This document shows, in pieces, positions 1 through 64,000 of a stretch of 64,000 nt of DNA. The DNA lies in assembly GCA_965223005.1 (NCBI GenBank), contig CBDCVK010000002.1, positions 224,001 to 288,000 on the forward strand, read 5' to 3'. How positions within the stretch are numbered: the stretch's first letter is position 1; the number at the start of each line of letters is the position of its first letter. Source of the stretch: Terriglobia bacterium. GTDB lineage: Bacteria; Acidobacteriota; Terriglobia; JAJPHL01; JAPKYU01. The notes beneath the pieces were generated by a model that had not been told where the DNA came from, searched no databases, and worked only from the letters and a program-made list of their open reading frames with translations. The translations under genes and the position numbers were made by a program.

Positions 1-214
1 CATTGAGGTCGACACGAGCACGGGCTGTATCGGTAACCGCGTCTACACAGACCTCGGGGAAGACGAGCTTTACGTAGCGGATCCTGGGAATGACTTGGCC
101 AGGGTTGCCGATGAGGTCAAAAACGATCGCGGCGGCTAACGCCAAGTTGTCGGAATACCACCGCGAACGGCGGAAGGCGCAGCGCCCTGAGGCTCCTTCT
201 CTGACGTCGGCGGT

Positions 215-309
215 CACTTGGACGTATAGTCGGCTATCCGGACAAGTGACCCTCTACGCCCGCCAGGGTAGTAAGTCAGTTTCCGATAAACGCGTTATAC
301 GTCCAAGTG
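215..309 (+). repeat. Paired 34-bp palindromic recombination-like sites (95-bp element, loop type 1), copy 1
   Basis: Site A CACTTGGACGTATA-GTCGGC-TATCCGGACAAGTG at 215-248; inverted site B ends TATACGTCCAAGTG at 296-309, giving a perfect 14-bp terminal inverted repeat. Recurs elsewhere in the window. Confidence 0.85.
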
Positions 310-440
310 GGCGGCGTGGCAGCATAGGCAAACAATAACCGACCACTTGACGCTGCTACGGAGCCTGACAGATTGACGAATCAATTCGTTGCCAGGTGCG
401 GTATCATGGTCCCCATGCAGCCATGTTCACGAGAGGATTC

Positions 441-1406
441 ATGAATCGCAGAACTTTTGTGGGTAGCGCGCTGGCGAGCGTCGCCGCCCTCGGGACTTCC
501 GCTCGGGCGAGCAAGCTCAAAGCGGGCGACATTCCGACCAGGGTCTTCGGCAAAACCGGCGAAAAGCTCACCATCGTCGGCCAGGCCGGCTCCCGTTTCC
601 CCCTGATCTCGTTCGAGGAGGCCAAGCAAGTTACTCTGCGCGCCTACGAGTTGGGCATCAACTACTTCGATACCGCGCACGGCTATTGGGACGGCCGCTC
701 GGAAGAAGTTTATGGGGCGGTCATGCCGCCGTTCCGCAAAGAAATCTTCATCACCACGAAGTCAAAAAAGCGCACGCGCAAAGAAGCCGAGGAAGAGCTG
801 CACCTCTCGCTCAAGCGTCTCAAGACCGACTACGTGGATCTCTGGCAGATTCACTCGGTCAATAGCGACGAAGACTTGCAGAAGATCTTCGCTCCGGGCG
901 GCGCCATCGAGGCGTTCGAGGAGGCGAAGAAGGCCGGCAAGTGCCGCTTTATCGGATTCACCGGCCACCACGATCCCGATGCGCACCTGGAGATGCTGCG
1001 GAGTTACAAGAACTTCGACACGATCTTGATGCCGCTCCACCCGGCCGACCCCTCGTACCTCAGCTTCGAGACCAAAGTCCTGCCCGAGTCGATCAAGCAG
1101 GGTCTGGGCATCCAGGCAATGAAGTGCACGGCGAATGCCAAGCTGTTGCAGACTATGAGCCTGAACGATTGTCTGGCCTACGTGCTGAGCCTGCCGATCC
1201 ACTGTGCGACTTTGGGCGCGACAACCGTTGGTCAGATCGAAGACGACGTGCGCTTTGCTCAGCGGTTCAAGCCCATCGGCGATACCCAGATGAGCGCGCT
1301 GCGCAAGCGCGCCGAGCCGATCGCCGGCCCGCATCTGGAAACCTGGAAGCGTAATATCAAGACTGCGGACTACCGGCCGCCGCGCCCCGTCTATCAGGGC
1401 GACTAG
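441..1406 (+). CDS. Aldo/keto reductase with Tat-like signal peptide
   Basis: NRRTF twin-arginine-like start after GAGAGGA RBS; AKR motifs GINYFDTAHGY and SLKRLKTDYVDLWQIH. Confidence 0.85.
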   Translation: MNRRTFVGSALASVAALGTSARASKLKAGDIPTRVFGKTGEKLTIVGQAGSRFPLISFEEAKQVTLRAYELGINYFDTAHGYWDGRSEEVYGAVMPPFRKEIFITTKSKKRTRKEAEEELHLSLKRLKTDYVDLWQIHSVNSDEDLQKIFAPGGAIEAFEEAKKAGKCRFIGFTGHHDPDAHLEMLRSYKNFDTILMPLHPADPSYLSFETKVLPESIKQGLGIQAMKCTANAKLLQTMSLNDCLAYVLSLPIHCATLGATTVGQIEDDVRFAQRFKPIGDTQMSALRKRAEPIAGPHLETWKRNIKTADYRPPRPVYQGD

Positions 1407-1677
1407 CGGCAGCTGCGGACCTGCGCGGGCTTGTTTGCGTGGATCGCTTTCGAATTGAGTCAGATCATGAAGCCGCATCCCAAAAGGGTGCGGCTTTTCG
1501 CTTCTGAGGATGAACAGAGAGCAGAAAGATCCGACCAGCAGGAATCAGCCCAGCTAGACAACCTGTTTGATCAGTTGGCTGTGCACCTGAGCCACAGTCG
1601 CGGCCGCCTGGGCGGGCAATTCTGGGAAATGCCGGATAGGTCGCCACTAGCGGGCTAGCGTTTATCAATCCCGGTTT

Positions 1678-1781
1678 CACTTGGACGTATAGTCGGCAAA
1701 TCGGACAAGTGCCTACCTTGGGGCAGCGTCACTGCGTGATACGAGGGCACTTGTCCGGTTAGCGCGTTATACGTCCAAGTG
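1678..1781 (+). repeat. Paired 34-bp sites (104-bp element, loop type 2), copy 2
   Basis: CACTTGGACGTATA-GTCGGC-AAATCGGACAAGTG (1678-1711) and CACTTGTCCGGTTA-GCGCGT-TATACGTCCAAGTG (1748-1781). Confidence 0.85.
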
Positions 1782-1952
1782 GCGCACCGCTGAGCGGGTG
1801 GGGGTATGATCATTTCCGAGTGCGCCGTGACACGACCGGAATCATCGAAACTGGCGATGCGGCTGGTTCACCCTGCGTGCCACCCACCGGCTGATCGCTC
1901 CGCATGCGGAGAAACTTGGCTTCCGGGTGCTCTGCCAGGGAGCTGATTCGGT

Positions 1953-2000
1953 TAATACTGCTGCCTTCGCGTGATCGAGATCTGGGAGCCGAAGGACTTT
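1953..2000 (-). pseudogene. Remnant of tyrosine recombinase N-terminus
   Basis: Encodes KVLRLPDLDHAKAAVL, nearly the same as KLGLPDLDQAKAAVL of the recombinase fragment at 26934. Confidence 0.65.
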
Positions 2001-2062
2001 GGTGTTTTTCCAAGAATCGTTTAGAATCGGCACAGCAAGCTAGCATTCGGGGTAGGTATGCT

Positions 2063-5000
2063 ATGTTCATTCGTCCTTCGTGTCTTGTAATTCCGATTCT
2101 CTTTCTTGCGGCAACGGCTTCTTCGCCTGTGCCGGTTTCGGAATCGTCGCGTACCATTGATTTTCAGCGGGACGTTCGTCCCGTCCTCTCCGATAATTGT
2201 TTTCAGTGCCACGGCCCGGACAAGGGCACTCGCATGGCTGAGCTTCGGCTCGATACCCAGGATGGCGCCTTCGCCAAGCGGGCGAACGGAACAACGATCG
2301 TCCCAGGGGATCCGGAGGCAAGCCTGCTTTACAAGCGCATCACTCACGAGAACGAGAGGATGCGGATGCCGCCGGCTTATTCCAAGAAGGAACTGGCGAA
2401 AGAGCAGATTGGCGTACTACGGAGGTGGATCGAGGAGGGCGCTTCGTGGGACCAGCACTGGTCCTTCAAAGCGATCAAGCGGCCCAAACCTCCCGCAGTG
2501 AAGAACGAGGCCTGGGTCCGCAGCCCGCTCGACCGGTTTGTTCTCGCCCGGCTCCAGAAGGAAGGTCTTGCGCCTGCTCCCGAAGCCGACAAACGCACCC
2601 TAGCCCGCCGTGTGGCGCTGGATTTAACGGGATTGCCTCCCGACCACGGCACCCTCGAAAGCTTCTTGAGCGACACCTCGGAACAAGCTTATGAAAAACT
2701 GGTCGACCGGCTGCTAGACTCGAAGCACTGGGGCGAACACCGCGCCCGCTATTGGCTGGACGCAGCGCGTTACGGAGACACCCACGGTATTCACGTCGAC
2801 AACTATCGCGAGATGTGGCCCTACCGCGACTGGGTGATCCGGGCTTTCAACGACAACAAACCGTTCGACGAATTTACGGTCGAACAGATCGCCGGCGACT
2901 TGCTGCCCAACCCGACGCTCGATCAACTGGTTGCCACCGGTTTTCATCGCTGCAATATCACGACGAACGAAGGCGGTGTCATCCCTGAGGAATACGAAGC
3001 TGTCTACGCCAAGGACCGAGCCGATACTACGGGCACCGTCTTTCTCGGTCTTACGGTCGGGTGCGCCACTTGCCACGATCACAAGTTCGACCCGATTCGA
3101 CAGCGCGAGTTCTATTCCCTGACGGCGTTTTTTAGGAACACGACGCAGTATGTGATGGACGGCAATATATCGGATCCGCCGCCCATCCTGGTTGTCCCCA
3201 GCGACAAAGACCGCGGCCGCTGGCATGAGCTCCGCCGGGAAGCGGCGGAAACCGAAGCGAAGATCAAAAACCGCACCGCGTCGGTCGACGAAGCGTTCGC
3301 GGAATGGCTTGCGAGCAAGGAACATCGTTCCCTGCAGACCCCGCTCGAAGAGTCCGCGGAGCTGCTGACGCTGAACCTTGACGATGAACCCGCGATCGAC
3401 ATGGGCGGAAGGCGGAAGAAAATTGCACTTCATCAGGGAGCCGTGGTCGATGAAGGGCCGAACAAAAACCAGCCGGCGCTGCGGTTCGGGAAGGAATCGT
3501 GGGCGGAGCTTCCTCCCTTGAAGCTTGACAGTGACACACCCTTTTCTATTGCGATGTGGGTTTACCAACCCAAGGTCGTAGGGGCCTTCGTGGTTGCCGG
3601 TCAGTACGATCCCGACGACGATTCCCGCGGATGGTCGATTGGCGTCGACGCTCGGCAAGTCACCTTTAGAATGACCGGCGAAAGGCCGGCGGGGCAAGAA
3701 AATCCGTCCGAAGTCACCGTTGTGCCCATCATCACGAAGCGGATGCCCGCGGGTGTGTGGACCCACATTACGGTAACCCACGACGGCTCCGGCGAGCGGG
3801 CCGGCCTGCGTATCTACACGAACGGTGATGTCGTAGAGGAGCAGGGCAGCGAGTTTTTCACGAAGGTGGAGGGGAGTATCCAGACCAACCGGCCTCTCTA
3901 TTTGGGCAGAGGAGTCACGAAGGGCAGAGGCGACCGCGACGAGCCCGAAGTCCGCTACTTCTCGGGCGGGGGCATAGCGGATCTTCGAGTCTTTAGTCGC
4001 CCGATCACGGTCCAGGAGGCCAAGGTTGTTTCGTTGTGGTCCGTGCTCCAAAGCGCGCGGGATAAGGAACCTGAAGAACTAAGCTCCGACGAGCGGGAAG
4101 CGCTGCGTCTCTACTACCTCAGCGTCAAGGACCAAGATTACCGCGAGCTCGTGGCGCGCAAGCAAGAGATCGATCGGGAGTGGCGGGAGGTCCGGCGGCG
4201 CGGGGGTGTCACACACGTGATGCGGGAGATACCGGACAAGGAGCCCGAGGCTCACGTTCTCTACCGCGGCCTGTATGACCAACCTCGGGAGCGTGTTACG
4301 GCAAACACTCCCTCGGCGTTACATCCAATGCCTGCGTCGTGGCCGCGCAACCGCATGGGGCTGGCTAAGTGGTTGGTCGACGAGGCGAACCCGCTGACAA
4401 GCCGTGTGATCGTGAACCGTTACTGGCAGGAAGTCTTCGGTGCCGGCCTGGTAAAGACCAGCGACGATTTTGGCTCGCAAGGGGAGTCGCCGTCTCACCC
4501 TGAGTTGCTCGATTGGCTGGTAGTCGAGTTCCGCGAATCGGGCTGGGACATCAAGCAGTTCTTCCGCACGCTCGTGACGTCCTCCACGTACCGCCAGTCC
4601 GCCCAAACGACGGCGGAAAAGCTCGATAAGGACCCGGAGAATCGGCTGCTCTCGCGCGGGCTCAGCTTCCGCATGGACGCTGAAATGATCCGCGATTACG
4701 CCCTGGCGGCGAGCGGCCTGCTGGTCCGCAAGATCGGCGGCCCGAGTGTGAAGCCCTATCAACCGGAAGGAGTCTGGAAAAGGGTGGCAATCACCATGAG
4801 CAACACCAGCTCCTACAAACAAGACTCCGGCGCCAAACTCTATCGGCGCAGTCTTTATACCTTCTGGAAGCGCTCCGCGCCGCCAGCCTCCATGGAGGTT
4901 TTCAATGCGCCGACACGGGAGCACACCACGGTGCGCCGCGAGCGAACCAACACGCCGCTGCAAGCGCTCGTCACGATGAACGATACACAATTCGTCGAAG

Positions 5001-5296
5001 CGTCACGCTATCTCGCACAGAAAGCCATGCGCGAGGCCGGAGATGACTTCGACCGGCGGCTGGATTACGTGACGACCCGCCTTCTTGCACGTGACTTCAG
5101 TCAAAACGAACGCGCGGTTGCGAAGCGGTCCTACAACAAATTCATCGGTTTTTACGGTTCAAACGCCGCAGAGGCAAAGAAGCTTCTTGCTGCCGGCGAG
5201 TCACCGCCCGATGAGGCGCTGTCCGTGACGGAGTCTGCAGCGTGGACCTTTCTGGCGAGCCAGATAATGAATTTGGACGAGGTGTTAAACAAGTAG
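2063..5296 (+). CDS. Planctomycete cytochrome c / DUF1549 / LamG-like / DUF1553 (PSD1) protein
   Basis: CFQCHG and CATCHDHKFDP heme-type motifs, WGEHRARYWLDAARYGDT, central LamG-like segment, NTPLQAL; start placed at signal peptide MFIRPS. Confidence 0.88.
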   Translation: MFIRPSCLVIPILFLAATASSPVPVSESSRTIDFQRDVRPVLSDNCFQCHGPDKGTRMAELRLDTQDGAFAKRANGTTIVPGDPEASLLYKRITHENERMRMPPAYSKKELAKEQIGVLRRWIEEGASWDQHWSFKAIKRPKPPAVKNEAWVRSPLDRFVLARLQKEGLAPAPEADKRTLARRVALDLTGLPPDHGTLESFLSDTSEQAYEKLVDRLLDSKHWGEHRARYWLDAARYGDTHGIHVDNYREMWPYRDWVIRAFNDNKPFDEFTVEQIAGDLLPNPTLDQLVATGFHRCNITTNEGGVIPEEYEAVYAKDRADTTGTVFLGLTVGCATCHDHKFDPIRQREFYSLTAFFRNTTQYVMDGNISDPPPILVVPSDKDRGRWHELRREAAETEAKIKNRTASVDEAFAEWLASKEHRSLQTPLEESAELLTLNLDDEPAIDMGGRRKKIALHQGAVVDEGPNKNQPALRFGKESWAELPPLKLDSDTPFSIAMWVYQPKVVGAFVVAGQYDPDDDSRGWSIGVDARQVTFRMTGERPAGQENPSEVTVVPIITKRMPAGVWTHITVTHDGSGERAGLRIYTNGDVVEEQGSEFFTKVEGSIQTNRPLYLGRGVTKGRGDRDEPEVRYFSGGGIADLRVFSRPITVQEAKVVSLWSVLQSARDKEPEELSSDEREALRLYYLSVKDQDYRELVARKQEIDREWREVRRRGGVTHVMREIPDKEPEAHVLYRGLYDQPRERVTANTPSALHPMPASWPRNRMGLAKWLVDEANPLTSRVIVNRYWQEVFGAGLVKTSDDFGSQGESPSHPELLDWLVVEFRESGWDIKQFFRTLVTSSTYRQSAQTTAEKLDKDPENRLLSRGLSFRMDAEMIRDYALAASGLLVRKIGGPSVKPYQPEGVWKRVAITMSNTSSYKQDSGAKLYRRSLYTFWKRSAPPASMEVFNAPTREHTTVRRERTNTPLQALVTMNDTQFVEASRYLAQKAMREAGDDFDRRLDYVTTRLLARDFSQNERAVAKRSYNKFIGFYGSNAAEAKKLLAAGESPPDEALSVTESAAWTFLASQIMNLDEVLNK

Positions 5297-5390
5297 AATC
5301 AGGGCGGCTGACCCGGCGCACGCCTGTCGTGTGCCCCATCCGGCTTCCGCGCCTGACGTTCGGCTTTACTCGCTCAGGGAGATTTTGAAA

Positions 5391-6857
5391 ATGCATCCAT
5401 ACAAAGAAGCAGTCCTGGCGGAAACCAGACGGCAGTTCTTCGCCCGAGGCGCCAAGGGTATCGGCGGAATCGCCTTGGCCAGCCTTCTGGCCGAGAACAG
5501 CTTCGGTGCACCCGGAAGTGACGAATCATTTGGCGGTTTGCCGCACTTGCCTCACTTCGCCCCGAGAGCGAAACGGTGTATCTACCTCCACATGATGGGT
5601 GCGCCGCCGCAGATGGATCTGCTCGACTACAAGCCCAAGATGAAGGACTGGTACGACAAGGATCTTCCGGAATCGGTGCGCCGGGGGCAGCGTCTGACGA
5701 CCATGACATCCGGACAGGCGCGCTTCCCGATCGCACCTTCTGTCTTTCAATTCAAGCAGCACGGCCAAAGCGGCACGTGGATTTCCGAGCTTTTGCCCCA
5801 CACCGCAAAGATGGTCGACGACATGGCCGTTATCCGCTCGATGCACACCGAAGCAATCAACCACGAACCTGCGATCACCTTCATCCAAACCGGTCGGCAG
5901 GTCGTTGGGCGGCCGTGCATCGGATCCTGGATTTCCTATGGGCTCGGTAGTATGAACCGCGACTTGCCCACGTTCGTCGTGATGAACGCCGAGAAGAGCC
6001 ACCCCAAGGCAGGTGTGCAAGCGATCTCGGCAAAAATGTGGAGCTCAGGGTTCCTTTCTCCGAAGTACGCCGGCGTAGGTCTCCGCGGAGGCGCAGAGCC
6101 GGTGCTGTACATCAAGGATCCGGATGGGGTTTCCAGGGATCTCCGGCGGCAGATGCTCGACGGCCTCAGCGAGCTGAATCAGCTCCGGCACCAGAAGATC
6201 GGCAACCCCGAAACACTGGCACGAATCGAGCAGTTCGAAATGGCCTTCCGGATGCAGTCGTCGGTGCCGGAGATGGGTGACCTCTCGAGTGAGCCGGAAA
6301 GCACCTTCAAACGCTGGGGCGAAGAAGCGAGGCAGCCCGGCAAGTTTCAAAACGCGGCGCTGATGGCGCGGCGGCTCGTCGAGCGCGGTGTGCGGTTTGT
6401 CCAGATCTATCACCGCGGCTGGGACGTACACTCCTTCGCGCCCGAAGTGCTCCCTGCGCAGGCCGCAGACGTCGACCGCGCTGCCTGGGCCCTAATCCAA
6501 GATCTGAAGGAGCGCGGCCTCTTCGAAGACACGCTCGTCATTTGGGGCGGCGAGTTCGGGCGGACAATCTACTCCCAGGGCAAACTGACGCCGACCGATT
6601 ACGGCCGCGACCACCATCCGCGCTGCTACAGCCTATGGATGGCCGGCGGCGGCATCAAAGGCGGCGTCGTTCACGGCGAAACGGACGACTTCTCCTACAA
6701 CATCGCCAAAGACCCGGTCCACATCCGGGATTTCCAAGCGACGATCCTGCACCTGTTTGGCATCGACCACGACCGCTTCACCCACAAGCACCAAGGACTG
6801 GACGCCAAGCTGACAGGTGTCGAACCAGCGCACGTGGTGAAAGAAGTCCTGGCGTAA
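5391..6857 (+). CDS. DUF1501 domain protein
   Basis: TRRQFF Tat-like motif, ARRLVERGVRFVQ, GWDVH, GEFGRT, GRDHH; typical partner of the PSD1 gene. Confidence 0.92.
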   Translation: MHPYKEAVLAETRRQFFARGAKGIGGIALASLLAENSFGAPGSDESFGGLPHLPHFAPRAKRCIYLHMMGAPPQMDLLDYKPKMKDWYDKDLPESVRRGQRLTTMTSGQARFPIAPSVFQFKQHGQSGTWISELLPHTAKMVDDMAVIRSMHTEAINHEPAITFIQTGRQVVGRPCIGSWISYGLGSMNRDLPTFVVMNAEKSHPKAGVQAISAKMWSSGFLSPKYAGVGLRGGAEPVLYIKDPDGVSRDLRRQMLDGLSELNQLRHQKIGNPETLARIEQFEMAFRMQSSVPEMGDLSSEPESTFKRWGEEARQPGKFQNAALMARRLVERGVRFVQIYHRGWDVHSFAPEVLPAQAADVDRAAWALIQDLKERGLFEDTLVIWGGEFGRTIYSQGKLTPTDYGRDHHPRCYSLWMAGGGIKGGVVHGETDDFSYNIAKDPVHIRDFQATILHLFGIDHDRFTHKHQGLDAKLTGVEPAHVVKEVLA

Positions 6858-7049
6858 AGCACTTGGTTTGAGTTGCAAATTCGCGTTCGCATACTGCGCG
6901 ATTCTGCGGAAAGGTTAAGCTGCGTTCACGCGGCTTTGTCTTCACTAGGCCAGCCGTTTTACGGCTGGTATTGTTCCGAGTTGCCGCAAGCGGCAGAAAC
7001 TAACGAAGTCTGGTAGATGTCTCGCCGGCGTGGTCACCCTCAGGCGACC

Positions 7050-7132
7050 ACATTGCCTTCCACGAAGACGTACTTGAATGTCGTCGAGAACTGGTTCGAA
7101 AAGTTCGGGGACCAGCAGGGTGGGGCGCAATA
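7050..7132 (+). pseudogene. Possible C-terminal remnant of a PD40-repeat Ser/Thr kinase
   Basis: Ends LNVVENWFEKFGDQQGGAQ*, resembling the LNVVLNWFEEL tail common in acidobacterial kinases; no upstream body. Confidence 0.3.
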
Positions 7133-7513
7133 ACAGCCCACATTCCTGTTGAATCCCTCTCCCACAGCAGACCCGGTTCGAGAGCGAGCAATCCACTCAT
7201 CTACAGGTCCATACGGTCGTCGAAGTCGCAAGATCCCGGTAAGTCGGCAAAGCGGACAAGTGGTCCGTCGGGTTCAGGTCCCCCGAAACGGGCACTCCTC
7301 AACGATTGACGCGCACTCTCCAGAAAACACGCCACTCCGGTCCCTTCTGTGCTTGTCTGGGCTTGGCCCAATCGGCTGCAAGGGCCAACAATACCGGACC
7401 GGATAGATTGCCCCTAACCCCCAGTTCTTTCCGGTCCGGCTGCCAACTCCCGAATAGTCGCCAACTAAGAAACTATCGCAGCGCTTTGCCGCTCCTCGTC
7501 TGACGTCGGCGGG

Positions 7514-7570
7514 CACTTGGACGTATAGTCGGCTATCCGGACAAGTGCCAACCTGGAGGCAGCGTCACTC
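7514..7570 (+). repeat. 34-bp site A plus partial type-2 loop, copy 3
   Basis: Exact CACTTGGACGTATAGTCGGCTATCCGGACAAGTG at 7514-7547; an extra half-site GTCGGCAAAGCGGACAAGTG lies at 7243-7262. Confidence 0.85.
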
Positions 7571-7662
7571 TAATAGCTGAGAGCAGATAGGTCCCGCCTT
7601 GTCGCCGTCCGACAAGAGACTCGCCGCTCGCCACAGCATGTGACGACCTGCACCTTTGGGTG

Positions 7663-7700
7663 ATTTCCGATTTCTGAGTTGTAGCGGGGGCTGGTACCAT
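7663..7700 (+). repeat. Third repeat family (TTCCGA..GGGCTGGTACCAT), partial copy
   Basis: Matches the 5' half of the 76-bp repeats at 8611 and 13544. Confidence 0.55.
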
Positions 7701-7770
7701 AGCAGCTAGGAACTACGGCGTATCTGGCATTGGAAAATCAATGTCTCAAACAGACAAAGGAGGTACCGGC

Positions 7771-8559
7771 ATGAGGCGTAATAAACTGAGGGACCTTCTG
7801 AACGCCGGCCAGCCCACCATCGGCACTCACCTTCACAGTTCCTGGCCATCCGTTGTGGAAGTCGTCGGACATACCGGCATGTTTGACTACGTTGAATTCG
7901 TTTCCGAATACGGGCCGTTTGACTTATATGCGCTAGACAACTTTTGCCGGGCAGTGGAGTTATTCGATTTGTCGGCGATGATCAAAGTTGATCAGGAACC
8001 GCGACGCTTCCTGGCCCAGAGAGCCATCGGCGCTGGCTTTCAGAGTGTTCTTTTTGCGGACTGCCGCACCGTCGACGACGCCCGCGAATGCGTGAGGGCT
8101 GTGCGCCCCGAGACACCGGAGTCAGGCGGTCTTCACGGCGTCGCGCTGCGCCGAAGCACCTACATGTTGCATGCTGGGATGCCCGAGTACGTCCGGGCGT
8201 TGAATGAAGTCGTCGTAGCCCTAATGATCGAAAAGAAATCGGCAGTGGAGCAACTGGAGGAAATCGTCTCGTTGGGCGAGATTGATATGGTTCAGTGGGG
8301 ACCGGCAGATTACTCAATGAGCATTGGCCAGCCCGGGGCCTGGGATTCCCCGGAAGTCAGGGCCGTTGAACGCAGGGTCATCGAGACTTGCTTGAAGAAG
8401 GGCATACCGCCACGTGCCGAGATCGACACCCTGGACAAGGCCAAGTATTACCTGGACATGGGCGTGCGCCACTTTTGCCTCGGTACAGACATCATGATTC
8501 TCCACGGGTGGCTGAAGGAAAATGGTGAAAGCTTACGGAATGCTATTTCTGACTCATAG
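7771..8559 (+). CDS. HpcH/HpaI aldolase family protein
   Basis: GGAGG RBS; motifs MIEKKSAVEQLEEI and QWGPADYSMSIG. Confidence 0.85.
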   Translation: MRRNKLRDLLNAGQPTIGTHLHSSWPSVVEVVGHTGMFDYVEFVSEYGPFDLYALDNFCRAVELFDLSAMIKVDQEPRRFLAQRAIGAGFQSVLFADCRTVDDARECVRAVRPETPESGGLHGVALRRSTYMLHAGMPEYVRALNEVVVALMIEKKSAVEQLEEIVSLGEIDMVQWGPADYSMSIGQPGAWDSPEVRAVERRVIETCLKKGIPPRAEIDTLDKAKYYLDMGVRHFCLGTDIMILHGWLKENGESLRNAISDS

Positions 8560-8610
8560 TCCAGCCGCCTCAGTGGGTGTGGCGGGCGCCACATAACGTC
8601 ACTATGTGTC

Positions 8611-8686
8611 ATTCCGAATTACCGAGTGGCGGCGGGGGCTGGTACCATCACCCGCCCGCGCTCGGCCCCAGGGCAGAAGCCTCGCA
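8611..8686 (+). repeat. Third repeat family, 76-bp copy
   Basis: ATTCCGAATT..GGGCTGGTACCATCA..GAAGCCTCGCA, colinear with 13544-13619. Confidence 0.65.
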
Positions 8687-8756
8687 AACCCACCCAAGCA
8701 GCACCATACCCCGCTCTTGCCACAATTACGTGTGTGTTGGGGTTTCTGAAGTTTCC

Positions 8757-9428
8757 CTATCGGCTCCGGCGGGAGTGCCCGCGCTGAAGGATCGTCAAAT
8801 GAACGCGAGCGACGATGTGCATGTAGCCCCCTGCCGTCGCGTACCGATCTGCGGCAGCGGCCCTGATGTGAGCGAGCGCGTCGGCTTTTCGCCCGAGCGC
8901 ATCGAAATGCAAACCGACATACAGGTGGGCGTAGAACTTCGATTGGCCGCCGGCGCCGGCCATGGCCAACACCTTGTCGGGGCTGATCGCGCCTTGGAAC
9001 ATCTGGTAGACCTCGCGCATCGGAACGCGCGCGTCGGGTCCCACTGGCAGAAGGGCCGCCCTCGCCTTCTCGACCGATTCCGCACGCGTCACGCAGAGAA
9101 AGTGCCAGGCCGCGTTTTCCACGTCGTTCGGGTTCACGGCGCGGTGGGATTCAAACTGCGCGCGACAGTCACGGTAGCGACCTGCGTAGTACAGAGCGAT
9201 GCCGCGCTGCCAGAGATAGGGCGCCTTATCAGGCACAAGCTTGGCCACATTGTCGAACTCGGCGACCGACTCCGCTACGCGGCCGCCCTGGAAATGGGCA
9301 ATGGCACGATCGAGGGCACGTTCCGCCGCCGACTGTGCGTTGGCCGCGGCGGCGAACGCGAACATCGCCGACAGGGTGAGAATTTGGCGCATCCGGGCCG
9401 GGGTCGACGACCGGATGACGGCCGACAT
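8757..9428 (-). CDS. TPR-containing protein (NlpI-like)
   Basis: WQRGIALYYAG, NPNDVENAAWHFLC, FYAHLYVGL; signal peptide present. Confidence 0.75.
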   Translation of the reverse strand: MSAVIRSSTPARMRQILTLSAMFAFAAAANAQSAAERALDRAIAHFQGGRVAESVAEFDNVAKLVPDKAPYLWQRGIALYYAGRYRDCRAQFESHRAVNPNDVENAAWHFLCVTRAESVEKARAALLPVGPDARVPMREVYQMFQGAISPDKVLAMAGAGGQSKFYAHLYVGLHFDALGRKADALAHIRAAAADRYATAGGYMHIVARVHLTILQRGHSRRSR

Positions 9429-9441
9429 TTTGGCCTTCGCG

Positions 9442-10674
9442 TCAGCGGCGGAGATCGAGACACACGAGGGTGTTTTCGTTTCGCACATACAGGAATCCGT
9501 CGGCGATCGCCGGGTAGGCCCGGACGGTCGGCGGAAGGATCTGGGCGCGTACCAGCGGCCGGAAGGCATCGGGCGACGCTGTGGCCATCACCAGCTCGCC
9601 GCTTTCGCGCAGGATTAGCAATCGATTGCCGACGAGCGTGACTGTGCCGGCACGGAACCGATCCTCACTCCAGCGAACCTTGCCCGTCGCCAGCTCGACC
9701 GCGCGGAAACTCGGGCCGAACTCCTGACGTCCGTGAAACCCGTACAAATGTCCGTGTTGGTACGCACTCGTGGCGTAGTGATTCGAGAGCGCCTCGTCGG
9801 ATGCCCATAGGTCGATAAGCTTCGAACCGTCCACGCGCAGCACCGCCGCGCCCGGTCCGTACTCGGCCGACACGAAGATCAGGTCCCCGATTACCAGCGG
9901 CGTCGCGACGTTGACCGACGACGCCTGCCGCGCCCGCCACGCTCGCCGAAACTGCACCGTCCCTGTCGCCGGATCGAGGCCGACGAGACCGTTGCGCGTG
10001 AGGAAGATCGCAGATCGGCGGCCGACAATCGTCGCGCCGGTCGCCGACGAATAGCTCGCCTCATCGTCGGTGGCCGTCCAGAGCACTTTGCCGTTTTTCA
10101 CGTCGAACGCGACGATGCCGGCCCTTCGGCCGCCGATGTTGGCCAGAAGCCTTCCATCCTCGACCAGCGGCGAACCTGCGGCACCGAAATAGCCTTTCGG
10201 CACGCTAAACCGCGCCCTGGTGTCTTCGCTCCAGATCCGCTTGCCGTCCGCGAGGCCGATCGCGTGAAGCTGCCCCTCTGCTCCGAACGTGTATATGACG
10301 TCATCCACGACGACGGGCACCGCCCGCGGCCCTTCGTCGAACCCGAAATCGTCGCGATACGAGGTGGGATAAGAATACCGCCACTGGCTCGCCCCGGTGC
10401 GCGCGTCGAGGGCCTCAACCACTTCGCTGTCGGATACCCGATGAAACAGGATCACTCGGCCTTGAACGACAACCGGGCCGCTCAACCCGGCGCCGATGGA
10501 CTTGCGCCAAACCTCACGCGGGCCGCTCGCACCCCAGGTCTCCGCGAGCGCCGGGCCCCGTGAGACGCCGTTGCGCTCTGGGCCGAGGAACTGCGGCCAG
10601 TCCTCAGCAGCCGTTTGGATCGCGATAGCGAACCCGACGACGACCGATAACATCAGTTGATGTCGAATAGACAT
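9442..10674 (-). CDS. PQQ-like beta-propeller repeat protein (BamB-like)
   Basis: DWPQFLGPERNG N-terminal motif; repeated ALD..TG..W tryptophan-docking motifs. Confidence 0.88.
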   Translation of the reverse strand: MSIRHQLMLSVVVGFAIAIQTAAEDWPQFLGPERNGVSRGPALAETWGASGPREVWRKSIGAGLSGPVVVQGRVILFHRVSDSEVVEALDARTGASQWRYSYPTSYRDDFGFDEGPRAVPVVVDDVIYTFGAEGQLHAIGLADGKRIWSEDTRARFSVPKGYFGAAGSPLVEDGRLLANIGGRRAGIVAFDVKNGKVLWTATDDEASYSSATGATIVGRRSAIFLTRNGLVGLDPATGTVQFRRAWRARQASSVNVATPLVIGDLIFVSAEYGPGAAVLRVDGSKLIDLWASDEALSNHYATSAYQHGHLYGFHGRQEFGPSFRAVELATGKVRWSEDRFRAGTVTLVGNRLLILRESGELVMATASPDAFRPLVRAQILPPTVRAYPAIADGFLYVRNENTLVCLDLRR

Positions 10675-10802
10675 ATTCGATTGGAGTCGAATTCGTGATC
10701 CGGAATCTTGTCGGTCCCCGCCTGAGACTGAGTATGCCGGGCAGGAATTCAGCACCCCGAGAGCCTGAACACCGTGGGATGCTCATCACGATTCCTCCCT
10801 GG

Positions 10803-13448
10803 CTACGACAGAAGGCGGATCACCCCCGAGGTCCCGTCGACTTCGACCTGCTGGCCGTCGTGAAGCTTGGTCATCAATCGGTCGATGCCCACAACGCACG
10901 GCTTTCCGTACTCGCGCGCGATCACCGCACCGTGCTGCAGAATCCCACCGATCTCGAGCACGACCGCGGCGGCATTCACGAACAGCGGCGTCCAGCCCGG
11001 ATCCGTCGTATACGCCACCAACACGTCCCCCTTCTTGACCGGCTTCTCGTGGGGGTCGCGGAGCACCTTGACCGGACCCGTCACCACTCCGGGTGACACG
11101 GCCATCCCGCTCAGCTCACCGGGCTTCTCCTCGCGGGGGGGCGGGCGAAGGATCAGGCCTCGCGAGTCGATTACTTGAGGGAACTCCGTCACCTGTGCCT
11201 CGAGTCTCTTGATGAAGCGCGTCCGCTCCTCGCGGACTTCTCGCAGGTCCAACGAAGGATCCACGCTAGCCGATTCGAGCTCGCGTAACGTCAGATCGAA
11301 GACGTCCTCGGCTGCGTCGAGACGACCCTCCCGGACCAGGCGTCGGCCCTCGATCAGGGCACGCTTGCGAAGCGCGGAGGTGAACAAGACGCAGTGGTAC
11401 TTGGGCGTGTCGCGGGTTCCGGCGAACAGGTCGATCATTCGATAGACCCGGCGCAGCAGCGACCGCCGCAACCAACCCGAGCGCCTCATCAACTTTTCGT
11501 AGGCTCGCTGCCGCTCCTCTATCTGGCGCTGGTGTGCGGCCTCCGGATCAAAGCCCTCGTCGTCGACGGACATGATGGACATCTGCCACAGGGCGAGAAG
11601 GGGGTCGTCCCCGTAACGCGGGCTCGCCAGGTCCATCTCCAGGGGGCCGCGACAGCCAAACTTCGAGATGAAGGCGTCCCACGCGCTCAGGAACTCCGCC
11701 GACACCTGTCGATTCTCGATTTGTTCGGCCAACCGGGTCAGGTCCTGGAAGTCGGATCGGTCCAACAGGCTGGCCAGGCGAAACAGCGCTATCCCCATCT
11801 CGACGACGACGTTGCCCTTGAAACCCCGCTTGAGCTTCTCAGCGAGGGCTTTCGCCTCGGCTGAGTTCCTGCGGACTACGAGATCAGCCGACACCAGCCC
11901 AGCGAGCCCGGCGAGGAGCACGGACATCGTGACGTTGAACATCGGTCCCAGAGGGGCGGTGTAAGTGCGCCGGAATTCGTCGAGAGGAAGGGTGTAGTCG
12001 ACGTTCTTGGTTAGCTCTAGCTCGAAGGCGTCGACCTTCCGCTGGTACGCTCGGCGTGCGCGCTCGGGCGACAGAATGGTCCACGCCATGTTCCAGAGGA
12101 AGCCACGCAGCTGCCACAAGACCTTAGGAATGAACCTCAGGGTCCGGAACCCCACCCAGGGCGGTCTCGTGGCCGCGCGGTACCGCTTCGCGTCGACGTT
12201 GGCCAGGATCTCGCCCATCAGTACGTCGTTGTAGGCGCTGTTCTGAGACATTTTCTTTGGGCTCGCCAGCCACATCATGTTGGAGAAATTCATGTACATG
12301 CGGCCGCCCGCGAAGAACACCGGGCCCTTCTCAGGGTTGACGTCGGTTCCGACGAGATCCTCGAGAACGGGGGATATGAGATCCTCCATCCAGTCGAGCC
12401 CCATCGGCGAGATCGGCTTGTTGATCGTCAGCCCCTTCGACAGGGCAGCGTCCGCGTACAGCCTCCTACGTTCACCGGGCTCGGTCAGCATTTCTGGCGG
12501 GAGCGGCACGTGGGTGGTAATAGGGCGCGCCTGCAGCACGTGGAGCTGACCGCCGGCGTAGGCCCACTCGATGTCTGTCGGCTTCTCGTAGAGGTCCTCG
12601 ATTCGACATATCACGCCGGTCAGCTCGCTGAGCTGGGCGTCGCTGAGGGTGAGCTCCGCCGAACGATAGCCCTTCCGCTCCATAGTGCCGCCATCTGAAC
12701 CTAGCCAGATCGAGACCTGCTTGACGCCAAGTTTCTTGTCCAAAACCTGACGACTGACCTTGTCGACTCTGAAGTTGTCGGGTGATGCGAGGCCGGCGAC
12801 GACCGACTCCCCCAGGCCCCAGTTCGCGTCGATGACGGCCTCGTCGTAATCGTTCGTGAGTGGGTTGAGCGAGAAGCCCACGCCGGCGACCTCGCTGTCG
12901 ATCTGCTGCTGCACGACCACGGCGATGCGCGGCGACAGAACGTCGAAGCCGTGCTCCTTCTTGTAGACGAGCACGCGCTCATCGAGGCTCGAGGCAAAGC
13001 AGTGTCGCACCGCGTCGTCCAGATCGGCCGGGCGCACACCCAGTCGGGTCTTGTAGCCACCGGCGAACGAGGCTGACGCCAGGTCTTCCTCGGGTGAGGA
13101 CGAGCGCACTGCGAACAGCACGTCGTCGCCTAACGCTGTGAGGTTCTTGCGAAGGTCCTCCAGGGATTGACGCTGGGCTGCCGTCAGCCTTAGGGCAAGG
13201 CAGAACCCCTTCAGCTCGTTGCAGAGGGTCGCCCACTTGTCCGCCGTCGCGTCGGCGAGCGCCGCCCACGCCGCGGACGCCTGAATCTCGTCGAACCAGG
13301 GCACGAAGAACTCCGTCGTGAGCACGGCGCCGGGGGGAACGGGCAAGCCCGCCTCGACCATCCGTATCAACGAATAGCCCTTGCCGCCGACCTCCGCGAG
13401 GGTCGTCTCCTCGTTGCCGGGAAACGAAACGATCAGGGTCACGTCCAT
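10803..13448 (-). CDS. PEP/pyruvate-binding phosphotransferase (RPH-like architecture)
   Basis: N-terminal ATP-grasp (VGGKG, AVRSSSPEEDLASASFAG, LQARPIT) and C-terminal swivel His domain (TDPGWTPLF, HGAVIAREYG). Confidence 0.85.
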   Translation of the reverse strand: MDVTLIVSFPGNEETTLAEVGGKGYSLIRMVEAGLPVPPGAVLTTEFFVPWFDEIQASAAWAALADATADKWATLCNELKGFCLALRLTAAQRQSLEDLRKNLTALGDDVLFAVRSSSPEEDLASASFAGGYKTRLGVRPADLDDAVRHCFASSLDERVLVYKKEHGFDVLSPRIAVVVQQQIDSEVAGVGFSLNPLTNDYDEAVIDANWGLGESVVAGLASPDNFRVDKVSRQVLDKKLGVKQVSIWLGSDGGTMERKGYRSAELTLSDAQLSELTGVICRIEDLYEKPTDIEWAYAGGQLHVLQARPITTHVPLPPEMLTEPGERRRLYADAALSKGLTINKPISPMGLDWMEDLISPVLEDLVGTDVNPEKGPVFFAGGRMYMNFSNMMWLASPKKMSQNSAYNDVLMGEILANVDAKRYRAATRPPWVGFRTLRFIPKVLWQLRGFLWNMAWTILSPERARRAYQRKVDAFELELTKNVDYTLPLDEFRRTYTAPLGPMFNVTMSVLLAGLAGLVSADLVVRRNSAEAKALAEKLKRGFKGNVVVEMGIALFRLASLLDRSDFQDLTRLAEQIENRQVSAEFLSAWDAFISKFGCRGPLEMDLASPRYGDDPLLALWQMSIMSVDDEGFDPEAAHQRQIEERQRAYEKLMRRSGWLRRSLLRRVYRMIDLFAGTRDTPKYHCVLFTSALRKRALIEGRRLVREGRLDAAEDVFDLTLRELESASVDPSLDLREVREERTRFIKRLEAQVTEFPQVIDSRGLILRPPPREEKPGELSGMAVSPGVVTGPVKVLRDPHEKPVKKGDVLVAYTTDPGWTPLFVNAAAVVLEIGGILQHGAVIAREYGKPCVVGIDRLMTKLHDGQQVEVDGTSGVIRLLS

Positions 13449-13543
13449 ACCTTCGTGCCCGATGGCCTGGCCGGCCAGCGGGGACTTGGGAGGTGCGCTC
13501 CCACAAAGGTAGCTCCAAACAGTCATATTGACCTCATATTAGT

Positions 13544-13619
13544 ATTCCGAATTCCAAGATTCTGGCTCGGGCTGGTACCATCAGGACCCGCGGCCGACCC
13601 GCGTGGCGGAAGCCTCGCA
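13544..13619 (+). repeat. Third repeat family, 76-bp copy
   Basis: Colinear with 8611-8686. Confidence 0.65.
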
Positions 13620-13809
13620 CGTGCGGTGTGATGGCGCCCGGCGATTGTGACGTACTTTGTGACATAACCCTGCCATCCAAGCCCAACTAACCCCTTGTCA
13701 CTCGGTGTGCGTCAGTGTCACTCGTCGGAGGCACAGAATGGGGGGATGCACCGCTGCGCGTATCACTTGGGCTCACTCCCTCTCACTCCTTACTACGTCG
13801 CTTCCTGAA

Positions 13810-13854
13810 CTCCGGAACCAAAGGCCGCAGGTTCGAATCCTGCCGGGCGTACCA
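13810..13854 (+). repeat. tRNA-Arg(CCG) 3' half (att-site duplication)
   Basis: CTCCGGA anticodon loop, T-arm GCAGG-TTCGAAT-CCTGC, acceptor strand and CCA; no 5' half upstream; identical to 23611-23655. Confidence 0.85.
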
Positions 13855-13955
13855 CTCTTCTTCTCGGGGAATCAACAGGTTGGCGGGAATTGGCGTTAGG
13901 CGAGATTGGGCCGTTTTGGTGCAGGTGTGCAAGAAGTGTGCAAGATGGGACATGG

Positions 13956-14084
13956 CTAGTTAATCCCGGCTACTTCCTTCTGGATCGGAATTACCTGCTG
14001 CTGTTGCTGCTGTTCGGCCTCTAGGTATTCCTCGGCTTTGAGCAGAGCTTCTTGCTGGTCCTTTTCGTCAATGATGTCATACCT
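13956..14084 (-). pseudogene. Probable C-terminal tail of a phage-type tyrosine integrase
   Basis: RYDIIDEKDQQEALLKAEEYLE..*, resembling the catalytic-Tyr tail of island integrases; points toward the tRNA half. Confidence 0.5.
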
Positions 14085-14507
14085 GGTGCCAAGAAGCTAG
14101 GTACGGCTGTCCGCCGCCTGAGGGTTCAAGCGGTGAGGTGCCGCCTGTTCCGAAATGTTCTGATGCGTGTAGTACGGTCTGGGTTCAATGCAACGACGAG
14201 AATCCATGGGACCCAGGGGCAGCCTGCGACTGCGCCAAGCGCCGCTGCATCGATCGCATTAGTGGAGAGATTCGGCACATTGAATGTGCGTGTAGCGGAC
14301 TCGTGATTGGAGGGCGACTGGGAGCGCCGAGGAAGTGGGGAACGACAGGTGCGCATAAAGTCTCTGGACCCGAAGATGTTTCCCAAGAGACGAGCCGCTC
14401 TCGCGAAGGTCGCGCATTGCTGGCGACGGAATCAAGAAAGCGGACTGAACAGCAGCAAAAGAAGAAGTAGCCAGTCAAGGTGCCCGCCATCGTATGGACG
14501 GTTAGGG

Positions 14508-14639
14508 CAGGTGTGCACTTTGGTGTGCAGGAAGTGGGGCAGAAATGCTCCCACTTAAGCGGACAACTGGGAATGCTATCCGCATTGCTTTTCTGCCCCT
14601 TGTGGTACTGATTCGGCTGGAGTAGGTTGCGGAATTCCC
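14508..14639 (+). mobile_element. Integrative element right end (GTGTGCA arm repeats)
   Basis: 132 bp with 5 mismatches to 23479-23610; GTGTGCA direct repeats at 14511 and 14523; abuts a tRNA half. Confidence 0.75.
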
Positions 14640-14684
14640 CTCATAACCCAAAGGTCGTCGGTTCAAATCCGACCCCCGCAACCA
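14640..14684 (+). repeat. tRNA-fMet(CAT) 3' half (att-site duplication)
   Basis: CTCATAACCC..GTCGG-TTCAAAT-CCGAC-CCCCGCAACCA; identical to 23110-23154. Confidence 0.88.
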
Positions 14685-14956
14685 AACTAGATCAGCGGGT
14701 TAGAGCCGCTCCCCCGGAAACAACCTAGGTTCGTTAGGGTGCGAATCCCTGCTTGGCCCCTTTGTTTCGTAAAACTCGGTTGCACTGCAGGCCGACCCAG
14801 AAGGGTGATCCACCGCTGATGCGAATGATCCTCTCCATGGACGACTCCCAGAATGGCGACGAGGACGTTTGCCTGCGACAAACAGGCAAGATCTTCACGG
14901 AAAATTTACTTAGCTCAGAAGCCAAAGTCGGTTAGAATCGGCGCCCATTCTCGACC

Positions 14957-16636
14957 ATGTTATTGGGGTGCGTGACCATGTCCTTCTGCTCGACTCAATC
15001 CCTGCGGCTGGCCTTCTGCATAGTCCTGGCATCGGTGTTCGCGAAGAACCTTCTGGCCGAGCGACCGAAGCCCCAACTGGTGCTTCTGATAGTGGTCGAC
15101 GAACTCCGCGGAGACATGTTGTGGCGATTCCAGGATCGATTCGGTCCCGGAGGGTTGCGCTACTTGATCGAGGAAGGTATCGCATACAAGCAGGCCTACT
15201 ATCGCCACTCGACGACCTTCACCGCGTCTGGCCACGCGACTCTGGCCACCGGCGGCCACGCGGCACTGCATGGATTTCCCGGAAACGATTGGTACGACCC
15301 GAGACTCGGCCGTCGTGTCTACTGTGTGGAAGACGATCGGTACAACGTGATCGACCAAGCCGGAGAATTGCATACTGGAACCTCGCCTCGGAACCTCACC
15401 TCAACTACCTTCGGCGACGAGCTTGTTCTGGCAACCGACGGGCGGGCCCGCGTCTTTTCCGTATCGATTAAAGATCGGGGGGCGATCATTCCCGGAGGTC
15501 ATCTCGGTAAAGCCTTCTGGTACTCGAAAAACACCGGTGGATTCATCACCAGCACCTACTACTTCCATGAGTATCCAGGATGGGTAAAGAGGTGGAATGG
15601 GGCGAAAAAGGCCGACCGCTACCAGAACCAAACCTGGGACCTGTTGCGGGATCGATCCAGCTATCTCTACGCAGCCCGCGACGACCGCTCCAGCGAGCGA
15701 TCCTATAAGCATCTAGGCAGGACTTTTCCTCACCCGCTGGGCAATCCCAATCCCCAAGACTTCTACTCCGCATTACGCTTCACGCCGATGTCCGATGAAT
15801 TGACCCTGGAGTTCGCCAAAGAGATTCTCGCCCAGGAATCACTGGGAAAAGGTGGGGCAACCGATGTCTTGGCCGTGAGCTTGTCGGCAAGTGATTACAT
15901 CGGCCATGCTTTTGGCCCCAACAGCCTTGAGACAGAGGACAATCTGCTGCGTCTCGATCGATACCTGGCGGAATTTTTCGGGTTCGTCGACGGCCATGTC
16001 GGTCTGGACCAGACGCTCATCGTGCTGTCTTCGGATCGTGGCATCGATGCGATCCCGGAATTCAAGGTCGGCCTCGGCATGGCTGCCGGTCGGCACCGTC
16101 CTGACCGCTTCCTCAGGACTATCAACGACGAACTGAAGAAACGGCTGGATACCCAGAAGGACCTGGTGAAGGTCTTCTGGAATCCGTCCCTCTATCTGAA
16201 TCTGGAAGTCGTACAGGATCTGGGTCTTCAGGTTGAAGAGGTGGAACGACTGGTGGCCGCAGAGATCCTGAAGCTTCCCGGGTTCGCGCTTGCCGTGACG
16301 AGGACCGACCTGCTGGCTGGGCACCTCAGTTCCGGTCCGATTCAGCAGAAGGTGCAACTGGCTTTTCACCCCCAGCGATCGGGCAACGTCCTGGTCGTAC
16401 AGAGTCCTTCCTGGTATCTGTATCCGGACGCAGAAAAGTATTCCGCCATGCACGGCTCTCCCTACACCTACGATACCTACGTCCCGATCTTGATCGCTGG
16501 TGCTGGAATCCGACCGCAGGTTGTCCAGCGTCAGGTCGCTCCCCAGGACATCGCTCCGACAATCACGAGTTTGTTGGGAGTGGTGCCGCCGTCGGGTTCA
16601 ACTGGGACACCGCTGGTCGAAGTTCTCGGAAACTGA
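14957..16636 (+). CDS. Alkaline phosphatase family protein (PafA-like)
   Basis: VVDELRGD, Thr-nucleophile motif TASGHAT, SIKDRGA, DYIGHAFGP, MHGSPY.YD.YVP; the DHG ligand motif reads DRG. Confidence 0.85.
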   Translation: MLLGCVTMSFCSTQSLRLAFCIVLASVFAKNLLAERPKPQLVLLIVVDELRGDMLWRFQDRFGPGGLRYLIEEGIAYKQAYYRHSTTFTASGHATLATGGHAALHGFPGNDWYDPRLGRRVYCVEDDRYNVIDQAGELHTGTSPRNLTSTTFGDELVLATDGRARVFSVSIKDRGAIIPGGHLGKAFWYSKNTGGFITSTYYFHEYPGWVKRWNGAKKADRYQNQTWDLLRDRSSYLYAARDDRSSERSYKHLGRTFPHPLGNPNPQDFYSALRFTPMSDELTLEFAKEILAQESLGKGGATDVLAVSLSASDYIGHAFGPNSLETEDNLLRLDRYLAEFFGFVDGHVGLDQTLIVLSSDRGIDAIPEFKVGLGMAAGRHRPDRFLRTINDELKKRLDTQKDLVKVFWNPSLYLNLEVVQDLGLQVEEVERLVAAEILKLPGFALAVTRTDLLAGHLSSGPIQQKVQLAFHPQRSGNVLVVQSPSWYLYPDAEKYSAMHGSPYTYDTYVPILIAGAGIRPQVVQRQVAPQDIAPTITSLLGVVPPSGSTGTPLVEVLGN

Positions 16637-17182
16637 GTCGAGCGGGAACTACGTGGACTAGGAATAATCGCCAATCCCACTGCCGCGTCTAGAAAGAAAC
16701 CAGCTTTAGAAAATCGCGGCGCTCCGATGTCGAATCAGCAACTTGAATGCTGACCCTTCACAAAGGCCGCTTACGCGTACCGTGGGACCGGCTCAACTCG
16801 GCTCCGTGCGCGCGATATTCGTGGGATTTACGAGAGCGCCTCGCCCATCCCCGCGAAAACACCGAACCTGTATGCAAGCAGTTTTCTTGACGCAATCCGC
16901 AATCTGTTCCGAGATGCTGCTTTCGGGGTACACGCGAAGATTGTCGAATGACCCTAATCTCTTGGTCCGACAAAAGGGTTGAGGAGTTGGTTCCGTCTAG
17001 GTGAGTCCGCAGATCCTCGGGTAGGGATCCGAACTGGACTTGGACCGGCGGCGTTCTTGGGTTCGATTTGGGTTCAATAACTATTACCCAGCCTTCCTGA
17101 AGCTTCCTCAACATTGCTATGCGTACCGCAAAATGAATCACTTAGCCAAAAGGGGTTAAACTCATAACCAAAAGGGGTTAAA

Positions 17183-17225
17183 CTCATAACCCAGGTCGTT
17201 GGTTCAAATCCAACCCCCGCAACCA
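17183..17225 (+). repeat. tRNA-fMet 3' half (variant allele)
   Basis: CTCATAACCCAGGTC-GTTGG-TTCAAAT-CCAAC-CCCCGCAACCA; preceded by a 22-bp tandem duplication at 17146-17189. Confidence 0.82.
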
Positions 17226-17285
17226 AAAAATCAAGGGGTTAGGGGACGTTACCCTAGCCCCCTACTTTTTTATCTAACAGCTATC

Positions 17286-17477
17286 TAACAACTCGCCAGG
17301 CACGGGCTCTGAAACAGAGAAGTGAGAGCCTTGACACTAAGAAGTCGGACCTCGCAAGGGTCAAAGGGTCGCGGCACAGTGTTAACAACTCGCCAGGCAC
17401 GGGCTCTGAAACAGAGAAGTGAGAGCCTTGACACTAAGAAGTCGGACCTCGCAAGGGAAGGGTCGCGGCACAGTGTT
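17286..17477 (+). repeat. 97-bp tandem duplication
   Basis: Unit TAACAACTCGCCAGG..CACAGTGT starts at 17286 and 17383; near identical with one short indel. Confidence 0.9.
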
Positions 17478-17549
17478 TATGTAGCTCCGCTCCAAGAAAC
17501 TTTTGGTGAAAAATGCTTCAACTAGAACGCCCGGTCAACCTGACTCCCC

Positions 17550-17634
17550 GACTTGGCTGTATAGTCGGCTATCCGGACAAGTGATCCTCTATGCCCGCCA
17601 GGGTAGTGGTCAGTTTCCGATAAGGGCGTTATAC
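17550..17634 (+). repeat. Paired-site element (type 1), copy 4, truncated after GTTATAC
   Basis: GACTTGGCTGTATA-GTCGGC-TATCCGGACAAGTG plus type-1 loop and GTCAGTTTCCGATAAGGGCGTTATAC. Confidence 0.8.
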
Positions 17635-17729
17635 TCGGAATTCTCAACCCTTCTCCACTCTCATAGTCGGCCGTCACGCGACAAGGTTTCTTGTCTTTCC
17701 TACGCTCCCATCCGGGTTCAACCTTGGGT

Positions 17730-18308
17730 TCAAGAGGCGCGGAGTGGGGCCGGTGGCACAACTTGGTTGATCGTCCCGTTGCCTACGTCGTAGACGAAGC
17801 CGGAGACGACCAGTTGATCTGGCGTTCCGGGGGTGTGGCGGAGTCGTTCGACGTCGTCTTGCACAGACGTGGTAGGGTCGCTGATTGCCATTGCCGATAC
17901 TTCGTCGACACTGAGGCCGAGCCGTTCTGCCACCTGTCCCTGGATAGCCGGGTTGGCGAGACGAGACATTCCGCAATCGGTGTGGTGGATAACGACAAGT
18001 TCCGGCTGCCTAGGGCTGGTTCCCGGCTGGCTGAAGGCGGCGGCCAGAACGCCGAGAATGCCGAGATCTCGTATCACTGCGGGGGTGATCCTGCCGCCTG
18101 CGTTACGCATGACGACCGCGTCGCCGAGTCCGAGCCCGAAAAGGTGTGCAGGATCGACGCGGGCGTCGAGGCAGGTCAAGAGGATCGTTGACATACGGGG
18201 CGAAATCTTGAGGTCTCCTGCCGCGAACTGCTCAGCAAAGCTCCGGTTGCGATCGAGTAGCGTGGTCAGGTCAGCCGTCTCTCCCCCTGTTGTCTGTTCC
18301 TTAGTCAT
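17730..18308 (-). CDS. Beta-class carbonic anhydrase
   Basis: Zn ligand motifs CLDAR and HHTDCG, plus RNAGGR; RBS AGGAGG. Confidence 0.88.
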   Translation of the reverse strand: MTKEQTTGGETADLTTLLDRNRSFAEQFAAGDLKISPRMSTILLTCLDARVDPAHLFGLGLGDAVVMRNAGGRITPAVIRDLGILGVLAAAFSQPGTSPRQPELVVIHHTDCGMSRLANPAIQGQVAERLGLSVDEVSAMAISDPTTSVQDDVERLRHTPGTPDQLVVSGFVYDVGNGTINQVVPPAPLRAS

Positions 18309-18530
18309 ACTGTCTTCCTCCTTTCTCAATGTATTATCCGTGCCCAAGACGACCGGCGGGCCATCGCTTGGTCCGTCGTCGACATAGTCCACCCGGCCCT
18401 CCTCTCGGCAGAAGCCTTGTCATCCATGGCGCCCCCTGGGAAGTTTGAGCCCGGAGGTCTTGCCCTAAGGGGTACAACGCCGGGGAGAGCTGAGAAGTTC
18501 CCGTCCCTTCCTCAAGCGTGATTTTCTGGA

Positions 18531-19097
18531 TCAGGCGGGATCGCGCCCGACTGGAGCTGCCGCTTCATGTTCCGCCCTCCATTCTTTGTTTTGGTAACAA
18601 AATTCAGGGTTTTTCAGTGTGGAATGTCCCTGCGCGCGGTGGTAGGTCTCTAAATCAGGAACGCGGGTCAGCATGACCTTCATTAAATTCTTGAGGGCCC
18701 TCAGTTTATTCACCACAGTTGGCTTTGCGACGGAACTATCCGCAATATAGCGTCGGGCAATCGTTTCAAAACCCTCCGGATCTCGCCCGACGATTTCCTT
18801 CACCACGCTGGTCGGCGCGCTTACTTCCATAGTTCCGTTGAACGCTTCCTCATTGTAATCCGAGACCTGGGAATACGTGTAGATTGGGAGTCCGGCCGCC
18901 TTTACCGCTTTTCGAAACATTTGTTTGGACATTTTCTGAGCCACAACCTTTCTTCCCAGGATCTTCCCGATAATGTCGGCCATTTCCTGCGTCGAGAGGA
19001 TCTTGGGCCCGGTCGGGCTATAGGTTTTTCCTGCGTGTTTTGCTGGGTCCTTAAGGATATGGGCCGCCACCGCGCCCATATCCTCATCGGACGGCAA
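18531..19097 (-). pseudogene. 5'-truncated NmrA-like NAD(P)H-binding protein
   Basis: EDMGAVAAHIL..HAGKTY.PTGP C-terminal half only; the Rossmann N-terminus is absent. Confidence 0.65.
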
Positions 19098-19195
19098 GTT
19101 CCACCGTCGAGGGATAGCCCCGGTCGCCCGTAGTCCCGTCCCCAGAGATGATCATCGCGTGGGACCCTCTCAGCAGCGTGGTCGTGAGGTGAGCT

Positions 19196-21463
<2,268 letters not shown>

Positions 21464-21979
21464 CTAAGACTGCAGTGCCAACGGCGAACGAGTCGGCAAC
21501 CATTTTGTTTACAATCGCTTGTTCTAATCTTCTGACTTCCCGCCCGGTTTTAGGCCGACCGGTTGCTCCGAATAATTCCGACGCTTTCGCCAGCGGTGGC
21601 CTTCCGCAATCCGTCCAAGGGGCTGTGGACCGCTCGACGGCACCCGGTGACAGACTGCCTCGATTAGACCGCCGATCAACCTGCCGGTCAAGGCCGTAGC
21701 ACCTTACCGCGCTTTCCGCACCTAGGGTGCTGGGCAGGCTCCACTTGGTTAACAACAACGCTGGATAGATCCTGACTAACGGGCTAGGGTTGACTGAAGG
21801 CTCTCAACTCGCGGACCGTCGCCGACACCGAAGTTACCGTCCACCCTGCTCGTAAAGATTGCCACCGGTCTGATCCAGAATTCTGACGATACATGAGCTT
21901 ACCGGACGCTTACGATGTTTAACCCTGACATCGCTCCAGTGGCTAGCCAATTGACGAAGGGCGGCGCCGGGATCTGGTG

Positions 21980-22790
21980 TCACTTCTCTTTTCGACGGGC
22001 TGAGGAACTGGCGGCTTGAGCAGCCACAGTAGGCAGAGTGGCCGTGGTAGGTTGGCCACTTACCCTTCCAGAGTTTGTGAAGTCACCAAGCCGGAAGAAG
22101 TAGTTGCCCTTGGTCAAAATAATCAGCCCTTCAGGAGCCTTGCTTCCGGTGGGGAGGAGGTCTACGCAATTTTCGTGCAGATCGCCTAGAACCTGTTCGG
22201 CATCCTCATCCGCCATAACATGCGGCACCCCTATCTCAGTTAGGATTTTGCAGTCTATTGGATAGCCGTGCGCCTTGTACCTGACCATGAAGGCTTGCTT
22301 GATTTTCTCTTTTGCGTCTGGAGTTACTCCATGCCATCCTTCCAGCGCCTGCTCTAGGTACTGCTCGCAAATTTCGATCGCGGCCGCATAGGCTCCGATC
22401 CAAAATGGATCGAGTTTATCGGCCATGGCCATTTTCACCGTTGGATCTTTGGTTGCCTCCACTCGTTGGACCGCCTCTCCAATTGAGTTAGCAGGGAAAA
22501 ACACCCCTTTCCTCTCTGGATGAAGGACCTGTGGATCAACAGGGCCAAGTTGCGCTGAGGTTGTCAATACCATCGTGTCGGCGGCGAGTGTCAGTAGCGT
22601 TGCTGCACTCTTAGCCATAAACGGCACGACTACCCTGAAGGTCCCAAACCTTGCCCGGCAGAGACTAGCGAGTGCCGAAGCGGCATCCGCACTACCGCCG
22701 CGGGAATGAAGTATTAGATCAATCCCATTCCCTTTGGGCAGTTTGCGGATGACCTTTTTGAAAGCGTAGAGCAGGTCCGTGGACAGAAGC
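21980..22790 (-). pseudogene. SDH-family Clp-fold serine protease, N-terminus disrupted
   Basis: The frame extends upstream of the ORF call through IDLILHSRGGSADAA..VPFMAKSAATLLTLAAD..LGPVDPQ; an in-frame stop lies upstream with no good start. Confidence 0.7.
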
Positions 22791-23109
22791 CTGAAAGGTA
22801 GACTTGTCCATTTAGATCACCAGCCACGCGGCGAGCCTAGTAGAAGGCTTCGTAGGCGCAGTACTGCGTGTTGTCTTCGGGATTTGCGGACGACTGCCAG
22901 CAGCGCTTTAAACTCACGATACTGGTCAACCGCCTTCTTGAGTTCGAGATATTGGCGCCTAGGTGCGGCGCGCTGGGAAACTTTGGTTGGGATGGGGGAA
23001 AGGAGCGGGGGAGTTCTTGGGTTCGATAAGCATTCCCGAGCCTTCCTGAAACTTCCTCAACATTGCTATGCGTACCGCAAAATGAACAACTTAGCCCAAA
23101 GAAGTTAAA

Positions 23110-23154
23110 CTCATAACCCAAAGGTCGTCGGTTCAAATCCGACCCCCGCAACCA
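23110..23154 (+). repeat. tRNA-fMet(CAT) 3' half
   Basis: Identical to 14640-14684; preceded by an ~70-bp end shared with 17090-17160. Confidence 0.88.
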
Positions 23155-23168
23155 ACCTTTCGATTTTA

Positions 23169-23441
23169 TTCTGCACCGGGCTGGGCGCGACGAATCCGCC
23201 GGTCACCTCAGGCGAGCCAGGGCCGGGGACCGAACCACTGGCGCGGGTGGTGGTGCCGGTGGAAGCGCAGGTGGGCGGCCAGCCGGCGACGGTGCACTTC
23301 GCCGGGCTGGCACCGGGCTTTGTGGGCCTCTACCAAGTCAATGTAGAAATCCCGGCAGATGTGGCGCCGGGCTCCGAGGTTCCGTTGGTGTTCCTCCAAA
23401 ACGCTGTCCCTAGCAACACCGTCACCATCGCCGTCGAGTAG
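23169..23441 (+). pseudogene. TIGR03437-type C-terminal domain fragment
   Basis: FCTGLGATNPPV..FAGLAPGFVGLYQVNV..SNTVTIAVE*; no 5' part. Confidence 0.75.
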
Positions 23442-23478
23442 CCCGTTTCGCCTCGTTTAGGTCTCTGAATCCCACCGC

Positions 23479-23610
23479 CAGGTGTGCACTTTGGTGTGCA
23501 GGAAGTGGGGCAGAAATGCTCCCACTTGAGCGGACAACCGGGAAGGCTATCCGCTTTGCTTTTCTGCCCCTTGTGGTACTGAGTCGGCTGGAGTAGGTTG
23601 CGGAATTCCC
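23479..23610 (+). mobile_element. Integrative element right end (GTGTGCA arm repeats)
   Basis: Near-identical to 14508-14639. Confidence 0.75.
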
Positions 23611-23655
23611 CTCCGGAACCAAAGGCCGCAGGTTCGAATCCTGCCGGGCGTACCA
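23611..23655 (+). repeat. tRNA-Arg(CCG) 3' half
   Basis: Identical to 13810-13854; followed by IHF-like AATCAGTTGCTTA and TCTAACA repeats. Confidence 0.85.
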
Positions 23656-23754
23656 CTAAAATCAGTTGCTTATAGAGATTTCGCCTAGGTCCTTTTGCCT
23701 TCCATCTAACACCCGTCTAACAAACGGGCTTTCGTCGGATTCTACGCTAGGCCG

Positions 23755-24235
23755 TATTGAGCTGGAGCCGAACAGCAGGCCGCAGGTTGTGGTGAAGGGG
23801 GCGCAGACGATCACGGTGCCCGAGACCATTACGATTGCCACAGCACGACCGGGCATCTTTACCACCAACCAGCAGGGGACCGGGCAGGGAGCCATCCTGG
23901 ACGCGCAGGGGCGGCTGGTGGACAGCAATGCGGCTGTTGCTGTGGGGGACATTGTGCAGGTCCTTCGCCACGGGGTTGGGGATGACCCAGCCGGTGGTGC
24001 CTTCCGGGCAGGAGGCGCCTGGGGTGGAGCCACTGGCGCGGGTCACGGTTCCGGTAGAGCAACCGTGGACGGAAAGCCGGCTCCGGTCCATTTCGCCGGT
24101 CTGGCGCCGGGCTTTGTCGGTCTTTATCAGGTGAACGTGCAGATCCCCGAAGGTGTCACCGCCGGCACGTTTGTCCCGCTGGTCCTTTTCCAGCAAGGCG
24201 TGCCCAGCAACAGCGTCACTCTTGTCGTCAAGTAG
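23755..24235 (+). pseudogene. TIGR03437-type domain fragment with internal frame disturbance
   Basis: PGIFTTNQQGTGQGAIL..FAGLAPGFVGLYQVNV; the middle (FATGLG..EPLARV) is in another frame. Confidence 0.75.
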
Positions 24236-24252
24236 CCACTAAGAAACAGGCA

Positions 24253-24600
24253 ATGCAAGCGGAATCGCAACGTGTTTGGCGCCGCCGAGTTCTCTGCCTA
24301 CTCGCGTTCACTCTAAACTTATCGCTCATAACTCATCACTGCTTTTCTCAGGTCATCACCACGGTGGCCGGCAGCCAGTGGATCTTCCGTGGCGACGGCG
24401 GCCTGGGGCGGAATGCACCACTGGGAAAGATTTGGCAACTAGCCGTGGACGCCGGGGGCAACGTTTACGCGGCAGACATAGACAACCACATCGTAGTTCG
24501 GGTTGAGCCCAGCGGTATCCTGACTGTTGTAGCGGGAAACGGCTTTCGTGGCTTTTCGGGTGATGGAGGCGCGGCCACCAGCGCGTCCTTTAACAGGCCC
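24253..24600 (+). pseudogene. NHL-repeat protein, 3'-truncated
   Basis: Signal peptide, ITTVAG..GDGG, LAVDAGGNVY.AD, VAGNG.RGFSGDGGAATSA; breaks off just before the flank of site copy 5. Confidence 0.75.
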
Positions 24601-24665
24601 AGGGCGGAGGAACGGGGTTGGTTCCTCAGGAGTCGGTTAGCATTTGCCTATGCTGCCACGCAGCC

Positions 24666-24716
24666 CACTTGGATGTATAACGCGCTTATCGGAAACTGAC
24701 CTACTACCCTGGCGGG
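24666..24716 (-). repeat. Site B plus partial type-1 loop, copy 5
   Basis: CACTTGGATGTATA-ACGCGC-TTATCGGAAACTGA..CTACCCTGGCGGG. Confidence 0.82.
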
Positions 24717-24779
24717 AGCAGCACCACGCTTCGCCTCTAGGATTGCCGCGAATCCGATCCTGCACCGGCGGTGCAACTG

Positions 24780-25109
24780 CTATCCGTAGCCGCGAAGGAA
24801 CTTGCGACCGCGTTCTGCCAACTCTGAGGCATCTTCCACGAATTCCCGGCCCCGGTCCACCACCTCCCGGCCCCGGTCCACCACTTCCCGGCCGCGGTCG
24901 TAGAGTTCATGCCCCCGGTCGGAAACGAAGTCGCGCGCGTCCTCAGCCTTGTCGGAAGCGAAGTGTCGCGCTTTCTTGGCCTTCCTGGAAAGATAGCGGC
25001 ACGTGACGCGGCCCGAGCGGGGCGCGTACAGCATGGCCAATGGTACCCCGAAGCCGACCCCTGCCAGAAACCACCGGGCCCGGCGGCCACCTCTGTCCTT
25101 GTATTCCAC
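24780..25109 (-). CDS. YtxH-domain protein
   Basis: FLAGVGFG..AMLYAPRSG motif and DRGREVV heptad repeats; GTG start after GGAGAAAGGA. Confidence 0.8.
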   Translation of the reverse strand: MEYKDRGGRRARWFLAGVGFGVPLAMLYAPRSGRVTCRYLSRKAKKARHFASDKAEDARDFVSDRGHELYDRGREVVDRGREVVDRGREFVEDASELAERGRKFLRGYG

Positions 25110-25676
25110 TGTCCTTTCTCCCTTCTGGTTTGTCCCGCGCGGCAAACAGCACCAACCCACGCCGCTCACTCTTATCTTGACGACGACAACCTACCAAAGC
25201 TCCAAAACACTTAAGTGGGGGTGGGCGACCTCCATCCCGCAACTGCCCTCACAGCACCCGGCTTGATGGTCCGAGCGCAGGTCCATCTCGTCGCAGCAGT
25301 GAATTTGACCCTTCTCCCTCTGGGCCTGCGCCCGGACTACCTCTGCTTGCATGTAAGCTGCCAGCTCTTTCTTTTCTGTAGACCTCGCGCCGTTTGTCCT
25401 GGCAACGGACGCAAAATCCCTTTGATTTCATAAGAATGCAATCAGCTTTCAAGAGGGAGGGAAGAGGTGAATTCTCTTACAGGCAAGGATGCAGGACGGT
25501 GGAAGAAGTGAAAAAGTTTTCCCAAGAGAGAACTTTTTCCAGACTGCGCTCGTGTGTAAGACAAGACGGCAGGCAGATCGCGCGGCATTATCTCGCTGTA
25601 GCGAAGCTGGTTTCTCCAAGACTTCTTCGATAGGTCCTCACTCGTCGGTTAGCGTTTGCCGATGCTGCCCCGCCGC

Positions 25677-25696
25677 CACTTGGACGTATAACGCGC
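25677..25696 (-). repeat. Site B half, copy 6
   Basis: CACTTGGACGTATA-ACGCGC with the ~35-bp flank shared by copies 1 and 5. Confidence 0.78.
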
Positions 25697-25905
25697 GGCT
25701 CTTCTGGAAATGACCAGCTTCCCCGTTTCCAGCAGCGCCCCGGAACCTGGCCCTAGAACAGAGGTTTTACAGACCGCCCATGCGGCGGATCTCGTTGAAA
25801 CTCCGCTTCGGTGAGTGGCGAGACGGCAATCGGACGCATCTTCCCGCGGCGCCTTTGGGGTATTCTGAACTATGTTGTCAGCGTTGTCAGCACTGGAGAT
25901 CCCTA

Positions 25906-26820
25906 ATGTCGCTTCGGCCAATAAAGCGGCTCATCACGGCCAAGCCAACCCGCGAAGGCGCAGGTGTGAATCTGCGCCGGGCGTTCGGTTTCGGCAACAC
26001 GTCCGAGTTCGACCCGTTCCTGCTGCTCGACGACTTCCGGAATGAACGTCGGGAGGATTACCAAGCGGGATTCCCGTGGCATCCCCACCGAGGGATCGAG
26101 ACCATCACATACGTCCTCGCGGGAAGCGTCGACCACGGCGACAGCATGGGAAACCGCGGCATCATAGACGCAGGAGACGTTCAGTGGATGACCGCGGGAA
26201 GCGGCATCATTCACCAGGAGATGCCAAAGGGTGATCCAGGCGGCCGGATGCATGGTTTCCAGTTGTGGGCGAATCTTCCATCATCGCTCAAGATGACGAA
26301 ACCCCGTTATCAGGAGGTGAAGGCGACTGATATCCCCTTCATCAAGGATGATGACGGAACTGAAGTTCGTGTCATTTGCGGAAGTTTTTGGGGCGCGACC
26401 GGCCCAGTGGATGGGATCGCAGCCGACCCGATTTATCTAGATGTTTCCATTCCCCCCGGCAAGAGAAAGACATTCCCGGTCGAGACAACTCGACACGCCT
26501 TTGCCTATGTTTTTGGAGGGCTTGGTAAGTTCTGTAACGCTTCGGGTCCGCTTTCTGTGCCAACTGAAGGGGTCGGATGGGCTGATACAAAACCACCCTC
26601 GGAGGCTGCCAACCGCTCACTCGTGCTCTTTGACCGCGGTGACGAGCTTACGGTACAGGCTGGAGAAGACGGGATCCGGTTTCTCCTAGTCTCGGGAAAG
26701 CCCCTGGAGGAGCCCGTTGCATGGTACGGCCCGATCGTAATGAATACGCAGGAACAGCTTCGGCAGGCGTTCGAGGAACTCGACCGGGGGACGTTTCTGA
26801 AGGCGGAGCGACAGAGGTAG
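25906..26820 (+). CDS. Pirin family protein
   Basis: DPFLLLD, GFPWHPHRGIETITY, GDVQWMTAGSGIIHQEMP, YGPIVMN. Confidence 0.93.
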   Translation: MSLRPIKRLITAKPTREGAGVNLRRAFGFGNTSEFDPFLLLDDFRNERREDYQAGFPWHPHRGIETITYVLAGSVDHGDSMGNRGIIDAGDVQWMTAGSGIIHQEMPKGDPGGRMHGFQLWANLPSSLKMTKPRYQEVKATDIPFIKDDDGTEVRVICGSFWGATGPVDGIAADPIYLDVSIPPGKRKTFPVETTRHAFAYVFGGLGKFCNASGPLSVPTEGVGWADTKPPSEAANRSLVLFDRGDELTVQAGEDGIRFLLVSGKPLEEPVAWYGPIVMNTQEQLRQAFEELDRGTFLKAERQR

Positions 26821-26851
26821 GATAAATACCCGCCACCTCGCCCTTACCCAC

Positions 26852-26871
26852 CACTTGGCCATATAACGCCC
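26852..26871 (-). repeat. Site B half, copy 7 (recombinase-proximal)
   Basis: CACTTGGCCATATA-ACGCCC, about 60 bp upstream of the recombinase ATG. Confidence 0.7.
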
Positions 26872-26933
26872 ATACCATCCTCGAACTCACCCGATTCCTA
26901 ATCTCAAGGCCAGCCGTCAGGAGGCGGCTGACC

Positions 26934-27881
26934 ATGAGAAGAAGATCACAAAGAGCTGGCAAGAAAGCAGCTCGACCGAAGGCGAAGCTTGGACTTCCGG
27001 ATCTGGATCAAGCCAAGGCAGCGGTGCTCTCTACACTACGCTCACCTGAGTCACAGCGCGGCTATCGGCACACCATCGACGAGTTCATTTGGTGGTACTG
27101 CTCGGAGCCCCGCCTGGTGCAGGCGCAAGGTACGGTGCAAGCCAACCCGACGGTGCCGGCCCTGTTTGCCGGCGGAGTAGTGAACGGGGCCAGCTTTGCT
27201 CCGGGCGAAGCGCTGGCGCCAGGCAGCATTGTGTCGGTGTTTGGGCTCAACTTGGCCAGCGGGTTGAATTTTGCTTCACAGGTGCCGCTAGAAACAACAC
27301 TGGGTGGTGCAACCATGAACATCGGAGGCGTGGAGGCACCCCTGTTCTTCACCAGCGACGGGCAGGTAAACGCGCAGATTCCGTTTGAGCTAGCCCCCAA
27401 CAGCCGGCCGCACGTGGTGGTACAGACGCGGCGCGATGGCAGCGGTCCGGAGGCAATCACGGTACCGGGGACCATCACGCTGGCCGGGGCGCGGCCAGGC
27501 ATCTTCACCACCAACCAGCAGGGGACCGGGCAGGGAGCAATCCTGGACGCGCAGGGGCAGCTGGTGGACGGCGCGGCGCCCGCTGCGGCGGGTGAAATTA
27601 TACAGGTGTTCTGCACCGGGCTGGGCGCCGTGAAGGAGCAGGTAGAGACGGGAGCCCCCGCGCCCTCGTTCAGCACCGTGCAACTGCCGGTGACGGTGAC
27701 CATCGGAGGGCTCGACGCCGCGATAGCCTACCAGGGGCTAGCGCCCGGCTTTGTGGGCCTCTACCAGGTGAACGCCGTCGTGCCCGCCGGCGTTGCGGCG
27801 GGCGGTGCGGTCCCGCTGGGCCTCACGCAGAACGGGATTGTGGCCAACCCGGGTCAGCCGGTCACCATCGCCGTCGAGTAG
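26934..27881 (+). CDS. Chimera: tyrosine recombinase N-terminus (~61 aa) fused in frame to a TIGR03437-type domain
   Basis: LPDLDQAKAAVLSTLRSPESQRGYRHTIDEFIWWYCSEPRL, then GVVNGASF..LAPGSIVSVFG..GQVNAQIPFE..GLYQVN; AGGAGG RBS; no catalytic RHRY domain. Confidence 0.72.
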   Translation: MRRRSQRAGKKAARPKAKLGLPDLDQAKAAVLSTLRSPESQRGYRHTIDEFIWWYCSEPRLVQAQGTVQANPTVPALFAGGVVNGASFAPGEALAPGSIVSVFGLNLASGLNFASQVPLETTLGGATMNIGGVEAPLFFTSDGQVNAQIPFELAPNSRPHVVVQTRRDGSGPEAITVPGTITLAGARPGIFTTNQQGTGQGAILDAQGQLVDGAAPAAAGEIIQVFCTGLGAVKEQVETGAPAPSFSTVQLPVTVTIGGLDAAIAYQGLAPGFVGLYQVNAVVPAGVAAGGAVPLGLTQNGIVANPGQPVTIAVE

Positions 27882-28288
27882 CCTGCTTCGCCTCAAGATT
27901 CCCCGCGCGGGATAGTAGGGCGACTGGCCTACCGCACTGATCCGGTCCCAGTGGGAATTTCCGCTTGACGGAAATTGGGATTTGTCCTGCACGCTAGTTT
28001 GGATGCGGGAGCTACCCGGGGTCGTTCCTCCCTCTCCCCCCGGGTCTCCGCGCAGTCCCGCCTTCAGGGTGCCGCACCGACCTACCGATAGGTTCTTCTG
28101 AATCTCGGCGGCTACCCGGGAGCAGTCCGTCCCCCCTTCCCCTTGCCCCCTGTAGCTGTCTAGCTGAGCCTGGCCACTGAGGAGGCCGGATCGCCTCCTA
28201 GAATCGACAACACAGACGGGTGGACGGGTTTCTGAACTTTCCCTACCGGCTTCGGGTGGCAAGCACCAAGAACGAGTGATGGGGTTTG

Positions 28289-29224
28289 CTATTGGCAGAA
28301 CTTGAGCTGGACGGTCCCCATCTGGAGGATATCGTCGTTCCCCAAGACGACTGTCTCCTGATTTGCCATGCGCCGCCCGTTGATGACGGTGGCATTGGAA
28401 TCCTTGCTAGCCAGATTGACCAGCCGGAATTCACCGGCTTGCGCGGAGTAGACCAGGCGCGCCTGGCTCCGGATGACCGTGTTGGTCTTGTCCTTGATCC
28501 GGACTCCGTCGGTGACGTCCGGGCTTTCCCGACCGATTTCGACTTCGCCCATTCCGGATGGATCCGTTAAGTAGATCACCTCTGTTTCCTCTGTGCCGTT
28601 CCGCTCGTCCAGCACGATCAGCTTCGCCGGCAGAATCTTTGTGGTCCTGTACTCCGCTGGTTCCTCTGCCCGATCCTCCACCATGAGTGGCTTCGTCGGC
28701 AGAATCTTTCTGGTCTTGAATTCGGTGACATGCGAGCGGTCATCGACGCGGGGAGCATGACCGGCAAGGTGTGCAGCAGGAATAGGCGAAGGAGTTCTTA
28801 CGTAGCGGCGGTTTGGGACCGGAGAAGCTGGGGGTCTGCTTCCTCTCCATGCAATCACAAAGAGGATCAGCATCAAAGTCCCGGCAAGCGCCAGCCGTCT
28901 GCGCTTGTCCTGCTGTTTGCTGCCTGTGGATATGGGTTCGGTTTCCGCAGCCGCATGATGAATCTCACTAGATTCCGGATTCTTGATCGCCGTGCCAGTC
29001 ACGCTGATTGGTAATGGCTGGTTCGCAAAGCGGATTAGGGCGCTCCCTCCGTCTTTGAAATAGTCACGGGTCGCCTCGAAGCCGCGCTCTAACTTTTCGA
29101 TGGGGATAGCTGTCGGGGCATAGGGTCCGCTCGCTGACAGGCCTACGGCCGGTAAGCAAGCCAGTAGGGCAATAGCGCGGAGGATGCCTCTTCCACCAAC
29201 TCGTTCTTTGATCTTGTTTTCCAT
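28289..29224 (-). CDS. Membrane protein with C-terminal FHA domain
   Basis: Signal peptide, TM segment, IGR..VIRSQARL..SNATVING..DILQMG. Confidence 0.72.
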   Translation of the reverse strand: MENKIKERVGGRGILRAIALLACLPAVGLSASGPYAPTAIPIEKLERGFEATRDYFKDGGSALIRFANQPLPISVTGTAIKNPESSEIHHAAAETEPISTGSKQQDKRRRLALAGTLMLILFVIAWRGSRPPASPVPNRRYVRTPSPIPAAHLAGHAPRVDDRSHVTEFKTRKILPTKPLMVEDRAEEPAEYRTTKILPAKLIVLDERNGTEETEVIYLTDPSGMGEVEIGRESPDVTDGVRIKDKTNTVIRSQARLVYSAQAGEFRLVNLASKDSNATVINGRRMANQETVVLGNDDILQMGTVQLKFCQ

Positions 29225-29388
29225 AACAGCACCTAGTTAAGCGCAGCCGCCCCAAGCCTCCAATAGGCTAGTAGTTACATTTTGCCCGGTACTCGGTACT
29301 CTTGTACCAGCAGGGGCGCGCCCTACAGGTGGGAATCGGGGCTGCTAATACTTTCTCAAGCTGCCGTGATTCCCTGAAACGGCAAGAG

Positions 29389-30450
29389 TTAACTCGGAAT
29401 TGGCACATCGGTCCTTCCATGAAAATTCGCTCGAGCGGGGGCGCTTGCGCTTGGGGCCTCTACGGTCTCCGGCTCGGCCGGCCCGGTTGGCTTGTCGGCA
29501 AGAACCGCCTGCTCGGCACGATCCAAGAGCTGGCCGGGGGAGTCGCCAGGTTGATAGGCGGTCCACCCAGAAACAAAGCTGACTGGAATCTTCTCCGCAC
29601 GAAAGTCCACTTCCAGATCCGCCATGCGGGGAAGCGTGACCGGCACCTGCTCGGGTCTGCCTTCGGGGAACAACACCATGAACTCATCCTGGCCTGTGCG
29701 CGCGGCAAAATCCGAGTTTCGGATCGCTTTCTTGAGTTGTGCGCCAAAATGCTTCAGCACCAGATCGCCGGCCGAGCGTCCGTAGGAGTCGATGATCTGC
29801 GCGAAGTCCTTCAGATGCAGCGCCACCACGGTGAGTGAATTTTCCTCCCTCTGGGATCGGGCCAGCTCGGTAGATAGGTGCTCCTCGAGGAAGCTGCGGT
29901 TGTACAGTCCGGTGACGGGATCCAGCATCGCCAGCTGGTGAGAATCCTCGGTCCGGAATTTCAGGTTGAAGACCGAGTCAATCTGCTGGGACAGCAACAT
30001 CGAATCAACCTGCCGGGACAGCTCATGCCGGATTCGTCTGCTCACCAGCTGCTGGGCTACGGCATAGCCGCTGAAAAGCAGCACGATGGAAAACTGTGTC
30101 CAGAAGGGCGCTGAGGAGAGTGCAAGCACGGTCCCCATCAGCAGCAGCACCGCGAGGGCCGCTGACCAGACCCGCCAATCTCTCCGTTCCAGTTGCTGCA
30201 ACCTGTCTTGAATCGCCGACAGGCCAGCAATGGCATCCAGAGGAGACAAATGCTGATCCGACTCCGATGGCTCGCCTTCGGCCCCCTGGGGCCGGGGGGC
30301 AAACTGAGCGAAAGCCTCCTGTGGAAATGAGGCAGGGTTCGCAGGGGACACCACATCAGTAGTGACTAGGCTCATAGTAGCTCCTTCAACCAGACCGGCC
30401 TCGGTGGCCGGCAGGGTACTCAAGTTCGACATTGGGTTCGCATGGCTCAT
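29389..30450 (-). CDS. GGDEF-domain membrane protein (degenerate GQDEF)
   Basis: LDPVTGLYNR, YGRSAGDLVL, ARTGQDEFMV; two TM segments. Confidence 0.82.
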   Translation of the reverse strand: MSHANPMSNLSTLPATEAGLVEGATMSLVTTDVVSPANPASFPQEAFAQFAPRPQGAEGEPSESDQHLSPLDAIAGLSAIQDRLQQLERRDWRVWSAALAVLLLMGTVLALSSAPFWTQFSIVLLFSGYAVAQQLVSRRIRHELSRQVDSMLLSQQIDSVFNLKFRTEDSHQLAMLDPVTGLYNRSFLEEHLSTELARSQREENSLTVVALHLKDFAQIIDSYGRSAGDLVLKHFGAQLKKAIRNSDFAARTGQDEFMVLFPEGRPEQVPVTLPRMADLEVDFRAEKIPVSFVSGWTAYQPGDSPGQLLDRAEQAVLADKPTGPAEPETVEAPSASAPARANFHGRTDVPIPS

Positions 30451-30793
30451 AACGTAAACCTCATTGGCGTAGATTTCAGTGCCATGGACTTGATCGCGCA
30501 CCTCACCGGGAGAATCCGCAGAAACTCCGGGAGGGGTCTGCGGGTCTTCTGTGCCGCAACCATCGCGCAAAACAGCGCCGCCATGGTCTGGGTCGTTTGA
30601 GTTCTTGTGCTGTCCATAACAGTGCCTAGTTAAGCGGAGCCGCAGCAAATGGCCAATAGCCCCACAGTTACATTTTGCTTGGTACTTTCGGACTAGCGGG
30701 CGCGCGCCCAGCAGGTGGGAATCGGGCCAAGCGAAGATTCCCCAAGTTATAGGCGATCACGCTCCACCACAGACGCACTTCAATTGCCCGGAT

Positions 30794-31120
30794 CTAGGGT
30801 TTCAGGAAAATGCCGAGCAGCTTGATGGCAACGCCCTTTTTGAGTGAGCCTTCGAGTTCCTGGACCCGTACGACTTCTGCATGCATGGGCCGTTCCATCG
30901 AGGGCTTTGATGGGTCGTAGGGGAATATAACCTCCATCTCCATGCCCGGCTTGTAATCGCCAAAAGCCTCAAAGAAGATTCCGTTGCGGGTCAGGTTCTT
31001 GACGGTCCCCACTTGCGAGGACTGGTAGGAACCCTTGAACTTGACCAGGATCTTGACCTCGTTGGTGACCCGATACCGTTGCCGCCGCTCGGGTCCCCCG
31101 TGTTTGGGCTTATCGGGCAT
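30794..31120 (-). CDS. PilZ domain protein
   Basis: ERRQRYR (RxxxR) and NLTRNG (D/NxSxxG-like) motifs, AEVVRV. Confidence 0.8.
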   Translation of the reverse strand: MPDKPKHGGPERRQRYRVTNEVKILVKFKGSYQSSQVGTVKNLTRNGIFFEAFGDYKPGMEMEVIFPYDPSKPSMERPMHAEVVRVQELEGSLKKGVAIKLLGIFLKP

Positions 31121-31341
31121 GGTCCTACACTAGCGAGGTGGGGCTATCTGCCATAATAGCAGCGCTTCACGCTTGGCGCGGCACAAAGGGGTCCGGACCT
31201 GGACATCACCACCGCGACAGGTGGAGGGGCCCAGGCGCGAGTTCGAGGGGCATCCTATGCAATCCTGGCTGGATCATAGGTAAACACTAGCCCGTTAGTG
31301 TGGACTATCGTCTTTGTGTGCTTCCCCGAAGGGAATCCAGG

Positions 31342-31375
31342 CACTTGTCCGGTATGCGCGTTATATGTCCAAGTG
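31342..31375 (+). repeat. 34-bp site B, copy 8
   Basis: CACTTGTCCGGTAT-GCGCGT-TATATGTCCAAGTG, followed by TTCCGAGTGCGCCGTGACACGA shared with ~1815-1836. Confidence 0.82.
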
Positions 31376-31418
31376 CATTACTTCCGAGTGCGCCGTGACA
31401 CGAATCAGGGAATACGAC

Positions 31419-33206
31419 TCACGCTCCGAGCTCTGCGTCGACGACGGGGAGGCTGTCATCGACGATGTCGACCGCCAACTTCCCGCCCCGGGTGAGCGGA
31501 GCATTCGCCTCCCGCGGGATGAATCGCTCCGCCCGGCGCGAGCTCCGCGGCCCGCAGTAGTGCAGATCAATGGCGTCGTGCGCGCCAGCGTTCCGGACGA
31601 CATGGATGGTCTCTGCTTCGGAGATCTCGGTTATTGACGATGGGCCAAGCCTGCTCCGCTGGACGACACGGAGGCTTTCTTCGGCAGCGCGCTCGAACTC
31701 GGTGATCTCGATCGTGCCCTCGATGCGGCGGCACACGGCCGAGTAGTCATGGGAGTGGATGTGCGCGGTCGTGCCCGGGGTCCACAGGATGCCGACCAGC
31801 GACGAGCCCTGTTGCGCGCTCCGCCAGAAGGTGAGCCGCCGATAGTTGATGCCGCCTTGAATCGTACTTTGGCGTAGCGGCACCAGCTCGCCGATAGCCG
31901 GCTCGACCCGCGCGAGCGCGCGGCGGGCGACGCCGGCATCGAGGGCGCCGCCGCGGTCGAGCAGGTCGAAGAGCTCAACCATCTCCCGCACCGAGAGCGG
32001 CTCGCCGCCGTCCAGTCTCGCGAGCAGGGAGATCGGACGAGGCGCCCACCGGCGAAAGAGGACGAAAGCGAGGCCGACCGTTCCGAACCCCGCCGTCAGA
32101 CCGATGACGGTCGCGTCATGCAAGAAGGCAAAGAGCATCCCAAGCGAGAGCACCGCCAGGGTGCCCCAGGCTGCGCCGGCGGCGACCGCCGTTCGCCAAC
32201 CCACCTCGAGGAGGGTCTGGATGTGGATCCGCAACCCGATCGTCGCGCAAACAGCGACGATGGCGATGTTGACAACGAGATCGTTTACATCGAGAACGGC
32301 CGTCCAGGTGACCTCGGCCGGCGTTCCCTCCGTCAAGAAGAAGGAGTCGCCAAGCAGGCGGAGACCGAACAGGAGGAAGTAGCCGATGACGAAGAGCGGC
32401 AGATGCGCGGCGAGGCGCAAGCGCGCCCTGCCCTCGGCGGGTGCCCGCCGACGAAGGAGGCTGAAGCCGATCAACAGCGGGCCCAGCAGCAGGATGCGCG
32501 TGGCCTTGGCTATCGTGGCGATCAGGCTCTCGTCTTCGCCGAACTGGCTCCCCACGGCGACACTCGACGACAGATCGTTCACTGCGACCCCCGCCCAGAG
32601 CCCTGCCGATTCGGTGTCAAGTCCGAGCGCCGTCCCAAGCGGGAGGAACGTCAGCAGCGCGACCACGCCGAAGAGGTAAATGGCGGTGACCGCGAGCCCC
32701 TGGTCCCGCCGGTGCGCGAACACAGCCGGAGCCAGCGCATTGATGGCCGACGCGCCACACACCATCGTGCCGATAGCTACAAGGTCGGCCATCTCCCGAC
32801 GGAGCCCCAACAGACCGGCTGCGGCATGCGCGACGAAGAATGTCGTGGGGAGCGTGAAGACGAGGACGAGCAGGACCTGAAGCAGGAGCTGCGCCTCGAG
32901 GATGTCCGTCTGGACCTTCAGGCCCATCAAGATGATGGCGAGGCGCAACATCCACTTCCCCGTGAAGCGGAGGCCGCGCTCGTACGGGTCGCCCTCGCGA
33001 CCGCCAGCGACGTTGAGCCCGATCCAGCGCGCGACGCGTGAGTTGAGCACCAGGGTGCCGAGCCCGATGGCGACGACGATGTCCGGAGCCCACGGCGAAC
33101 CTCTAAAAACCGTGCGTGCCAGGAAGAACGCCAGGAGCGCCAAGGTCAGCGCGAGCCCCAGCCCTCGGAACTCGCGTTGGGAAGGAAGCCAGGCGGGCAT
33201 GGGCAC
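31419..33206 (-). CDS. YeiH/putative sulfate exporter family transporter fused to cysteine-dioxygenase-like cupin
   Basis: MLRLAIILMG, IGTMVCGASAI, GLWAG.AVND.SS, K.TR..LL (YeiH); C-terminus ILWTPG..IHSH..IHVVRN..DLHY. Confidence 0.8.
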   Translation of the reverse strand: MPMPAWLPSQREFRGLGLALTLALLAFFLARTVFRGSPWAPDIVVAIGLGTLVLNSRVARWIGLNVAGGREGDPYERGLRFTGKWMLRLAIILMGLKVQTDILEAQLLLQVLLVLVFTLPTTFFVAHAAAGLLGLRREMADLVAIGTMVCGASAINALAPAVFAHRRDQGLAVTAIYLFGVVALLTFLPLGTALGLDTESAGLWAGVAVNDLSSSVAVGSQFGEDESLIATIAKATRILLLGPLLIGFSLLRRRAPAEGRARLRLAAHLPLFVIGYFLLFGLRLLGDSFFLTEGTPAEVTWTAVLDVNDLVVNIAIVAVCATIGLRIHIQTLLEVGWRTAVAAGAAWGTLAVLSLGMLFAFLHDATVIGLTAGFGTVGLAFVLFRRWAPRPISLLARLDGGEPLSVREMVELFDLLDRGGALDAGVARRALARVEPAIGELVPLRQSTIQGGINYRRLTFWRSAQQGSSLVGILWTPGTTAHIHSHDYSAVCRRIEGTIEITEFERAAEESLRVVQRSRLGPSSITEISEAETIHVVRNAGAHDAIDLHYCGPRSSRRAERFIPREANAPLTRGGKLAVDIVDDSLPVVDAELGA

Positions 33207-33285
33207 TTCTCAGCCGGGCAGGAGCGAGGGGCACTGTTGTTCATTCATGACCCCGGTCCTCACTAAGAAGGTCCGCCGCGAATAG

Positions 33286-34728
33286 TCAGTCATGGGGGAT
33301 TGCACCTCCCCTTGCGCTCGCCGGTGCACGGATCGGACGCCCCGGCAACTTGCCTTCCACCAGGTTGCCCTCGACAAGCACCGCCGCGCCGTTGACGACA
33401 ACGTGGCGGATTCCTTCGGGGTACTGTGCGGGGTCTTCAAAGGTCCCCTTGTCGAGGACCGTGTCCGGGTTGAAGACCACCAGGTCGGCGTCCGCACCCA
33501 CTTTGACACGGCCTTTGTTCTTCATCATGGGTACCCGCCGCTGGAGTCGCTTGGCCGGACGTAGGCTCATCTTGGCGAGGGCGTCCATGAGGCTGAGGGC
33601 TTTCTCCTCGCGGACGTAGCGGCCCAGGACACGTGCGTACGCGCCGAAAGTCCGCGGATGAGCGCGTCCGTTGACGAGCCACGTGCCGTCGCTGGCGATC
33701 ATGGTGAGCGGACTAGCGACCGCCGCTTTCACATTTTCCAAGGAGTAAGAAGGCGGGGAGATCACGAAGCCGCCTTGCTTCCGATACTTGCCAAAGGACT
33801 CGCGGGTGAGTTGTTCGCCCGTTTCGACCCAGTTATACTGCGCTAACTCGTCGTCGGAATAGGTTTCCCAGTCGTTGAGCTGATGTGACTGGATGAGGGT
33901 CGAGCCGCGATTGTAGGGGTAGCACTCCGTCGTGACATCGACGCCGTTGTCACGGGCCTTTTGGATCACGTCCAGGTATTCGGGGATCATTGCCGCACCG
34001 CTACTGTTGATGTGGACGATGTGGAGCGGAGCGCCAGTTTCCTTGGAGTAGCCGAGGGCCTCTTCCACGTTGCTGGTGTCGGTTCGCGAAGTCCGAATGT
34101 GAACGAAACAAGTGGCGTCGTAGCGAGGGGCCAGGCGGAACAATTCCAGAAGCTCGTTCGACGTCGCCCCGGGGTTATCAGCAAGGTGGAATCCGATGCC
34201 GACCGCACCCTGGTCGAGCCCCCGGGCAATGCGGTCCTTCAGTTTGTCAAGCTGGTCCGGCGTCAGGGCCCGTAACAGCGCATCCCCCTCGAGGCCCGGG
34301 TTTGCACCCGTCATCACGATATTGCGCGTGTAGGGATGGCTGATGGTGGCGCCGTGGTTCACAAGCGCTTTGCCTTCTCGTTCCGCGTAGAAGGCGTCGA
34401 TGTCTTCGACCCCAATCTCTAGCTCCAGCGCGCTGGTAATCCCGTCGTGAATCTGCGCCCGGTAGTTCTCGGGGCTGTGGCCGTGGCGGTGGAAATCGAT
34501 GAAGCCGGCGGTGACGACGTGTCCGGCGGCGTCGAGTGTTTGCTTCCCGCTGATCTCGTGCTCAGTGATCGTCGCGATCTTGTCGCCGTTGACACCGACG
34601 TTGCGGACGGCGTCCAGTCCGGATTCCGGATCCATGACGCGGCCGTTGACGATCGCCATGTCGTAGGAAGGCGGAGAAGAGCAGCCGGTCAGTAGCACCA
34701 GAAGGAAGAAGGTGAGTAATCTCAGCAT
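33286..34728 (-). CDS. Amidohydrolase (N-acyl-D-amino-acid deacylase-like), lipoprotein
   Basis: LTGC lipobox, GFIDFHRH, FVHIR, HIVHINS, IASDG..AHPR, KGRVKVGADADLVVF. Confidence 0.85.
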   Translation of the reverse strand: MLRLLTFFLLVLLTGCSSPPSYDMAIVNGRVMDPESGLDAVRNVGVNGDKIATITEHEISGKQTLDAAGHVVTAGFIDFHRHGHSPENYRAQIHDGITSALELEIGVEDIDAFYAEREGKALVNHGATISHPYTRNIVMTGANPGLEGDALLRALTPDQLDKLKDRIARGLDQGAVGIGFHLADNPGATSNELLELFRLAPRYDATCFVHIRTSRTDTSNVEEALGYSKETGAPLHIVHINSSGAAMIPEYLDVIQKARDNGVDVTTECYPYNRGSTLIQSHQLNDWETYSDDELAQYNWVETGEQLTRESFGKYRKQGGFVISPPSYSLENVKAAVASPLTMIASDGTWLVNGRAHPRTFGAYARVLGRYVREEKALSLMDALAKMSLRPAKRLQRRVPMMKNKGRVKVGADADLVVFNPDTVLDKGTFEDPAQYPEGIRHVVVNGAAVLVEGNLVEGKLPGRPIRAPASARGGAIPHD

Positions 34729-35028
34729 CCGGGTCAGTATGGCACTGGACTTGGGGAGACACAACTCATCGGGCACTCGATGTGGCCACATCCCTGAACC
34801 TCGGGTGGTGGGGAACTGGCGTCTTGTCACCACCACGGCTGGCGTAGAATCTTGAGCCAAGGGAACGTTGGAAATCGAAAATTCCCGTCAAAGACAATGC
34901 TTAATCGTTGACGATCACCCCAATGAGGCCTGCCATCACAAAGAAGCTTTTTTACGAGAGGCAGCTGGCGAACGGTAACTGTCTCGATCATTAGATCACT
35001 CATTCTTCATGGCGAGCCTCTCGATAAA

Positions 35029-37475
35029 ATGAAACACAGGAACATCTCCTGCCTGATGACGTTGCTGGTGGCAGGGAGTGTACTTCTGCCGCCGGCCAAT
35101 ACCGCTGCGCCGCCGAAGGACCCCTTCACCCCGCAGGACCGCGAATACTGGGCGTTTCAGCAAGTCAAGCGGCCTAAAATTCCACAAGTTCAAGATGCGA
35201 AATGGGTCCGCAACCCGATTGACGCCTTCATGCTGAGCCGGCTGGAAGCCAAAGACCTGAGCCCGGCGCCTCCCGCCGACAAGATCACCCTGTTGCGGCG
35301 CGCCACGTACGACCTGACCGGCCTTCCGGCCACGCCGGAGGAGGCCGATGCTTTTCTGGCAGACCGCTCTCCGAACGCCTTCGAGAAGGTCGTGGATCGT
35401 TTGCTTGCTTCACCTCACTACGGGGAGCGCTGGGGCCGGCATTGGCTGGACGTGGCGCGGTACGCTGACTCCAGTGGCTTTGAACATAACTGGGACCGCC
35501 CCACCGCTTGGCGCTACCGCGACTACGTGGTTGAATCGTTCAATAACGATACACCCTACAACGTTTTCATCGCAGAGCAGTTGGCCGGGGATGAGCTGGA
35601 TTCGGTGAGCTTCAACACCAAGACCGCCACCGGCTTCCTCCGGGCAGGCCCCCGCGTGGAGTTCCGGGACAAGGACATCCCCAGTACCGCTTTGACTACT
35701 ACCTCGACGACATGATTGCCACTACCTCCCAGGCTTTCCTTGGACTGACGGTACAGTGCGCCAGGTGCCACAACCACAAATTCGATCCAATTCCCCAGAC
35801 AGACTATTACCGGATGCAGGCAGTCTTCTTTCCCTACGTGGACGTGAACCACTATTCAGGGACTGAGGAGGAGGTGGAAGCCTTCCTGGCGCAAAAGGAA
35901 GAGATTGACGCCAAGGTGAAGGCTCTCCGTCAAAGAATCGCCGAAATCGAGCGCCCCTACCGGGAGAAGGCCACCGTTGCTGAAGTGGCCGAAAGGTTTC
36001 CCGAAGACGCGCTGATTGCGGTGAAAACACCGGAACAGCAACGCACCCCGGGCCAGAAGTTGCTGGCCAGCCAAATCTTCGGAGCGGTCAGCATTCAGCC
36101 CGTCGATGTGGAATGCGCCATGGACTCCGAAACCAAAGCGAGAAAGGATGCGTTGGACGCACAGGTAAAGGAACTGGAACGGCAGCGGCCCAAGCCTCCT
36201 CCTTCTGCGATTGGTGTTACCGATGGGGATTACCGCTTCGCTGCCGATGGCCCTGGCGACGAGCCGGCACCGGGTAAAGGAATCAACCATGATCCAAAAC
36301 TCAAGGGGAGTTTCCTGCATAAGGGCGACGGGCCGTATAAGCCCCCGCCGTCTTATTTCCTCATTGGCGGCGACAGGAACAGCCGCGGGGCGCTGATGGA
36401 GCCGGGCTTCATTGCGGTGGCCACCTACGGGAACCCTCCTACGGCCATACCGCCTTCGCACGGGCGGAGCTCGGGAAGGCGGCGCGCCCTGGCGGAGTGG
36501 ATCCGCTCGCCTGACAACCCCCTCACGGCGCGCGTGATGGTGAACCGAATCTGGCACTACCACTTCGGCCGCGGCATTGTTTCCACCCTGAACAACTTCG
36601 GCAAAATGGGCGAAAGACCGACCCATCCCAAGCTGCTGGACTGGCTGGCCGCCGAATTTGTCGCCCGAGGCTGGAGCGTCAAGCAGATGCACCGGTTGAG
36701 TATGACCTCGAACGCCTATCGAATGGCGTCCCAGTACGAGAACGTTGCCAACCAGAAGGCCGATCCCCAGAACCGGCTTCTGTGGAGGTTTCGGATCCGG
36801 CGGCTGGAAGCGGAGGCCTTGCGCGACGGTATTCTGGCCGTCAGCGGGCAGCTAAACCGTAAGATCGGCGGCCCGCCTGTGTTTCCAAAAGTTGATCCGT
36901 CGGTACTGGCCACCATGAAATTTGGTATCTGGAAGCAGGAGGAGGAGGGGCCGAAGGTCTGGCGGCGGTCGGTCTACGTTTATCGCAAGCGCGCCATGCC
37001 TTTTCCGATGTTTGAGGTGTTTGACCTGCCAAACCAGAACGTGAGCTGCGGCGCGCGAAATGTTTCCACGACGGCCACACAGGCACTAACACTGCTCAAT
37101 AACGAATTTGTTCTCCAGCAGGCTCGATTCTTCGCCGAGCGTGTTGTGGCTGAAGCGGGTCCCACCCCGGCGGATCAACTTGCGCGCGCCTATCTGGCCG
37201 CGCTGGGTCGCACTCCCTCCCCGGAGGAGAGGCGCCTGGGCATGGAGTTTCTGGAAAGCCAGCGCCAGTTCCATCGGATGCGGTCGGCCGAAGCGGAGAC
37301 AGCGGCAGGAGGCGCAGCGGCAAAACAGGCCGAGACAGGAGGCGCTCCCCCCCCCCAACAGGCCATCGCTTCCGCGTCACACGCGCCTCAGGCAGTGAGC
37401 CCGGCGCATCTGGCGGCGGTGACCGACTTGGCGCACGTACTGATGAACCTGAACGAGTTCGTTTATATCAGGTAG
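35029..37475 (+). pseudogene. DUF1549/DUF1553 (PSD1) protein split by a frameshift near 35677
   Basis: ORF 35029-35715 (ERWGRHWLDVARYADS) continues in ORF 35712-37475 ([18 protein letters not shown]); adding one base restores PQYRFDY..DDMI. Confidence 0.8.
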
Positions 37476-37487
37476 CCCCCGGCCCCG

Positions 37488-37537
37488 GTAGCGCCCGGTT
37501 TAGTGCGGGGCGTGTCGCCCGCAGAGGGCGGCGCTAT
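37488..37537. repeat. REP-like inverted doublet
   Basis: GTAGCGCC..GGCGCTA(T) with internal palindromes, between the PSD1 and DUF1501 genes. Confidence 0.4.
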
Positions 37538-37548
37538 AGGATGTACTT

Positions 37549-39018
37549 ATGGATTGTCCGGGCAAGAAACTGAATTTCATTTCCAGGCGGGCATTCCTCT
37601 TCCAGGCCGGAGGGGGATTGAGCGGCATTGCCCTGGCTCACCTTCTGGATCAGGAGGGACTGCTGGCGGCCGAGCCGGACGTCGGTTGCCAGGCCGGGGC
37701 TATTCCCGTGGATTCGCCGATTGCCCCCCTCAAGCCCCACTTTGCCCCTCGCGCCAAAGCCGTGATTTCCCTGTTCATGAGCGGTGGTGTTAGCCACGTG
37801 GATACGTTTGATCCCAAGCCTGATCTGGACCGCTTCCACGGTCGGCCTCTGGAAGGTAAGGGCCAGATCGTGGTGCGCCAGGGGCATCCTGGACCGCTCA
37901 TGCGCAGCCCGTTCCGGTTTCAGAAGTATGGGCAGTCGGGCATCGAGGTTTCCGAACTGTTCCCCCACGTGGCGCAGAAGGTGGACGAGATCGCCCTGAT
38001 CCGCTCAATGTACGGGCGCTCGAACGATCATATCCTGGCGAATTACGAGTCAGCCAGCGGGGTGATTCGGATGGGTTTCCCCAGCCTGGGCTCCTGGGTC
38101 AGCTACGGGTTGGGCACCGAAAATCAAAGCCTACCGGCGTTTGTCGTCATCTACGACGCCCGCGGCGGCCCGTTCGGGGGCCCCCAAAATTGGAGCGCCG
38201 GATTCATGCCCCCCGCCTACCAGGGCACAATCTTCCGGTCTTTGGGAGATCCGATCATTGATCTGAAGCCGCCCGGCGATCTGGCCCCCCAAGTCCAGCG
38301 GGCCCGGCTGGATCTGCTGGCCACGTTGAACGAGCTGGACAAGCAGAAATATCCGGCCAGCGGCGAGTTGGCAGCGCGCATCTCGTCCTACGAACTTGCC
38401 TACCGGATGCAGGGCTGCGCGCCGGAAGCGGTCGATGTGACCCTTGAATCGGAGGCGGTGAAGAAGCTGTACGGACTCGATAGCCCCGTCACGGAGCCCT
38501 TCGGCAAGCAATGCTTGATGGCGCGCCGCCTGGTCGAGCGTGGAGTACGGTTTGTGCAGCTCTATCACGGAGGTTTAGGCAACCAGAGTATTGATACCTG
38601 GGACGCGCATCAAAACGTGAAGGAGAACCACACGCAACACGCTGCCGAAGTGGACAAACCGATCGCCGGCCTGTTGGAGGACCTCAAGCGGACGAGTCTG
38701 CTCGACTCGACCTTGGTCATCTGGCAGACGGAGTTCGGCCGGATGCCCATCTCACAAAAGGGCGTAGGCCGCGACCACAATCCCGGCACTATGACCAACT
38801 GGATGGCCGGCGCCAAAATCCAAGGGGGCCAGGTGATTGGCGCCAGCGACGAGTTTGGGTACAAGGCAGCCGTTGAGCCCCACTCCATTCATGATCTGCA
38901 CGCCACCATCCTGCACTTGCTGGGCATGGATCATAAGAGGCTGACCTACTTCTTCAACGGCCGCCACATGCGCCTGACCGACGTTTACGGTGAGCCTATC
39001 CCGCAGATTGTGGCCTGA
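37549..39018 (+). CDS. DUF1501 domain protein
   Basis: SRRAFL, GGVSHVDTFDPKP, ARRLVERGVRFVQ, WDAH, EFGRMP, GRDHN. Confidence 0.92.
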   Translation: MDCPGKKLNFISRRAFLFQAGGGLSGIALAHLLDQEGLLAAEPDVGCQAGAIPVDSPIAPLKPHFAPRAKAVISLFMSGGVSHVDTFDPKPDLDRFHGRPLEGKGQIVVRQGHPGPLMRSPFRFQKYGQSGIEVSELFPHVAQKVDEIALIRSMYGRSNDHILANYESASGVIRMGFPSLGSWVSYGLGTENQSLPAFVVIYDARGGPFGGPQNWSAGFMPPAYQGTIFRSLGDPIIDLKPPGDLAPQVQRARLDLLATLNELDKQKYPASGELAARISSYELAYRMQGCAPEAVDVTLESEAVKKLYGLDSPVTEPFGKQCLMARRLVERGVRFVQLYHGGLGNQSIDTWDAHQNVKENHTQHAAEVDKPIAGLLEDLKRTSLLDSTLVIWQTEFGRMPISQKGVGRDHNPGTMTNWMAGAKIQGGQVIGASDEFGYKAAVEPHSIHDLHATILHLLGMDHKRLTYFFNGRHMRLTDVYGEPIPQIVA

Positions 39019-39169
39019 CCAAGACTTCATTGTTTCTGCCTTCCTTGATGGAATCATCTGACCGCAACCAATGCAGGTCGAGGGCGATGGGTATTACTCG
39101 AGAAAGCCCTGCCAACGAGCCCCACTGCGCCGGATTCAGAGAATCCCCTCCAGCTCTCAAGCCACAGTC

Positions 39170-39320
39170 CGTCGCCTGAGCCGCCGATGTAGCCGGCGTA
39201 GTCGAGGACAGTGCCCGAGGGGTTCACCTTGGCTACGAAGGCGTCGAATCCGCCATTGACGGTCAGGTCGGGTCCCACCGTCACCGGAAAGATGGCCTCG
39301 GTGGAGTTGGTAACGTCGGT
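39170..39320 (-). pseudogene. SBBP beta-propeller repeat fragment
   Basis: FPVTVGPDLTVNGGFDAFVAKVNPSG..YAGYIGGSGD. Confidence 0.6.
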
Positions 39321-39803
39321 ATGAACATCTACGACGACCGGTGGTGCCCGATCAACTCCGGCGGATACTGCAACTGCGATCCACGCATTGAGCTGAAGGA
39401 TGCTGGATGAGAGCGTACTTCCCCACCCGGTTCAGACCTACTGGGAGAGTACGTGCCGACAAAGGGCCACTCTATATCCCGACAAGGGGGCAATCTGGGC
39501 GAAAGCTCTAGACGGATGCGGTGGGGATGCAATGCAAGTGCGGGCAACGTCCCGCCACTGACGACCCGTGACCGACAAGCCCACCAACAAGCCGCATCCT
39601 TGTCGGGATGTAAAGTGGCCCCATGGCTGGATGCGGACAGCAATCTATGACAGCTAAGTCTTGACATATTTATTCGTGCTTGTTTCTATGTGTCTGGACT
39701 CTCCAGTGCTACTCGTAGCGTACAGGACATGAAGGAGTTGCTGCTCTACGCAAAGAGGGACACCCGCGTCGTTATAGTCTAGGGCCGAAGAATCAAGGTG
39801 AAG

Positions 39804-40772
39804 ATGAAAATCGGAATCATTACTGACAGTCTGCAGGACATGCCGTTTACAGAAGCCCTGGACTGGGTCGCCGCCCAAGGCATTCAAGCTGTGGAGATCG
39901 GGACCGGTAACTTCTCCCACGGGAAACACTGCGACTTGGAAAAACTGGTGAACGCCGCTGGCGCGCGCGAAGAATTCATGGGCGCCATCGAGAGCCGCGG
40001 GTTGATGCTGAGCGCCCTGAACTGCAACGGTAATCTACTCGATCCACATCCGGAACGCGGCAAGAAGTCCCAGGACGTCTTCCACAAAACAGTGGAAGCC
40101 GCCAGCAAGCTCCGGCTTGACACCGTCGTCACGATGAGTGGCTGCCCCGGTGAACCGGGCGGCTGCGAGTATCCGAACTGGGTGCTTCATCCCTGGCAGA
40201 AGGAGTATTTAGATCTGTACGAATGGCAGTGGGACCAAGTAATCCAGCCTTTCTGGAAGCAGGCCGGCCAATTCGCTTCCGACCGTGGTGTCAAGATCGC
40301 TATCGAAATGCATCCCGGCCAGTCCGTATATAACACGAGCAGTCTTCTCCGCCTCCGTGAGATCGCCGGCCCTAGTTTGGGTGCCAACTTAGACCCCAGC
40401 CACTTGTTCTACCAAGGAATGGATCCCATGGTTGTGATCCGCACGCTAGGTCGGGACTTCATTTTTCACGTCCACGCAAAGGACACCAAGATTAACAGTC
40501 TCGAGACCGCGGTGAATGGCGGACTTGACCCGCGTCCCATGTCGATGGTCGGTGAGCGATCGTGGACCTATCGCACGCTGGGCTTCGGACACGGGGCTGA
40601 TTGGTGGTGCGACTTCTTGAGCGCCCTGCGCCTGGTGGGCTATGACGGCGTGCTGAGTGTCGAGCACGAAGACCCGGTGATGAGTTCGAAGGAGGGCATC
40701 GTCAAGAGCGTTGAGTTCCTCAAGCCGCTTTTGATAGAGACGATGCCGGAAGAGAAATTGCCGTGGCTGTGA
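39804..40772 (+). CDS. Sugar phosphate isomerase/epimerase (TIM barrel)
   Basis: IEMHP, NLDPSHL, FHVHAKDT, YDGVLSVEHED. Confidence 0.88.
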   Translation: MKIGIITDSLQDMPFTEALDWVAAQGIQAVEIGTGNFSHGKHCDLEKLVNAAGAREEFMGAIESRGLMLSALNCNGNLLDPHPERGKKSQDVFHKTVEAASKLRLDTVVTMSGCPGEPGGCEYPNWVLHPWQKEYLDLYEWQWDQVIQPFWKQAGQFASDRGVKIAIEMHPGQSVYNTSSLLRLREIAGPSLGANLDPSHLFYQGMDPMVVIRTLGRDFIFHVHAKDTKINSLETAVNGGLDPRPMSMVGERSWTYRTLGFGHGADWWCDFLSALRLVGYDGVLSVEHEDPVMSSKEGIVKSVEFLKPLLIETMPEEKLPWL

Positions 40773-40825
40773 TGGGCGGCACGCCTCTGGCAGCAGCGCA
40801 CGTCCCTACGCCAACGCCTTTTCAA

Positions 40826-41112
40826 TCACGTGGCCGCCCACGTCGGTAAGACGGAAGTCTCTGCCCTGAAAGCGGTGGTCAGTTTCTCGTGGTCGATGCC
40901 CATGCAGTACAGGTTTGTCGCCTGAAAATCATTAATGTGGACGGGTTCTTCTACGGGGTTGTAGCCTAGCTCGTCGGTTGCGCCGATCGTAGTGCCGGGT
41001 TTAATGCCACCTCCGGCCATCCAAATCGTGAAGGCCTTCATGTGATGGTCGCGGTCGTAGTTCCCGCCCGCCGTGCTCCCTTGATTCATCGGGGTGCGGC
41101 CGAACTCGCCAG
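40826..41112 (-). pseudogene. DUF1501 C-terminal fragment fused to an unrelated fragment
   Basis: [34 protein letters not shown]; upstream is an unrelated coiled-coil fragment. Confidence 0.75.
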
Positions 41113-41664
41113 CCTGCTTGCTGTTTTTGCAGCCGCCAGCCGTGGAAGCGCTCCTTCTCCTTGGCCACCTCATCGTTGTTGGCCTGGATGCGGGCGCGAT
41201 GTTCGGCCACCAGGCGATCCACCTCGGCCTGGATCTGACGATTCTCCCGATTCTTCCGCGCTTCCAGCTCTTCGACGCTGCGCTGCTGTACAGCTCGAAG
41301 GTATCCAGAGCGCGGTCGCGCCGGACTGCGTCCTCGATCACCTCCTGGAGCTTTACCCTCGTGGCTTCCAAACAACAAGGACGGAACGGCGCTTCACCTC
41401 CGGGGGCAAGCAGCGGATGTGCTTTAAATAACTGCGAGCCCTGAACTTCGTAGGGTTGAAGTAGACATACCCTGGAGAAAAACACATGGAGGTCGTGAGC
41501 AGGTAAACGCATGGTACGCGTACCATAAGACGATTACCTGTTCGGGACCCTTATTGCTTCGGCCCGGCTCTCTTGACGTTGAACCCCTAGCTTTCCATGT
41601 GCTCGCGGGTCGCGCGGTTCGCCTTCTTTAGGAGATCCGTCTGACCGTGCACTTTTCCCTTGTC

Positions 41665-42873
41665 CTACCGCCAACGGACGGGGTCGTAGCCGCCAAGGAA
41701 ACAGCGGCGGAAGGCTTGGCCGAGGATCTGCCGGCCCCAGTGGAAGCGGCCGTAGAGGCGGAGGAAATTGATGATCTCCAGAGTCATCTTCGCTTGGTCG
41801 CGGAACTTCAGCTCCTTGAGCGCCGCACGGAAGTCCGCCTCGTGCGGCCGGGCAAAAGCGATCTTCAACGGGTTCCACTGGTCGGAGCACCTCTGGACCT
41901 CGGAGACGATCATCTTGCGATACACCTGTTCGACGGGACGGTTCCGCAGCAACGACTCCACCGCCGCCTCGCCCGCAATCGCGCCTGAATGAAGCGAGCA
42001 GCTCATGCCCTCGGCCATCATGTTGAGGAACCCCGCGGCCTGGCCGGCGACGAGGACGTTGCCCTTCCCGAACACGTATCGGTTGATGAGCGACAGGCCG
42101 AAATTCTCGAGACATCCCTCGCGGTCTTCGGGGGGACCGAGCCGGACGCCGTATTTCTTCTCTAGGTAGCGCTGAAATCTGCCGTGGACGTCGTCGAAAT
42201 TCTGGCCCCGGAGCCATCCCACCCCGAGGATCTGGCGGTTGTCCCGCGCGTGGCTCCAGGTGTAATAGCCAAGCCGGGGATGGAACCAGAAATGGAAGTA
42301 GTCGTCGTCGAGCGGGCACTCGTAGATCTTGTGAAACTTCTGCCCGACCAGGAACCACGGGATCTCCTGGGGATAATCAGGATAGACTTCGCGGATCACC
42401 TTTGAGTTCGGCCCGTCGGTTCCGACGACGTAGCGGGCGCGGTACCCGATGGGCTTCCCGTGCCTGAGGGCCTCGACTTTGACGTGATCCCCCTCGTCCC
42501 GGAGCGAGATGAAACTCGTCTCATCATGCACTTCCACGCCGCTTCGCTCAATCGCCCAGTGGTCGGAGTGCTTGCGGTGAAGATGGGGCGTCGGCCCGCA
42601 GTCGAAGTCCATCGACATCGACAGCATGCTCGGGAAGTGGAAGGTCACTCCGCGGCAGGAAGTGGGCTCATGCAGGATCTTTCGGGGCAGGGGCCCGAAA
42701 TTCTCCAGAAGGAACCGGTGGCCGCGCGGCGACAGGATGCCGCTGCAGATCTTGTGGCGGGGGAGCTTCTTCTTTTCGAGGACGACGGTCTCGTATCCCG
42801 CGTCTACAAGCCGCTTGGCGCACGCCGCGCCGGAGAGACTGGCCCCGATCAGGAGAACGTCGACCTTCCTCAC
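41665..42873 (-). CDS. FAD-dependent oxidoreductase (geranylgeranyl reductase-like)
   Basis: DVLLIGASLSG..EKKKLPRHKICSG, VVGTDG.NS, AGQAAGF...AEG; GTG start overlaps the upstream stop. Confidence 0.82.
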   Translation of the reverse strand: MRKVDVLLIGASLSGAACAKRLVDAGYETVVLEKKKLPRHKICSGILSPRGHRFLLENFGPLPRKILHEPTSCRGVTFHFPSMLSMSMDFDCGPTPHLHRKHSDHWAIERSGVEVHDETSFISLRDEGDHVKVEALRHGKPIGYRARYVVGTDGPNSKVIREVYPDYPQEIPWFLVGQKFHKIYECPLDDDYFHFWFHPRLGYYTWSHARDNRQILGVGWLRGQNFDDVHGRFQRYLEKKYGVRLGPPEDREGCLENFGLSLINRYVFGKGNVLVAGQAAGFLNMMAEGMSCSLHSGAIAGEAAVESLLRNRPVEQVYRKMIVSEVQRCSDQWNPLKIAFARPHEADFRAALKELKFRDQAKMTLEIINFLRLYGRFHWGRQILGQAFRRCFLGGYDPVRWR

Positions 42874-43742
42874 GGCGCCACCTCCGCGAGGTGCACGATT
42901 GGGAGATCGGTGACCTCCTCGAACGGCTCGATGTCGTCCACGCATTCCACCACGATCCGTTCCACGGTGCGGCCTTCGAGGATCCATCGGGCCTGTTCGG
43001 CGGCATCGATGTAGTCCATGCCCGTGCGGCGCTGCAGGCTCGCCGCTCCGGTTGTGATCGCGGCGCGCTGCAGATCGAGATTCATCTCGCAGCCCACTCG
43101 ATTCCGGAGCTCGTCGTAAAACTGTACGAGTCGCAGGAAGTCGGCGTGGTAGCCGCGGGTTTCGATGACGTAGAGGTCGGTGGACCGCAGCGCGGGGCGC
43201 TTGCCGAGCAGTGCTTCTCCCAGCCCCACCACCTTGTATCCCCACGATCTCAGCGGGCGGTGCAGAATGCCCTCGGCCACGATCAGTTCCGGACCTGCCA
43301 GAGAATGAAGGAACTGCTTCCGACGATCCGGAGAAATCGGGCGCCCGGCCTCGATCGCCGCTGCGATATCCGAGCCATCGACGGGCGAACAGCCAAGTCG
43401 CTGCAGCACAACCTCGTAAAGCCTGTGTCGGCGAAGCGAGTCCCCGGGAAGGAAAGAGCCCCTTTGTCCGCGGACCTGATCCAGGTCCGGAAGATCCAGG
43501 GGATCCGACTTGCGAAGATCGAGCGTCATTCCGACCGTGTCGATCTCCTCCGGGCACACCGGTTCGCAGGCGCCGCAGGTCACGCAGGCATTCAGAGATT
43601 CCCGCAGATCCGCAGCGGAGGCGCCGCCTTGGAGGGCGAGCGCGCGGCCCGCGAGCGTGAGCGAAAGATCCCGCGTCTCCCGCCAGACGGGGCAGGGCAG
43701 GACGCACACGCCGCACCCGGTACATGCTCGGTAGTCGTTCAT
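42870..43742 (-). CDS. 4Fe-4S dicluster protein
   Basis: CTGCGVCVLPCP and CVTCGACEPVCP; GlcF/GlpC-like tail. Confidence 0.82.
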   Translation of the reverse strand: MNDYRACTGCGVCVLPCPVWRETRDLSLTLAGRALALQGGASAADLRESLNACVTCGACEPVCPEEIDTVGMTLDLRKSDPLDLPDLDQVRGQRGSFLPGDSLRRHRLYEVVLQRLGCSPVDGSDIAAAIEAGRPISPDRRKQFLHSLAGPELIVAEGILHRPLRSWGYKVVGLGEALLGKRPALRSTDLYVIETRGYHADFLRLVQFYDELRNRVGCEMNLDLQRAAITTGAASLQRRTGMDYIDAAEQARWILEGRTVERIVVECVDDIEPFEEVTDLPIVHLAEVAP

Positions 43743-45265
43743 CAGAAGATCACGTCCGCGTTCAGGATCATGGACGGATCGGCATTTTTCTTCATGGCGA
43801 GATGCTTGTCCACAATCTTGTCGCCGAACGCACGGCGGATATAGCCCTTCATCATCCCGCCGAAGCGGTAATAGGACGTCTTCAGGTCGAGGCCGATGTC
43901 GTAGATCGCATTTTTGAAGGACTGAAGATGGTCGCGGCTGTACGTGCCGCCCTTGATCATCGGCTCAAACTCGCATCCCCACGCAAATCCCTCGGTGTCG
44001 GGCGGGATGCAGGAAAGCTCGTACCGGGGGAGCCGGCCGCGCAGCCTGATTCCGACGCAATAGAGCGTGTAGTGGGAAAAATAATTCCGGCAGACCGCGT
44101 TGCCCCGCTCCACGGCTTCCACAAACTTTTCCTCGTTGGTGGAGAGATCGGGGATCACCATCTGCGGACCTTCCCAGAACTTCCACACCGCTCGGGAGAA
44201 AACTACCGTGCGGTCCACGATCTTCCCCCTGCGGATGTGGTGGGAGGGCTCGAACTCCGGCATCAGCGCCTTTTTGCGCCCCTGAAGGTACAGCGCTTCC
44301 TTCATCTTCCAGGGACGGAGGGCGTAGTGAACGGCCATCCTTGCCCCGAAACCGAACTCGCCGTAGCCCCGGAGGCGCCGGCGCCAGCGGGCGAAGAACT
44401 CCCGTTCCCGCGCCTCCGAATCAAACGCCACGAGTAGGTTCAGCGCGCGGTCGAGCATCGTCAGGATGGCGCAGTAGTCCGCGGCGTCTTCCTTCGAGAG
44501 CATCTGAAGGTCTTCGATCGCAGTGCGGATCGAGCTGTAATAGAAATAGTGCATCGAGCAGGGCGTATAGGGGCGGATCTTCATCGTCGCTTCCGTGATC
44601 ACGCCGAACTGGCCGTAGCCCAGCAGCACCTGCTCGAACAGCTGGGGATTCTTCGTTTCCGAACACTCCTTGATCTGTCCGGTCGGGGTCACCACCTGGA
44701 GCGCCACGGCCTGGTCGGCGCTGCATCCGTACTTGGGGGAATTCACATCGACGCCGCCGACTCCCAGCGTCCCGCCGATGGAGGAGGTAAGATTTAAGGG
44801 CGCCGAGAGGTAATCGAGTCCCTTCCGCCGGAGCGCTTCGGCCAGCGCGTGCCAGTAGATGCCGGCTTCGGCACGGACGGTCAAATTCTTCTCATCGATG
44901 GACAGAACCCGGCTCATCCCGTTCATCGCGACGAGCAGGCCGCCGAAGGCGACGGACTCGCCCTCGGTGGTGAGGCCGCCGCCGCGCGTCTTCACGGGGA
45001 CGCCGTGCTTCTGTGCGGCCCTGAGGATTGCGGCGATTTGCTTCGCAGAGCGCGCGATCACGATTCCGTGCGGCATGCCTTGCGCCACGCCACCGCCGTC
45101 GGTGCGGTAGAGCGACCGGTCGGCCCGGTTTTCCCGGACGTCGATCTCGCTTTTCTTCAGGTCGGCGAGGAAGGCTCCCCAGTTTTTGCCGTCCCAGAGG
45201 CCGGAGTTGGTCTGCTGGCGAGGGATTCCCTGGAGAGAGTCGGGGGCCACGACACAGGGTTTCAT
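43742..45265 (-). CDS. FAD-binding oxidoreductase (PCMH/FAD_binding_4)
   Basis: RGGG.T, SSIGGTLG.GG, LQVVTPTG, G.GQFGVITEAT, DP..ILN. Confidence 0.85.
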   Translation of the reverse strand: MKPCVVAPDSLQGIPRQQTNSGLWDGKNWGAFLADLKKSEIDVRENRADRSLYRTDGGGVAQGMPHGIVIARSAKQIAAILRAAQKHGVPVKTRGGGLTTEGESVAFGGLLVAMNGMSRVLSIDEKNLTVRAEAGIYWHALAEALRRKGLDYLSAPLNLTSSIGGTLGVGGVDVNSPKYGCSADQAVALQVVTPTGQIKECSETKNPQLFEQVLLGYGQFGVITEATMKIRPYTPCSMHYFYYSSIRTAIEDLQMLSKEDAADYCAILTMLDRALNLLVAFDSEAREREFFARWRRRLRGYGEFGFGARMAVHYALRPWKMKEALYLQGRKKALMPEFEPSHHIRRGKIVDRTVVFSRAVWKFWEGPQMVIPDLSTNEEKFVEAVERGNAVCRNYFSHYTLYCVGIRLRGRLPRYELSCIPPDTEGFAWGCEFEPMIKGGTYSRDHLQSFKNAIYDIGLDLKTSYYRFGGMMKGYIRRAFGDKIVDKHLAMKKNADPSMILNADVIF

Positions 45266-45446
45266 CGGATCGCCCCTGATTGTACCTGATTATTCGGGTG
45301 ATGCGTTTCCGGAAGTGGCGTGCCCTGATGAACCTGTGCCACGAGGAGTGATAATTTAGAGCGGTTTAGATTCACCTTATCGAAAGTCCGCCGTCGCCTG
45401 CCATATCCACAAGTTCCAAGGAGCCCAATCAGTCAAGGGTGGCCCC

Positions 45447-45830
45447 GTGTCAAGCCCCCGCATGCCGGATCACCAGCAGAAGTGGGAGACTATTGGGCCC
45501 AGCAAGAAAGAAGCCGCAGCCGCCCTTTCGAAGCACCTGGCATCCATCAACACAGGCAAGTTTGTAGAATTCAAGCCCAGCTCATTTTCCGCCTTTGCCG
45601 AGCACTGGCTGGCGGGGATGCGGCAGCAGCTCAGGCCTCGCACCTGGGCAAGCTACAAATCCCTGTTGGACGTTCACATCCAACCCAGCTTTGGAACCTT
45701 CCCGCTCCACACCATCACTCGGCCCATGCTGAAAGAATTTGTCAGCGGGAAAACGCAGACCGAAAAGTTGGCACCGAACACCGTGCGCAACATCCTCCGG
45801 CTGCTGCATAAGCTGTTTGAGGACATCGCG
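45447..45830 (+). pseudogene. Phage/ICE integrase N-terminal (SAM-like) fragment
   Basis: KKEA..AL, F..FAEHWL, LRPRTWASYKSLL..HI.P.FG..L..IT, LAPNTVRNILRLL..LFE; catalytic domain missing. Confidence 0.75.
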
Positions 45831-46253
45831 CTCAACAGTCCTGCGACCGCTTGGGTGGCCTATCGTGATTTGCGTGGGTGCCTTCCTCGGAACGGTGCAA
45901 GCCAAGGGTCCCCTCTTGGGTAAGGCAGTCGGTATCGGATTGGCTGGTTTCTGCTGGGCGCGCGGCTCGGGGGGTGCGGGCCCGTTGGCGCCACGCAGAA
46001 ACCGAGGGACTGGCGAAGCACCTGTAGCTCCTGGGCGCTTGTGGTGCGGGCCAGCTTCCGGCTGTTGCGGAAGCCGTCCAGCTGCTCCACCGAGGAGAGG
46101 GCATGGTGTCTGAGCTTGCAACGAGAGGGGGAACTGCGTATGCTTCTAGCCTGAAATCGGAAATTTCGGTTGACACGTTACAAGTCCCCAGGCGGCAGGC
46201 CCGTATGACCTGCCCCCCGATACAGCCAAAGCGAAAAGGAGGTCACACCCAAT

Positions 46254-46499
46254 ATGCGTACTTCAGAGCGAGTCATCTTTGCGCTAGCCATCCTGATCCT
46301 GACGTTCTTCACAATTGCCACTTACGAAAGCAATCGCGAGCTTCGAGTCGAGTTCAACCACATGGAGGAACGACTACAGGAAGCTGAAACAGTCAACAAA
46401 GCCACTCTGGAGCTAATCGCAGATTTGCAAGGTAAGGCGCAGTCTGCGTCAGAGACGATGCAACTGGTCAAGGGAGCCGGTTCTCAAAGCCCACGATAG
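46254..46499 (+). CDS. Small membrane-anchored coiled-coil protein
   Basis: AGGAGG RBS, N-terminal TM, heptad pattern. Confidence 0.5.
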   Translation: MRTSERVIFALAILILTFFTIATYESNRELRVEFNHMEERLQEAETVNKATLELIADLQGKAQSASETMQLVKGAGSQSPR

Positions 46500-46891
46500 G
46501 CCAATCGAGCTTAGGACTCCCCTGCAGCACCTCTTCGGTCTGGGCAAAGGAATGTAGCTCCTCCACGAACCAACCCCAAACGAATGCCCCACGCACAAGT
46601 GAACAGTGGACCGGGGGGTGATCCCAGGGGGACCTGCTCAGCGACTCCCGCTTTCTCTCCACGCTTCCCTACAATGCCGATTGTCAGTCCAGGAAGGCCA
46701 CCACTTGCATCCCGTCCGCATTTGAGGGATCTCGTCCCTCGTTGAGGACACGTGGGCAAGACCTAAGTAGAAAGCGAGAAGATCAAATTGGACGCACGCA
46801 CCTTCTGGATGGGTGTAGCTTATTGGTATGTGTTCAGGACTTCCGGCCAGAGGGCTTACATCTGGTATTGCTCGAAGGGAGGAAGCAAAGC

Positions 46892-47455
46892 ATGAAAAAG
46901 ATGATAATCATCAGTGTTCTCCTCTTGGTACTGGTTCCTTCCGCCTGGACCCAGAAGCTCAAGATTGATCCCGAGCAGCGCTACCTGTTGTTGGCCACTA
47001 AGAAGACCTCCACGATGCAGAAAGAGCTCGACGAAGCGGCCGCGCAGGGCTTCAGGATCCTGGTGGGTTCGCCGACCAGTGGTACAGAGATAGCATTATT
47101 TCTCGAACGCGTTGCGAATCCGACGAATGCTTATACATATCGACTCCTGGCGACAAGCCGGACCGGCACAATGCAGAAGGAGCTGAGTGAAGCTGCAGTA
47201 GATGGGTTTCGCCTGCTGCCACGGACAATGATCGCAAAAAAACCGGTTTTTGGGGAAACGGAAATCGTGGTCATCCTCGAACGCCCAGCGAAGGTTGACA
47301 AGCTGTACAGGTACAAGCTCCTTGCCACAAATCTGACCTCGACGTTGCAACGGGAAGTTGCCCAAGCCGAGGCCGACGGCTTTGTTCTGGTTGGGATGGT
47401 CAGTCGCGATGAGCACATGGTGATTATGGAAAAGGAAACACAAATAAAGGAGTGA
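46892..47455 (+). CDS. Secreted protein with three internal repeats
   Basis: Signal peptide; Y.LLAT..T.T.Q.E..(E/Q)A...GF three times. Confidence 0.7.
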   Translation: MKKMIIISVLLLVLVPSAWTQKLKIDPEQRYLLLATKKTSTMQKELDEAAAQGFRILVGSPTSGTEIALFLERVANPTNAYTYRLLATSRTGTMQKELSEAAVDGFRLLPRTMIAKKPVFGETEIVVILERPAKVDKLYRYKLLATNLTSTLQREVAQAEADGFVLVGMVSRDEHMVIMEKETQIKE

Positions 47456-47873
47456 AGTACGGAGGCCCACGGAATGCTACCCAGGAGAGGCCATGGTGAT
47501 CTGAGCTTGTGCTGAACTCAGGGACCGGGCGATCGCCAACTTGGCAGTTGCCACTATAGGGAGCGTGTTCTCGGTCACCAACAACCTGCGCGTGGAGCGC
47601 CGCAACGCAGGACCATGCTTAGCCTCCCGGCCTGAAAAGAGATGGCTGCCTAAAGGCACTGCTCGATGGTGACCCATCTCCGTCCTGGCGCCGCAGAAAC
47701 TGGGCTGCGCGCGCCAGGACTTTTTCTCTTGGCCCCCGCACGATCTCGCACCTCGGCAAGGCTTGCAAGGAACTGCCCGCCGTAACGGCGTGTGAGGGGA
47801 CGCTTATCCAGACACAGGAAAATCCCGTAGTCGGTGCGGAAATGATCATACCCCCGCTCGCTCACCGGTGCGC

Positions 47874-47968
47874 CACTTGGATGCATAACGCCCTTATCGG
47901 AAACTGACCCACTACCCTGGCGGGCGTAGAGGGTCACTTGTCCGGATAGCCGACTATACATCCAAGTG
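47874..47968 (-). repeat. Paired-site element (type 1, 95 bp), copy 9
   Basis: Reverse complement of copy 1 with few mismatches; both flanks match those of copy 2. Confidence 0.85.
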
Positions 47969-48124
47969 AAACCGGGATTGGTAAACACTAACCCGTTAGT
48001 GGGGATCTATCCAGCACTGGTGGTTACAAGGCGCGTTCTTGCCAGTCATACGCTCGCTGCCCTGTTGTGTTCATCTCTGATCACGATGGCCGCGGCCGCA
48101 CGCCATCGCTCGTTCGGGCAGTCG

Positions 48125-48941
48125 GCATCCATGGAGAGCTGGACCTTTACCGAAACACGGAGCGCGTGGAAGTGACCGGCTACTTGACGGATCTAATTAC
48201 GGAAAAGAGCCTGTCGTTTGTGCGAAAGAACGCCCATCGACCCTTCTTCCTCTACGTGGCCTACAACGCCCCCCCACTGGCCCTTCCAGCCACCGGGCAA
48301 GCCCTCAGATGTGCGCACTCCCGCTACCTGGCGTGATGGAACGCGACGCGACTATGCGCTTCATGGTCGAGAGGATTGATGATGGTATCTGCCAGATCTT
48401 AAGGGAACTCGACCGGCGCGGTTTAACCCGCAACACGCTGGTCATTTTCACCAAATGACAACGGTGGGGAACGCTTTTCTGGGAATACCCCGTTCTTCAA
48501 CCACAAAGCAACGCTGTGGAAAGGCGGCATCAGGGTTCCTTGCCTGATGCGCTGGCCCGGCACGCTCCCGTCCAACCGAGTCTCCCGCCAGGCGCTCATA
48601 ACGATGGACCTGACCGCCACGATCTTGGGGGCCACCGGGACCGACCCGCCGCCCGGCCGGTACCTAGACGGCGTCGACCTGCTGCCGATCCTCAAGGGAG
48701 AACAACCCCAGAGAGAGCGTACTTTTTTCTGGCGCATCAACTATCAGGGTTTCGCGCAAAAGGCGGCCCGGCAGGAATCGTGGAAATACATCGTGGATGG
48801 ACCGGAACGTTTGGAATTGCTCTTCGACCTGGGGAAAGACCCATCTGAGCGACATACGCTCGCGTACCAATACCCGGAGATCGTCGCGCGCCTGCGCCAT
48901 CTCCTGTAACAGTGGGAAGCTGAGATGGATAGCAAGCATTA
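48125..48941 (+). pseudogene. Sulfatase C-terminal fragment with frameshifts and a stop
   Basis: YLTDLIT..PFFLYVAYNAP, DNGG, GGIRVP..RWPG, MDLTATIL, LFDL.KDP.E spread across frames. Confidence 0.8.
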
Positions 48942-49008
48942 GGAGCTTCGGTACTGTTGAAGCGATCCCTGTTGCAGCTTCGGTCGATCACCAAGAGTCG
49001 AATTTGCG

Positions 49009-49290
49009 TCAAGATCCTTGACTAGTGGCGACGACGGGATTCAAGTCGGGGCCTGGGTCACTCGTAAGCCGCTCGGGATCCGGCCATCGGTTCTCGCGCA
49101 TCTTCATCGCGTAGATATCCCTGTATATGAACATTCGCCGGCCGAGCAGGAAGATCTTTATCCCCATGATATCCACCCGGCGGTTGCTCCGCTCTACCTC
49201 CGGCCATACCTGCCGGTGGTGCTCCTTGTAAGCGGCGATGGCTTTGGGATCATCTTTGAGGTTCAGGGTCAGGCCAGAATATTTCACCAT
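49009..49290 (-). pseudogene. L-rhamnose/fucose mutarotase, 3'-truncated
   Basis: LKDDPKAIAAYKEHH.QVWPEV; diverges after ~57 aa. Confidence 0.7.
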
Positions 49291-49317
49291 TGTCCTCTTC
49301 GAGGAGCTTCGCTTCCT

Positions 49318-50157
49318 CTATGCAAGCTGGTAGAAGCGGCGAGCATTGCCACCCCAAATCTTGGCCGCCTCCGCCTCACCCAGCGGCCCCAGGGCGTGCC
49401 GCAGCGCGTCCACAACCTGCTGATAAGATCCGGCCAGCGTGCACACCGGCCAATCGCTCCCGAAAAGCAGGCGATCAGTGCCGAACTGCTTGACCACATG
49501 CTCCACGTAAGGCTTAAGGTCGTCGGGAGTCCAGGCTTGCCAGTTGGCTTTCGTAATCATGCCTGAAAGTTTGCACCACAGCTGGGGCAGGCGCGCCACA
49601 GTTTCCATGTCGCGGTGCCACCCGTCCATCTTCGCTTGCGCAATAGGCGGCTTGGCAATGTGGTCCACGACCAACTTCAAACCCGGGCAGCGGTCTCGGA
49701 GCCTGGGAATATAGTTCAGGTGCCTGGGCTGCACCAGAAGATCATAGGGGATGCCGCGGCGTTCGAGCTCCCCCAGTCCCGCGAGTACAACTTCGCGGAC
49801 CACCCAGGCGTCGTCGGGTTCGTCCTCAATGATGTGCCGCACGCCTTTGAACTTGGGGTGGCGCTGGAACTCATCCAGATCTCTTCCCAGGTTGGGGCTG
49901 GTCAGGTCCACCCATACCACCGCTCCGGCGATGAAATCGTTAGCCTCCGCCATCTCCAGAAACCAGCGCGACTCCTCCAGCGAGTGCTGCGCCTGCACCA
50001 GGATGGTGCGGTCCACTCCCGCCTGAGCCAGGAGCGGCTTCAGGTCCCGAGGAAGAAAATTGCGGCGCAGGGGATCGACCTGAGGCGTCATCCAGGGATA
50101 CTGGAAGCGACCGACATCCCAGAAGTGTTGATGGGCATCTACGATCAGCTCGCTCAC
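49318..50157 (-). CDS. Amidohydrolase (L-fuconolactonase-like)
   Basis: DAHQHFW, KGVRH, VVDHIAKP, CKLSG, FGSDWPV. Confidence 0.88.
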   Translation of the reverse strand: MSELIVDAHQHFWDVGRFQYPWMTPQVDPLRRNFLPRDLKPLLAQAGVDRTILVQAQHSLEESRWFLEMAEANDFIAGAVVWVDLTSPNLGRDLDEFQRHPKFKGVRHIIEDEPDDAWVVREVVLAGLGELERRGIPYDLLVQPRHLNYIPRLRDRCPGLKLVVDHIAKPPIAQAKMDGWHRDMETVARLPQLWCKLSGMITKANWQAWTPDDLKPYVEHVVKQFGTDRLLFGSDWPVCTLAGSYQQVVDALRHALGPLGEAEAAKIWGGNARRFYQLA

Positions 50158-50177
50158 GCTGCCACCTCTTCAGCTTC

Positions 50178-51179
50178 TCAGTGGGATTTCTCCCCCGGGA
50201 GCGGCGCTTCGGGAGGAAGGTGCTTCTTCGAGCGCAGTTCGGCCCAGAACTCGGGCGGGATGGGATGACTCATCAAACGGAAGTTTTCTTCCACTTCCGC
50301 CACCGCCCGGGCTCCGGGGATGACCGTGGCCACGGCGGGATGCGCCAAGGGGAACTGCAAGGCCGCCGCCCGCAACGGCACCGCATAGCGGGCGCAGATG
50401 CCCTCGATCTGCCGCACTTTCTCAAGCAGCTCAGGCGGCGCCTCCGCGTAGTTGAACTTGGCCCCGGGCTGAGCTCCGGTGGCCAGAATGCCGCTGTTGT
50501 ACGGCCCGCCGATGATGATGCTGATGCCCTTCTTCAGGCAGAGCGGCAGCAGCTCCTTGAGGCTCGTGTGGTCAATCAGGGTGTAACGGCCAGCCAGCAG
50601 AAAACAGTCAAAGTTGGCTTCGCGGGCAAAACGCGCTGGCATCTCCCATTGGTTCATGCCCGCTCCTACGGCGCCAATCACACCCTGGCTGCGCAGCCTA
50701 TCGAGGGCACGGTAGGCGCCTTGGAGAGACTCGTCGTAAGCATCATCAGGGTCATGGATGTGCAGCACGTCAACGCGGTCCAGATTCAACCGCTTCAAAC
50801 TCTCTTCGAACGACCGCATCACGCCGTCATAGCTGAAATCAAAGACAGGTATGAAGGGAGGAAGGTTTTCAAACCAGATGCTTTCCACCTTGCTGGGATC
50901 TTCCGGCTCCAGCACCCGTCCCACCTTGGTGGCTAGCACGTAGGAGTGGCGCGGGCAGCCAGCCAGCGCTCGGCCCAGGCGCAACTCGCTCTTTCCATGA
51001 CCATAGAGCGGCGCCGTGTCGATGAAGTTGATGCCCAGCTCAAGAGCGCGCCGTACCGTGGTCGTGGCCGTCTCTTCCGCAATGTCCTTGTAAAGCCCGC
51101 CCAGCGGGGCTCCTCCCAGGCCCAGACGTGTCACCTGCACTTTGGTCTTTCCGAGTTTAACTTTTTCCAGTGGGTTCAT
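50178..51179 (-). CDS. Aldo/keto reductase (L-fucose/D-threo-aldose dehydrogenase-like)
   Basis: GGAPLGGL, DTAPLYGHG.SE, FDFSYDG, HDPD, GAGMN, AGRYTL. Confidence 0.88.
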   Translation of the reverse strand: MNPLEKVKLGKTKVQVTRLGLGGAPLGGLYKDIAEETATTTVRRALELGINFIDTAPLYGHGKSELRLGRALAGCPRHSYVLATKVGRVLEPEDPSKVESIWFENLPPFIPVFDFSYDGVMRSFEESLKRLNLDRVDVLHIHDPDDAYDESLQGAYRALDRLRSQGVIGAVGAGMNQWEMPARFAREANFDCFLLAGRYTLIDHTSLKELLPLCLKKGISIIIGGPYNSGILATGAQPGAKFNYAEAPPELLEKVRQIEGICARYAVPLRAAALQFPLAHPAVATVIPGARAVAEVEENFRLMSHPIPPEFWAELRSKKHLPPEAPLPGEKSH

Positions 51180-51467
51180 GACGTCCTCCCCCGTGCCAAT
51201 GAGTCCGATACGCTTAAATCGAGAGGACGCGCCAATTTCGGTAGTGCGCTAAGAGTGCGTTGCCCTAGAGTCAGATAGTAACCTTTTGTCAACGCGGGCG
51301 CTAAGGAGTTTCGACTCCGTCCAGGCGGGTGGGCGTTGAACACTTAGGGGAAGAGTCTGGCCGGTCATGCGAATCTCCCTCTTGCTCGGCCATCCTACTC
51401 TTGGCTTCCATGACCGAGGGTGGGCACTGCATAGTTTGGTGATACAATCGCTAGGAAGAAGGCCTGA

Positions 51468-52361
51468 ATGATTTGCTTGGTGCTTGCGCTCTTCTTGGCT
51501 CTGTTTTCGGCTGGATCCGGTTTCGGGCAGGCCAACCCGACCCAGACAGATCCGTCCCGCTTGAAAGAAACCACCCAGCATACCTATGGGCCGTTCACCT
51601 TGAAGGGCCAGTCCCTGCAACAGATGGCGGAGCCCAAGGAGGTGATCTTCCCGGATGACGACGTGTGGCTGGTGGGCTACCACTCCGAAATAGTTGATGA
51701 CTCAGGGAACCGGCTTTCTCGCGAACTGCAGTGTCATTCCTTTCTAGGAAGCAGCAATCCGCACAACCTTCCCGACGACTTCGCCTTGGGCCTGTTCTCG
51801 GATGGCTACACGGAAAGCATCCAATTGCCCCCAGGTTTCGGCATTTTCTTCAAAGCCGGCGAGCGTCTCACGTGGACCCCGCTGTTTAACAACCGGAATC
51901 CGCTGCCCGTGACTGCTTCCATGCGGGTTCGGTTGGATTTGATTCGCGCCCGCGACCTGCCCCAAGGGCTGAAGCCCCTCACCACGACGGTCCGCAGCGT
52001 GCACAAGGACAAGGGGAGCAACATGTATATGGTTCCGCCGGGTAGAGACGTGCGGGAAAACACGTCCCACTTGCCTTTCGTTGGGAAAATCCATGTGATG
52101 GGAGCTCATCTCCATCCCTACGGAGTGTCGGTGGAACTGGTGAACCTGACGCGCGGCCACTCGGTTTGGAAAGCCGTGGGTACCAAGGATGGAAGCGGAA
52201 AACTGGTGAAGATGCCGGTCTACCTGAACCCGGAAGGCTATGACGTGGAAGCAGAAGAGCAGTTCAAGGTAGTGGCCGTCTACGAGAATCCAACCGAGCA
52301 GCCGGTGGATGCCATGGCCGGGGTCTTCATTCTGTACTCGCAGGCTGAAACCGCTCCCTGA
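51468..52361 (+). CDS. Secreted protein, copper monooxygenase-like fold
   Basis: Signal peptide; GAHLHPYG and C-terminal DAMAG resemble the His-x-His..Met CuM site. Confidence 0.55.
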   Translation: MICLVLALFLALFSAGSGFGQANPTQTDPSRLKETTQHTYGPFTLKGQSLQQMAEPKEVIFPDDDVWLVGYHSEIVDDSGNRLSRELQCHSFLGSSNPHNLPDDFALGLFSDGYTESIQLPPGFGIFFKAGERLTWTPLFNNRNPLPVTASMRVRLDLIRARDLPQGLKPLTTTVRSVHKDKGSNMYMVPPGRDVRENTSHLPFVGKIHVMGAHLHPYGVSVELVNLTRGHSVWKAVGTKDGSGKLVKMPVYLNPEGYDVEAEEQFKVVAVYENPTEQPVDAMAGVFILYSQAETAP

Positions 52362-52445
52362 CAGGTCGTCTCCCTTCGCCCCGCCCGTAAGCAACCCACC
52401 AAAGCCCAGGGGTATAGCGCAGGAACAAGACTGGCGAGAAAAGCC

Positions 52446-52595
52446 GGTAGTGGGCTACTTTGATTCCGCAGGAGCTGTCGTAGTCGTAGCGGCGGCCTTT
52501 AGGCCGCCATGGGTTTTGGCAGGCCAAAGCCTGCCGCTACGACTACAACCCGTGGCAGGCTGAAGCGTCCAAAAGGGTCAAAATAGCCCACTACC
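52446..52595. mobile_element. MITE-like element enclosing a GTAG REP doublet
   Basis: 18-bp terminal inverted repeats (17/18 match) at 52446-52463 and 52578-52595; inner inverted GTAG palindromes at 52486-52508 and 52518-52540. Confidence 0.65.
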
Positions 52596-52711
52596 CCCAA
52601 GCCTCAGTACTTTACGGCTGAGTGCCTCGTCAGAGCCACCAGAACGCACCTGGCGCGCCCCAGCCGCGTTGTCACGACTAGCTTAGACTCATCTGTGGTG
52701 ATTGTGGCGGG

Positions 52712-52751
52712 AGAAAGCAAATCCGCCTCCAGACTTGCGTCTGGAGGCGGA
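52712..52751 (-). terminator. Rho-independent terminator of the TonB receptor gene
   Basis: 13-bp stem TCCGCCTCCAGAC/GTCTGGAGGCGGA, GCAA loop on the minus strand, followed by TTTGCTTTCT. Confidence 0.8.
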
Positions 52752-52770
52752 CCATGTGTGTGGATAGGAG

Positions 52771-55700
52771 TTAGAAGTTGATCTTCAATGCCATCTGCCC
52801 ATTTCGAGGCGAGTTCCCCAGGCCGCCAACCAGGCCAAAGGCAGCAGAGGTGACATCAGCACTAGTACCACCGAACCGCGTGCGGTTGAGGACGTTGTAA
52901 AACTCCATCCGCCATTCGATGTTGATGGTTTCGGTGATAAACGTCCGCTTCATCAAGCTGAAGTTCTCGTTGTAGAAGGGGAAATGCCGGGCATTCCCAA
53001 AGCCACCAGGCGCGTTTCCGAAGGTAAACGGGTCGGGAACCGTAAAAGCAGATCGGTTGTAGTAGCGGTGGTCTTGGCCGGGGTCGAAACCGCTGGTGAC
53101 TCCTAGCGGACTCGCTCCCGAAACCACGTTGGGAACGCTGCGGCGAGTAAACAAGCCCACGAGGTTGGGGGTAACAAACGCGCCCGGATTTCCCGACTGG
53201 TAGTGGACAACCGCGTTGATTGACCAGCCGCCCAGCACCTTGGCCGTAACGCCGGTGGTGCCGCCGCCTACCAGCTTTCCGGGACCGAACGGCAATTCAT
53301 ACATCAACGCCGAGACAAATCGGTGCGGAATGTCGGCAGGCGAAAGCGACTTTTCCAGTTGGCGGTTAAAGAAGTCGCGCGAATTGTGCCCAAAGAAGCC
53401 GCCCCAATTCGAATCCGAGTCGGTAATCATCTTGGACCAGGTGTACGAACTCAGCAGGTAAAAGCCCTGCGTGAGCCGTTTCTCGAGCTTCAATTGGAAT
53501 GAGTGGTAGGTTGAGTTTCCGATGGGGACCGCGTCAAGTGTGCCCCCCCCGACTCCCGAATCAACGGTCCCGACATCGCTGAACTGCGGGAAAGGCCGCA
53601 AGGACTGGGCCAGGGAGCCCTCGAAGCTTGGGTAGGGAGGCCCGAAACCAGCGGCCGCAACCAAAGGGTCGCGGACGTCGCGTTGGAGCAGGGTCCCCAG
53701 CGAGAGGAAGCTGGGATTGACCTGGTTCTGATTAAATATCCCGCTCATCAGCCGCGTTCCCTTACTGCCCACATAGCCGGCGTCGATGAGCCAGCTGCCG
53801 GGCAACTGATGCTGAATATTGAAGCTCCATTCCTGCCTGTAAGGTATCGTGGTGGACTCGTGGAAATTGTTGGCTTGGCTGCCATTAGAGAACGCAGGAT
53901 TGATAAGCGGAGGCCGTAGATAGTTTGGAAATCCCACCACATCCCAGTTGAAAGCAGGCGTGAGGCCGTTATCGGGCGAAAAGGGAGTGGGAAGGGCCTG
54001 AAAGCCTAACGCCGAGCGCCGCATGTTTCCGCCCAGTTGATAGGTACTCCCAAAGAAGTGAATGCCGTATCCGATCCGAAGCACCGTGTTCGGCGCAAAC
54101 CTATAGGCCAGACCGAGGCGCGGAGAAAAGTTTGTCTTCTCGGTCCCTTCATTGCCGAGCAATTGACTGGTGCCGGTGCGGCCCGGGCCTTGCCCAGCAA
54201 AGATCAGCGCGCCAGGCCGGCCGTCGGCGCCGGGATTGGCCAGGTTCAGATCCAGGGTGGACCAGCTATCACCCGCCTCCCCCATGGGAGTGAACAAATC
54301 CCACCTCAAACCCAGGTTCATAGTGAACTTCGGAGTGATCTTGAAGTCATCCTGGAAGTAGAATCCCAGCCAGGTGGACCGAGCCCGCGATGTATCGCCC
54401 ACAAAGGACGGGTCAAACATTGTGGCGTTGTCCACCGCGCCTAACAAGTAGCTCCCAAACGCGTAGCCCGTTGAGCCCAACCCAGGAAACCCAGTCTCGG
54501 TGTTCTCGAACACGTAGGTGGGGTTGGATGGTTGTGAAAACTGGTCCGATCGCAGATAGCGAACGTCTATACCGAACTTCATGTTGTGCTTGCCACGAAT
54601 CGCAGACAAAGTGTTCTGAAACATGAAGGTGTCTGCAATGAAGTCAGTGAAGGTACCGAAGTCGCCCCCTGCAGCGCTAACGTTGACATAGGGAGCCATT
54701 TGGATCACGGGAAACGCGCCGTCAAGGATGCCTGTGAAGGGCGCCTGCCCCTGCGGACCCCGGGTCCCGAGGCCCAGAATGTCAGCCCACCCGTCTCCAT
54801 GGCCCGTGATAAAGAACCCGTCAAACCCGTCATTGTAGCCGGCCTGCAGGTGATTGGTCACCGTCGGCGAGATGATATAGTCCCAAGCGTATCGGTGATT
54901 GGTCTGGTTGGAATCGTTAGTCACCGTGGCGCCGTGCGGGAAGGGTAGGGCCCGTTGGCTTGACTGGGGGGTGGGTTTCCGTTGATACGAAGCAAAAACG
55001 CTGTGGCTGTCGTTAATCCGATGATCCAATCTCAGGATAAGTTTATAAAACGACCGTTGCGGGTTGTTTTGCTCCAGGAAATTGTTGAAATCGCCCGGAC
55101 GGTTAGGAGTTGCCAGAAAACCATTGATGTTCCTCGATACGGCACTGATCCGGTCGGCCGGGATTATGTTTCCCGGGAACGGGTCACGCGTGAACCCACC
55201 TTGCCCGTCGTCCCGGGTAGTTGCCGGGTCGAAGACCTGGTTCGCAAAGTAGGGAGTCCCCGCGATCGGATCACCCAGTATCGAAGAAAGATCGCCGCTT
55301 TTGATGGCGGCAGTCGGAATCGAAACCGTACTGGTTCCGCCGGCATCCCTTTGTTTCAACCAGTTCAGATTGACGAAGCCGAAGGTCTTGTCCTTTATGA
55401 TAGGGCCCCCCAGACTAAATCCAAACTCGTGCCAGCGGCGTACCGGGGGTTCTGGTGAGAAGTGACCGCTCGCCTCAAAGTAGTCGTTGCGCCAGAATTC
55501 ATACAGGTTCCCGTGAATCTCATTGGTTCCGCCGCGTGTGATAAAACGTACGGTGCCAGAGGCGGAGAAGGTCTCCACTGAGGCGGTGGACGAAGAGACC
55601 GAAGCTTCCTGAACCGATTCCGGCGTGGAGACCAATTCTGCGGTGGTTTGCATGACCCCGGGCCCGGTGTGCAAACTCATGCCGTCCAGGTGCATTTCCA

Positions 55701-56301
55701 ATCCCATGGCCTGGCCACCATTGATTCTTTGGGAGAATGTCGATGAAACGTTGCTGGTGTTCCCGGAGGACCCACCGGGACGAGCTCTGCCGCCCGAAGT
55801 GGTGCCCGGCGTCAGGAAAATGACAGAAAGCGGCGCCCGGCCCGTGCTTCCTAGTTGAATCGGGAGATCGGTCATGATTATGGGAGGAAGGGTGGTCCCG
55901 ACCTCGGTGGTTTCGGTTTTCAGGAGTGGCGCCTCCGCCGTCACCTCCACGCTTTCGGCCACTGCGCCAAGTTCCAGCGTGAAGTCTAGGCCCACCACGG
56001 CAGCCACATCTACTCGGACACTCTCTTGAATGGCGCGCTTGAAGCCGGCCAGCTCCACCTCTACCCGGTAGCTTCCCGCCCCCAGGTTAGGAGCGTTGTA
56101 CAGGCCGGAACTGGTGGTCGTCGTTGGGAATGCGACGCCCGTGGCAATGTTGGTGACTGTGACTGTGGCTCCGGGGACTGCCGCTCCGGTGGGATCCAGA
56201 ACCGTTCCCCGAATCACTCCGCTCAAACCAGTCTGCGCTACCGAGTTCAGCGCGAATGCCAACACGAAAACCAAAACACTGATGGCGAGTTTCTTCGTCA
56301 T
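52771..56301 (-). CDS. TonB-dependent receptor (Oar-like) with carboxypeptidase-regulatory-like N-domain
   Basis: GTVLDPTGAAVPGATVTVTN, RGGTNEIHG, YFQDDFKITPKFTMNLGLRWD, NFSPRLG, C-terminal Phe. Confidence 0.93.
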   Translation of the reverse strand: MTKKLAISVLVFVLAFALNSVAQTGLSGVIRGTVLDPTGAAVPGATVTVTNIATGVAFPTTTTSSGLYNAPNLGAGSYRVEVELAGFKRAIQESVRVDVAAVVGLDFTLELGAVAESVEVTAEAPLLKTETTEVGTTLPPIIMTDLPIQLGSTGRAPLSVIFLTPGTTSGGRARPGGSSGNTSNVSSTFSQRINGGQAMGLEMHLDGMSLHTGPGVMQTTAELVSTPESVQEASVSSSTASVETFSASGTVRFITRGGTNEIHGNLYEFWRNDYFEASGHFSPEPPVRRWHEFGFSLGGPIIKDKTFGFVNLNWLKQRDAGGTSTVSIPTAAIKSGDLSSILGDPIAGTPYFANQVFDPATTRDDGQGGFTRDPFPGNIIPADRISAVSRNINGFLATPNRPGDFNNFLEQNNPQRSFYKLILRLDHRINDSHSVFASYQRKPTPQSSQRALPFPHGATVTNDSNQTNHRYAWDYIISPTVTNHLQAGYNDGFDGFFITGHGDGWADILGLGTRGPQGQAPFTGILDGAFPVIQMAPYVNVSAAGGDFGTFTDFIADTFMFQNTLSAIRGKHNMKFGIDVRYLRSDQFSQPSNPTYVFENTETGFPGLGSTGYAFGSYLLGAVDNATMFDPSFVGDTSRARSTWLGFYFQDDFKITPKFTMNLGLRWDLFTPMGEAGDSWSTLDLNLANPGADGRPGALIFAGQGPGRTGTSQLLGNEGTEKTNFSPRLGLAYRFAPNTVLRIGYGIHFFGSTYQLGGNMRRSALGFQALPTPFSPDNGLTPAFNWDVVGFPNYLRPPLINPAFSNGSQANNFHESTTIPYRQEWSFNIQHQLPGSWLIDAGYVGSKGTRLMSGIFNQNQVNPSFLSLGTLLQRDVRDPLVAAAGFGPPYPSFEGSLAQSLRPFPQFSDVGTVDSGVGGGTLDAVPIGNSTYHSFQLKLEKRLTQGFYLLSSYTWSKMITDSDSNWGGFFGHNSRDFFNRQLEKSLSPADIPHRFVSALMYELPFGPGKLVGGGTTGVTAKVLGGWSINAVVHYQSGNPGAFVTPNLVGLFTRRSVPNVVSGASPLGVTSGFDPGQDHRYYNRSAFTVPDPFTFGNAPGGFGNARHFPFYNENFSLMKRTFITETINIEWRMEFYNVLNRTRFGGTSADVTSAAFGLVGGLGNSPRNGQMALKINF

Positions 56302-56366
56302 GACCTTCTTCTCATCCTCTTTTGGCGTTAAGTTCAAGTATTGCTACACCACCTGACCGCGCACAT

Positions 56367-56396
56367 ATGGTAGGGGAGGTATGTTTTCACTGTCAA
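56367..56396 (-). promoter_or_regulatory. Sigma70-like promoter for the receptor gene
   Basis: TTGACA-N18-TACCAT on the minus strand, about 65 bp upstream of the start. Confidence 0.5.
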
Positions 56397-56647
56397 GTGT
56401 TTTTTATTGAGTGTTCTGGAGCCTTCAGTGCCACCGTCTGGCAATGCCCCCCTCGCACACAAGAATTTTAGTTTCAGCTTAGCTTTCTAGCTTTCTAGCT
56501 TTCTAGATGCCGTCGCCTCGTCCAAGCGCAAGGTGCAAGTACTTCAAGAATAACCGGTTAATCGGTACCCGGCTGTGAAGGGGCAGATCCCTGTGCGCTC
56601 CGGCTCGCGGATTGCCAGCAAACACCTGAAGAGCGGTTCGGCTGCCC

Positions 56648-57190
56648 CTAATTTGATATTTCTCGAGGAAAGTGCGGATGCAAAGCTTCATATAACCTTG
56701 CACTTCGAATCCTGAGAAGTTCTGGATGTCGAACGCCTGAATCATCCATAGCAGAGCATCCTATGTAGAACATGGATCTGCCGGTCGATGAAATTACAAA
56801 TCGGTCCGCGGTGCCGTGGCAAACCTGTGGAAGCTCAAACTCGAACGACACCATTGTTACGGCTAGATCATGTTGATCAATAACTTTGAATTCGTGTTCT
56901 TCCAAAATGGCTGCTGCTGGTTTGAGGATATGGAGAATCTCCGAGGAATCCGTATGGAATTGCTGAACACTCACAACCCGCGCTGGCGCTTTCTTATGCG
57001 TTGAGGCGTTAATCTTCAGCGTAGCTATGGAACCTCGTTCGAGAGATTCCTGCACGTGCTTTCCCCACGCCGAAATTCTATCGATCCGAGCATCTCTATC
57101 CTGGGACCAGGCAATGGGACACAAACCGGGAAAAGCAACCAGAAGCACTGCAACAGCGACGAAGGACTTTCTTCCAAGCAGACCAGCCAT
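56648..57190 (-). CDS. Hypothetical secreted protein
   Basis: AGGAGG RBS before MAGLLGRK; signal-peptide-like N-terminus. Confidence 0.45.
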   Translation of the reverse strand: MAGLLGRKSFVAVAVLLVAFPGLCPIAWSQDRDARIDRISAWGKHVQESLERGSIATLKINASTHKKAPARVVSVQQFHTDSSEILHILKPAAAILEEHEFKVIDQHDLAVTMVSFEFELPQVCHGTADRFVISSTGRSMFYIGCSAMDDSGVRHPELLRIRSARLYEALHPHFPREISN

Positions 57191-57328
57191 GTTGCTAACC
57201 TCCTGTCTGCGGTCACCATTTTCCATGGTCACATGATCGCATGTAGCCTGGTGGGTACGCAGATCCAAGAGCCGACAGGCAGGAACCCCGAAAGCTGCAA
57301 GTGTCAGGACTGTGGAGGGCACAGACCA

Positions 57329-58438
57329 CTAGCTGAGCACAGCCGTCTTGTTCCGCTCAATCAGCTCGAAGTCAATCTGTGCTCCGAGCCCCGGCTCGAT
57401 CGGAGCGTGCACCAGCCCGTTCGGGTCCACTTCGATGTCTTCTACCAGGCCGTACTTCTGTGTTTCGGGTGGCAACAGGACCTCAAAGAACTCACAGTTC
57501 TTGATGGCCAACGTAACGTGGAGGTTGGCGACGTTGTTGAGTGAATTGGAGCCGTGGTGGATCTCGAAGTTCATGCCGAACGCCTCGGCCAAGTGCGCGG
57601 TCTTGAGCAGTGCCGTAATCCCCCCCTTGACCGCCACGTCCCCCCGCAAAAAGTCGGTCGCACGGTTCAAGATCCACGGAGCATAAGCGGTGAAGCCCCC
57701 GGGAGAGTATTCGGTTGCCATGAGGGGAATCTCAAGCTTTTCGCGCAGCTTGATGCAGTTCGTAATGTCGTCGTCTTCTAGCGGGTCCTCGTACCAATAG
57801 AAGTTCATCTCCTCGATGGCCCGCCCCACCCGTAGCGCCTGCTCGTAGCGGTAGCTCCAGGTCGAGTCGAGCATCAACATGTAGTCGTCCCCGACCGCAC
57901 CCCGGACCGCTTCACAGACGGCGATGTCCTCCTTCCAGAGTGTAGGCGGGTGGATCTTGTACGCGGTCCAGCCGGCTTGCTTAAAGGCAACGGCCTCTTC
58001 TACGTAAGCCTGTCTTGACGGCAGGCGCGCCGATGAGGCATAAGCCGGCGCGCTGCTCCGAAAGGACCCCATGATCTGGTGGATTGGCAACCCAGCTATC
58101 TTCCCGGCGATGTCCCAAAGGGCGACGTCGACGGCGCCGATCGCTCGCAGCGTGGTGGCGCGGTCTTGATGCCGAATTTTCTGATACAGAAGCTCCCGGT
58201 CGAGGGGGTTTTGACCCATGATCAGCGGCTTGAGGCTCTTGATCAGACTCAGGCCATCCTGGTCGGCACCGCGCCATGAATTCCCCAAGAACGCATGACC
58301 GACGATGCCCTCGTCAGTGGCAATCTTGAGGAGACCCATCTGGCTCGTCCCGCCGAAAATACCCATGTGCACGTTGTATGAGGTTGCAGGAATGTTCTCC
58401 CAGGCAAAAAGCGTCAAGGTCACGTCAGTGATCTTCAT
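57329..58438 (-). CDS. Mandelate racemase/muconate lactonizing enzyme family (enolase superfamily)
   Basis: DVALWDIAGK, YKIH, LMLD, WYEDP, ATE, IHH. Confidence 0.9.
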   Translation of the reverse strand: MKITDVTLTLFAWENIPATSYNVHMGIFGGTSQMGLLKIATDEGIVGHAFLGNSWRGADQDGLSLIKSLKPLIMGQNPLDRELLYQKIRHQDRATTLRAIGAVDVALWDIAGKIAGLPIHQIMGSFRSSAPAYASSARLPSRQAYVEEAVAFKQAGWTAYKIHPPTLWKEDIAVCEAVRGAVGDDYMLMLDSTWSYRYEQALRVGRAIEEMNFYWYEDPLEDDDITNCIKLREKLEIPLMATEYSPGGFTAYAPWILNRATDFLRGDVAVKGGITALLKTAHLAEAFGMNFEIHHGSNSLNNVANLHVTLAIKNCEFFEVLLPPETQKYGLVEDIEVDPNGLVHAPIEPGLGAQIDFELIERNKTAVLS

Positions 58439-58916
58439 TCTTCTGGTCCTTCGGTTCAGTGGTGACAGGCAACTCACACTGAGTCGGTGCGCTTTCCAAC
58501 AAGGCTCACTTCCTCGATGGCAGCTACCAATGTAGCTTCACTCTTCCAAGACAGTTTCTGTGATCGCGAAATCTAGACCAACCGTTTCCTAATGGGATTT
58601 GTGCGGCCTGACTCTTGGTTTGTATTGACTCCTAAACTTAGGATATTCATCTTGGGTTCCTGATCAACGGAGAGTATACACGACGCTGGCTTGGTTCGGT
58701 TACAGTGTCTGCCGGAGATGCGCCCCTGTTCAACCTCTTCACAGGGAGAAAGCGGTTCTTGCCCACTCGGGTAAGCCGGGCCTTGCGAGATTTGCGAATG
58801 TTTATGTTGACCTTCTTTAGGTTGATTCTTGCGTATTTTGCTAGCGGGCTAGTCCTGGCAGAGGTGGTGCGGGAGCAGTCCATTAGAGCTTCCAAGCCGA
58901 ATCAACAAGACGGAGA

Positions 58917-60662
58917 GTGACGTTGACATCCCCAAGTAATAAAGGCGAAGCGCCGACCAGCCAACCGCTCGGTCTCTTCGAGCGCCTCGACAAGTTGAAT
59001 GAGTTCGACCGGGAGCCCGTTACTCCGGACCGGCTCGAAAGCCGGCGACATTTCGCGGCCGTGTTTGCGGGCGAACACGTCGCCGGCACGGAGTTCGTGA
59101 TCGGCGCCCTCTTCGTCTCCTGGGGCGTTGGGACCCGGGATCTTGTTCTCGGTTTGTTGATCGGCAATCTCCTGGCCGTGCTCGCCTGGACGTTCATCTG
59201 CGCCCCCATCGCCGTCGAGACGCGGCTAACGCTCTATTGGTATTTGCGGCGCATCGCCGGGCCGGTGGTGACCACGATCTACAACGTTGTGAACGCCATT
59301 CTGTTCTGCGCTCTGGCGGGAGCCATGATCACGGTATCGGCCTCGGCCGTTCGCATCCCCTTCGGCATCCCGCCGCAAACCGAGTGGTACCCAACTGACC
59401 TTCGCTTCGTGTTGGTTGCCGTGGCCGTCGGCGCGGTAGTTGTCGCGATCGCGATCCTGGGTTTCAGGCGGCTGGCGCAGTTTTCGACGATCTGCGTGCC
59501 CTGGATCTTCGTGGTATTCTTCGCTGGCGCCCTGGCCGTGCTGCCGCAATTGACGGCGGGCACCCCCGAGGTCGGTTCCATCGAAGGTCTCCATGACCTG
59601 CGGCGCCTTGCCGACGCGAGCGTCTGGGTCGGGCGCGAGGACTCTGATTTCACCCTCTGGCATGTCGCCGCGTTTGCCTTGCTGGCCAACCTGGCGTTCC
59701 ACGTGGGACTGTCAGATATGGCGCTGCTGCGCTACGCACCGCGCGCCAGCTACGGCTTGTCTTCCGCCTGCGGAATGTATATGGGCCACTTCTTGGTGTG
59801 GCTGGCCTCAGGGGTGATGGGCGCCGGGGCGGCGTTGATGCTCAAAACTCCTCTCAGCAGCCTGGACTCGGGGGAGATAGCGCATCAAGCGTTGGGTCTG
59901 GGCGGCGCACTGTGTGTGATTGTCTCCGGTTGGGCGACGTCGAACCCGACCCTGTATCGCGCCGGGCTTGCCTTGCAAGTGGTCACACCGGGGTGGCCCA
60001 GATGGCTGGTCACCTTGCTGGCCGGGATAGCGACGGTCACGCTTGCTTGTTTTCCCTACATCTTTCGATACTTGCTCGAGTACGTGGGCACCTTCGCCCT
60101 TCTCATGGCGCCGATCGCGGCGGTCGTGTTCGTTGAGCATTGGGTTTTCCCGCGGACCGGCTTCCGCCGCTACTGGTTCGGCCAGTCGAAGAAGGTTGTC
60201 AACTGGGCGGCGCTGGCTGCCTGGGTCATCGCCGTCGTCTTCTGCTTTGCAGCTTGGAGATGGGATCTGATGCATGTGGTGTTCATCGCCATCCCAGGCT
60301 GGGGGCTCGCTGCGATCTTGTACACAGCGTTTGCGGCCGTTGCTGGTGCGCGCGGGGAGACCTTAGGGGAACTCCACGCATCTGAATCGGCAAGCGCCTC
60401 CACACCGGTGGTCGCCGCATCCTCTGCTCACGATCGAACTGTCAAACCGGCACGCTCCGCGTTGCGGACGGTGTCGGGAGTGATCGGCGCCTTGTCATTA
60501 GCGGCATGCTTTGCGCTCGCGCTCTGGGTTGGCCTGGGGGGGGAGCAGGAATATCAGCAGAACCTGGCAACTTTCAAAACATACCTGGCTGTGGCCAGCG
60601 TTGTACACCTGACTGCGGCTGCGATTTGGGTCTTGCGCTCCGAACAGTCAGGAGGAAATTAG
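58917..60662 (+). CDS. NCS1/purine-cytosine permease-like transporter
   Basis: About 14 TM segments; GEHVAGTEFVIG and GWATSNPTLYRAGLA. Confidence 0.75.
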   Translation: MTLTSPSNKGEAPTSQPLGLFERLDKLNEFDREPVTPDRLESRRHFAAVFAGEHVAGTEFVIGALFVSWGVGTRDLVLGLLIGNLLAVLAWTFICAPIAVETRLTLYWYLRRIAGPVVTTIYNVVNAILFCALAGAMITVSASAVRIPFGIPPQTEWYPTDLRFVLVAVAVGAVVVAIAILGFRRLAQFSTICVPWIFVVFFAGALAVLPQLTAGTPEVGSIEGLHDLRRLADASVWVGREDSDFTLWHVAAFALLANLAFHVGLSDMALLRYAPRASYGLSSACGMYMGHFLVWLASGVMGAGAALMLKTPLSSLDSGEIAHQALGLGGALCVIVSGWATSNPTLYRAGLALQVVTPGWPRWLVTLLAGIATVTLACFPYIFRYLLEYVGTFALLMAPIAAVVFVEHWVFPRTGFRRYWFGQSKKVVNWAALAAWVIAVVFCFAAWRWDLMHVVFIAIPGWGLAAILYTAFAAVAGARGETLGELHASESASASTPVVAASSAHDRTVKPARSALRTVSGVIGALSLAACFALALWVGLGGEQEYQQNLATFKTYLAVASVVHLTAAAIWVLRSEQSGGN

Positions 60663-60670
60663 CGAATGCC

Positions 60671-61465
60671 ATGGCCAACTCACGATTAGCGAACCAGGTA
60701 GCGTGGATCAGCGGCGGAGCGTCCGGGATGGGCGAAGCTACGGCGCGACTGTTTGCCAGTGAGGGCGCGCGCGTGGCCATTGCCGACGTCAATCTGGAAG
60801 GCGCCCTGGAGGTGGCCGGCCGGATCAACTCTGGCGGAGAAGACCGGGTCGTGGCGATCGAGTGTGATGTGTCCCGTCAGGACGACGTGAGGCGTTCCAT
60901 CGAGCGGACCGTTGACCTCTTCAACGGACTGCATATCCTCGTCAATAACGCGGCGATTGGCCAGTTCACGCCGCTCCACGAGTGTGCAGAAAACGAGTGG
61001 GACCGCGTCATGGCAGTGAACTTGAAGGCGGCCTACTTCTCCTTCAAGTTCTCCTATCCTCATTTGCGCAAGCTCGACCGCAGCTACGTCGTGAACGTCG
61101 CGTCCATTAGCAGCTTTGTTGCTCAAGCCGGTACGCCTGTTTACACGGTTTCAAAGCACGCGCTGCTAGGGCTCACGCGGACGATCGCTCTTGACTATGC
61201 CGCGGACGGAATCCGCTGCAACTGCGTTTGCCCTGGTATTACGGATACCCCGGGGCTGCGCAAGCATCTGGAACAATACCCGGACGCCGACAAGAAGCTG
61301 GCCGAGCGACTCCGCCGCGTCCCCTCGGGAGAAATCATGACGCCCGATCAGATCGCCCGTGCGATCCTGTATTTTTCGTGTGAAGATTCAGCCGGCATTA
61401 CCGCCACTTCGCTGGTCGCCGACGGCGGTTATTTGGCAGCCGCCGAGTGGGACACTGGGCAGTGA
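60671..61465 (+). CDS. SDR family oxidoreductase
   Basis: SGGASGMG, VNNAA, YTVSK, NCVCPG. Confidence 0.92.
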   Translation: MANSRLANQVAWISGGASGMGEATARLFASEGARVAIADVNLEGALEVAGRINSGGEDRVVAIECDVSRQDDVRRSIERTVDLFNGLHILVNNAAIGQFTPLHECAENEWDRVMAVNLKAAYFSFKFSYPHLRKLDRSYVVNVASISSFVAQAGTPVYTVSKHALLGLTRTIALDYAADGIRCNCVCPGITDTPGLRKHLEQYPDADKKLAERLRRVPSGEIMTPDQIARAILYFSCEDSAGITATSLVADGGYLAAAEWDTGQ

Positions 61466-61525
61466 CCGGGCAAGAAAAGGAAGACTCTCCTTTCTTGCAC
61501 TTTTTAATCATTCTCAGGGTTGCCC

Positions 61526-62390
61526 ATGAAACTCAAGCTCTCTTGCGCCGATTTCACATTCCCACTCGTAACCCACAAGCAGTCGTTGGATCTGGTCTCC
61601 ATGCTTGGATTCGAGGGAGTCGATATCGGGCTGTTTGAGGGCCGATCGCACCTTCAGCCTTCCCGAGAGTTCCGGTCACTGGCACGCTCGGCACGTACAC
61701 TCACCGGGAAAGTCGAGGATCGCGGACTGAAAGTGGCCGGCGTGTTCCTGCAAACGGACATAACGCCTGAGCGTTACGCACTCAATCACCCACAGCCCCG
61801 TCGGCGTGAAAAGGCGCGGGATTGGTTTCTTAGAACACTGGAGTATGCTAATCGCTGCAACTCAAAGCATGTCACCTTCAATGCCGGAGTGCCGTTTAAG
61901 GATGAGTCCAGATCTGCATCTTACGGGCGCAGTGTGGACGAACTTCCGTGGTATCTCAAGCAGGCGCAGGCTCACGGCATCATCGCTGGTGTCGAACCTG
62001 GAATTGGCTCGATCGCGTCACGTCCCATGCAGGCGGAGGAGTTGGTCCGAGATGTTCCTGGGCTGACCTTAACGCTCGACTACACCCACTTCACACGGAC
62101 TGGGCTACCGGACAAGCAGGTGGAGCCTCTGCTTGCCCATGCCAGTCACTTCCACGTGCGTGGCGCATGTAAAGGAAGACTCCAAGTGAACTTCAACGAC
62201 AACGTCATCGACTACCGGCGCGTGCTTAGACGGATGAAGGAAGTCGGTTATTCCGGTTGGCTCTGCATCGAGTATGTACACCTCGAATGGGAGCGACTAC
62301 GAATGGGAGCGGTGCACCGAAAGCGACAATCTTTCAGAAACCATCCTCTTCCGCGACTTCATCAAGCAGGCGATGGGAGAAATGTCGTGA
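61526..62390 (+). pseudogene. Sugar phosphate isomerase/epimerase, C-terminus frameshifted by a 16-bp insertion
   Basis: TLDYTHF, HFHVRG, GWLCIEY; the original tail CTESDNLSETILFRDF..* is in another frame. Confidence 0.75.
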
Positions 62391-62455
62391 GACGATCATC
62401 TGCGAGAACCCGACGGGGTCTGCCCTAGACGGTCTGAGTCAGCGACCCGAAGCCC

Positions 62456-63352
62456 TCAGTTAGCGAGTCCAACAGATCGCAAATGCTCGAGATTGGCACG
62501 AGCGTCGTCGCTCGGAAGCGTGGCTCCTGCCGGATCGCAATCCTGCTCGACCGTGCCCCAGCCTGAGAAGCCGGCTTGGATCAGCGCGGCCTTGAACGCT
62601 GTGAAATCAACCTCGCCCTTGCCCAGTATGCAGAACAGGCCCTGACCGCAGGCGTCATAAAAGCCGATCTGGTTGGCCACGACATGCGCCCGAACCGCGG
62701 GGTCGATGTCCTTGAAATGCAGATATTCAACCCGTGCGCTGTGGCGCGTGTAGAATGCGATCGGATCAAATCCGGCGTAAATACAGTGACCGGTGTCGAG
62801 ACAGATTTTCATAAGCGAAGCGTCGACCGCATCGAGCATCCGCTCCAGCTCATCCTCAAATTCGACAAACCCGGCGGCGTGGGCGTGTAGCGAAACAGTT
62901 AAGCCGAATTCTTCCGCACCGATCTTGGCGGCGCTGCGCAGACGGTCTTGGAAAGAACTCAGCTCTGCGCCCTTCATGCGCCTCGCTTCAGCAGGCCGCC
63001 CTGCGGTCGGCGCGCGCTCGGCTGCAATCGAATCGATCAGCACCATCCGTGGCGCTCCATGAGCGGCGAGCGATTTGCAGGTGCGGCGCACAGCATGCTG
63101 CACTTGGTCCCATGCCGCAGGATCATGGAACGGCCGGAACACAACGCCGCCTATCAGGGCCAACCCGCGCGATTTCAACGCGTCACCCAATTGCGCAGGA
63201 TTCTCGGGCATGAAGCCGATCGGCCCGAGTTCGATACCCTCATAGCCTGCCTGCAGGGTTTCATCGAGCACCAGCTCCCACGGCGGATTGCGCGGATCGT
63301 CAGCGAATTCCACGCCCCAGGAGCATGGGGCGTTCCCTATGCGAAGTTTCAT
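62456..63352 (-). CDS. IolE-like TIM-barrel protein (myo-inosose-2 dehydratase family)
   Basis: IGNAPCSWGVE, GIELGP.G, CLDTGH, LHFKD, VEQD. Confidence 0.8.
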   Translation of the reverse strand: MKLRIGNAPCSWGVEFADDPRNPPWELVLDETLQAGYEGIELGPIGFMPENPAQLGDALKSRGLALIGGVVFRPFHDPAAWDQVQHAVRRTCKSLAAHGAPRMVLIDSIAAERAPTAGRPAEARRMKGAELSSFQDRLRSAAKIGAEEFGLTVSLHAHAAGFVEFEDELERMLDAVDASLMKICLDTGHCIYAGFDPIAFYTRHSARVEYLHFKDIDPAVRAHVVANQIGFYDACGQGLFCILGKGEVDFTAFKAALIQAGFSGWGTVEQDCDPAGATLPSDDARANLEHLRSVGLAN

Positions 63353-63508
63353 CTTGGTCTCTCGTATGATCCAGTTCTCTAACGAACGTAAGCCGCGACG
63401 CGGGAAGGGTCAACCCATCTCCAACATAATCTTCAACTACAAGTAACCACTAGGACCTCCGATGATCAAAGCTGGTGTAGAGGCGCATCGCCTTGTTATG
63501 CACTGGAG

Positions 63509-64000
63509 CTACTTCACCTTTTGCCACACGAAGAACTTTTCGGTATCAGTCATTCCCAAAGGGGAGAAACCAGCATCAGCAAGCATTTCTGGAAACACTG
63601 TGTGTTTGTAGAATCCCAAGGTCAACTTGTCTTCTGCAAGGAGTGTTCCGTTTCTCTTGAAGGAATAGTCCTTCTCGAGGAAATAGTGGTCGGAGGTGCC
63701 GTTGCGACCCTCAACTTTTTGGGAATAGACAATCCCATCGACCAAGTCGATGTCACGGTCTTCGTGGGGCTTCTGGACGCTTAACAACAAGAGCCCACCG
63801 GCATCAAGATGCTCAGCGACGTTTTGCAATCCTTTGAAGTCCTTTTCACGGCTGAGCAGATGTGTTCCCAGCAGCAACTCTTTGTCCGACCGGATTATGA
63901 CCCACGTACCGCCGCTCGATAGGGCAACATCAAATGTGCGGTCAAGGTTCATTTCGGCAACATCGCATTCTATGAGTGAAACTCGACTGGGTAGACGCTC
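63509..64000 (-). CDS. Class I SAM-dependent methyltransferase (5' end outside the window)
   Basis: CDVAEMNLDRTFDV, HLDAGGLLLLS, L.DAGF. Confidence 0.7.
   Translation of the reverse strand, partial: ERLPSRVSLIECDVAEMNLDRTFDVALSSGGTWVIIRSDKELLLGTHLLSREKDFKGLQNVAEHLDAGGLLLLSVQKPHEDRDIDLVDGIVYSQKVEGRNGTSDHYFLEKDYSFKRNGTLLAEDKLTLGFYKHTVFPEMLADAGFSPLGMTDTEKFFVWQKVK

Follow-up and report, generated by a model that had tools for sequence, protein, structure and literature searches.

We have detected a family of 34-bp palindromic sites which brackets accessory genes throughout a class of Acidobacteria. The sites are of two fixed types, nearly always oriented towards each other, and a dedicated Xer-like recombinase probably acts on them. 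We give about an even chance to a dedicated tyrosine-recombinase module system, which would probably be dormant or served in trans in this genome. If the recombinase reading is true, this is a previously undescribed gene-shuffling system.

Site structure

The window is the whole stretch analysed, 64,000 nucleotides long. A first-pass annotation had described nine loci and a half-site in it, and all of them are found where it had placed them. Each site is formed by an L arm CACTTGGACGTATA, a 6-bp core and an R arm TATCCGGACAAGTG, with a total of 34 bp. There are two core classes, as annotated, and both are conserved across families: type A (GTCGGC) and type B (ACGCGC or ACGCCC). The L and R arms differ at fixed positions. 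The geometry and this conserved asymmetry agree with the suggestion that these are sites of a simple tyrosine recombinase. Allowing up to 3 mismatches, the L-arm 14-mer has 17 matches in the 64,000-nt window vs 2.21 +/- 1.51 expected (maximum 6) from 100 dinucleotide-preserving shuffles, none of which (0/100) reached 17. The features of the window are the following:

200..343, + strand: composite element with u2 tail (200-213), A site (215-248, GTCGGC) and uB1-type flank to about 343; the A site is followed by a 27-nt spacer d1 and an inverted B' site (277-309), an A/B element of 95 bp (215-309)
1628..1861, + strand: composite element with u1 (1628-1677), A site (1678-1711), 36-nt spacer, inverted B site (1748-1781, ACGCGC) and uB2 (1782-1861); the A/B element has 104 bp (1678-1781)
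1950..1994, - strand: 15-aa remnant of a recombinase N-terminus, LRLPDLDHAKAAVLT
7243..7262, + strand: half-site, A core and R arm without L arm, preceded by the tail of a u1 block
7399..7604, + strand: composite with a solo A site; u2far/u2 (7399-7513), A site (7514-7547), d2L (7548-7604)
17550..17634, + strand: degenerate A/B' pair; degenerate A (17550-17583), d1 spacer, truncated B'
24631..24716, + strand: B' variant; uB1 flank, B' site (24666-24698), part of the d1 spacer
25634..25696, + strand: uB1 flank, then L arm and B core (25677-25696); R arm diverged
26852..26876, + strand: recombinase-proximal site; L arm CACTTGGCCATATA, B core ACGCCC, 5 nt of R arm (ATACC)
26908..26933, + strand: inverted repeat around the ribosome-binding site, immediately ahead of the recombinase start codon
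26934..27881, + strand: chimeric ORF; residues 1-62 recombinase N-terminus, residues 82-312 Soli_cterm (TIGR03437)
31271..31403, - strand: composite with a solo B site; dB (31271-31310), B site (31342-31375), partial uB2 (31382-31403)
47837..48012, - strand: inverted composite; uB2, B' (47874-47906), d1 spacer, A (47935-47968), u1; the A/B element has 95 bp (47874-47968)

The annotated locus at 24666 is a B' variant whose R arm is TTATCGGAAACTG and whose partner A site is missing. Those at 25677 and 26852, also among the nine loci, consist only of L arm and B core; at 26852 the 5 nt of R arm are followed by a different arm (ATCCTC...). Nor is the conserved unit limited to 34 bp, as had been supposed: Each site lies within one of a few flank blocks of 25-115 bp, which are conserved as well. 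The u1 flank at 1628-1677 has TAG in all three frames, and the u2far/u2 flank at 7399-7513 holds an older degenerate site at about 7445-7465. All four pairings of two upstream and two downstream flank types occur around A sites, and the element at 47874 has an interior resembling that at 215 and flanks resembling those at 1678. Once genomes G001 and G003 are added, the R-arm variant is inconsistently linked (by eye) to the downstream flank, so the core is not established as the exchange point. The flank motif cacggcgcactcggaa is also present directly beside the L arms of B sites in family f8 genomes, and some B sites have an R-arm-like half-site beside the L arm, as a direct repeat.

Single sites form no stable fold (A, z = -2.7; B, z = 0.0). 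A/B doublets fold as strong hairpins, with z from -4.7 to -8.8: The 95-nt hairpin at 215 has z = -4.96, the element at 1678 z = -8.79 and the one at 47874 z = -4.69. No compensatory changes have been found within sites. When an A and a B site form a pair, their L arms co-vary little, and they differ at 2-4 of the 14 positions in 12 of the 16 doublets, without compensation. The unstable folding of single sites, the lack of compensatory changes and the little co-variation fit protein-bound duplex sites and not hairpins.

Distribution and orientation

The genome contains 28 full sites. All but one (27/28) fall outside ORFs of at least 100 aa, crudely called and covering 85% of the genome, so the annotation of all sites as intergenic stands with one exception. 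Genes are truncated and fused at sites. Beyond this genome, as the annotation had proposed to check, sites are carried by all four genomes of the genus and by 47 of the 121 Terriglobia genomes sampled (1-44 copies each). Both core classes are conserved in the four genus genomes and in families f1, f2, f5, f6 and f8. Site-bearing contigs are large, up to 1.67 Mb.

The annotated head-to-head arrangement extends beyond the window: Neighbouring A and B sites at most 15 kb apart have opposite orientations in 16/16 cases in G000, 5/5 in G001 and 10/10 in G003 (31/31 in the genus, according to our reading of the site coordinates). In distant genomes the orientation is opposite in 7 of 8 cases, and on contig C9 nine sites alternate strictly as B-,A+. 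Most sites are solo, kilobases away from their partner; in distant genomes, the usual picture is a single gene with a solo 34-mer at either side.

Sites are concentrated in variable islands. The genes between them are diverse, with no common enzyme gene and no transposase of their own. The stretch 1-49117 of the window is a mosaic; its pieces are scattered in G001 and G003 with 90-98% identity and adjoin syntenic core. In G001, the gene at 31350-33249 has an A/B' pair on one side and a B site on the other. The counterparts of the window's AKR module in G001 and G003 lie more than 2.9 kb from any full site. Module shuffling, as annotated, agrees with the geometry, the core classes, the orientation and the flank mosaic, but in the cases examined the homologous segments shared by G000 and G001 stop 350-750 bp short of the sites. 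The contigs retrieved for junctions of circles, excisions or inversions are all short and break at repeats; no such junction is found among them.

The associated recombinase

Both annotated recombinase remnants are present and match one family. The first is the 62-aa portion of the chimeric ORF (26934-27119), which belongs to a family of 316-aa Xer-like proteins (LPDL..WYCSEPRL), such as that coded by L090:1498-2448. Its Xer-like affiliation comes from the XerC model (114 bits vs a cut-off of 335), and its best solved relatives are XerC-like and XerD. The second, at 1994-1950 on the minus strand, has 15 aa with 80% identity (tblastn) and is weak on its own because E = 0.15. Further recombinase fragments that adjoin sites come from other, unrelated integrase lineages.

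In 4 of 10 Terriglobia loci, the full-length gene has a B-type core and arm 50-175 nt upstream of its start, and the arrangement seen at 26852 precedes the full-length gene in G118 and G052. A regular expression for B core and arm matched 9 of 70 metagenomic upstream regions vs about 1.5 expected; a visual count gives about 30 of 70. Conservation begins at the ACG of the B core in all 16 aligned metagenomic loci, which also have an inverted repeat comparable to that at 26908-26933, as do 10/10 loci of the class (by eye). Sites are found in 17 of 23 genomes with the recombinase vs 30 of 98 without it (Fisher p = 2e-4, a value which overstates the evidence because related genomes are not independent). 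The annotated link between sites and recombinase is thus favoured by the upstream B-type core and the co-occurrence, but a full-length gene has not been found in the four genus genomes (G000, G001, G002, G003), of which the G001 and G003 assemblies are 97% complete, nor in the site-rich genomes G048, G119 and G021.

Proposed system

The 34-bp sites would be double-stranded core sites of a dedicated 'simple' (Xer-like) tyrosine recombinase, with a 6-bp crossover region between 14-bp arms of different sequence. By compatibility they would fall into class A, with a GTCGGC-like core, and class B, with an ACGCGC-like one. Since A and B alternate in opposite orientation, the chromosome would be divided into modules, those with R arms inside alternating with those with L arms inside. 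Recombination of A x A or B x B in direct orientation may produce a circle holding a pair of adjacent modules plus a single site of the other class, and this circle could then integrate again wherever there is a site of the class that recombined; inverted sites of the same class would invert the segment. The 95-104-bp A/B pairs may be junctions with an 'empty' inner module, and a pair together with the adjacent gene would look like a cassette and its site. Because the recombinase gene begins immediately behind a B-type core, its place would be at the edge of such a module. As the genus has only remnants of it, its sites would be recent relics or be served in trans, perhaps by an element outside the assemblies.

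Alternative explanations

A less likely explanation, although the strongest of the others, is that sites and flank blocks are REP/BIME-like or MITE-like repeats spread by another enzyme, with both the module pattern and the rearrangements due to ordinary homologous recombination of the copies. BIME and REPIN layouts include inverted doublets and a mosaic of few flanking motifs. Intergenic dispersed copies, some nested or degenerate, head-to-head doublets with hairpins and a BIME-like mosaic of few conserved blocks would all be expected. So would the 185-bp stretch of the composite at 7399..7604 which is 88% identical to a locus of G122, from a different family, since a repeat moving as a unit would look alike. 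The absence of the candidate recombinase from most site-rich genomes and the homology breaks off the sites point in the same direction. A RAYT/REP origin does not agree with the absence of Y1 transposases (RAYT) from G000 and G003, though 108 of 121 class genomes have one, and none of 12 Y1 loci carries a site. An IS91 origin fares no better, with IS91-type elements in 0/4 genus genomes (in a search without positive control). The multi-copy IS families seen in the genome (IS3-, IS256- and IS4-type) have their copies 0.6-1.5 kb from sites and do not end in them, compared by position only, and no target duplication is visible by eye at any copy. Moreover, solo B sites do not fold and show no compensatory changes, distant genomes have mostly solo 34-mers around single genes, and homologous recombination does not explain core classes and an opposite-orientation rule kept throughout the class.

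It is improbable that the sites are additional dif-like sites on which the host XerC/XerD act just as they do in the dif modules of Acinetobacter. The logic of alternating opposite sites, distinct arms and a 6-bp spacer is shared, and so are modules without their own recombinase, in the part of PMC13141974 consulted. XerC and XerD homologues are present, and this explanation would account for activity in genomes without the dedicated recombinase. Nevertheless, the canonical dif motif is found in 81 of 121 class genomes, with a single match in 76 (6 control matches). G001 and G003 have one dif each, ATAAGAGATATTATGTCAACT, with no resemblance to the A/B arms, and in 74 of 121 genomes (0/16 with sites in family f7) no A/B site is found, though all should need dif.

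Equally improbable is that the sites bind a conserved Terriglobia regulator, nucleoid or segregation protein and merely travel with accessory DNA. The palindromic 14-6-14 geometry, the conservation in the class with 1-44 copies, the intergenic position and the conserved sequence adjoining the L arm would suit it. Against it, sites cluster in variable islands and not upstream of a coherent regulon, they adjoin genes at the 5' as well as the 3' end and in either orientation, inverted doublets have empty spacers, and two types follow a strict mutual orientation rule. Gene truncation and fusion at sites, and a B core which marks the conservation boundary ahead of the recombinase gene, also disagree with it.

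An attC site consists of two simple sites in inverted orientation, with pairing of the outer and inner arms and the non-complementary cores as an internal loop. That the A/B doublets are attC-like, folded single strands for an integron-type integrase, in cassettes without integrase, is very improbable in spite of this shared layout and of three direct-orientation doublets 1.5-1.9 kb apart (C2:222300, 224215, 225678): No integron integrase is found (the best TIGR02249 match has 86.8 bits vs a cut-off of 265 and is a Xer homologue), most sites are solo, the L arms of doublets differ without compensation, and by eye against the attC end consensus A ends are mismatched and B ends are one mismatch off. 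The annotation had set apart canonical attC and dif sites, which is in agreement with these results.

Comparison with known systems

The dedicated recombinase system proposed above resembles integrons in having single-gene cassettes next to a composite palindromic element, a specialised site ahead of the recombinase gene, with one half in common with the cassette sites, and arrays in variable chromosomal regions. It differs in the absence of IntI, in its mostly solo, duplex-type sites instead of folded doublets, in its two core classes and in a recombinase which reads away from its site, co-directional with the neighbouring B-type half-sites 24666 and 25677.

The core sites of lox, FRT and dif have two inverted arms around a short asymmetric crossover region. 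Our sites share this organization, 34 bp overall, and the R-arm-like direct half-site by the B L arm recalls the third element of FRT. On the other hand, they are present in many copies and two classes dispersed over a whole class, and are known from sequence alone. With REPIN and BIME they share inverted doublets and a flank mosaic of few motifs.

Their imperfect palindromes and intergenic position are also found in REP/RAYT systems, as far as described in the part of PMC3733652 consulted; by the same source, our sites differ in the lack of a GTAG or CGTC tag and in having tens of copies, while REP have hundreds. Single site units here also fold weakly or not at all.

The plasmid dif modules of Acinetobacter are described, in the part of PMC13141974 consulted, as having pdif sites whose two arms differ and enclose a 6-bp spacer, and as carrying cargo but no recombinase. 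Neighbouring pdif sites are opposite, so two module classes must alternate, and movement is thought to require matching spacers (PMC13141974). Distinct arms, 6-bp spacer, opposite neighbours and cargo without recombinase are common to both systems. In our case, the arms have 14 bp instead of 11, the A/B sequence is unrelated to the canonical dif of the genus, and the sites are found on large contigs and not on small plasmids. The spacer is not free, it belongs to two conserved classes tied to orientation, and the candidate enzyme is a separate Xer-like paralogue.

Sites in the window

The full site is 34 bp long: a 6-bp core lies between an L arm (CACTTGGACGTATA) and an R arm (TATCCGGACAAGTG). 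Two types are distinguished by their core. In type A the core is GTCGGC and the R arm starts with TATCC or TTACC; in type B the core is ACGCGC or ACGCCC and the R arm starts with TAACC. A variant of type B, called B', has TTATCGGAAACTG as its R arm. The L arm, with up to three mismatches, is found 17 times in the window (2.2 expected), while the maximum in 100 shuffled sequences is 6. Every locus named in the first-pass annotation has been found, and a block-by-block map describes them as follows.

Site loci in the window
215-309: complete head-to-head A/B element
1678-1781: complete head-to-head A/B element
7514: solo A site
17550: decayed pair
24666: L arm and core of the B side left
25677: L arm and core of the B side left
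26852: L arm and core of the B side left
31342: solo B site
47874-47968: complete head-to-head A/B element

A perfect 75-bp direct repeat (17286-17360 and 17383-17457, with a 97-bp spacing) is found just upstream of the decayed pair at 17550.

Distribution in the genome, the genus and the class

The source assembly (G000) has 3.24 Mb in 10 contigs, and the window is C2:224001-288000 in it. A loose full-site search detects 28 distinct full sites in the assembly, 17 A and 11 B. Clusters are seen on C2 at 136-140 kb and 218-272 kb (the cluster of the window), on C9 at 78-113 kb and on C10 at 1569-1577 kb. The sites had been described as all intergenic: this holds for 27 of the 28, which lie outside the ORFs called by a crude ORF and GC3 script covering 85% of the genome, and there is one exception. 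Both types are present in the other three genomes of the genus, with 20 sites in G001, 5 in G002 (62% complete) and 36 in G003 at up to three mismatches; the control gives 0. Orientation is strictly conserved: adjacent A-B pairs within 15 kb, counted from coordinates, are opposed in 31 of 31 cases in the genus (16/16, 5/5 and 10/10). A clear case is contig C9, whose nine sites alternate as B-,A+ without a break across 35 kb.

Further genomes were scanned, as the first-pass annotation had proposed. A degenerate pattern with 18 specified positions, allowing up to two mismatches, matches 47 of 121 sampled Terriglobia genomes with at least 90% completeness; the reversed control pattern matches 9 genomes, so some of the single matches are due to chance. 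Families differ: 13 of 17 genomes have matches in f5, 8 of 16 in f8, 7 of 16 in f6, 2 of 18 in f4 and 0 of 16 in f7. Several genomes are site-rich, such as G048, G066 and G119, with 11, 10 and 9 copies, and more at three mismatches. Both core classes are kept across the class, in the forms GTCG[GCT][CG] (A-like) and AC[CG]G[CG]N (B-like). G008 has a third core, AAGGGC, which G118 has in six identical copies. These six are identical 33-mers (L100 and five other contigs), each within a repeat of about 105 bp with a B-like core, and two of them, 3.4 kb apart, flank an amidohydrolase and a histidine phosphatase.

Loci fetched from eleven distant genomes have intergenic sites on either side of single genes or short operons, and A and B are opposed in 7 of 8 adjacent pairs. 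Conservation extends into the flanks: a sequence ending in ..GACTGTTTCAATC precedes many A sites, and in families f1 and f8 the sequence before B sites is ..ACGGCGCACTCGGAAA(Y)(R)ATC. An A locus of a family f8 genome (G122) is 88% identical to window 7420-7604 over 185 bp. The exact A-site pattern has 0 matches in viral contigs. Class tallies include unpublished genomes: G098 in the site scan, the Y1 transposase scan and the recombinase count, G090 in the Y1 and dif scans and G074 in the Y1 scan. G098 is one of the 17 genomes having both recombinase and sites; otherwise no claim depends on unpublished genomes.

Genes between the sites

Among the cargo in the window are genes for an aldo/keto reductase (AKR), a PSCyt/PSD1 protein with its DUF1501 partner, an aldolase, a PQQ protein, a PEP-utilising enzyme, a phosphodiesterase, KatG, a pirin, a YtxH protein, and GGDEF, FHA and PilZ proteins, as well as several truncated genes. 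Genes bracketed by sites in distant genomes include a beta-lactamase-fold protein, an RNase T-type exonuclease, Ser/Thr kinases, methyltransferases, a glyoxalase and DUF3179. No enzyme gene is common to the modules. One module contains an IS30-type transposase, which belongs to an ordinary IS. In three family f5 genomes (L064, L069 and L075), paralogous genes for Ser/Thr kinases with PD40 repeats adjoin sites, a recurrence which hints that site-bounded modules contribute to paralogue expansion. Two regions of about 125 bp, where an FHA-domain gene and its GGDEF neighbour have their 5' ends (29215-29340 and 30608-30726), are 77-82% identical and may be a duplicated regulatory region. No Rfam families or tRNAs were found in the window.

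The Xer-like recombinase

Two remnants of a tyrosine recombinase had been reported next to sites, and both are present.

Recombinase remnants in the window
1994-1950, minus strand: 15-aa recombinase remnant
26934-27119: recombinase N-terminus, 62 residues, fused to a Soli_cterm domain

Full-length relatives, of 316-318 aa, are found in 23 of the 121 class genomes. They are Xer-like 'simple' tyrosine recombinases, far under the XerC and XerD cut-offs, and an atlas search matches mostly acidobacterial clusters with generic names. The proposed association between recombinase and sites is borne out in part. Sites are found in 17 of the 23 genomes with the gene and in 30 of the 98 without it (Fisher p = 2e-4, a value which overstates the evidence since related genomes are not independent). 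On the other hand, no full-length copy is found in G000-G003, nor in G048, G119 and G021.

A B-type site precedes the gene in 4 of 10 class loci. G000, G118 and G052 have the L arm, the B core and TA(M)(Y)C, followed by a different arm (..TCCATC..). The B site of G084 is whole, and in G118 an additional full site follows just after the stop codon. A metagenomic set of 80 recombinase loci gave 70 non-redundant upstream regions, 9 of which match a regular expression for B core and arm start (about 1.5 expected); by eye, about 30 of the 70 have a core and an R-arm-like motif. When 16 loci are aligned, they vary until an invariant ACG is reached; there a conserved ACGGGC-nACTCTGACC begins, followed by a hairpin enclosing the RBS and by the ATG in 16/16. 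A crossover at the B core would produce such a boundary at ACG. The RBS-enclosing inverted repeat stands directly before the start codon, at window 26908-26933 and in loci among L089-L097 and L143-L181; it is seen by eye in 10/10 class loci and is present in all 16 aligned metagenomic loci. It suggests translational control of the recombinase.

The reading we favour, to which we give an even chance of being right, is that the sites belong to a two-class core-site recombination system with a dedicated Xer-like recombinase. It would resemble dif modules and be unrelated to dif, and in this genus it would be recently extinct or served in trans.

Possible exchange and island context

Sequences flanking A sites are of two upstream types (u1 and u2) and two downstream types (d1 and d2), and all four combinations are found in G000. 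The element at 47874 shares its interior with the one at 215 and its outer flanks with the one at 1678. There is an older decayed site in u2, and u1 looks like a site centre, which indicates that layers have accumulated. We have also compared R-arm variants with downstream blocks by eye, in the manner of a four-gamete test: linkage is suggestive in G000 and not in G001 or G003, and this argument has been dropped.

Window positions 49118-64000 are syntenic with G001:C4:2106314-2120785 (94-97% identity). Positions 1-49117 have no synteny in G001, and pieces of them are dispersed in G001 and G003 with 90-98% identity. The variable island thus ends at about 49.1 kb, some 1.1 kb beyond the last site. 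Several comparisons involve the sites directly. At one orthologous locus of G000 and G001, a 72-bp indel removes an A site and 39 nt. In G001 the gene at 31419-33206 has an A/B' pair on one side and a B site on the other. A 6-kb segment that two A sites flank in G001 has a site-free counterpart in G000, and homology stops 357 and 714 bp from the A sites; neither G001 nor G003 has a full site near the AKR module. These last two cases argue against a clean site-bounded picture. Public runs of studies P10 and P11 contain 67-79% of the words sampled from window 1-10000. Logan contigs of four public runs, compared with window 1-20000, have joints with sides of 34 nt or less or between repeat copies and are uninformative on recombination.

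The main rival is that the elements are a repeat family mobile as a unit, and that the shuffling is due to homologous recombination. The doublets do carry terminal inverted repeats. Nevertheless, no target-site duplication is seen by eye at any copy and the IS elements seen near sites do not include them, so that ends of a known IS or MITE with target duplications, which the first-pass annotation had named as an outcome contrary to its view, are not what we find. We regard the repeat-family explanation as unlikely, though a real competitor of the two-class recombination system.

Other features should be mentioned. Four copies of a sequence resembling a tRNA 3' end (..GGTTCAAATCC..) are located at 13810-13858, 14640-14688, 17181-17229 and 23110-23158, and ARAGORN detects no intact tRNA; they resemble scars left at attachment sites by islands that integrated into tRNA genes. 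Another site-bearing slot at C2:447 kb comes directly after a tRNA 3' end. Three multi-copy IS families, with 99% identity, are found in G000.

Multi-copy IS families in G000
C2:56003-57162: IS3-type
C9:82612-84049, as an example of about ten 1.44-kb copies: IS256-type
C10:1171423-1173081: IS4/IS1380-type

Of 14 loci inspected in G001, 7 contain the IS3-type element, and in 5 of the 14 its distance from sites is within 0.6-1.5 kb, which may be mere island enrichment.

Comparison with dif sites

A dif search, also proposed in the first-pass annotation, finds that canonical dif is unlike the A/B arms, and use of the sites by XerCD is less likely than use by the dedicated enzyme. The canonical motif is itself common in the class: it is found in 81 of 121 genomes, with a single match in 76 (control 6). 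Passages of Kono et al. 2011 (PMC3025954) give canonical dif as predicted in three of three Acidobacteria. Dif-like sites (ATAAGAGATATTATGTCAACT) occur once each in G001 (C4:400159-400179) and G003 (C2:2981719-2981739), the latter being the only one in this two-contig assembly. No canonical dif was found in G000, probably because of an assembly gap; a dif-like match at C10:1630195 is the promoter/start region of a greA-like gene. GC skew is uninformative on the position of the terminus.

Folding

Doublets form strong hairpins (z from -4.7 to -8.8). A single A site folds weakly (-6.1 kcal/mol, z = -2.7) and a single B site does not fold (-1.6 kcal/mol, z = 0.0). In 12 of 16 doublets the A and B partners differ from each other at 2-4 positions of the L arm without compensation, and changes within sites are also uncompensated. 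The poor folding of single sites and these uncompensated changes make the sites look like duplex protein-binding sites, not selected hairpins. We consider a role as sites of some other DNA-binding protein less likely; the sites have the core-site geometry of simple tyrosine recombinases, in which two inverted arms flank an asymmetric spacer of 6-8 bp. An attC-like nature is less likely too: doublets fold with an internal loop at the cores, and their ends misfit the attC consensus. The best match to the integron integrase model TIGR02249 in G000 has 86.8 bits, against a cut-off of 265, and is a Xer homologue.

Other mobile elements

Single sites differ from REP units in having no stable hairpin, and no GTAG/CGTC tag is seen by inspection. 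Acidobacteria-specific Y1 transposases (RAYT/TIRYT) with flanking TIRs are reported in PMC3733652. Y1_Tnp is found in 108 of 121 class genomes, but not in G000 or G003, and none of 12 class Y1 loci has a site, so this link is rejected here; in Koribacter, the TIRs of ORF1552 in that paper may yet prove identical to the sites. The IS3-, IS256- and IS4-type elements are 0.6-1.5 kb from sites; we set them apart by position, not by end sequence.

IS91-type transposases (Y2_Tnp) were found in none of the four genomes of the genus, in a search without positive control; a local tblastn was also negative. An IS91-family element of 2154 bp, with a tyrosine recombinase followed by a Y2 transposase, is present in G021 (L074, C7, 3550-5787), inserted in the B arm of an A/B doublet, and a second identical copy elsewhere has no site. 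It starts 52 nt from the A site, which is outside the 2154-bp repeated unit, and we have rejected it as site mover. Other integrase fragments abutting sites (C10:114346, C10:1105450, and L044, L045 and L047 in G003) are mutually 23-45% identical, hence not one family.

Significance and relation to known systems

Acidobacteria are among the most abundant soil bacteria, and to our knowledge little is known about the movement of their accessory genes. Among the papers found in literature searches, none has a title or abstract dealing with these sites, or with sites of this recombinase family, in Acidobacteria. More tentatively than for the two-class system as such, we propose that Terriglobia may have a cassette-exchange system of their own, parallel to integrons and Acinetobacter dif modules and independent of both. 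It would use A and B 34-bp cores with accessory flanks, in strict mutual inversion. A dedicated Xer-like recombinase gene would lie at a module edge behind a B-type core, its translation controlled by an RBS-sequestering hairpin. Single genes and operons, including the expanded paralogue families typical of Acidobacteria, would be moved between species and families of the class. We hold this fuller picture to be possible rather than probable.

If the sites are live, they would add to integrons and dif modules a third natural system of cassettes or modules, chromosomal, class-wide and with a simple two-class compatibility rule. They would allow gene flow to be mapped in uncultured Acidobacteria, by site-to-site PCR or pangenome boundaries, and offer a handle on island mosaics and paralogue expansions; they might also yield a tool, in the form of a new orthogonal recombinase/site pair. 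Should they be a repeat family instead, they are still useful to mark variable regions, and they cause breaks in the assembly of these MAGs.

The known kind to which the system would belong is that of tyrosine-recombinase cassette or module systems. Acinetobacter dif modules (PMC13141974) have inverted neighbouring sites and two alternating module classes, and the same is found for the A and B sites described here. One difference lies in the arms: those of the A and B sites are unlike the canonical dif of the genus.

Follow-up and report, generated by a model that had tools for sequence, protein, structure and literature searches.

Why do the 3' halves of two different tRNAs stand side by side in one chromosome of an uncultured Acidobacteriota-type genome, and do they delimit units that still move, or are they the scars of past integrations? 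A sequence-only reading of the 64,000-nt stretch analysed (the window) had seen two tRNA identities alternating in an array without an intact tRNA gene or integrase, and had proposed a stack of attP-like junctions working as cassettes mobilised in trans. We find that the locus is an ordinary graveyard of integrated elements, with no new cassette or recombination system. It is reasonably probable that it is a historical stack of integrative elements (CIME-like), built by tandem accretion and decay, with one block of units most likely nested by homologous recombination.

Positions in the window are written with w; C2, C9 and C10 are contigs of the studied genome, and G003 (same genus), G017 (same class), G001, G002 and G027 are genomes used in the comparison. 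Array conservation was compared in 30 relatives, public reads were taken as contigs of four runs, including run X19 (k=31 Logan contig), and the 12 ORFs between h1 and h5 were annotated with Pfam, six of these 12 also with PHROGs.

Five tRNA 3' halves and the gene that heads the array

The five halves (h1 to h5, Table 1) all lie on the + strand in the order Arg, three fMet, Arg, at half-to-half spacings of 830, 2543, 5927 and 501 bp, and as reported earlier each begins exactly at the 7-nt anticodon loop, whose first C is position 33, and terminates in CCA. Both Arg halves match the genome's own tRNA-Arg(CCG) at every one of positions 33-77 (45/45), the three Arg cores (gene, h1 and h5) being the same over 45 nt. 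The halves h2 and h4 share 95.6% identity over 45 nt with positions 33-77 of the initiator tRNA gene (C10:814138-814214), and the differences are a compensatory T-stem change (GTCGG/CCGAC vs. GTTGG/CCAAC in the host gene). With the same T-stem as h2, h4 is 46/46 identical to the tRNA-fMet of G017, and h2 matches a G017 fMet half (97.96% over 49 nt) and the G017 tRNA-fMet gene (89.6% over 67 nt). The T-stem of h3 is that of the host gene, and a 23-nt local duplication lies just upstream of it.

Neither ARAGORN nor Rfam found a tRNA in the 64-kb window, the expected outcome for halves. Full-length genes for both tRNAs exist in the genome: a search located the initiator tRNA on C10 and tRNA-Arg(CCG) on C2 (C2:210611-210687, + strand), 13.4 kb upstream of the window and co-oriented with the halves. 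The statement that intact tRNA and integrase are both missing therefore holds inside the window and fails beyond it, and the array does start at an intact gene with an adjacent integrase: the Arg loci make up a canonical tandem series of gene, 27-kb element (E1), h1, 9.8 kb and h5. Among the genome's 19 partial-tRNA loci there are no 5' halves of tRNA-Arg(CCG) or the initiator tRNA; two of the 19 are 5' fragments, from Thr and Val-CAC. Split tRNA genes of the Nanoarchaeum type, in which 5' halves are genes of their own with complementary leaders, were rejected, as full-length genes are present and matching 5' halves are absent. The data support an origin of the five fragments as att-type scars of integrases crossing over at the anticodon loop, and likewise support the part of the earlier proposal that reads the junctions as attP-like, with a P arm, a core and a P' arm.

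E1 starts where tRNA-Arg(CCG) stops (C2:210687) and runs for 27,122 bp up to h1. A 390-aa tyrosine integrase ORF (C2:210693-211865, - strand; PF00589 2.8e-24, phrog_1 7.3e-55) ends 6 nt after the tRNA gene and is followed by an excisionase-like gene (phrog_66 1.4e-6) and a primase-helicase gene (PrimPol+AAA_25), all outside the window. The cargo inside the window encodes an aldo-keto reductase, PSCyt/PSD1, DUF1501, an aldolase, a PQQ protein and a PPDK-like protein. The P arm of E1 shares 89% identity over 249 bp with the arm before a tRNA-Pro(CGG) half and 80% with the arm before a Val(GAC) half; a matching TTGTGAC pair is found 45 nt after the tRNA-Arg gene, so both E1 arms carry it. The E1 integrase could still move Arg-bounded units in cis.

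Table 1 Features of the array, with positions in the window (contig positions where given)
Feature	Position	Strand	Content
E1 cargo	w1..13533	+	Right-hand two thirds of E1
E1 P arm	w13534..13809	+	Type C; TTGTGAC pair at 13645-13663
h1	w13810-13854 (C2:237810)	+	tRNA-Arg(CCG) 3' half; attR-type scar of E1
A-type P' arm	w13855..14042	+	GTGTGCA pair at 13925-13942
X	w14043..14507		Unique spacer of A-type remnant
P_A copy 1	w14508..14639	+	GTGTGCA pair 14511-14529; joined to fMet core h2
h2	w14640-14684	+	Initiator tRNA 3' half, foreign type (T-stem GTCGG/CCGAC)
U1	w14685..17027	+	Diverged P' arm; phosphodiesterase/nucleotide pyrophosphatase gene (14957-16636)
P_B arm	w17028..17182	+	fMet-type; GGGTTC pair 17059-17075; 23-nt duplication at crossover edge
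h3	w17183-17225	+	Initiator tRNA 3' half, host type, 2-nt deletion
P'_B arm	w17226..17329	+	IHF-like box 17229; terminator-like hairpin 17235-17261; TCTAACA pair 17273-17290
U2 cargo	w17330..22999		
P_B arm, second copy in window	w23000..23109	+	
h4	w23110-23154	+	Initiator tRNA 3' half, foreign type
delta-Y	w23155..23441	+	5'-truncated gene for repeated C-terminal domain
P_A copy 2	w23479..23610	+	GTGTGCA pair 23482-23500; joined to Arg core h5
h5	w23611-23655 (C2:247611)	+	tRNA-Arg(CCG) 3' half
P' arm of further remnant	w23656..23722	+	IHF-like box 23660; TCTAACA pair 23705-23722

Arm repeats distinguish three element types

The IHF-like box WATCARNNNNTTR has six exact matches in the 64 kb against 1.47 expected, a count that 0/100 shuffles reached, and three of the six (13870, 17229, 23660) lie 4-16 nt 3' of a half; a further box at 14690, read off the sequence, has one mismatch. 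The four boxes beside halves had all been noticed before, as had the paired repeats TTGTGAC (13645/13657), GGGTTC (17059/17070), GTGTGCA (13925/13936 and 14511/14523) and TCTAACA (17273/17284 and 23705/23716), each of them present; a third GTGTGCA pair (23482/23494), key to the structure, had been overlooked. Chance expectation for TCTAACA and GTGTGCA pairs is 0.00. Across the genome the pairs keep fixed places: all three GTGTGCA pairs lie at +71 of h1 or -129 of h2 and h5, all five TCTAACA pairs sit 48-50 nt after the fMet gene or a half of it, or after h5, all three GGGTTC pairs sit 102-124 nt before fMet halves, and four of seven matches to the TTGTGAC-type pattern are at +45 of the Arg gene or -163 to -165 of h1, Pro and Val halves. 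Three element types can be told apart by their arm repeats, and one and the same arm is joined to different tRNA cores (P_C with Arg, Pro and Val; P_A with Arg and fMet).

In a lambda-type attP, the core lies between two arms that contain arm-type Int sites and IHF sites. The junctions here resemble it in that both arms have pairs of short direct repeats at fixed core distances, and in the WATCAR-N4-TTR boxes just after the core, putative IHF sites on their sequence, but the two arms of the fMet-type element carry unlike motifs (GGGTTCGAT vs. TCTAACA).

A block of fMet-type units inside an A-type remnant

The two P_A copies share 96.2% identity over 132 bp, with the first 49 bp exact and five differing positions beyond. 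They are in direct orientation, one at each Arg/fMet transition and with the transition just downstream of each copy, and they hold two of the only three GTGTGCA pairs in the genome. The two identities do not alternate: the three fMet scars form one block between the Arg scars, bracketed by the P_A copies. A single exchange between these copies would give a pure Arg array and an 8,971-bp block of three integrase-less fMet-type units. In the surrounding A-type remnant, the P' arm carries on its minus strand the last ~30 codons of a lost gene, and spacer X has no match elsewhere in the genome, its ORF being without a family match in Pfam or PHROGs. The arm after h5 has the layout of fMet P'_B arms.

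Inside the block, the P'_B arm has its homologue on C10, downstream of the tRNA-fMet gene. The U2 cargo contains a 97-bp tandem duplication, an 85-bp dispersed repeat, fragments of carbonic-anhydrase, NmrA and SDH-protease genes, and an intact catalase-peroxidase gene (19196-21379, minus strand). Family matches are partial in three of the five family-bearing ORFs of the block. As its reading frame stays open right up to h4, delta-Y is not a P' arm. Between h1 and h5, none of the 12 ORFs belongs to a recombinase or replication family in Pfam, none of the six ORFs tested has a PHROG match, and tblastn with three integrase queries gave no match.

The complete layout of the fMet-targeting family, with P_B and half at one end, tRNA-fMet and P'_B at the other, and int-xis beside the tRNA, was found only in G027, a genome of the same class. 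There, tRNA-fMet and a junction of P_B and half enclose an intact 10.8-kb element, which encodes an integrase (3.3e-25), an HTH_17 excisionase and a Rep protein and has a restriction-modification gene. In the studied genome, type B arms and cores occur at five sites and int-xis is absent, so the copies in the window are remnants of this family and not working members. No cognate fMet integrase was found in the genome, as none of the 12 PF00589 matches adjoins tRNA-fMet or falls in the array, and the closest relative of the G027 integrase is 28% identical; the fMet scars are inert here.

A functional attP-like stack, from which integrases acting in trans would excise integrase-less islets, reshuffle them and insert them as cassettes, would account for the retention of paired repeats at fixed distances and IHF-like boxes in the arms, for three identical Arg cores with an apparently intact int-xis module in cis, and for the recurrence of fMet modules in three islands, and cis-mobilisable integrase-less elements are already known. 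We nonetheless regard this reading as improbable, because a cognate fMet integrase is missing, one fMet core in the array is damaged (the 2-nt deletion of h3), the block holds gene fragments, and the array is not conserved in any of the 30 relatives compared; further, the C9 core has its first base changed, h4 abuts a truncated gene and not an arm, and genes lie on both strands.

The recurrent modules are ~300 bp, attP-like (P_B, core, P'_B), with unshared interiors, and lie embedded in the islands of three further tRNA genes (Arg, Pro, Leu). It is very unlikely that they are maintained landing pads, surrogate att sites carried by islands, and not debris; were this so, they would draw elements that target the initiator tRNA away from the single essential tRNA-fMet gene or, alternatively, allow units lacking an integrase to hitch-hike from islands of one tRNA specificity to those of another, and the tRNA islands of this lineage would form a cross-specificity exchange network. 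A single nesting event does not account for two attP-like fMet junctions that stand solo in other islands (C2:54.6 kb and C9:80.8 kb).

How the block may have entered

The sequences, the arm families, the gene content and the anchor gene with its integrase are shown directly; where the crossover fell, in what order events ran and that entry was of Campbell type, we infer as follows. Tyrosine integrases acting at the anticodon loop would have inserted elements successively into tRNA-Arg(CCG), with E1, which adjoins the gene, as the newest; its insertion would have pushed outward the older h1 and a gutted A-type element with GTGTGCA pairs in both arms, which h5 closes. The 8,971-bp block, three decayed units bounded by h2, h3 and h4, would then have been nested inside the A-type remnant, entering (and possibly being lost) as one piece, most likely by homologous, Campbell-type recombination in P_A; site-specific recombination would be a less likely route. 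The incoming partner may have been a circular composite excised from a tRNA-fMet array, probably of another host.

This account still requires a pre-existing join of P_A to an fMet core and a prior deletion that left h4 against the truncated gene. Joins of a P_A end to fMet also occur in two other Acidobacteriota MAG contigs. At the Arg locus of G003, the end of Y is linked to P_A, and an alternative in which Y-P_A with h5 would be the resident and X-P_A with h2 to h4 the newcomer accommodates this just as well.

Parts of the array recur in relatives. P'_A follows intact tRNA-Arg(CCG) directly in G003 (95% identical to w13855..14042), G002 has P_A, an Arg half and E1-type P' with the integrase 3' end (92% over 212 bp), and G001 has E1-type P' after tRNA-Arg (96% over 234 bp, the tRNA gene itself contributing 77 bp).

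A chromosomal rearrangement could instead have moved part of a tRNA-fMet array into the Arg array with no circular intermediate, by successive inversions between homologous islands of different tRNA loci or by homology-facilitated illegitimate recombination of incoming DNA. Islands of several loci indeed have arms in common, 80-96% identical (P_C at Arg, Pro and Val, another arm at Glu and Lys), orphan halves lie far from their own genes here (Glu, Lys, Val) and in G001, synteny around tRNA-Arg is not kept within the genus, and the join of h4 to the truncated gene looks illegitimate. At least two events would however be needed before an Arg half again lay distal to the fMet block, and the exact bracketing by direct P_A copies would be a coincidence or by-product, so we hold this route to be unlikely.

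The P_A repeats also bear on the assembly. In run X19, a contig of 656 nt passes straight from w14014-14507 to w23479-23640 and leaves out 8971 bp. Its depth (15.7) is similar to that of the block's own contigs (11.9-19.1), which speaks against the exchange; as a k=31 Logan contig it may be a graph artefact through the 49-bp repeat, and it lends weak support to exchange at P_A. Contigs of the other three runs end inside the repeat. Among the contigs listed, none shows the reciprocal (circle) joint, none bridges the assembly's own join of X to h2, and none has a joint at Arg or fMet cores, the lone skip contig falling at the P_A repeats; excision was not observed. An assembly error, joining the Arg locus to an fMet locus or to a separate 8,971-bp circle through the common P_A end, would find in this contig an alternative path through the exact repeat. 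The assembly, however, has resolved many repeats of 1.4-2.7 kb at 99.9-100% identity within contigs, which implies reads far longer than 49 bp and therefore makes a mis-join through 49 bp unlikely; the P_A copies differ after the exact run, and in each of the four runs the block and its surroundings have similar depth. We consider such an error extremely improbable.

Relation to known islands and cassette arrays

On cis-mobilisable elements (CIMEs), the review PMC5704250 cites Pavlovic 2004 and Bellanger 2011 as primary papers. In that review, integrase-less att-bounded units, for example those related to ICESt1 in Streptococcus thermophilus, are already described as mobilised in trans or in cis. 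As in that account, the units here keep their att sites and form a tandem with an integrase-carrying element at a target gene's 3' end, the newer element is nearest the intact gene, and composite excision would be possible. The locus likewise has an intact target gene at one end, co-oriented repeats, an adjacent integrase and att-bearing units without integration or replication genes, as in a tandem island. It differs from CIMEs in that the host genome is of an uncultured Acidobacteriota type and the target is a tRNA anticodon loop, in that a block nested in one remnant bears a second tRNA's scars, and in that neither conjugation genes nor mobility were observed.

In the accessible sections of a preprint on Prochlorococcus, tRNA-anchored islands are built by tycheposons (bioRxiv 10.1101/2020.12.28.424599). 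There too, successive integrations at one tRNA push older elements inward, and the islands are strewn with partial tRNAs and degenerate remnants. E1 resembles the tycheposon module (tyrosine recombinase, excisionase, primase/helicase and metabolic cargo) by module content only. Each island there has its own tRNA and its own integrase, however, and scars of a second tRNA inside an island are not described in those sections.

Integron cassettes are single-ORF, co-oriented and promoterless, each ending in an attC imperfect inverted repeat, beside intI/attI. Here too, co-oriented recombination sites separate variable units next to an integrase, but the sites are tRNA halves with 100-160-bp arms in place of attC hairpins, and there are two site identities with an integrase for only one. 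An integron was rejected, the units being 0.5-5.9 kb, multi-gene, on both strands and partly fragmentary.

The locus offers a fully dissected case of tRNA-anchored island growth and decay in a poorly sampled, uncultured soil-type lineage, in which an island at one tRNA came to hold scars of another. Software that finds islands by pairing a tRNA gene with its fragments would mis-cut the locus or call the fMet fragments separate islands.

tRNA halves and their anchor gene

Sequence reading and comparison against all 42 tRNA genes of the genome confirmed the five tRNA fragments reported by the sequence-only reading. Each is on the + strand, ends in CCA and starts at position 33, where the anticodon loop begins. 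The outer halves, h1 and h5, are identical (45/45) to positions 33-77 of tRNA-Arg(CCG). Over the same positions, h2 and h4 share 95.6% identity with the initiator tRNA at C10:814138-814214, the difference being a compensatory change in the T-stem; h3 has a T-stem of the host kind but lacks 2 nt and carries a duplication of 23 nt on its left side. The proposed IHF-like boxes also stand (6 matches vs 1.47 expected, three of the six sitting 4-16 nt past a half), as do the paired short repeats, which a motif search recovered along with a third, previously unreported GTGTGCA pair at w23482. Rfam gave no match in the window at gathering thresholds, nor did permissive thresholds detect the halves (w1-30000), and a regular-expression search (T-arm plus CCA) of C2:200-300 kb yielded no others.

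The sequence-only reading saw no intact tRNA in the window, which holds (ARAGORN, 0 genes); a genome-wide tRNA search placed an intact, co-oriented tRNA-Arg(CCG) 13.4 kb upstream of it. An integrase, an excisionase-like ORF and a PrimPol-AAA_25 protein follow this gene, from which we infer that the first 27,122 bp, up to h1, are one element, E1. A TTGTGAC-N5-TTGTGAC pair, found 45 nt past tRNA-Arg(CCG) and again 165 nt ahead of h1, supports the coherence of E1. The E1 arm, at 80-89% identity, also lies ahead of a Pro(CGG) half and one Val(GAC) half elsewhere in the genome. Within the E1 cargo, 719 bp (w8771-9489) are 100% identical to G000:C10:1094908-1095626, which suggests recent duplication or gene conversion, and a PSCyt/PSD1 (DUF1549/DUF1553) plus DUF1501 gene pair is cargo both in E1 (w1904-6857) and in the 6.5-kb C10 fMet island (C10:809464-813930).

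Genome-wide there are 19 partial-tRNA loci, 14 of which begin at tRNA positions 29-34 and reach the 3' end (Glu: within 4 nt), and most of the 12 PF00589 matches adjoin tRNA genes; on these two counts we infer that the lineage is rich in integrases with crossover at the anticodon loop.

Anatomy of the array

Three arm families can be distinguished in the 9.8 kb that separate h1 from h5, P denoting an arm before a core and P' one after it. The GTGTGCA pair occurs exactly three times in the genome, always on type A arms. Type B P' arms contain an IHF-like box, a hairpin (past h3, the region's strongest terminator-like site) and a TCTAACA pair at +48 to +50, a layout also seen in the arm past the Arg half h5. 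There is no arm past h4, which abuts a gene that encodes a repeated C-terminal domain and is truncated at its 5' end. None of the 12 ORFs between h1 and h5 belongs to a recombinase or replication family in Pfam, and tblastn with three integrases found no integrase remnants inside the array. The MITE-like repeat listed in the table (83-96% identity) often lies inside or beside islands.

Features of the array, its anchor gene and related sites (w, window position; C2, C9 and C10, contigs of the genome under study, G000)
Feature	Position	Detail
tRNA-Arg(CCG), intact	C2:210611-210687	anchor gene
Tyrosine integrase, 390 aa	ends six bases past tRNA-Arg(CCG)	PF00589 2.8e-24; phrog_1 7.3e-55
Excisionase-like ORF	next after integrase	phrog_66 1.4e-6
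PrimPol-AAA_25 protein	after excisionase-like ORF	
h1, h5 (Arg halves)	w13810; w23611	
h2, h3, h4 (fMet halves)	w14640; w17183; w23110	
Type A P' arm (P'_A)	w13855-14042, past h1	GTGTGCA pair
Unique spacer X	w14043-14507	
Type A P arm (P_A), 132 bp, two copies	w14508-14639 before h2; w23479-23610 before h5	GTGTGCA pairs
Type B (fMet-specific) P arm (P_B), ~155 bp	ahead of h3 and h4	GGGTTCGAT pair
P_B, other copies	before fMet halves C10:807591, C2:54659, C9:80860	
Type B P' arm (P'_B), ~100 bp	past tRNA-fMet gene on C10, h3, C2:54703, C9:80904	
Units of the 8,971-bp block		U1 2.5 kb; U2 5.9 kb; U3 0.5 kb (truncated gene plus P_A)
Genes	between h1 and h5	phosphodiesterase; intact catalase-peroxidase; small family-less ORFs
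Partial matches	between h1 and h5	carbonic anhydrase, NmrA, SDH-type protease
Dispersed repeat, ~85 bp	w17551-17634; w216-343; w24632-24716; w47873-47967; at least 8 loci on other contigs	MITE-like
97-bp tandem duplication	w17286-17477	97% identity; directly past P'_B arm of h3
Solo fMet junctions	G000:C9:80756-80983; G000:C2:54527-54807	P_B, core, P'_B; attP-like
Orphan 3' halves	C2:110231; C10:929958; C9:19592; G001:C4:2115134	Glu-TTC; Lys-CTT; Val-GAC fragment; Arg
Large serine recombinase ORF, 517 aa	G000:C10:806037-807590	Resolvase, Recombinase, Zn_ribbon_recom

A block of fMet units nested in an Arg array

The two tRNA identities had been read as alternating, yet the actual order, Arg, fMet, fMet, fMet, Arg, is one of nesting, and a copy of P_A sits just upstream of both switches, from h1 to h2 (Arg to fMet) and from h4 to h5 (fMet to Arg). 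The copies share 96.2% identity, with a 49-bp exact run at the left end and differences at 5 positions. A single reciprocal exchange between them would turn the locus into two structures of canonical form. One would be an array of Arg halves only, with h1 and h5 flanking P'_A-X-P_A, a gutted A-type element of 830 bp whose arms match. The other would be a closed block of 8,971 bp made up of three units, each with fMet-core bounds, such as would be released if a tandem array were excised from a tRNA-fMet gene. Because the exchange would resolve the locus in this way, we think that the block entered via homologous, Campbell-type recombination in P_A and could be lost by the same route.

Several observations speak for this reading. 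The usual partner of P_A is Arg, the related genome G002 having P_A, an Arg half and then an E1-type P' plus integrase end. A P_A-like end is joined to an fMet half in two other Acidobacteriota MAG contigs, which makes an fMet-specific A-like element plausible; the closest matches to the junction also come from Acidobacteriota MAGs. The h4 half is identical (46/46) to the tRNA-fMet of G017, of the same class, and h2 shares 97.96% identity over 49 nt with an fMet half of G017; with the non-host T-stem, these matches point to a foreign origin of h2 and h4. An intact B-type element, carrying an integrase, an HTH_17 excisionase, Rep and a restriction-modification gene, lies in G027 between tRNA-fMet and a junction of P_B with a half.

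In structure, to judge from sequence, the locus matches a tandem array of tRNA islands. The closest systems described are tandem accretion with CIME-type remnants (PMC5704250) and the tRNA-anchored islands built by tycheposons, within which partial tRNAs and degenerate remnants are scattered (bioRxiv 10.1101/2020.12.28.424599). No description of nested second-tRNA scars was found in literature covered mostly at abstract level, and one may exist. Overall, the locus is a further case of an already described kind of tRNA-island array. Readings as an integron and as a split tRNA were rejected, the defining features of each having failed.

Assembly and public sequencing runs

The nested order could also come from an assembly error, a mis-join through a shared element end, and the shared end that the sequence-only reading had named as a source of such an error does exist, in P_A. 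In 18 of the 24 public runs listed, less than a tenth of the sampled words occurred, and these runs were left out; in the other six the fraction was 0.82-0.86, and contigs of four of these were compared with the window. One 656-nt contig, from run X19, joins w14507 to w23479, skipping 8,971 bp and including 49 ambiguous letters, which would favour an error; as the contigs are k=31, it may reflect either a true deletion variant or an artefact of the graph. Contigs of the remaining three runs end within the P_A repeat. In all four runs contigs break at every repeat and speak neither for nor against the joins as assembled; among the contigs listed, none had a joint at an att core and none a circle joint. 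Read depth inside the block is about that outside it. Against an error, many repeats of 1.4-2.7 kb at 99.9-100% identity are resolved inside this assembly's contigs, which implies reads that far exceed 49 bp, and the two P_A copies differ at 5 positions. We consider a mis-join very improbable.

Four loose-end strings from the public-run contigs are absent from this genome and probably derive from other organisms or strains. The 97-bp duplication is single-copy in contigs of 4/4 runs, which also have a 4-nt insertion behind 17507; the single copy may reflect either a difference between strains or collapse of the repeat in k=31 contigs.

Relatives

At the DNA level, no conserved copy of the array turned up in 30 relatives, in which only the catalase-peroxidase gene and short arm/core pieces matched. 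Among 11 genomes of the order, P_A was found only in G000 and G002. Synteny at tRNA-Arg is lost within the genus (the gene upstream of it sits 300 kb from tRNA-Arg in G003), so no empty site can be defined. In G003, P'_A lies directly past tRNA-Arg (95%), with the end of the gene truncated after h4 plus the start of P_A 3.7 kb further; in G001, an E1-type P' lies past tRNA-Arg and an orphan Arg half on another contig. E1-type and A-type elements are thus both Arg(CCG) elements, their order varying across the genus.

A class-wide search with the C9 fMet junction matched 177/201 genomes, nearly always by the 45-nt tRNA part only. Two or three matches occurred in 49/201, a count that takes in the unpublished genomes G096 and G105, may reflect second genes rather than scars, and from which we draw no inference. 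The P_B arm itself was matched in five other genomes of the 201 searched (G017, G041, G106, G135 and G027).

Solo junctions and orphan halves

The two solo fMet junctions, one in a tRNA-Pro(CGG) island and one 4.4 kb past tRNA-Leu(TAA) with its integrase, have only a ~300-bp module in common and share no interior with the C10 fMet island; that on C9 resembles the attP expected on an excised C10-type element. Orphan halves also occur far from their genes, those of Glu and Lys having a common 188-bp upstream arm (87% identity). Together with the join of h4 to the truncated gene, these sites suggest that islands with shared arms recombine often; there is a small chance that the solo fMet modules have a maintained landing-pad function. 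Just outside the C10 fMet island, the final 44 nt of the serine recombinase ORF overlap the fMet attR half.

What the first reader, a model, noticed from the sequence alone, without database searches (positions are those of the whole stretch)
14508..23655. One element end joined to two different anticodon cores: apparent tRNA target switch
Seen: the 132-bp end (5 mismatches between copies) finishes GGAATTCCC and is followed by CTCATAA-CCCAAAGGTCG (fMet) at 14640 but by CTCCGGA-ACCAAAGGCCG (Arg) at 23611. The TCTAACA-type left end likewise follows fMet (17225) and Arg (23655). The cores differ at 3 of 7 positions, while the adjoining CCAAAGGYCG is shared. Known: most lambda-type integrases need overlap homology; Tn916- and CTnDOT-type enzymes tolerate mismatches. 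Inference: an integrase recognising the CT..CCAAAGGYCG context and tolerating anticodon mismatch could use both tRNAs and might even create chimeric tRNAs.
Basis: partly seen in the sequence, partly recalled or inferred. Interest (0 to 1): 0.7.

Follow-up and report, generated by a model that had tools for sequence, protein, structure and literature searches.

The report
Mixed tRNA island graveyard, shared arm
The repeated 132-base end is the outer arm of a small family of integrase-borne islands that occur at both the initiator-Met and the Arg(CCG) tRNA gene, and here a block of decayed initiator-Met islands lies inside a decayed Arg island array, so it is an ordinary though instructive relic and not proof of one promiscuous enzyme.

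Summary
Two 132-bp copies (14508-14639 and 23479-23610, 127 of 132 identical) are the only ones in the genome. Each abuts a tRNA 3' half that starts at base 32: fMet at 14640, Arg(CCG) at 23611.

The interval holds no intact tRNA and no integrase gene. It is a decayed tandem array 3' of the intact tRNA-Arg(CCG), which lies 13.4 kb left of the window. The order is island B (intact integrase), unit A1 (Arg half), three fMet-type units (F1, T1, A2), then unit D (Arg half).

The 132-bp copy (X1) is the integrase-distal arm of "A-type" units. It shares the doubled GTGTGCA motif with the integrase-proximal arm. That motif is genus-specific. It follows tRNA-Arg(CCG) in two genomes and tRNA-fMet, beside a full-length integrase gene, in a third.

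The two X1 copies bracket exactly 8,971 bp. This is best read as a composite from an fMet array that recombined into the Arg array through A-type homology. One public contig joins 14507 directly to 23479.

A family-level switch between fMet and Arg(CCG) is supported. Of 42 tRNAs these two have the most alike anticodon stems (14 of 17 flanking bases). A single mismatch-tolerant integrase and chimeric tRNAs are not shown.

The parts
1..13809 (+). Distal part of island B. The island runs from the intact tRNA-Arg(CCG) at C2:210611-210687 (13.4 kb left of the window) to window 13809. Its integrase and PrimPol/AAA_25 genes lie left of the window.
   Evidence: PF00589 2.8e-24; PF09250 plus PF13481. 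The TTGTGAC arm repeats occur at both ends.
13600..13809 (+). X3, the integrase-distal arm of island B. The doubled TTGTGAC motif is at 13645-13663.
   Evidence: Copies 80-91% identical precede 3' halves of Pro(CGG), Pro(GGG), Val(GAC) and Val(TAC) elsewhere in the genome.
13810..13854 (+). tRNA-Arg(CCG) 3' half (bases 33-77 of the gene). It marks the left edge of unit A1.
   Evidence: 45 of 45 identical to the intact gene.
13855..13964 (+). Y_A, the integrase-proximal arm of A-type unit A1. GTGTGCAAGAAGTGTGCA is at 13925-13942.
   Evidence: It is 95% identical over 233 nt to the flank of the intact tRNA-Arg(CCG) in G003.
13965..14162 (-). C-terminal remnant of an integrase gene, about 66 codons with one internal stop.
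   Evidence: tblastn/blastx against the G001 integrase: 35% over 66 aa, E 4.5e-4 against the genome and 3e-9 pairwise. Also listed.
14508..14639 (+). X1, left copy of the 132-bp integrase-distal arm of A-type units. It contains doubled GTGTGCA at 14511-14529 and a 10-bp inverted repeat GGGGCAGAAA/TTTCTGCCCC.
14640..14684 (+). fMet 3' half with T stem GTCGG/CCGAC (a non-host variant). It marks the left edge of unit F1.
   Evidence: The same variant occurs in G017.
14685..14760 (+). Y_F, a degenerate integrase-proximal arm (GGTTCGTTAGGGTGCGAAT).
   Evidence: It aligns with the flank between fMet and an integrase gene in G041 and G106.
14957..16636 (+). Cargo of F1: a type I phosphodiesterase/nucleotide pyrophosphatase.
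   Evidence: PF01663, 3.2e-33.
17029..17160 (+). X2, the integrase-distal arm of fMet-type units. GGTTCGAT-type double repeat at 17060-17078.
   Evidence: Four further copies in the genome each precede an fMet 3' half.
17161..17225 (+). fMet 3' half of host type (T stem GTTGG/CCAAC). It has a 22-nt duplication across the core and lacks 2 nt. It marks the left edge of unit T1.
   Evidence: (family D8).
17226..17290 (+). Y_T arm: a hairpin plus TCTAACAGCTATCTAACA at 17273-17290.
19196..21379 (-). Cargo of T1: a catalase-peroxidase-like gene.
   Evidence: PF00141, 2.9e-72. Homologues at 67-76% identity lie elsewhere in relatives.
23017..23109 (+). X2', the right end of unit T1.
   Evidence: 89% identical to 17068-17175.
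23110..23171 (+). fMet 3' half (variant T stem) followed by 17 nt, of which 16 match the flank between tRNA-fMet and the A-type integrase in G001. This is the left edge of the truncated A-type unit A2.
23169..23441 (+). 3' fragment of a TIGR03437 (Soli_cterm) gene; only profile positions 138-225 of 225 are present.
   Evidence: 4.6e-26. The same adjacency of gene end, spacer and X1 start occurs in G003 (83% over 101 nt).
23479..23610 (+). X1', right copy of the 132-bp arm.
   Evidence: A copy 77-81% identical precedes an Arg 3' half in G002.
23611..23655 (+). tRNA-Arg(CCG) 3' half; left edge of the oldest unit, D.
   Evidence: 45 of 45 identical to the intact gene.
23656..23730 (+). Y_D arm with TCTAACACCCGTCTAACA at 23705-23722. 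The motif and spacing match those after the fMet halves.

Best explanation
Window 13810-23655 is a decayed, mixed tandem array of tyrosine-integrase islands that target the anticodon loop of tRNA genes. It lies 3' of the single tRNA-Arg(CCG) gene.

Each unit starts with the tRNA 3' half that it brought in its attP, followed by an integrase-proximal arm (Y). Each unit ends with an integrase-distal arm (X). The order is B (Arg; intact integrase, left of the window), A1 (Arg), F1 (fMet), T1 (fMet), A2 (fMet), D (Arg).

X1 is the distal arm of the A-type family. Its arms carry doubled GTGTGCA, taken here to be arm-type integrase sites. That family exists in an Arg(CCG)-specific form and an fMet-specific form.

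The 8,971-bp block (14640-23610, or equally 14508-23478) is a composite of three fMet-type units that once sat in an fMet array. I infer that it entered the Arg array as an excised circle or as incoming DNA. It recombined homologously with the resident A-type unit, either in X1 itself or in the A-type body.

That event put X1 in front of an fMet half and X1' in front of an Arg half. All integrase genes in the block have since been deleted.

Shown: the anatomy, the arm motifs, their genus-wide links to both tRNAs, and the bracketing repeat. Inferred: the order of events, the circular intermediate, and homologous rather than integrase-mediated crossover.
For: 1. Array logic. The intact tRNA-Arg(CCG) is followed by an integrase gene 6 nt away. 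Two Arg 3' halves, each 45 of 45 identical, follow at 27 kb and 37 kb in direct orientation.

2. Arm pairing. Doubled GTGTGCA occurs at only 3 places in the genome: Y_A at 13925, X1 at 14511 and X1' at 23482. Doubled TTGTGAC marks both ends of island B.

3. A-type arms with Arg.
- Y_A follows the intact tRNA-Arg in G003, 95% identical over 233 nt.
- X1 precedes an Arg half in G002.

4. A-type arms with fMet.
- In G001 the intact tRNA-fMet is followed by the same 25-nt arm block and a 370-aa integrase (PF00589, 7e-20).
- In the window, 16 of the 17 nt after the fMet half at 23110 match that G001 flank.

5. The block reads as a canonical fMet array. There are three units, each starting with an fMet half and ending in X2, X2' or X1'.
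- Y_F matches fMet-plus-integrase flanks in G041 and G106.
- Y_T and X2 flank the fMet island on C10.

6. The X1 spacing of 8,971 bp equals the block length.

7. In one of four runs laid, a 656-nt contig joins 14014-14507 directly to 23479-23640 with no differences. It carries the X1'-type bases. A crossover giving this form must lie left of X1 position 50, not at the anticodon core.

8. The integrase remnant beside Arg is only 35% identical over 66 aa to the fMet-linked enzyme. This argues for two enzymes rather than one.
Against: - No intact A-type island with an X1 end was found anywhere. X1 occurs in 2 of 11 genomes of the order. The X1 start motif found 1 locus in genome contigs and 0 in metagenome contigs.
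- In G001 no displaced fMet half lies within 20 kb or elsewhere in the genome. So an X1 arm has never been seen on an fMet-linked element that still has its integrase.
- The identity of A2 rests on 16 of 17 nt plus the TIGR03437-X1 adjacency. In G003 that adjacency belongs to an Arg-linked unit.
- The two X1 copies are 96% alike, while the Y arms share only a 25-nt block and the integrase tails about 35-50%. This needs gene conversion, or a crossover inside X1, to be reconciled.
- fMet junctions of the same kind (X2|fMet half|Y_T) also lie inside arrays at tRNA-Pro(CGG) (C9) and near tRNA-Leu(TAA) (C2:54.6 kb). Neither has a bracketing repeat. Homologous insertion does not explain these.
- The single bridging contig comes from a k=31 graph, and 49 letters fit both sides.
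Confidence: 0.5

Rival explanations
1. An A-type (or related) integrase binds the anticodon-stem half-sites that tRNA-fMet and tRNA-Arg(CCG) share. It tolerates the 3-nt difference in the 7-nt overlap. The X1|fMet and X1'|Arg junctions were then made by integrase-mediated exchange at the core between non-cognate att sites, for example a circle with X1|fMet attP recombining with the resident X1|Arg attR.
For: - The stems are almost the same: CGTTGGG|CTCATAA|CCCAAAGG against CGTTGGT|CTCCGGA|ACCAAAGG. That is 14 of 17 flanking bases, the best of 42 tRNAs.
- Two independent arm families (GTGTGCA and TCTAACA) each occur with exactly this pair of tRNAs.
- Both junctions lie exactly at C32.
- Non-cognate junctions recur in the Pro(CGG) array, and an fMet junction lies 4.4 kb 3' of tRNA-Leu(TAA), neither with a bracketing repeat.
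- Relaxed specificity and target switching are documented for an archaeal integrase family (PMC7253208, passages read).
Against: - No integrase gene lies in the interval.
- The Arg-linked and fMet-linked integrase tails differ strongly.
- 0 of 5 loops is a hybrid, and no chimeric tRNA exists.
- The bridging contig in run X24 places the crossover left of X1 position 50, not at the core.
- Integration into the single-copy Arg(CCG) or fMet gene with a non-cognate 3' half would inactivate an essential tRNA (inference).
Confidence: 0.25
2. Long-range assembly artefact. The two short junctions are real, but the block is not where the assembly puts it. The chromosome would carry 14507 joined to X1'|Arg, and the 8,971-bp block would be a separate circle or lie at another locus.
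For: One 656-nt contig in run X24 (depth 15.7) joins 14507 to 23479. Contigs of the block interior are present at similar depth in the same run.
Against: - The assembly has 10 contigs for 3.24 Mb, with no N.
- In the other three runs, contigs flanking X1 stop 30 nt into the shared 49 nt at both copies (14537/8 and 23508). This is what a k=31 graph does if both contexts exist.
- The runs may include the source sample, so they are not independent.
- Even if true, both junction types would still exist, and the block would be the circular intermediate that the main model proposes.
Confidence: 0.07
3. The X-arm plus tRNA-half modules are not element ends. They would be functional units in their own right, for example a tRNA-like non-coding RNA or a regulatory cassette that spreads by itself.
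For: - X1 holds a conserved 10-bp inverted repeat in all three copies examined.
- GGTTGCGG at the end of X1 is complementary to CCGCAACC at the fMet 3' end (read from the sequence).
- X2|fMet|Y_T modules of about 280 bp recur at 3 sites away from the fMet gene.
Against: - Rfam finds nothing at gathering score.
- Fold z-scores are weak: -2.6, -2.1 and -0.3.
- The modules sit where island-array logic predicts, with integrase genes beside the same arms in G001, G041 and G106.
- The G002 copy of X1 lacks the GGTTGCGG complement.
Confidence: 0.05

Closest known systems
Genomic islands in tRNA genes with an anticodon-centred attP, and tandem arrays of them (Islander database, PMC4383910; passages read)
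   Same: - An intact tRNA gene is followed by an integrase gene.
- Displaced 3' fragments lie in direct orientation and start in the anticodon loop.
- Several units lie in series.
   Different: - Only island B has an integrase. Islander's definition of a tandem array asks for one integrase per unit.
- The array mixes halves of two different tRNAs, which an interval search from a tDNA to its cognate fragments does not look for.
Target-site switching in the Int(pT26-2) family of archaeal integrases (PMC7253208; abstract and passages read)
   Same: One integrase family is spread over many tRNA genes (54 integrases on 14 tRNA genes in that paper). It shows relaxed specificity and recombination among decayed copies.
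   Different: - Those are SSV-type 'suicidal' integrases with attP inside the int gene and no arm sites.
- Here the elements are bacterial, with separate arm repeats at both ends.
- The switch here is between two tRNAs with near-identical anticodon stems.
Lambda-type heterobivalent integrases with arm-type and core-type sites (recalled textbook knowledge; Williams 2002 NAR 30:866, seen only as a reference)
   Same: Doubled short repeats occur at fixed distances from the core on both sides, with one motif per element type. The core is a 7-nt loop between inverted stem sequences.
   Different: Binding of the repeats by the integrase is inferred, not shown. No arm-binding N-terminal domain was detected by Pfam; only PF00589 hit.
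Tn916/CTnDOT-type recombinases that tolerate heterologous overlaps
   Same: Such tolerance would in principle allow exchange between CTCATAA and CTCCGGA overlaps.
   Different: No hybrid or heteroduplex-derived loop was seen at any of the 5 junctions. The targets are tRNA genes with restoration of the 3' half, which is the lambda/P4-like style.

Membership tests
tRNA-targeting tyrosine-integrase genomic island (anticodon-loop sublocation) | A displaced tRNA fragment identical to the 3' part of an intact tRNA gene, in direct orientation | tested here: met
   The Arg halves at 13810 and 23611 are 45 of 45 identical to C2:210643-210687, on the same strand.
tRNA-targeting tyrosine-integrase genomic island (anticodon-loop sublocation) | Identity with the tRNA begins in the anticodon loop | tested here: met
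   All five fragments start at base 32/33.
tRNA-targeting tyrosine-integrase genomic island (anticodon-loop sublocation) | An integrase gene on board each unit | tested here: not met
   Island B has one (PF00589, 2.8e-24). Units A1, F1, T1, A2 and D have none. Only a 66-codon remnant lies at 13965-14162.
Heterobivalent (lambda-type) integrase system | Arm-type repeats on both sides of the core, the same motif within one element | tested here: met
   GTGTGCA x2 occurs in Y_A and X1. TTGTGAC x2 occurs in Y_B and X3. Each motif is confined to such sites genome-wide.
Heterobivalent (lambda-type) integrase system | An N-terminal arm-binding domain in the integrase, and binding of the arms | tested here: inconclusive
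   Pfam reports only the catalytic domain, at residues 159-329 and 173-331. About 150 N-terminal residues are unassigned. Binding cannot be tested with these tools.
Overlap-heterology-tolerant recombination (Tn916/CTnDOT-like behaviour) | Junctions with mixed or heterologous overlap sequences | tested here: not met
   0 of 5 loops is a hybrid. Each is exactly CTCATAA or CTCCGGA and matches the tRNA half to its right.
One element type using two tRNA targets | The same arm family beside two different tRNA genes in related genomes | tested here: met
   The Y_A arm follows intact tRNA-Arg(CCG) in G003 and intact tRNA-fMet in G001. X1 precedes Arg halves in G000 and G002 and an fMet half in G000.
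One element type using two tRNA targets | The same integrase protein at both targets | tested here: not met
   The Arg-linked remnant is 35% identical over 66 aa to the fMet-linked integrase. No close paralogue exists in the 4 genus genomes; the best is 38-40%, apart from one 136-residue partial match at 48% in G003. Only the C-terminal tail could be compared.

The most novel reading that the evidence does not exclude
Two separate integrase-arm families in this Terriglobia genus (GTGTGCA-type and TCTAACA-type) read the anticodon-stem half-sites that tRNA-fMet and tRNA-Arg(CCG) share. They cross between these two essential single-copy genes by exchange at cores whose overlaps differ at 3 of 7 bases. 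The mixed arrays at the Arg and Pro genes, and the fMet junction near the Leu gene, would then be fossils of integrase-mediated recombination between non-cognate att sites. Displaced tRNA halves in old islands would serve as harmless landing pads. If so, these are natural lambda-type integrases with relaxed overlap requirements, and they would offer a route by which attP specificity is re-programmed.
Probability: 0.2. Interest if true: 0.6.

Novelty: new member of a known kind. Interest (0 to 1): 0.32.

Why it matters
The locus is a clear fossil of how tRNA-targeting islands pile up, decay, recombine with each other and change target.

It gives a specific, testable pair: tRNA-fMet and tRNA-Arg(CCG), whose anticodon stems are the most alike in the genome. 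It also gives a full-length integrase gene (in G001) with which the cost of a 3-base overlap change could be measured.

Practically, it shows that island finders which pair a tRNA gene only with its own fragments will mis-delimit such mixed arrays. It also shows that orphan halves of tRNAs absent from the genome can be relics carried in by elements.

It does not reveal a new kind of system.

Tried and rejected
- **Intron or split tRNA.** No 5' half lies upstream of any fragment. ARAGORN and Rfam found nothing. Rejected.

- **Wider search for X1.**
  - The start motif found 1 locus in genome contigs, which is the G002 contig.
  - It found 0 loci in metagenome contigs.
  - The whole 132 bp found 2 of 11 genomes of the order.

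- **Y_A 20-mer scans.** There were 6 loci in genome contigs and 4 in metagenome contigs. ARAGORN was run on 9 of these 10 (one metagenome locus repeats a genome contigs record). No tRNA lies next to any match; the one tRNA call is about 1.6 kb away. These are chance matches.

- **Close relatives of the island-B integrase.** The genome-contig scan gave 1 locus at 45% identity, too few for a tree of targets.

- **Flank after the fMet half at 14685.** 4 of 401 class genomes matched, counting G000. The two usable ones (G041, G106) gave the Y_F reading.

- **Read support.**
  - No listed contig spans X1 into the fMet half (14538-14657). Only a subset of pieces is listed, so this says nothing either way.

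- **Synteny with G003 around tRNA-Arg.** It is not conserved beyond about 230 bp, so the ancestral flank could not be fixed.

- **Earlier findings of this scan.** None near this place.

- **Williams 2002.** The paper could not be opened. It is cited from recall and from a reference list only.

- **Literature searches.** Three were run. None of the listed titles or abstracts describes an array mixing halves of different tRNAs. I did not read all hits, so I do not claim that it is unpublished.

Full report
**What is there**

The window is G000:C2:224001-288000 of a 3.24-Mb, 10-contig assembly with 61% G+C. Record titles of its nearest public relatives read Terriglobia.

ARAGORN and Rfam find no complete tRNA in the window. 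Five tRNA 3' halves lie between 13810 and 23655, all on the + strand and all starting at base 32/33 of the anticodon loop:
- Arg(CCG) at 13810
- fMet at 14640
- fMet at 17183, preceded by a 22-nt duplication
- fMet at 23110
- Arg(CCG) at 23611

It lies at 14508-14639 and 23479-23610 and is 127 of 132 identical, with mismatches at positions 50, 61, 67, 77 and 105. No base to the left of the two copies is shared. The spacing is 8,971 bp, and there are only two copies in the genome.

**Context: an island array at tRNA-Arg(CCG)**

The only tRNA-Arg(CCG) gene lies 13.4 kb left of the window, at C2:210611-210687. A 390-aa tyrosine integrase gene ends 6 nt after it, followed by a PrimPol/AAA_25 gene.

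Both Arg halves in the window are 45 of 45 identical to this gene. This is the signature of tandem islands that integrate in the anticodon loop and restore the gene with their own 3' half. Such islands are catalogued in Islander (PMC4383910, passages read).

In such an array each unit begins with its own tRNA half plus an integrase-proximal arm (Y). It ends with an integrase-distal arm (X) that abuts the next unit's half.

**Arm motifs define element types**

Three doubled short repeats are almost confined to these positions genome-wide.
- **TTGTGAC x2.** It occurs after the intact tRNA-Arg (Y_B) and in X3 at 13645, which are the two ends of island B. It also occurs in three further X3 copies and at one unrelated site.
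- **GTGTGCA x2.** It occurs at only three places: Y_A (13925), X1 (14511) and X1' (23482).
- **TCTAACA x2.** It occurs at five loci, each about 48 nt after a tRNA half. Four follow fMet and one follows Arg (23705).

So X1 is the distal arm of an "A-type" element whose proximal arm is Y_A. Next to Y_A, at 13965-14162 on the minus strand, lies a 66-codon remnant of an integrase C-terminus. No other integrase sequence lies in 13810-23655.

**A-type arms in related genomes**

The doubled GTGTGCA motif is found in 4 of 4 genomes of the genus. Elsewhere in the class there are 15 hits in 14 of 397 genomes, against 22 hits for the reversed control, which is chance level.
- **G003:** the intact tRNA-Arg(CCG) is followed by Y_A, 95% identical over 233 nt. 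About 3.7 kb further on lies a TIGR03437 gene end plus the start of X1, 83% identical over 101 nt to window 23413-23510.
- **G002:** X1 (77-81% identical) precedes an Arg half, which is followed by a Y_B-like arm.
- **G001:** the intact tRNA-fMet is followed by the same 25-nt arm block and a 370-aa integrase (PF00589, 7e-20).

The A-type family therefore occurs at both tRNAs.

The integrases differ, however. The Arg-linked remnant is 35% identical over 66 aa to the G001 enzyme, and by my count from the alignment about half of the last 45 residues match. The G001 enzyme has no close paralogue in the four genus genomes; the best full-length matches are 38-40%.

**The block between the X1 copies**

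Read as units, 14640-23610 is a normal fMet array without its 5' half.
- **F1:** fMet half, then Y_F, a phosphodiesterase gene and X2. Y_F aligns with the flank between fMet and an integrase gene in G041 and G106.
- **T1:** fMet half, then Y_T, cargo including a catalase-peroxidase-like gene, and X2'. Y_T and X2 are the two ends of the 6.5-kb island at the real fMet gene on C10.
- **A2:** fMet half, then 17 nt of which 16 match the G001 fMet-integrase flank, a truncated TIGR03437 gene (profile positions 138-225 of 225) and X1'.

A1 (13810-14639) is the Arg-type A unit. D (from 23611) is an older Arg unit with a TCTAACA-type arm.

The block is thus bracketed by A-type homology, and its length equals the repeat spacing.

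The simplest history is as follows. A composite of F1, T1 and A2, excised from an fMet array or brought in as DNA, recombined with the resident A-type unit. Deletions then removed the integrase genes.

**Public reads**

Six runs from three studies hold 70-72% of the sampled words of 14350-14850. They may include the source sample. Four of them were laid as Logan contigs.
- In three runs, contigs stop 30 nt into the shared first 49 nt of X1 at both copies. This is expected of a k=31 graph if both contexts exist.
- In the fourth run (X24), one 656-nt contig joins 14014-14507 directly to 23479-23640 with no differences. This is a form without the block.
- That contig carries the right-copy variants next to the Arg half. 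If it is real, the crossover lay left of X1 position 50, in the arm homology and not at the anticodon core.
- This is one contig, and 49 letters fit both sides, so it is only a hint.

For it:
- Of 42 tRNAs, Arg(CCG) is the closest to fMet in the 7 nt left and 10 nt right of the loop (14 of 17; next best 11 of 17).
- Two independent arm families straddle exactly this pair of tRNAs.
- This makes a switch, or cross-use, between these two genes mechanistically plausible. Target switching within an integrase family is documented in archaea (PMC7253208).

Against one promiscuous enzyme:
- The integrase tails have diverged.
- No loop is a hybrid (0 of 5), and there is no chimeric tRNA.
- A non-cognate 3' half would disable a single-copy essential tRNA (inference).

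**A wider and partly unexplained pattern**

The X3 arm (about 190 nt, 80-91% identical among copies) precedes halves of five tRNAs: Arg(CCG), Pro(CGG), Pro(GGG), Val(GAC) and Val(TAC). In this family the last 18 nt or so before the loop differ from copy to copy.

The Y_B arm, in contrast, follows tRNA-Arg(CCG) in 4 of 4 cases: G000, G001, G002 and G006.

X2|fMet half|Y_T junctions also lie inside the Pro(CGG) array on C9 and 4.4 kb from tRNA-Leu(TAA) on C2. Neither has a bracketing repeat. My model does not account for these. They keep integrase-mediated non-cognate exchange alive as a rival.

**Verdict**

The thing is a decayed mixed array of known-type islands.

The "target switch" holds at the level of an element family. 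It does not hold as a demonstrated property of one enzyme.

Novelty is low to moderate.

Noticed in passing
window 17286-17477 and 17507: The assembly has an exact 97-bp tandem duplication here. Contigs of all four public runs laid show the single-copy form (a joint skipping 97). All four also carry an extra GATG after 17507. This is either an assembly error or strain variation.
   Followed up: partly
window 17551-17642; inverted partial copy at 24675-24701: A repeat of about 90 nt has copies 86-93% identical at several sites in G001, G002 and G003, and 83-91% identical copies on several G000 contigs. It looks like a small dispersed, possibly MITE-like, element.
   Followed up: no
G000:C10:500784-501005 and G000:C3:15642-15881: X3 arms here are joined to 3' halves of tRNA-Pro(GGG) and tRNA-Val(TAC). 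ARAGORN finds no intact gene for either anticodon in this 96%-complete assembly. The Pro(GGG) orphan is also present in G001 (C4:1674354-1674575). These may be halves carried in by elements.
   Followed up: partly
G000:C10:814138-814214: ARAGORN starts the initiator tRNA of G000 with T, so base 1 could pair with A72. G003 and G041 also show TGCGGGG at that place. G001 has the usual C1 (CGCGGGG). This is unusual for a bacterial initiator if the 5' end is as predicted.
   Followed up: no
window 1904-6857 and G000:C10:809464-813930: The same kind of gene pair (PSCyt1/PSCyt2/PSD1 protein plus DUF1501 protein) is cargo both in island B at tRNA-Arg and in the 6.5-kb island at tRNA-fMet.
   Followed up: no
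G000:C10:806538-807590: An ORF with the Recombinase and Zn_ribbon_recom domains of a large serine recombinase, with no resolvase-domain match reported, ends exactly at the displaced fMet half.
   Followed up: no
window 14622-14629 versus 14675-14682: GGTTGCGG, 10 nt before the core in both X1 copies, is complementary to CCGCAACC at the 3' end of the fMet half. The G002 copy, which is joined to Arg, has GGTCCCGG instead. This may be chance or a trace of the arm's history with fMet.
   Followed up: no
G001:C4:2115134-2115178: An orphan Arg(CCG) 3' half lies on a different contig from the intact gene. It is preceded by yet another doubled arm motif (TGGTGGACAAA / TGGTGCACAAA).
   Followed up: no
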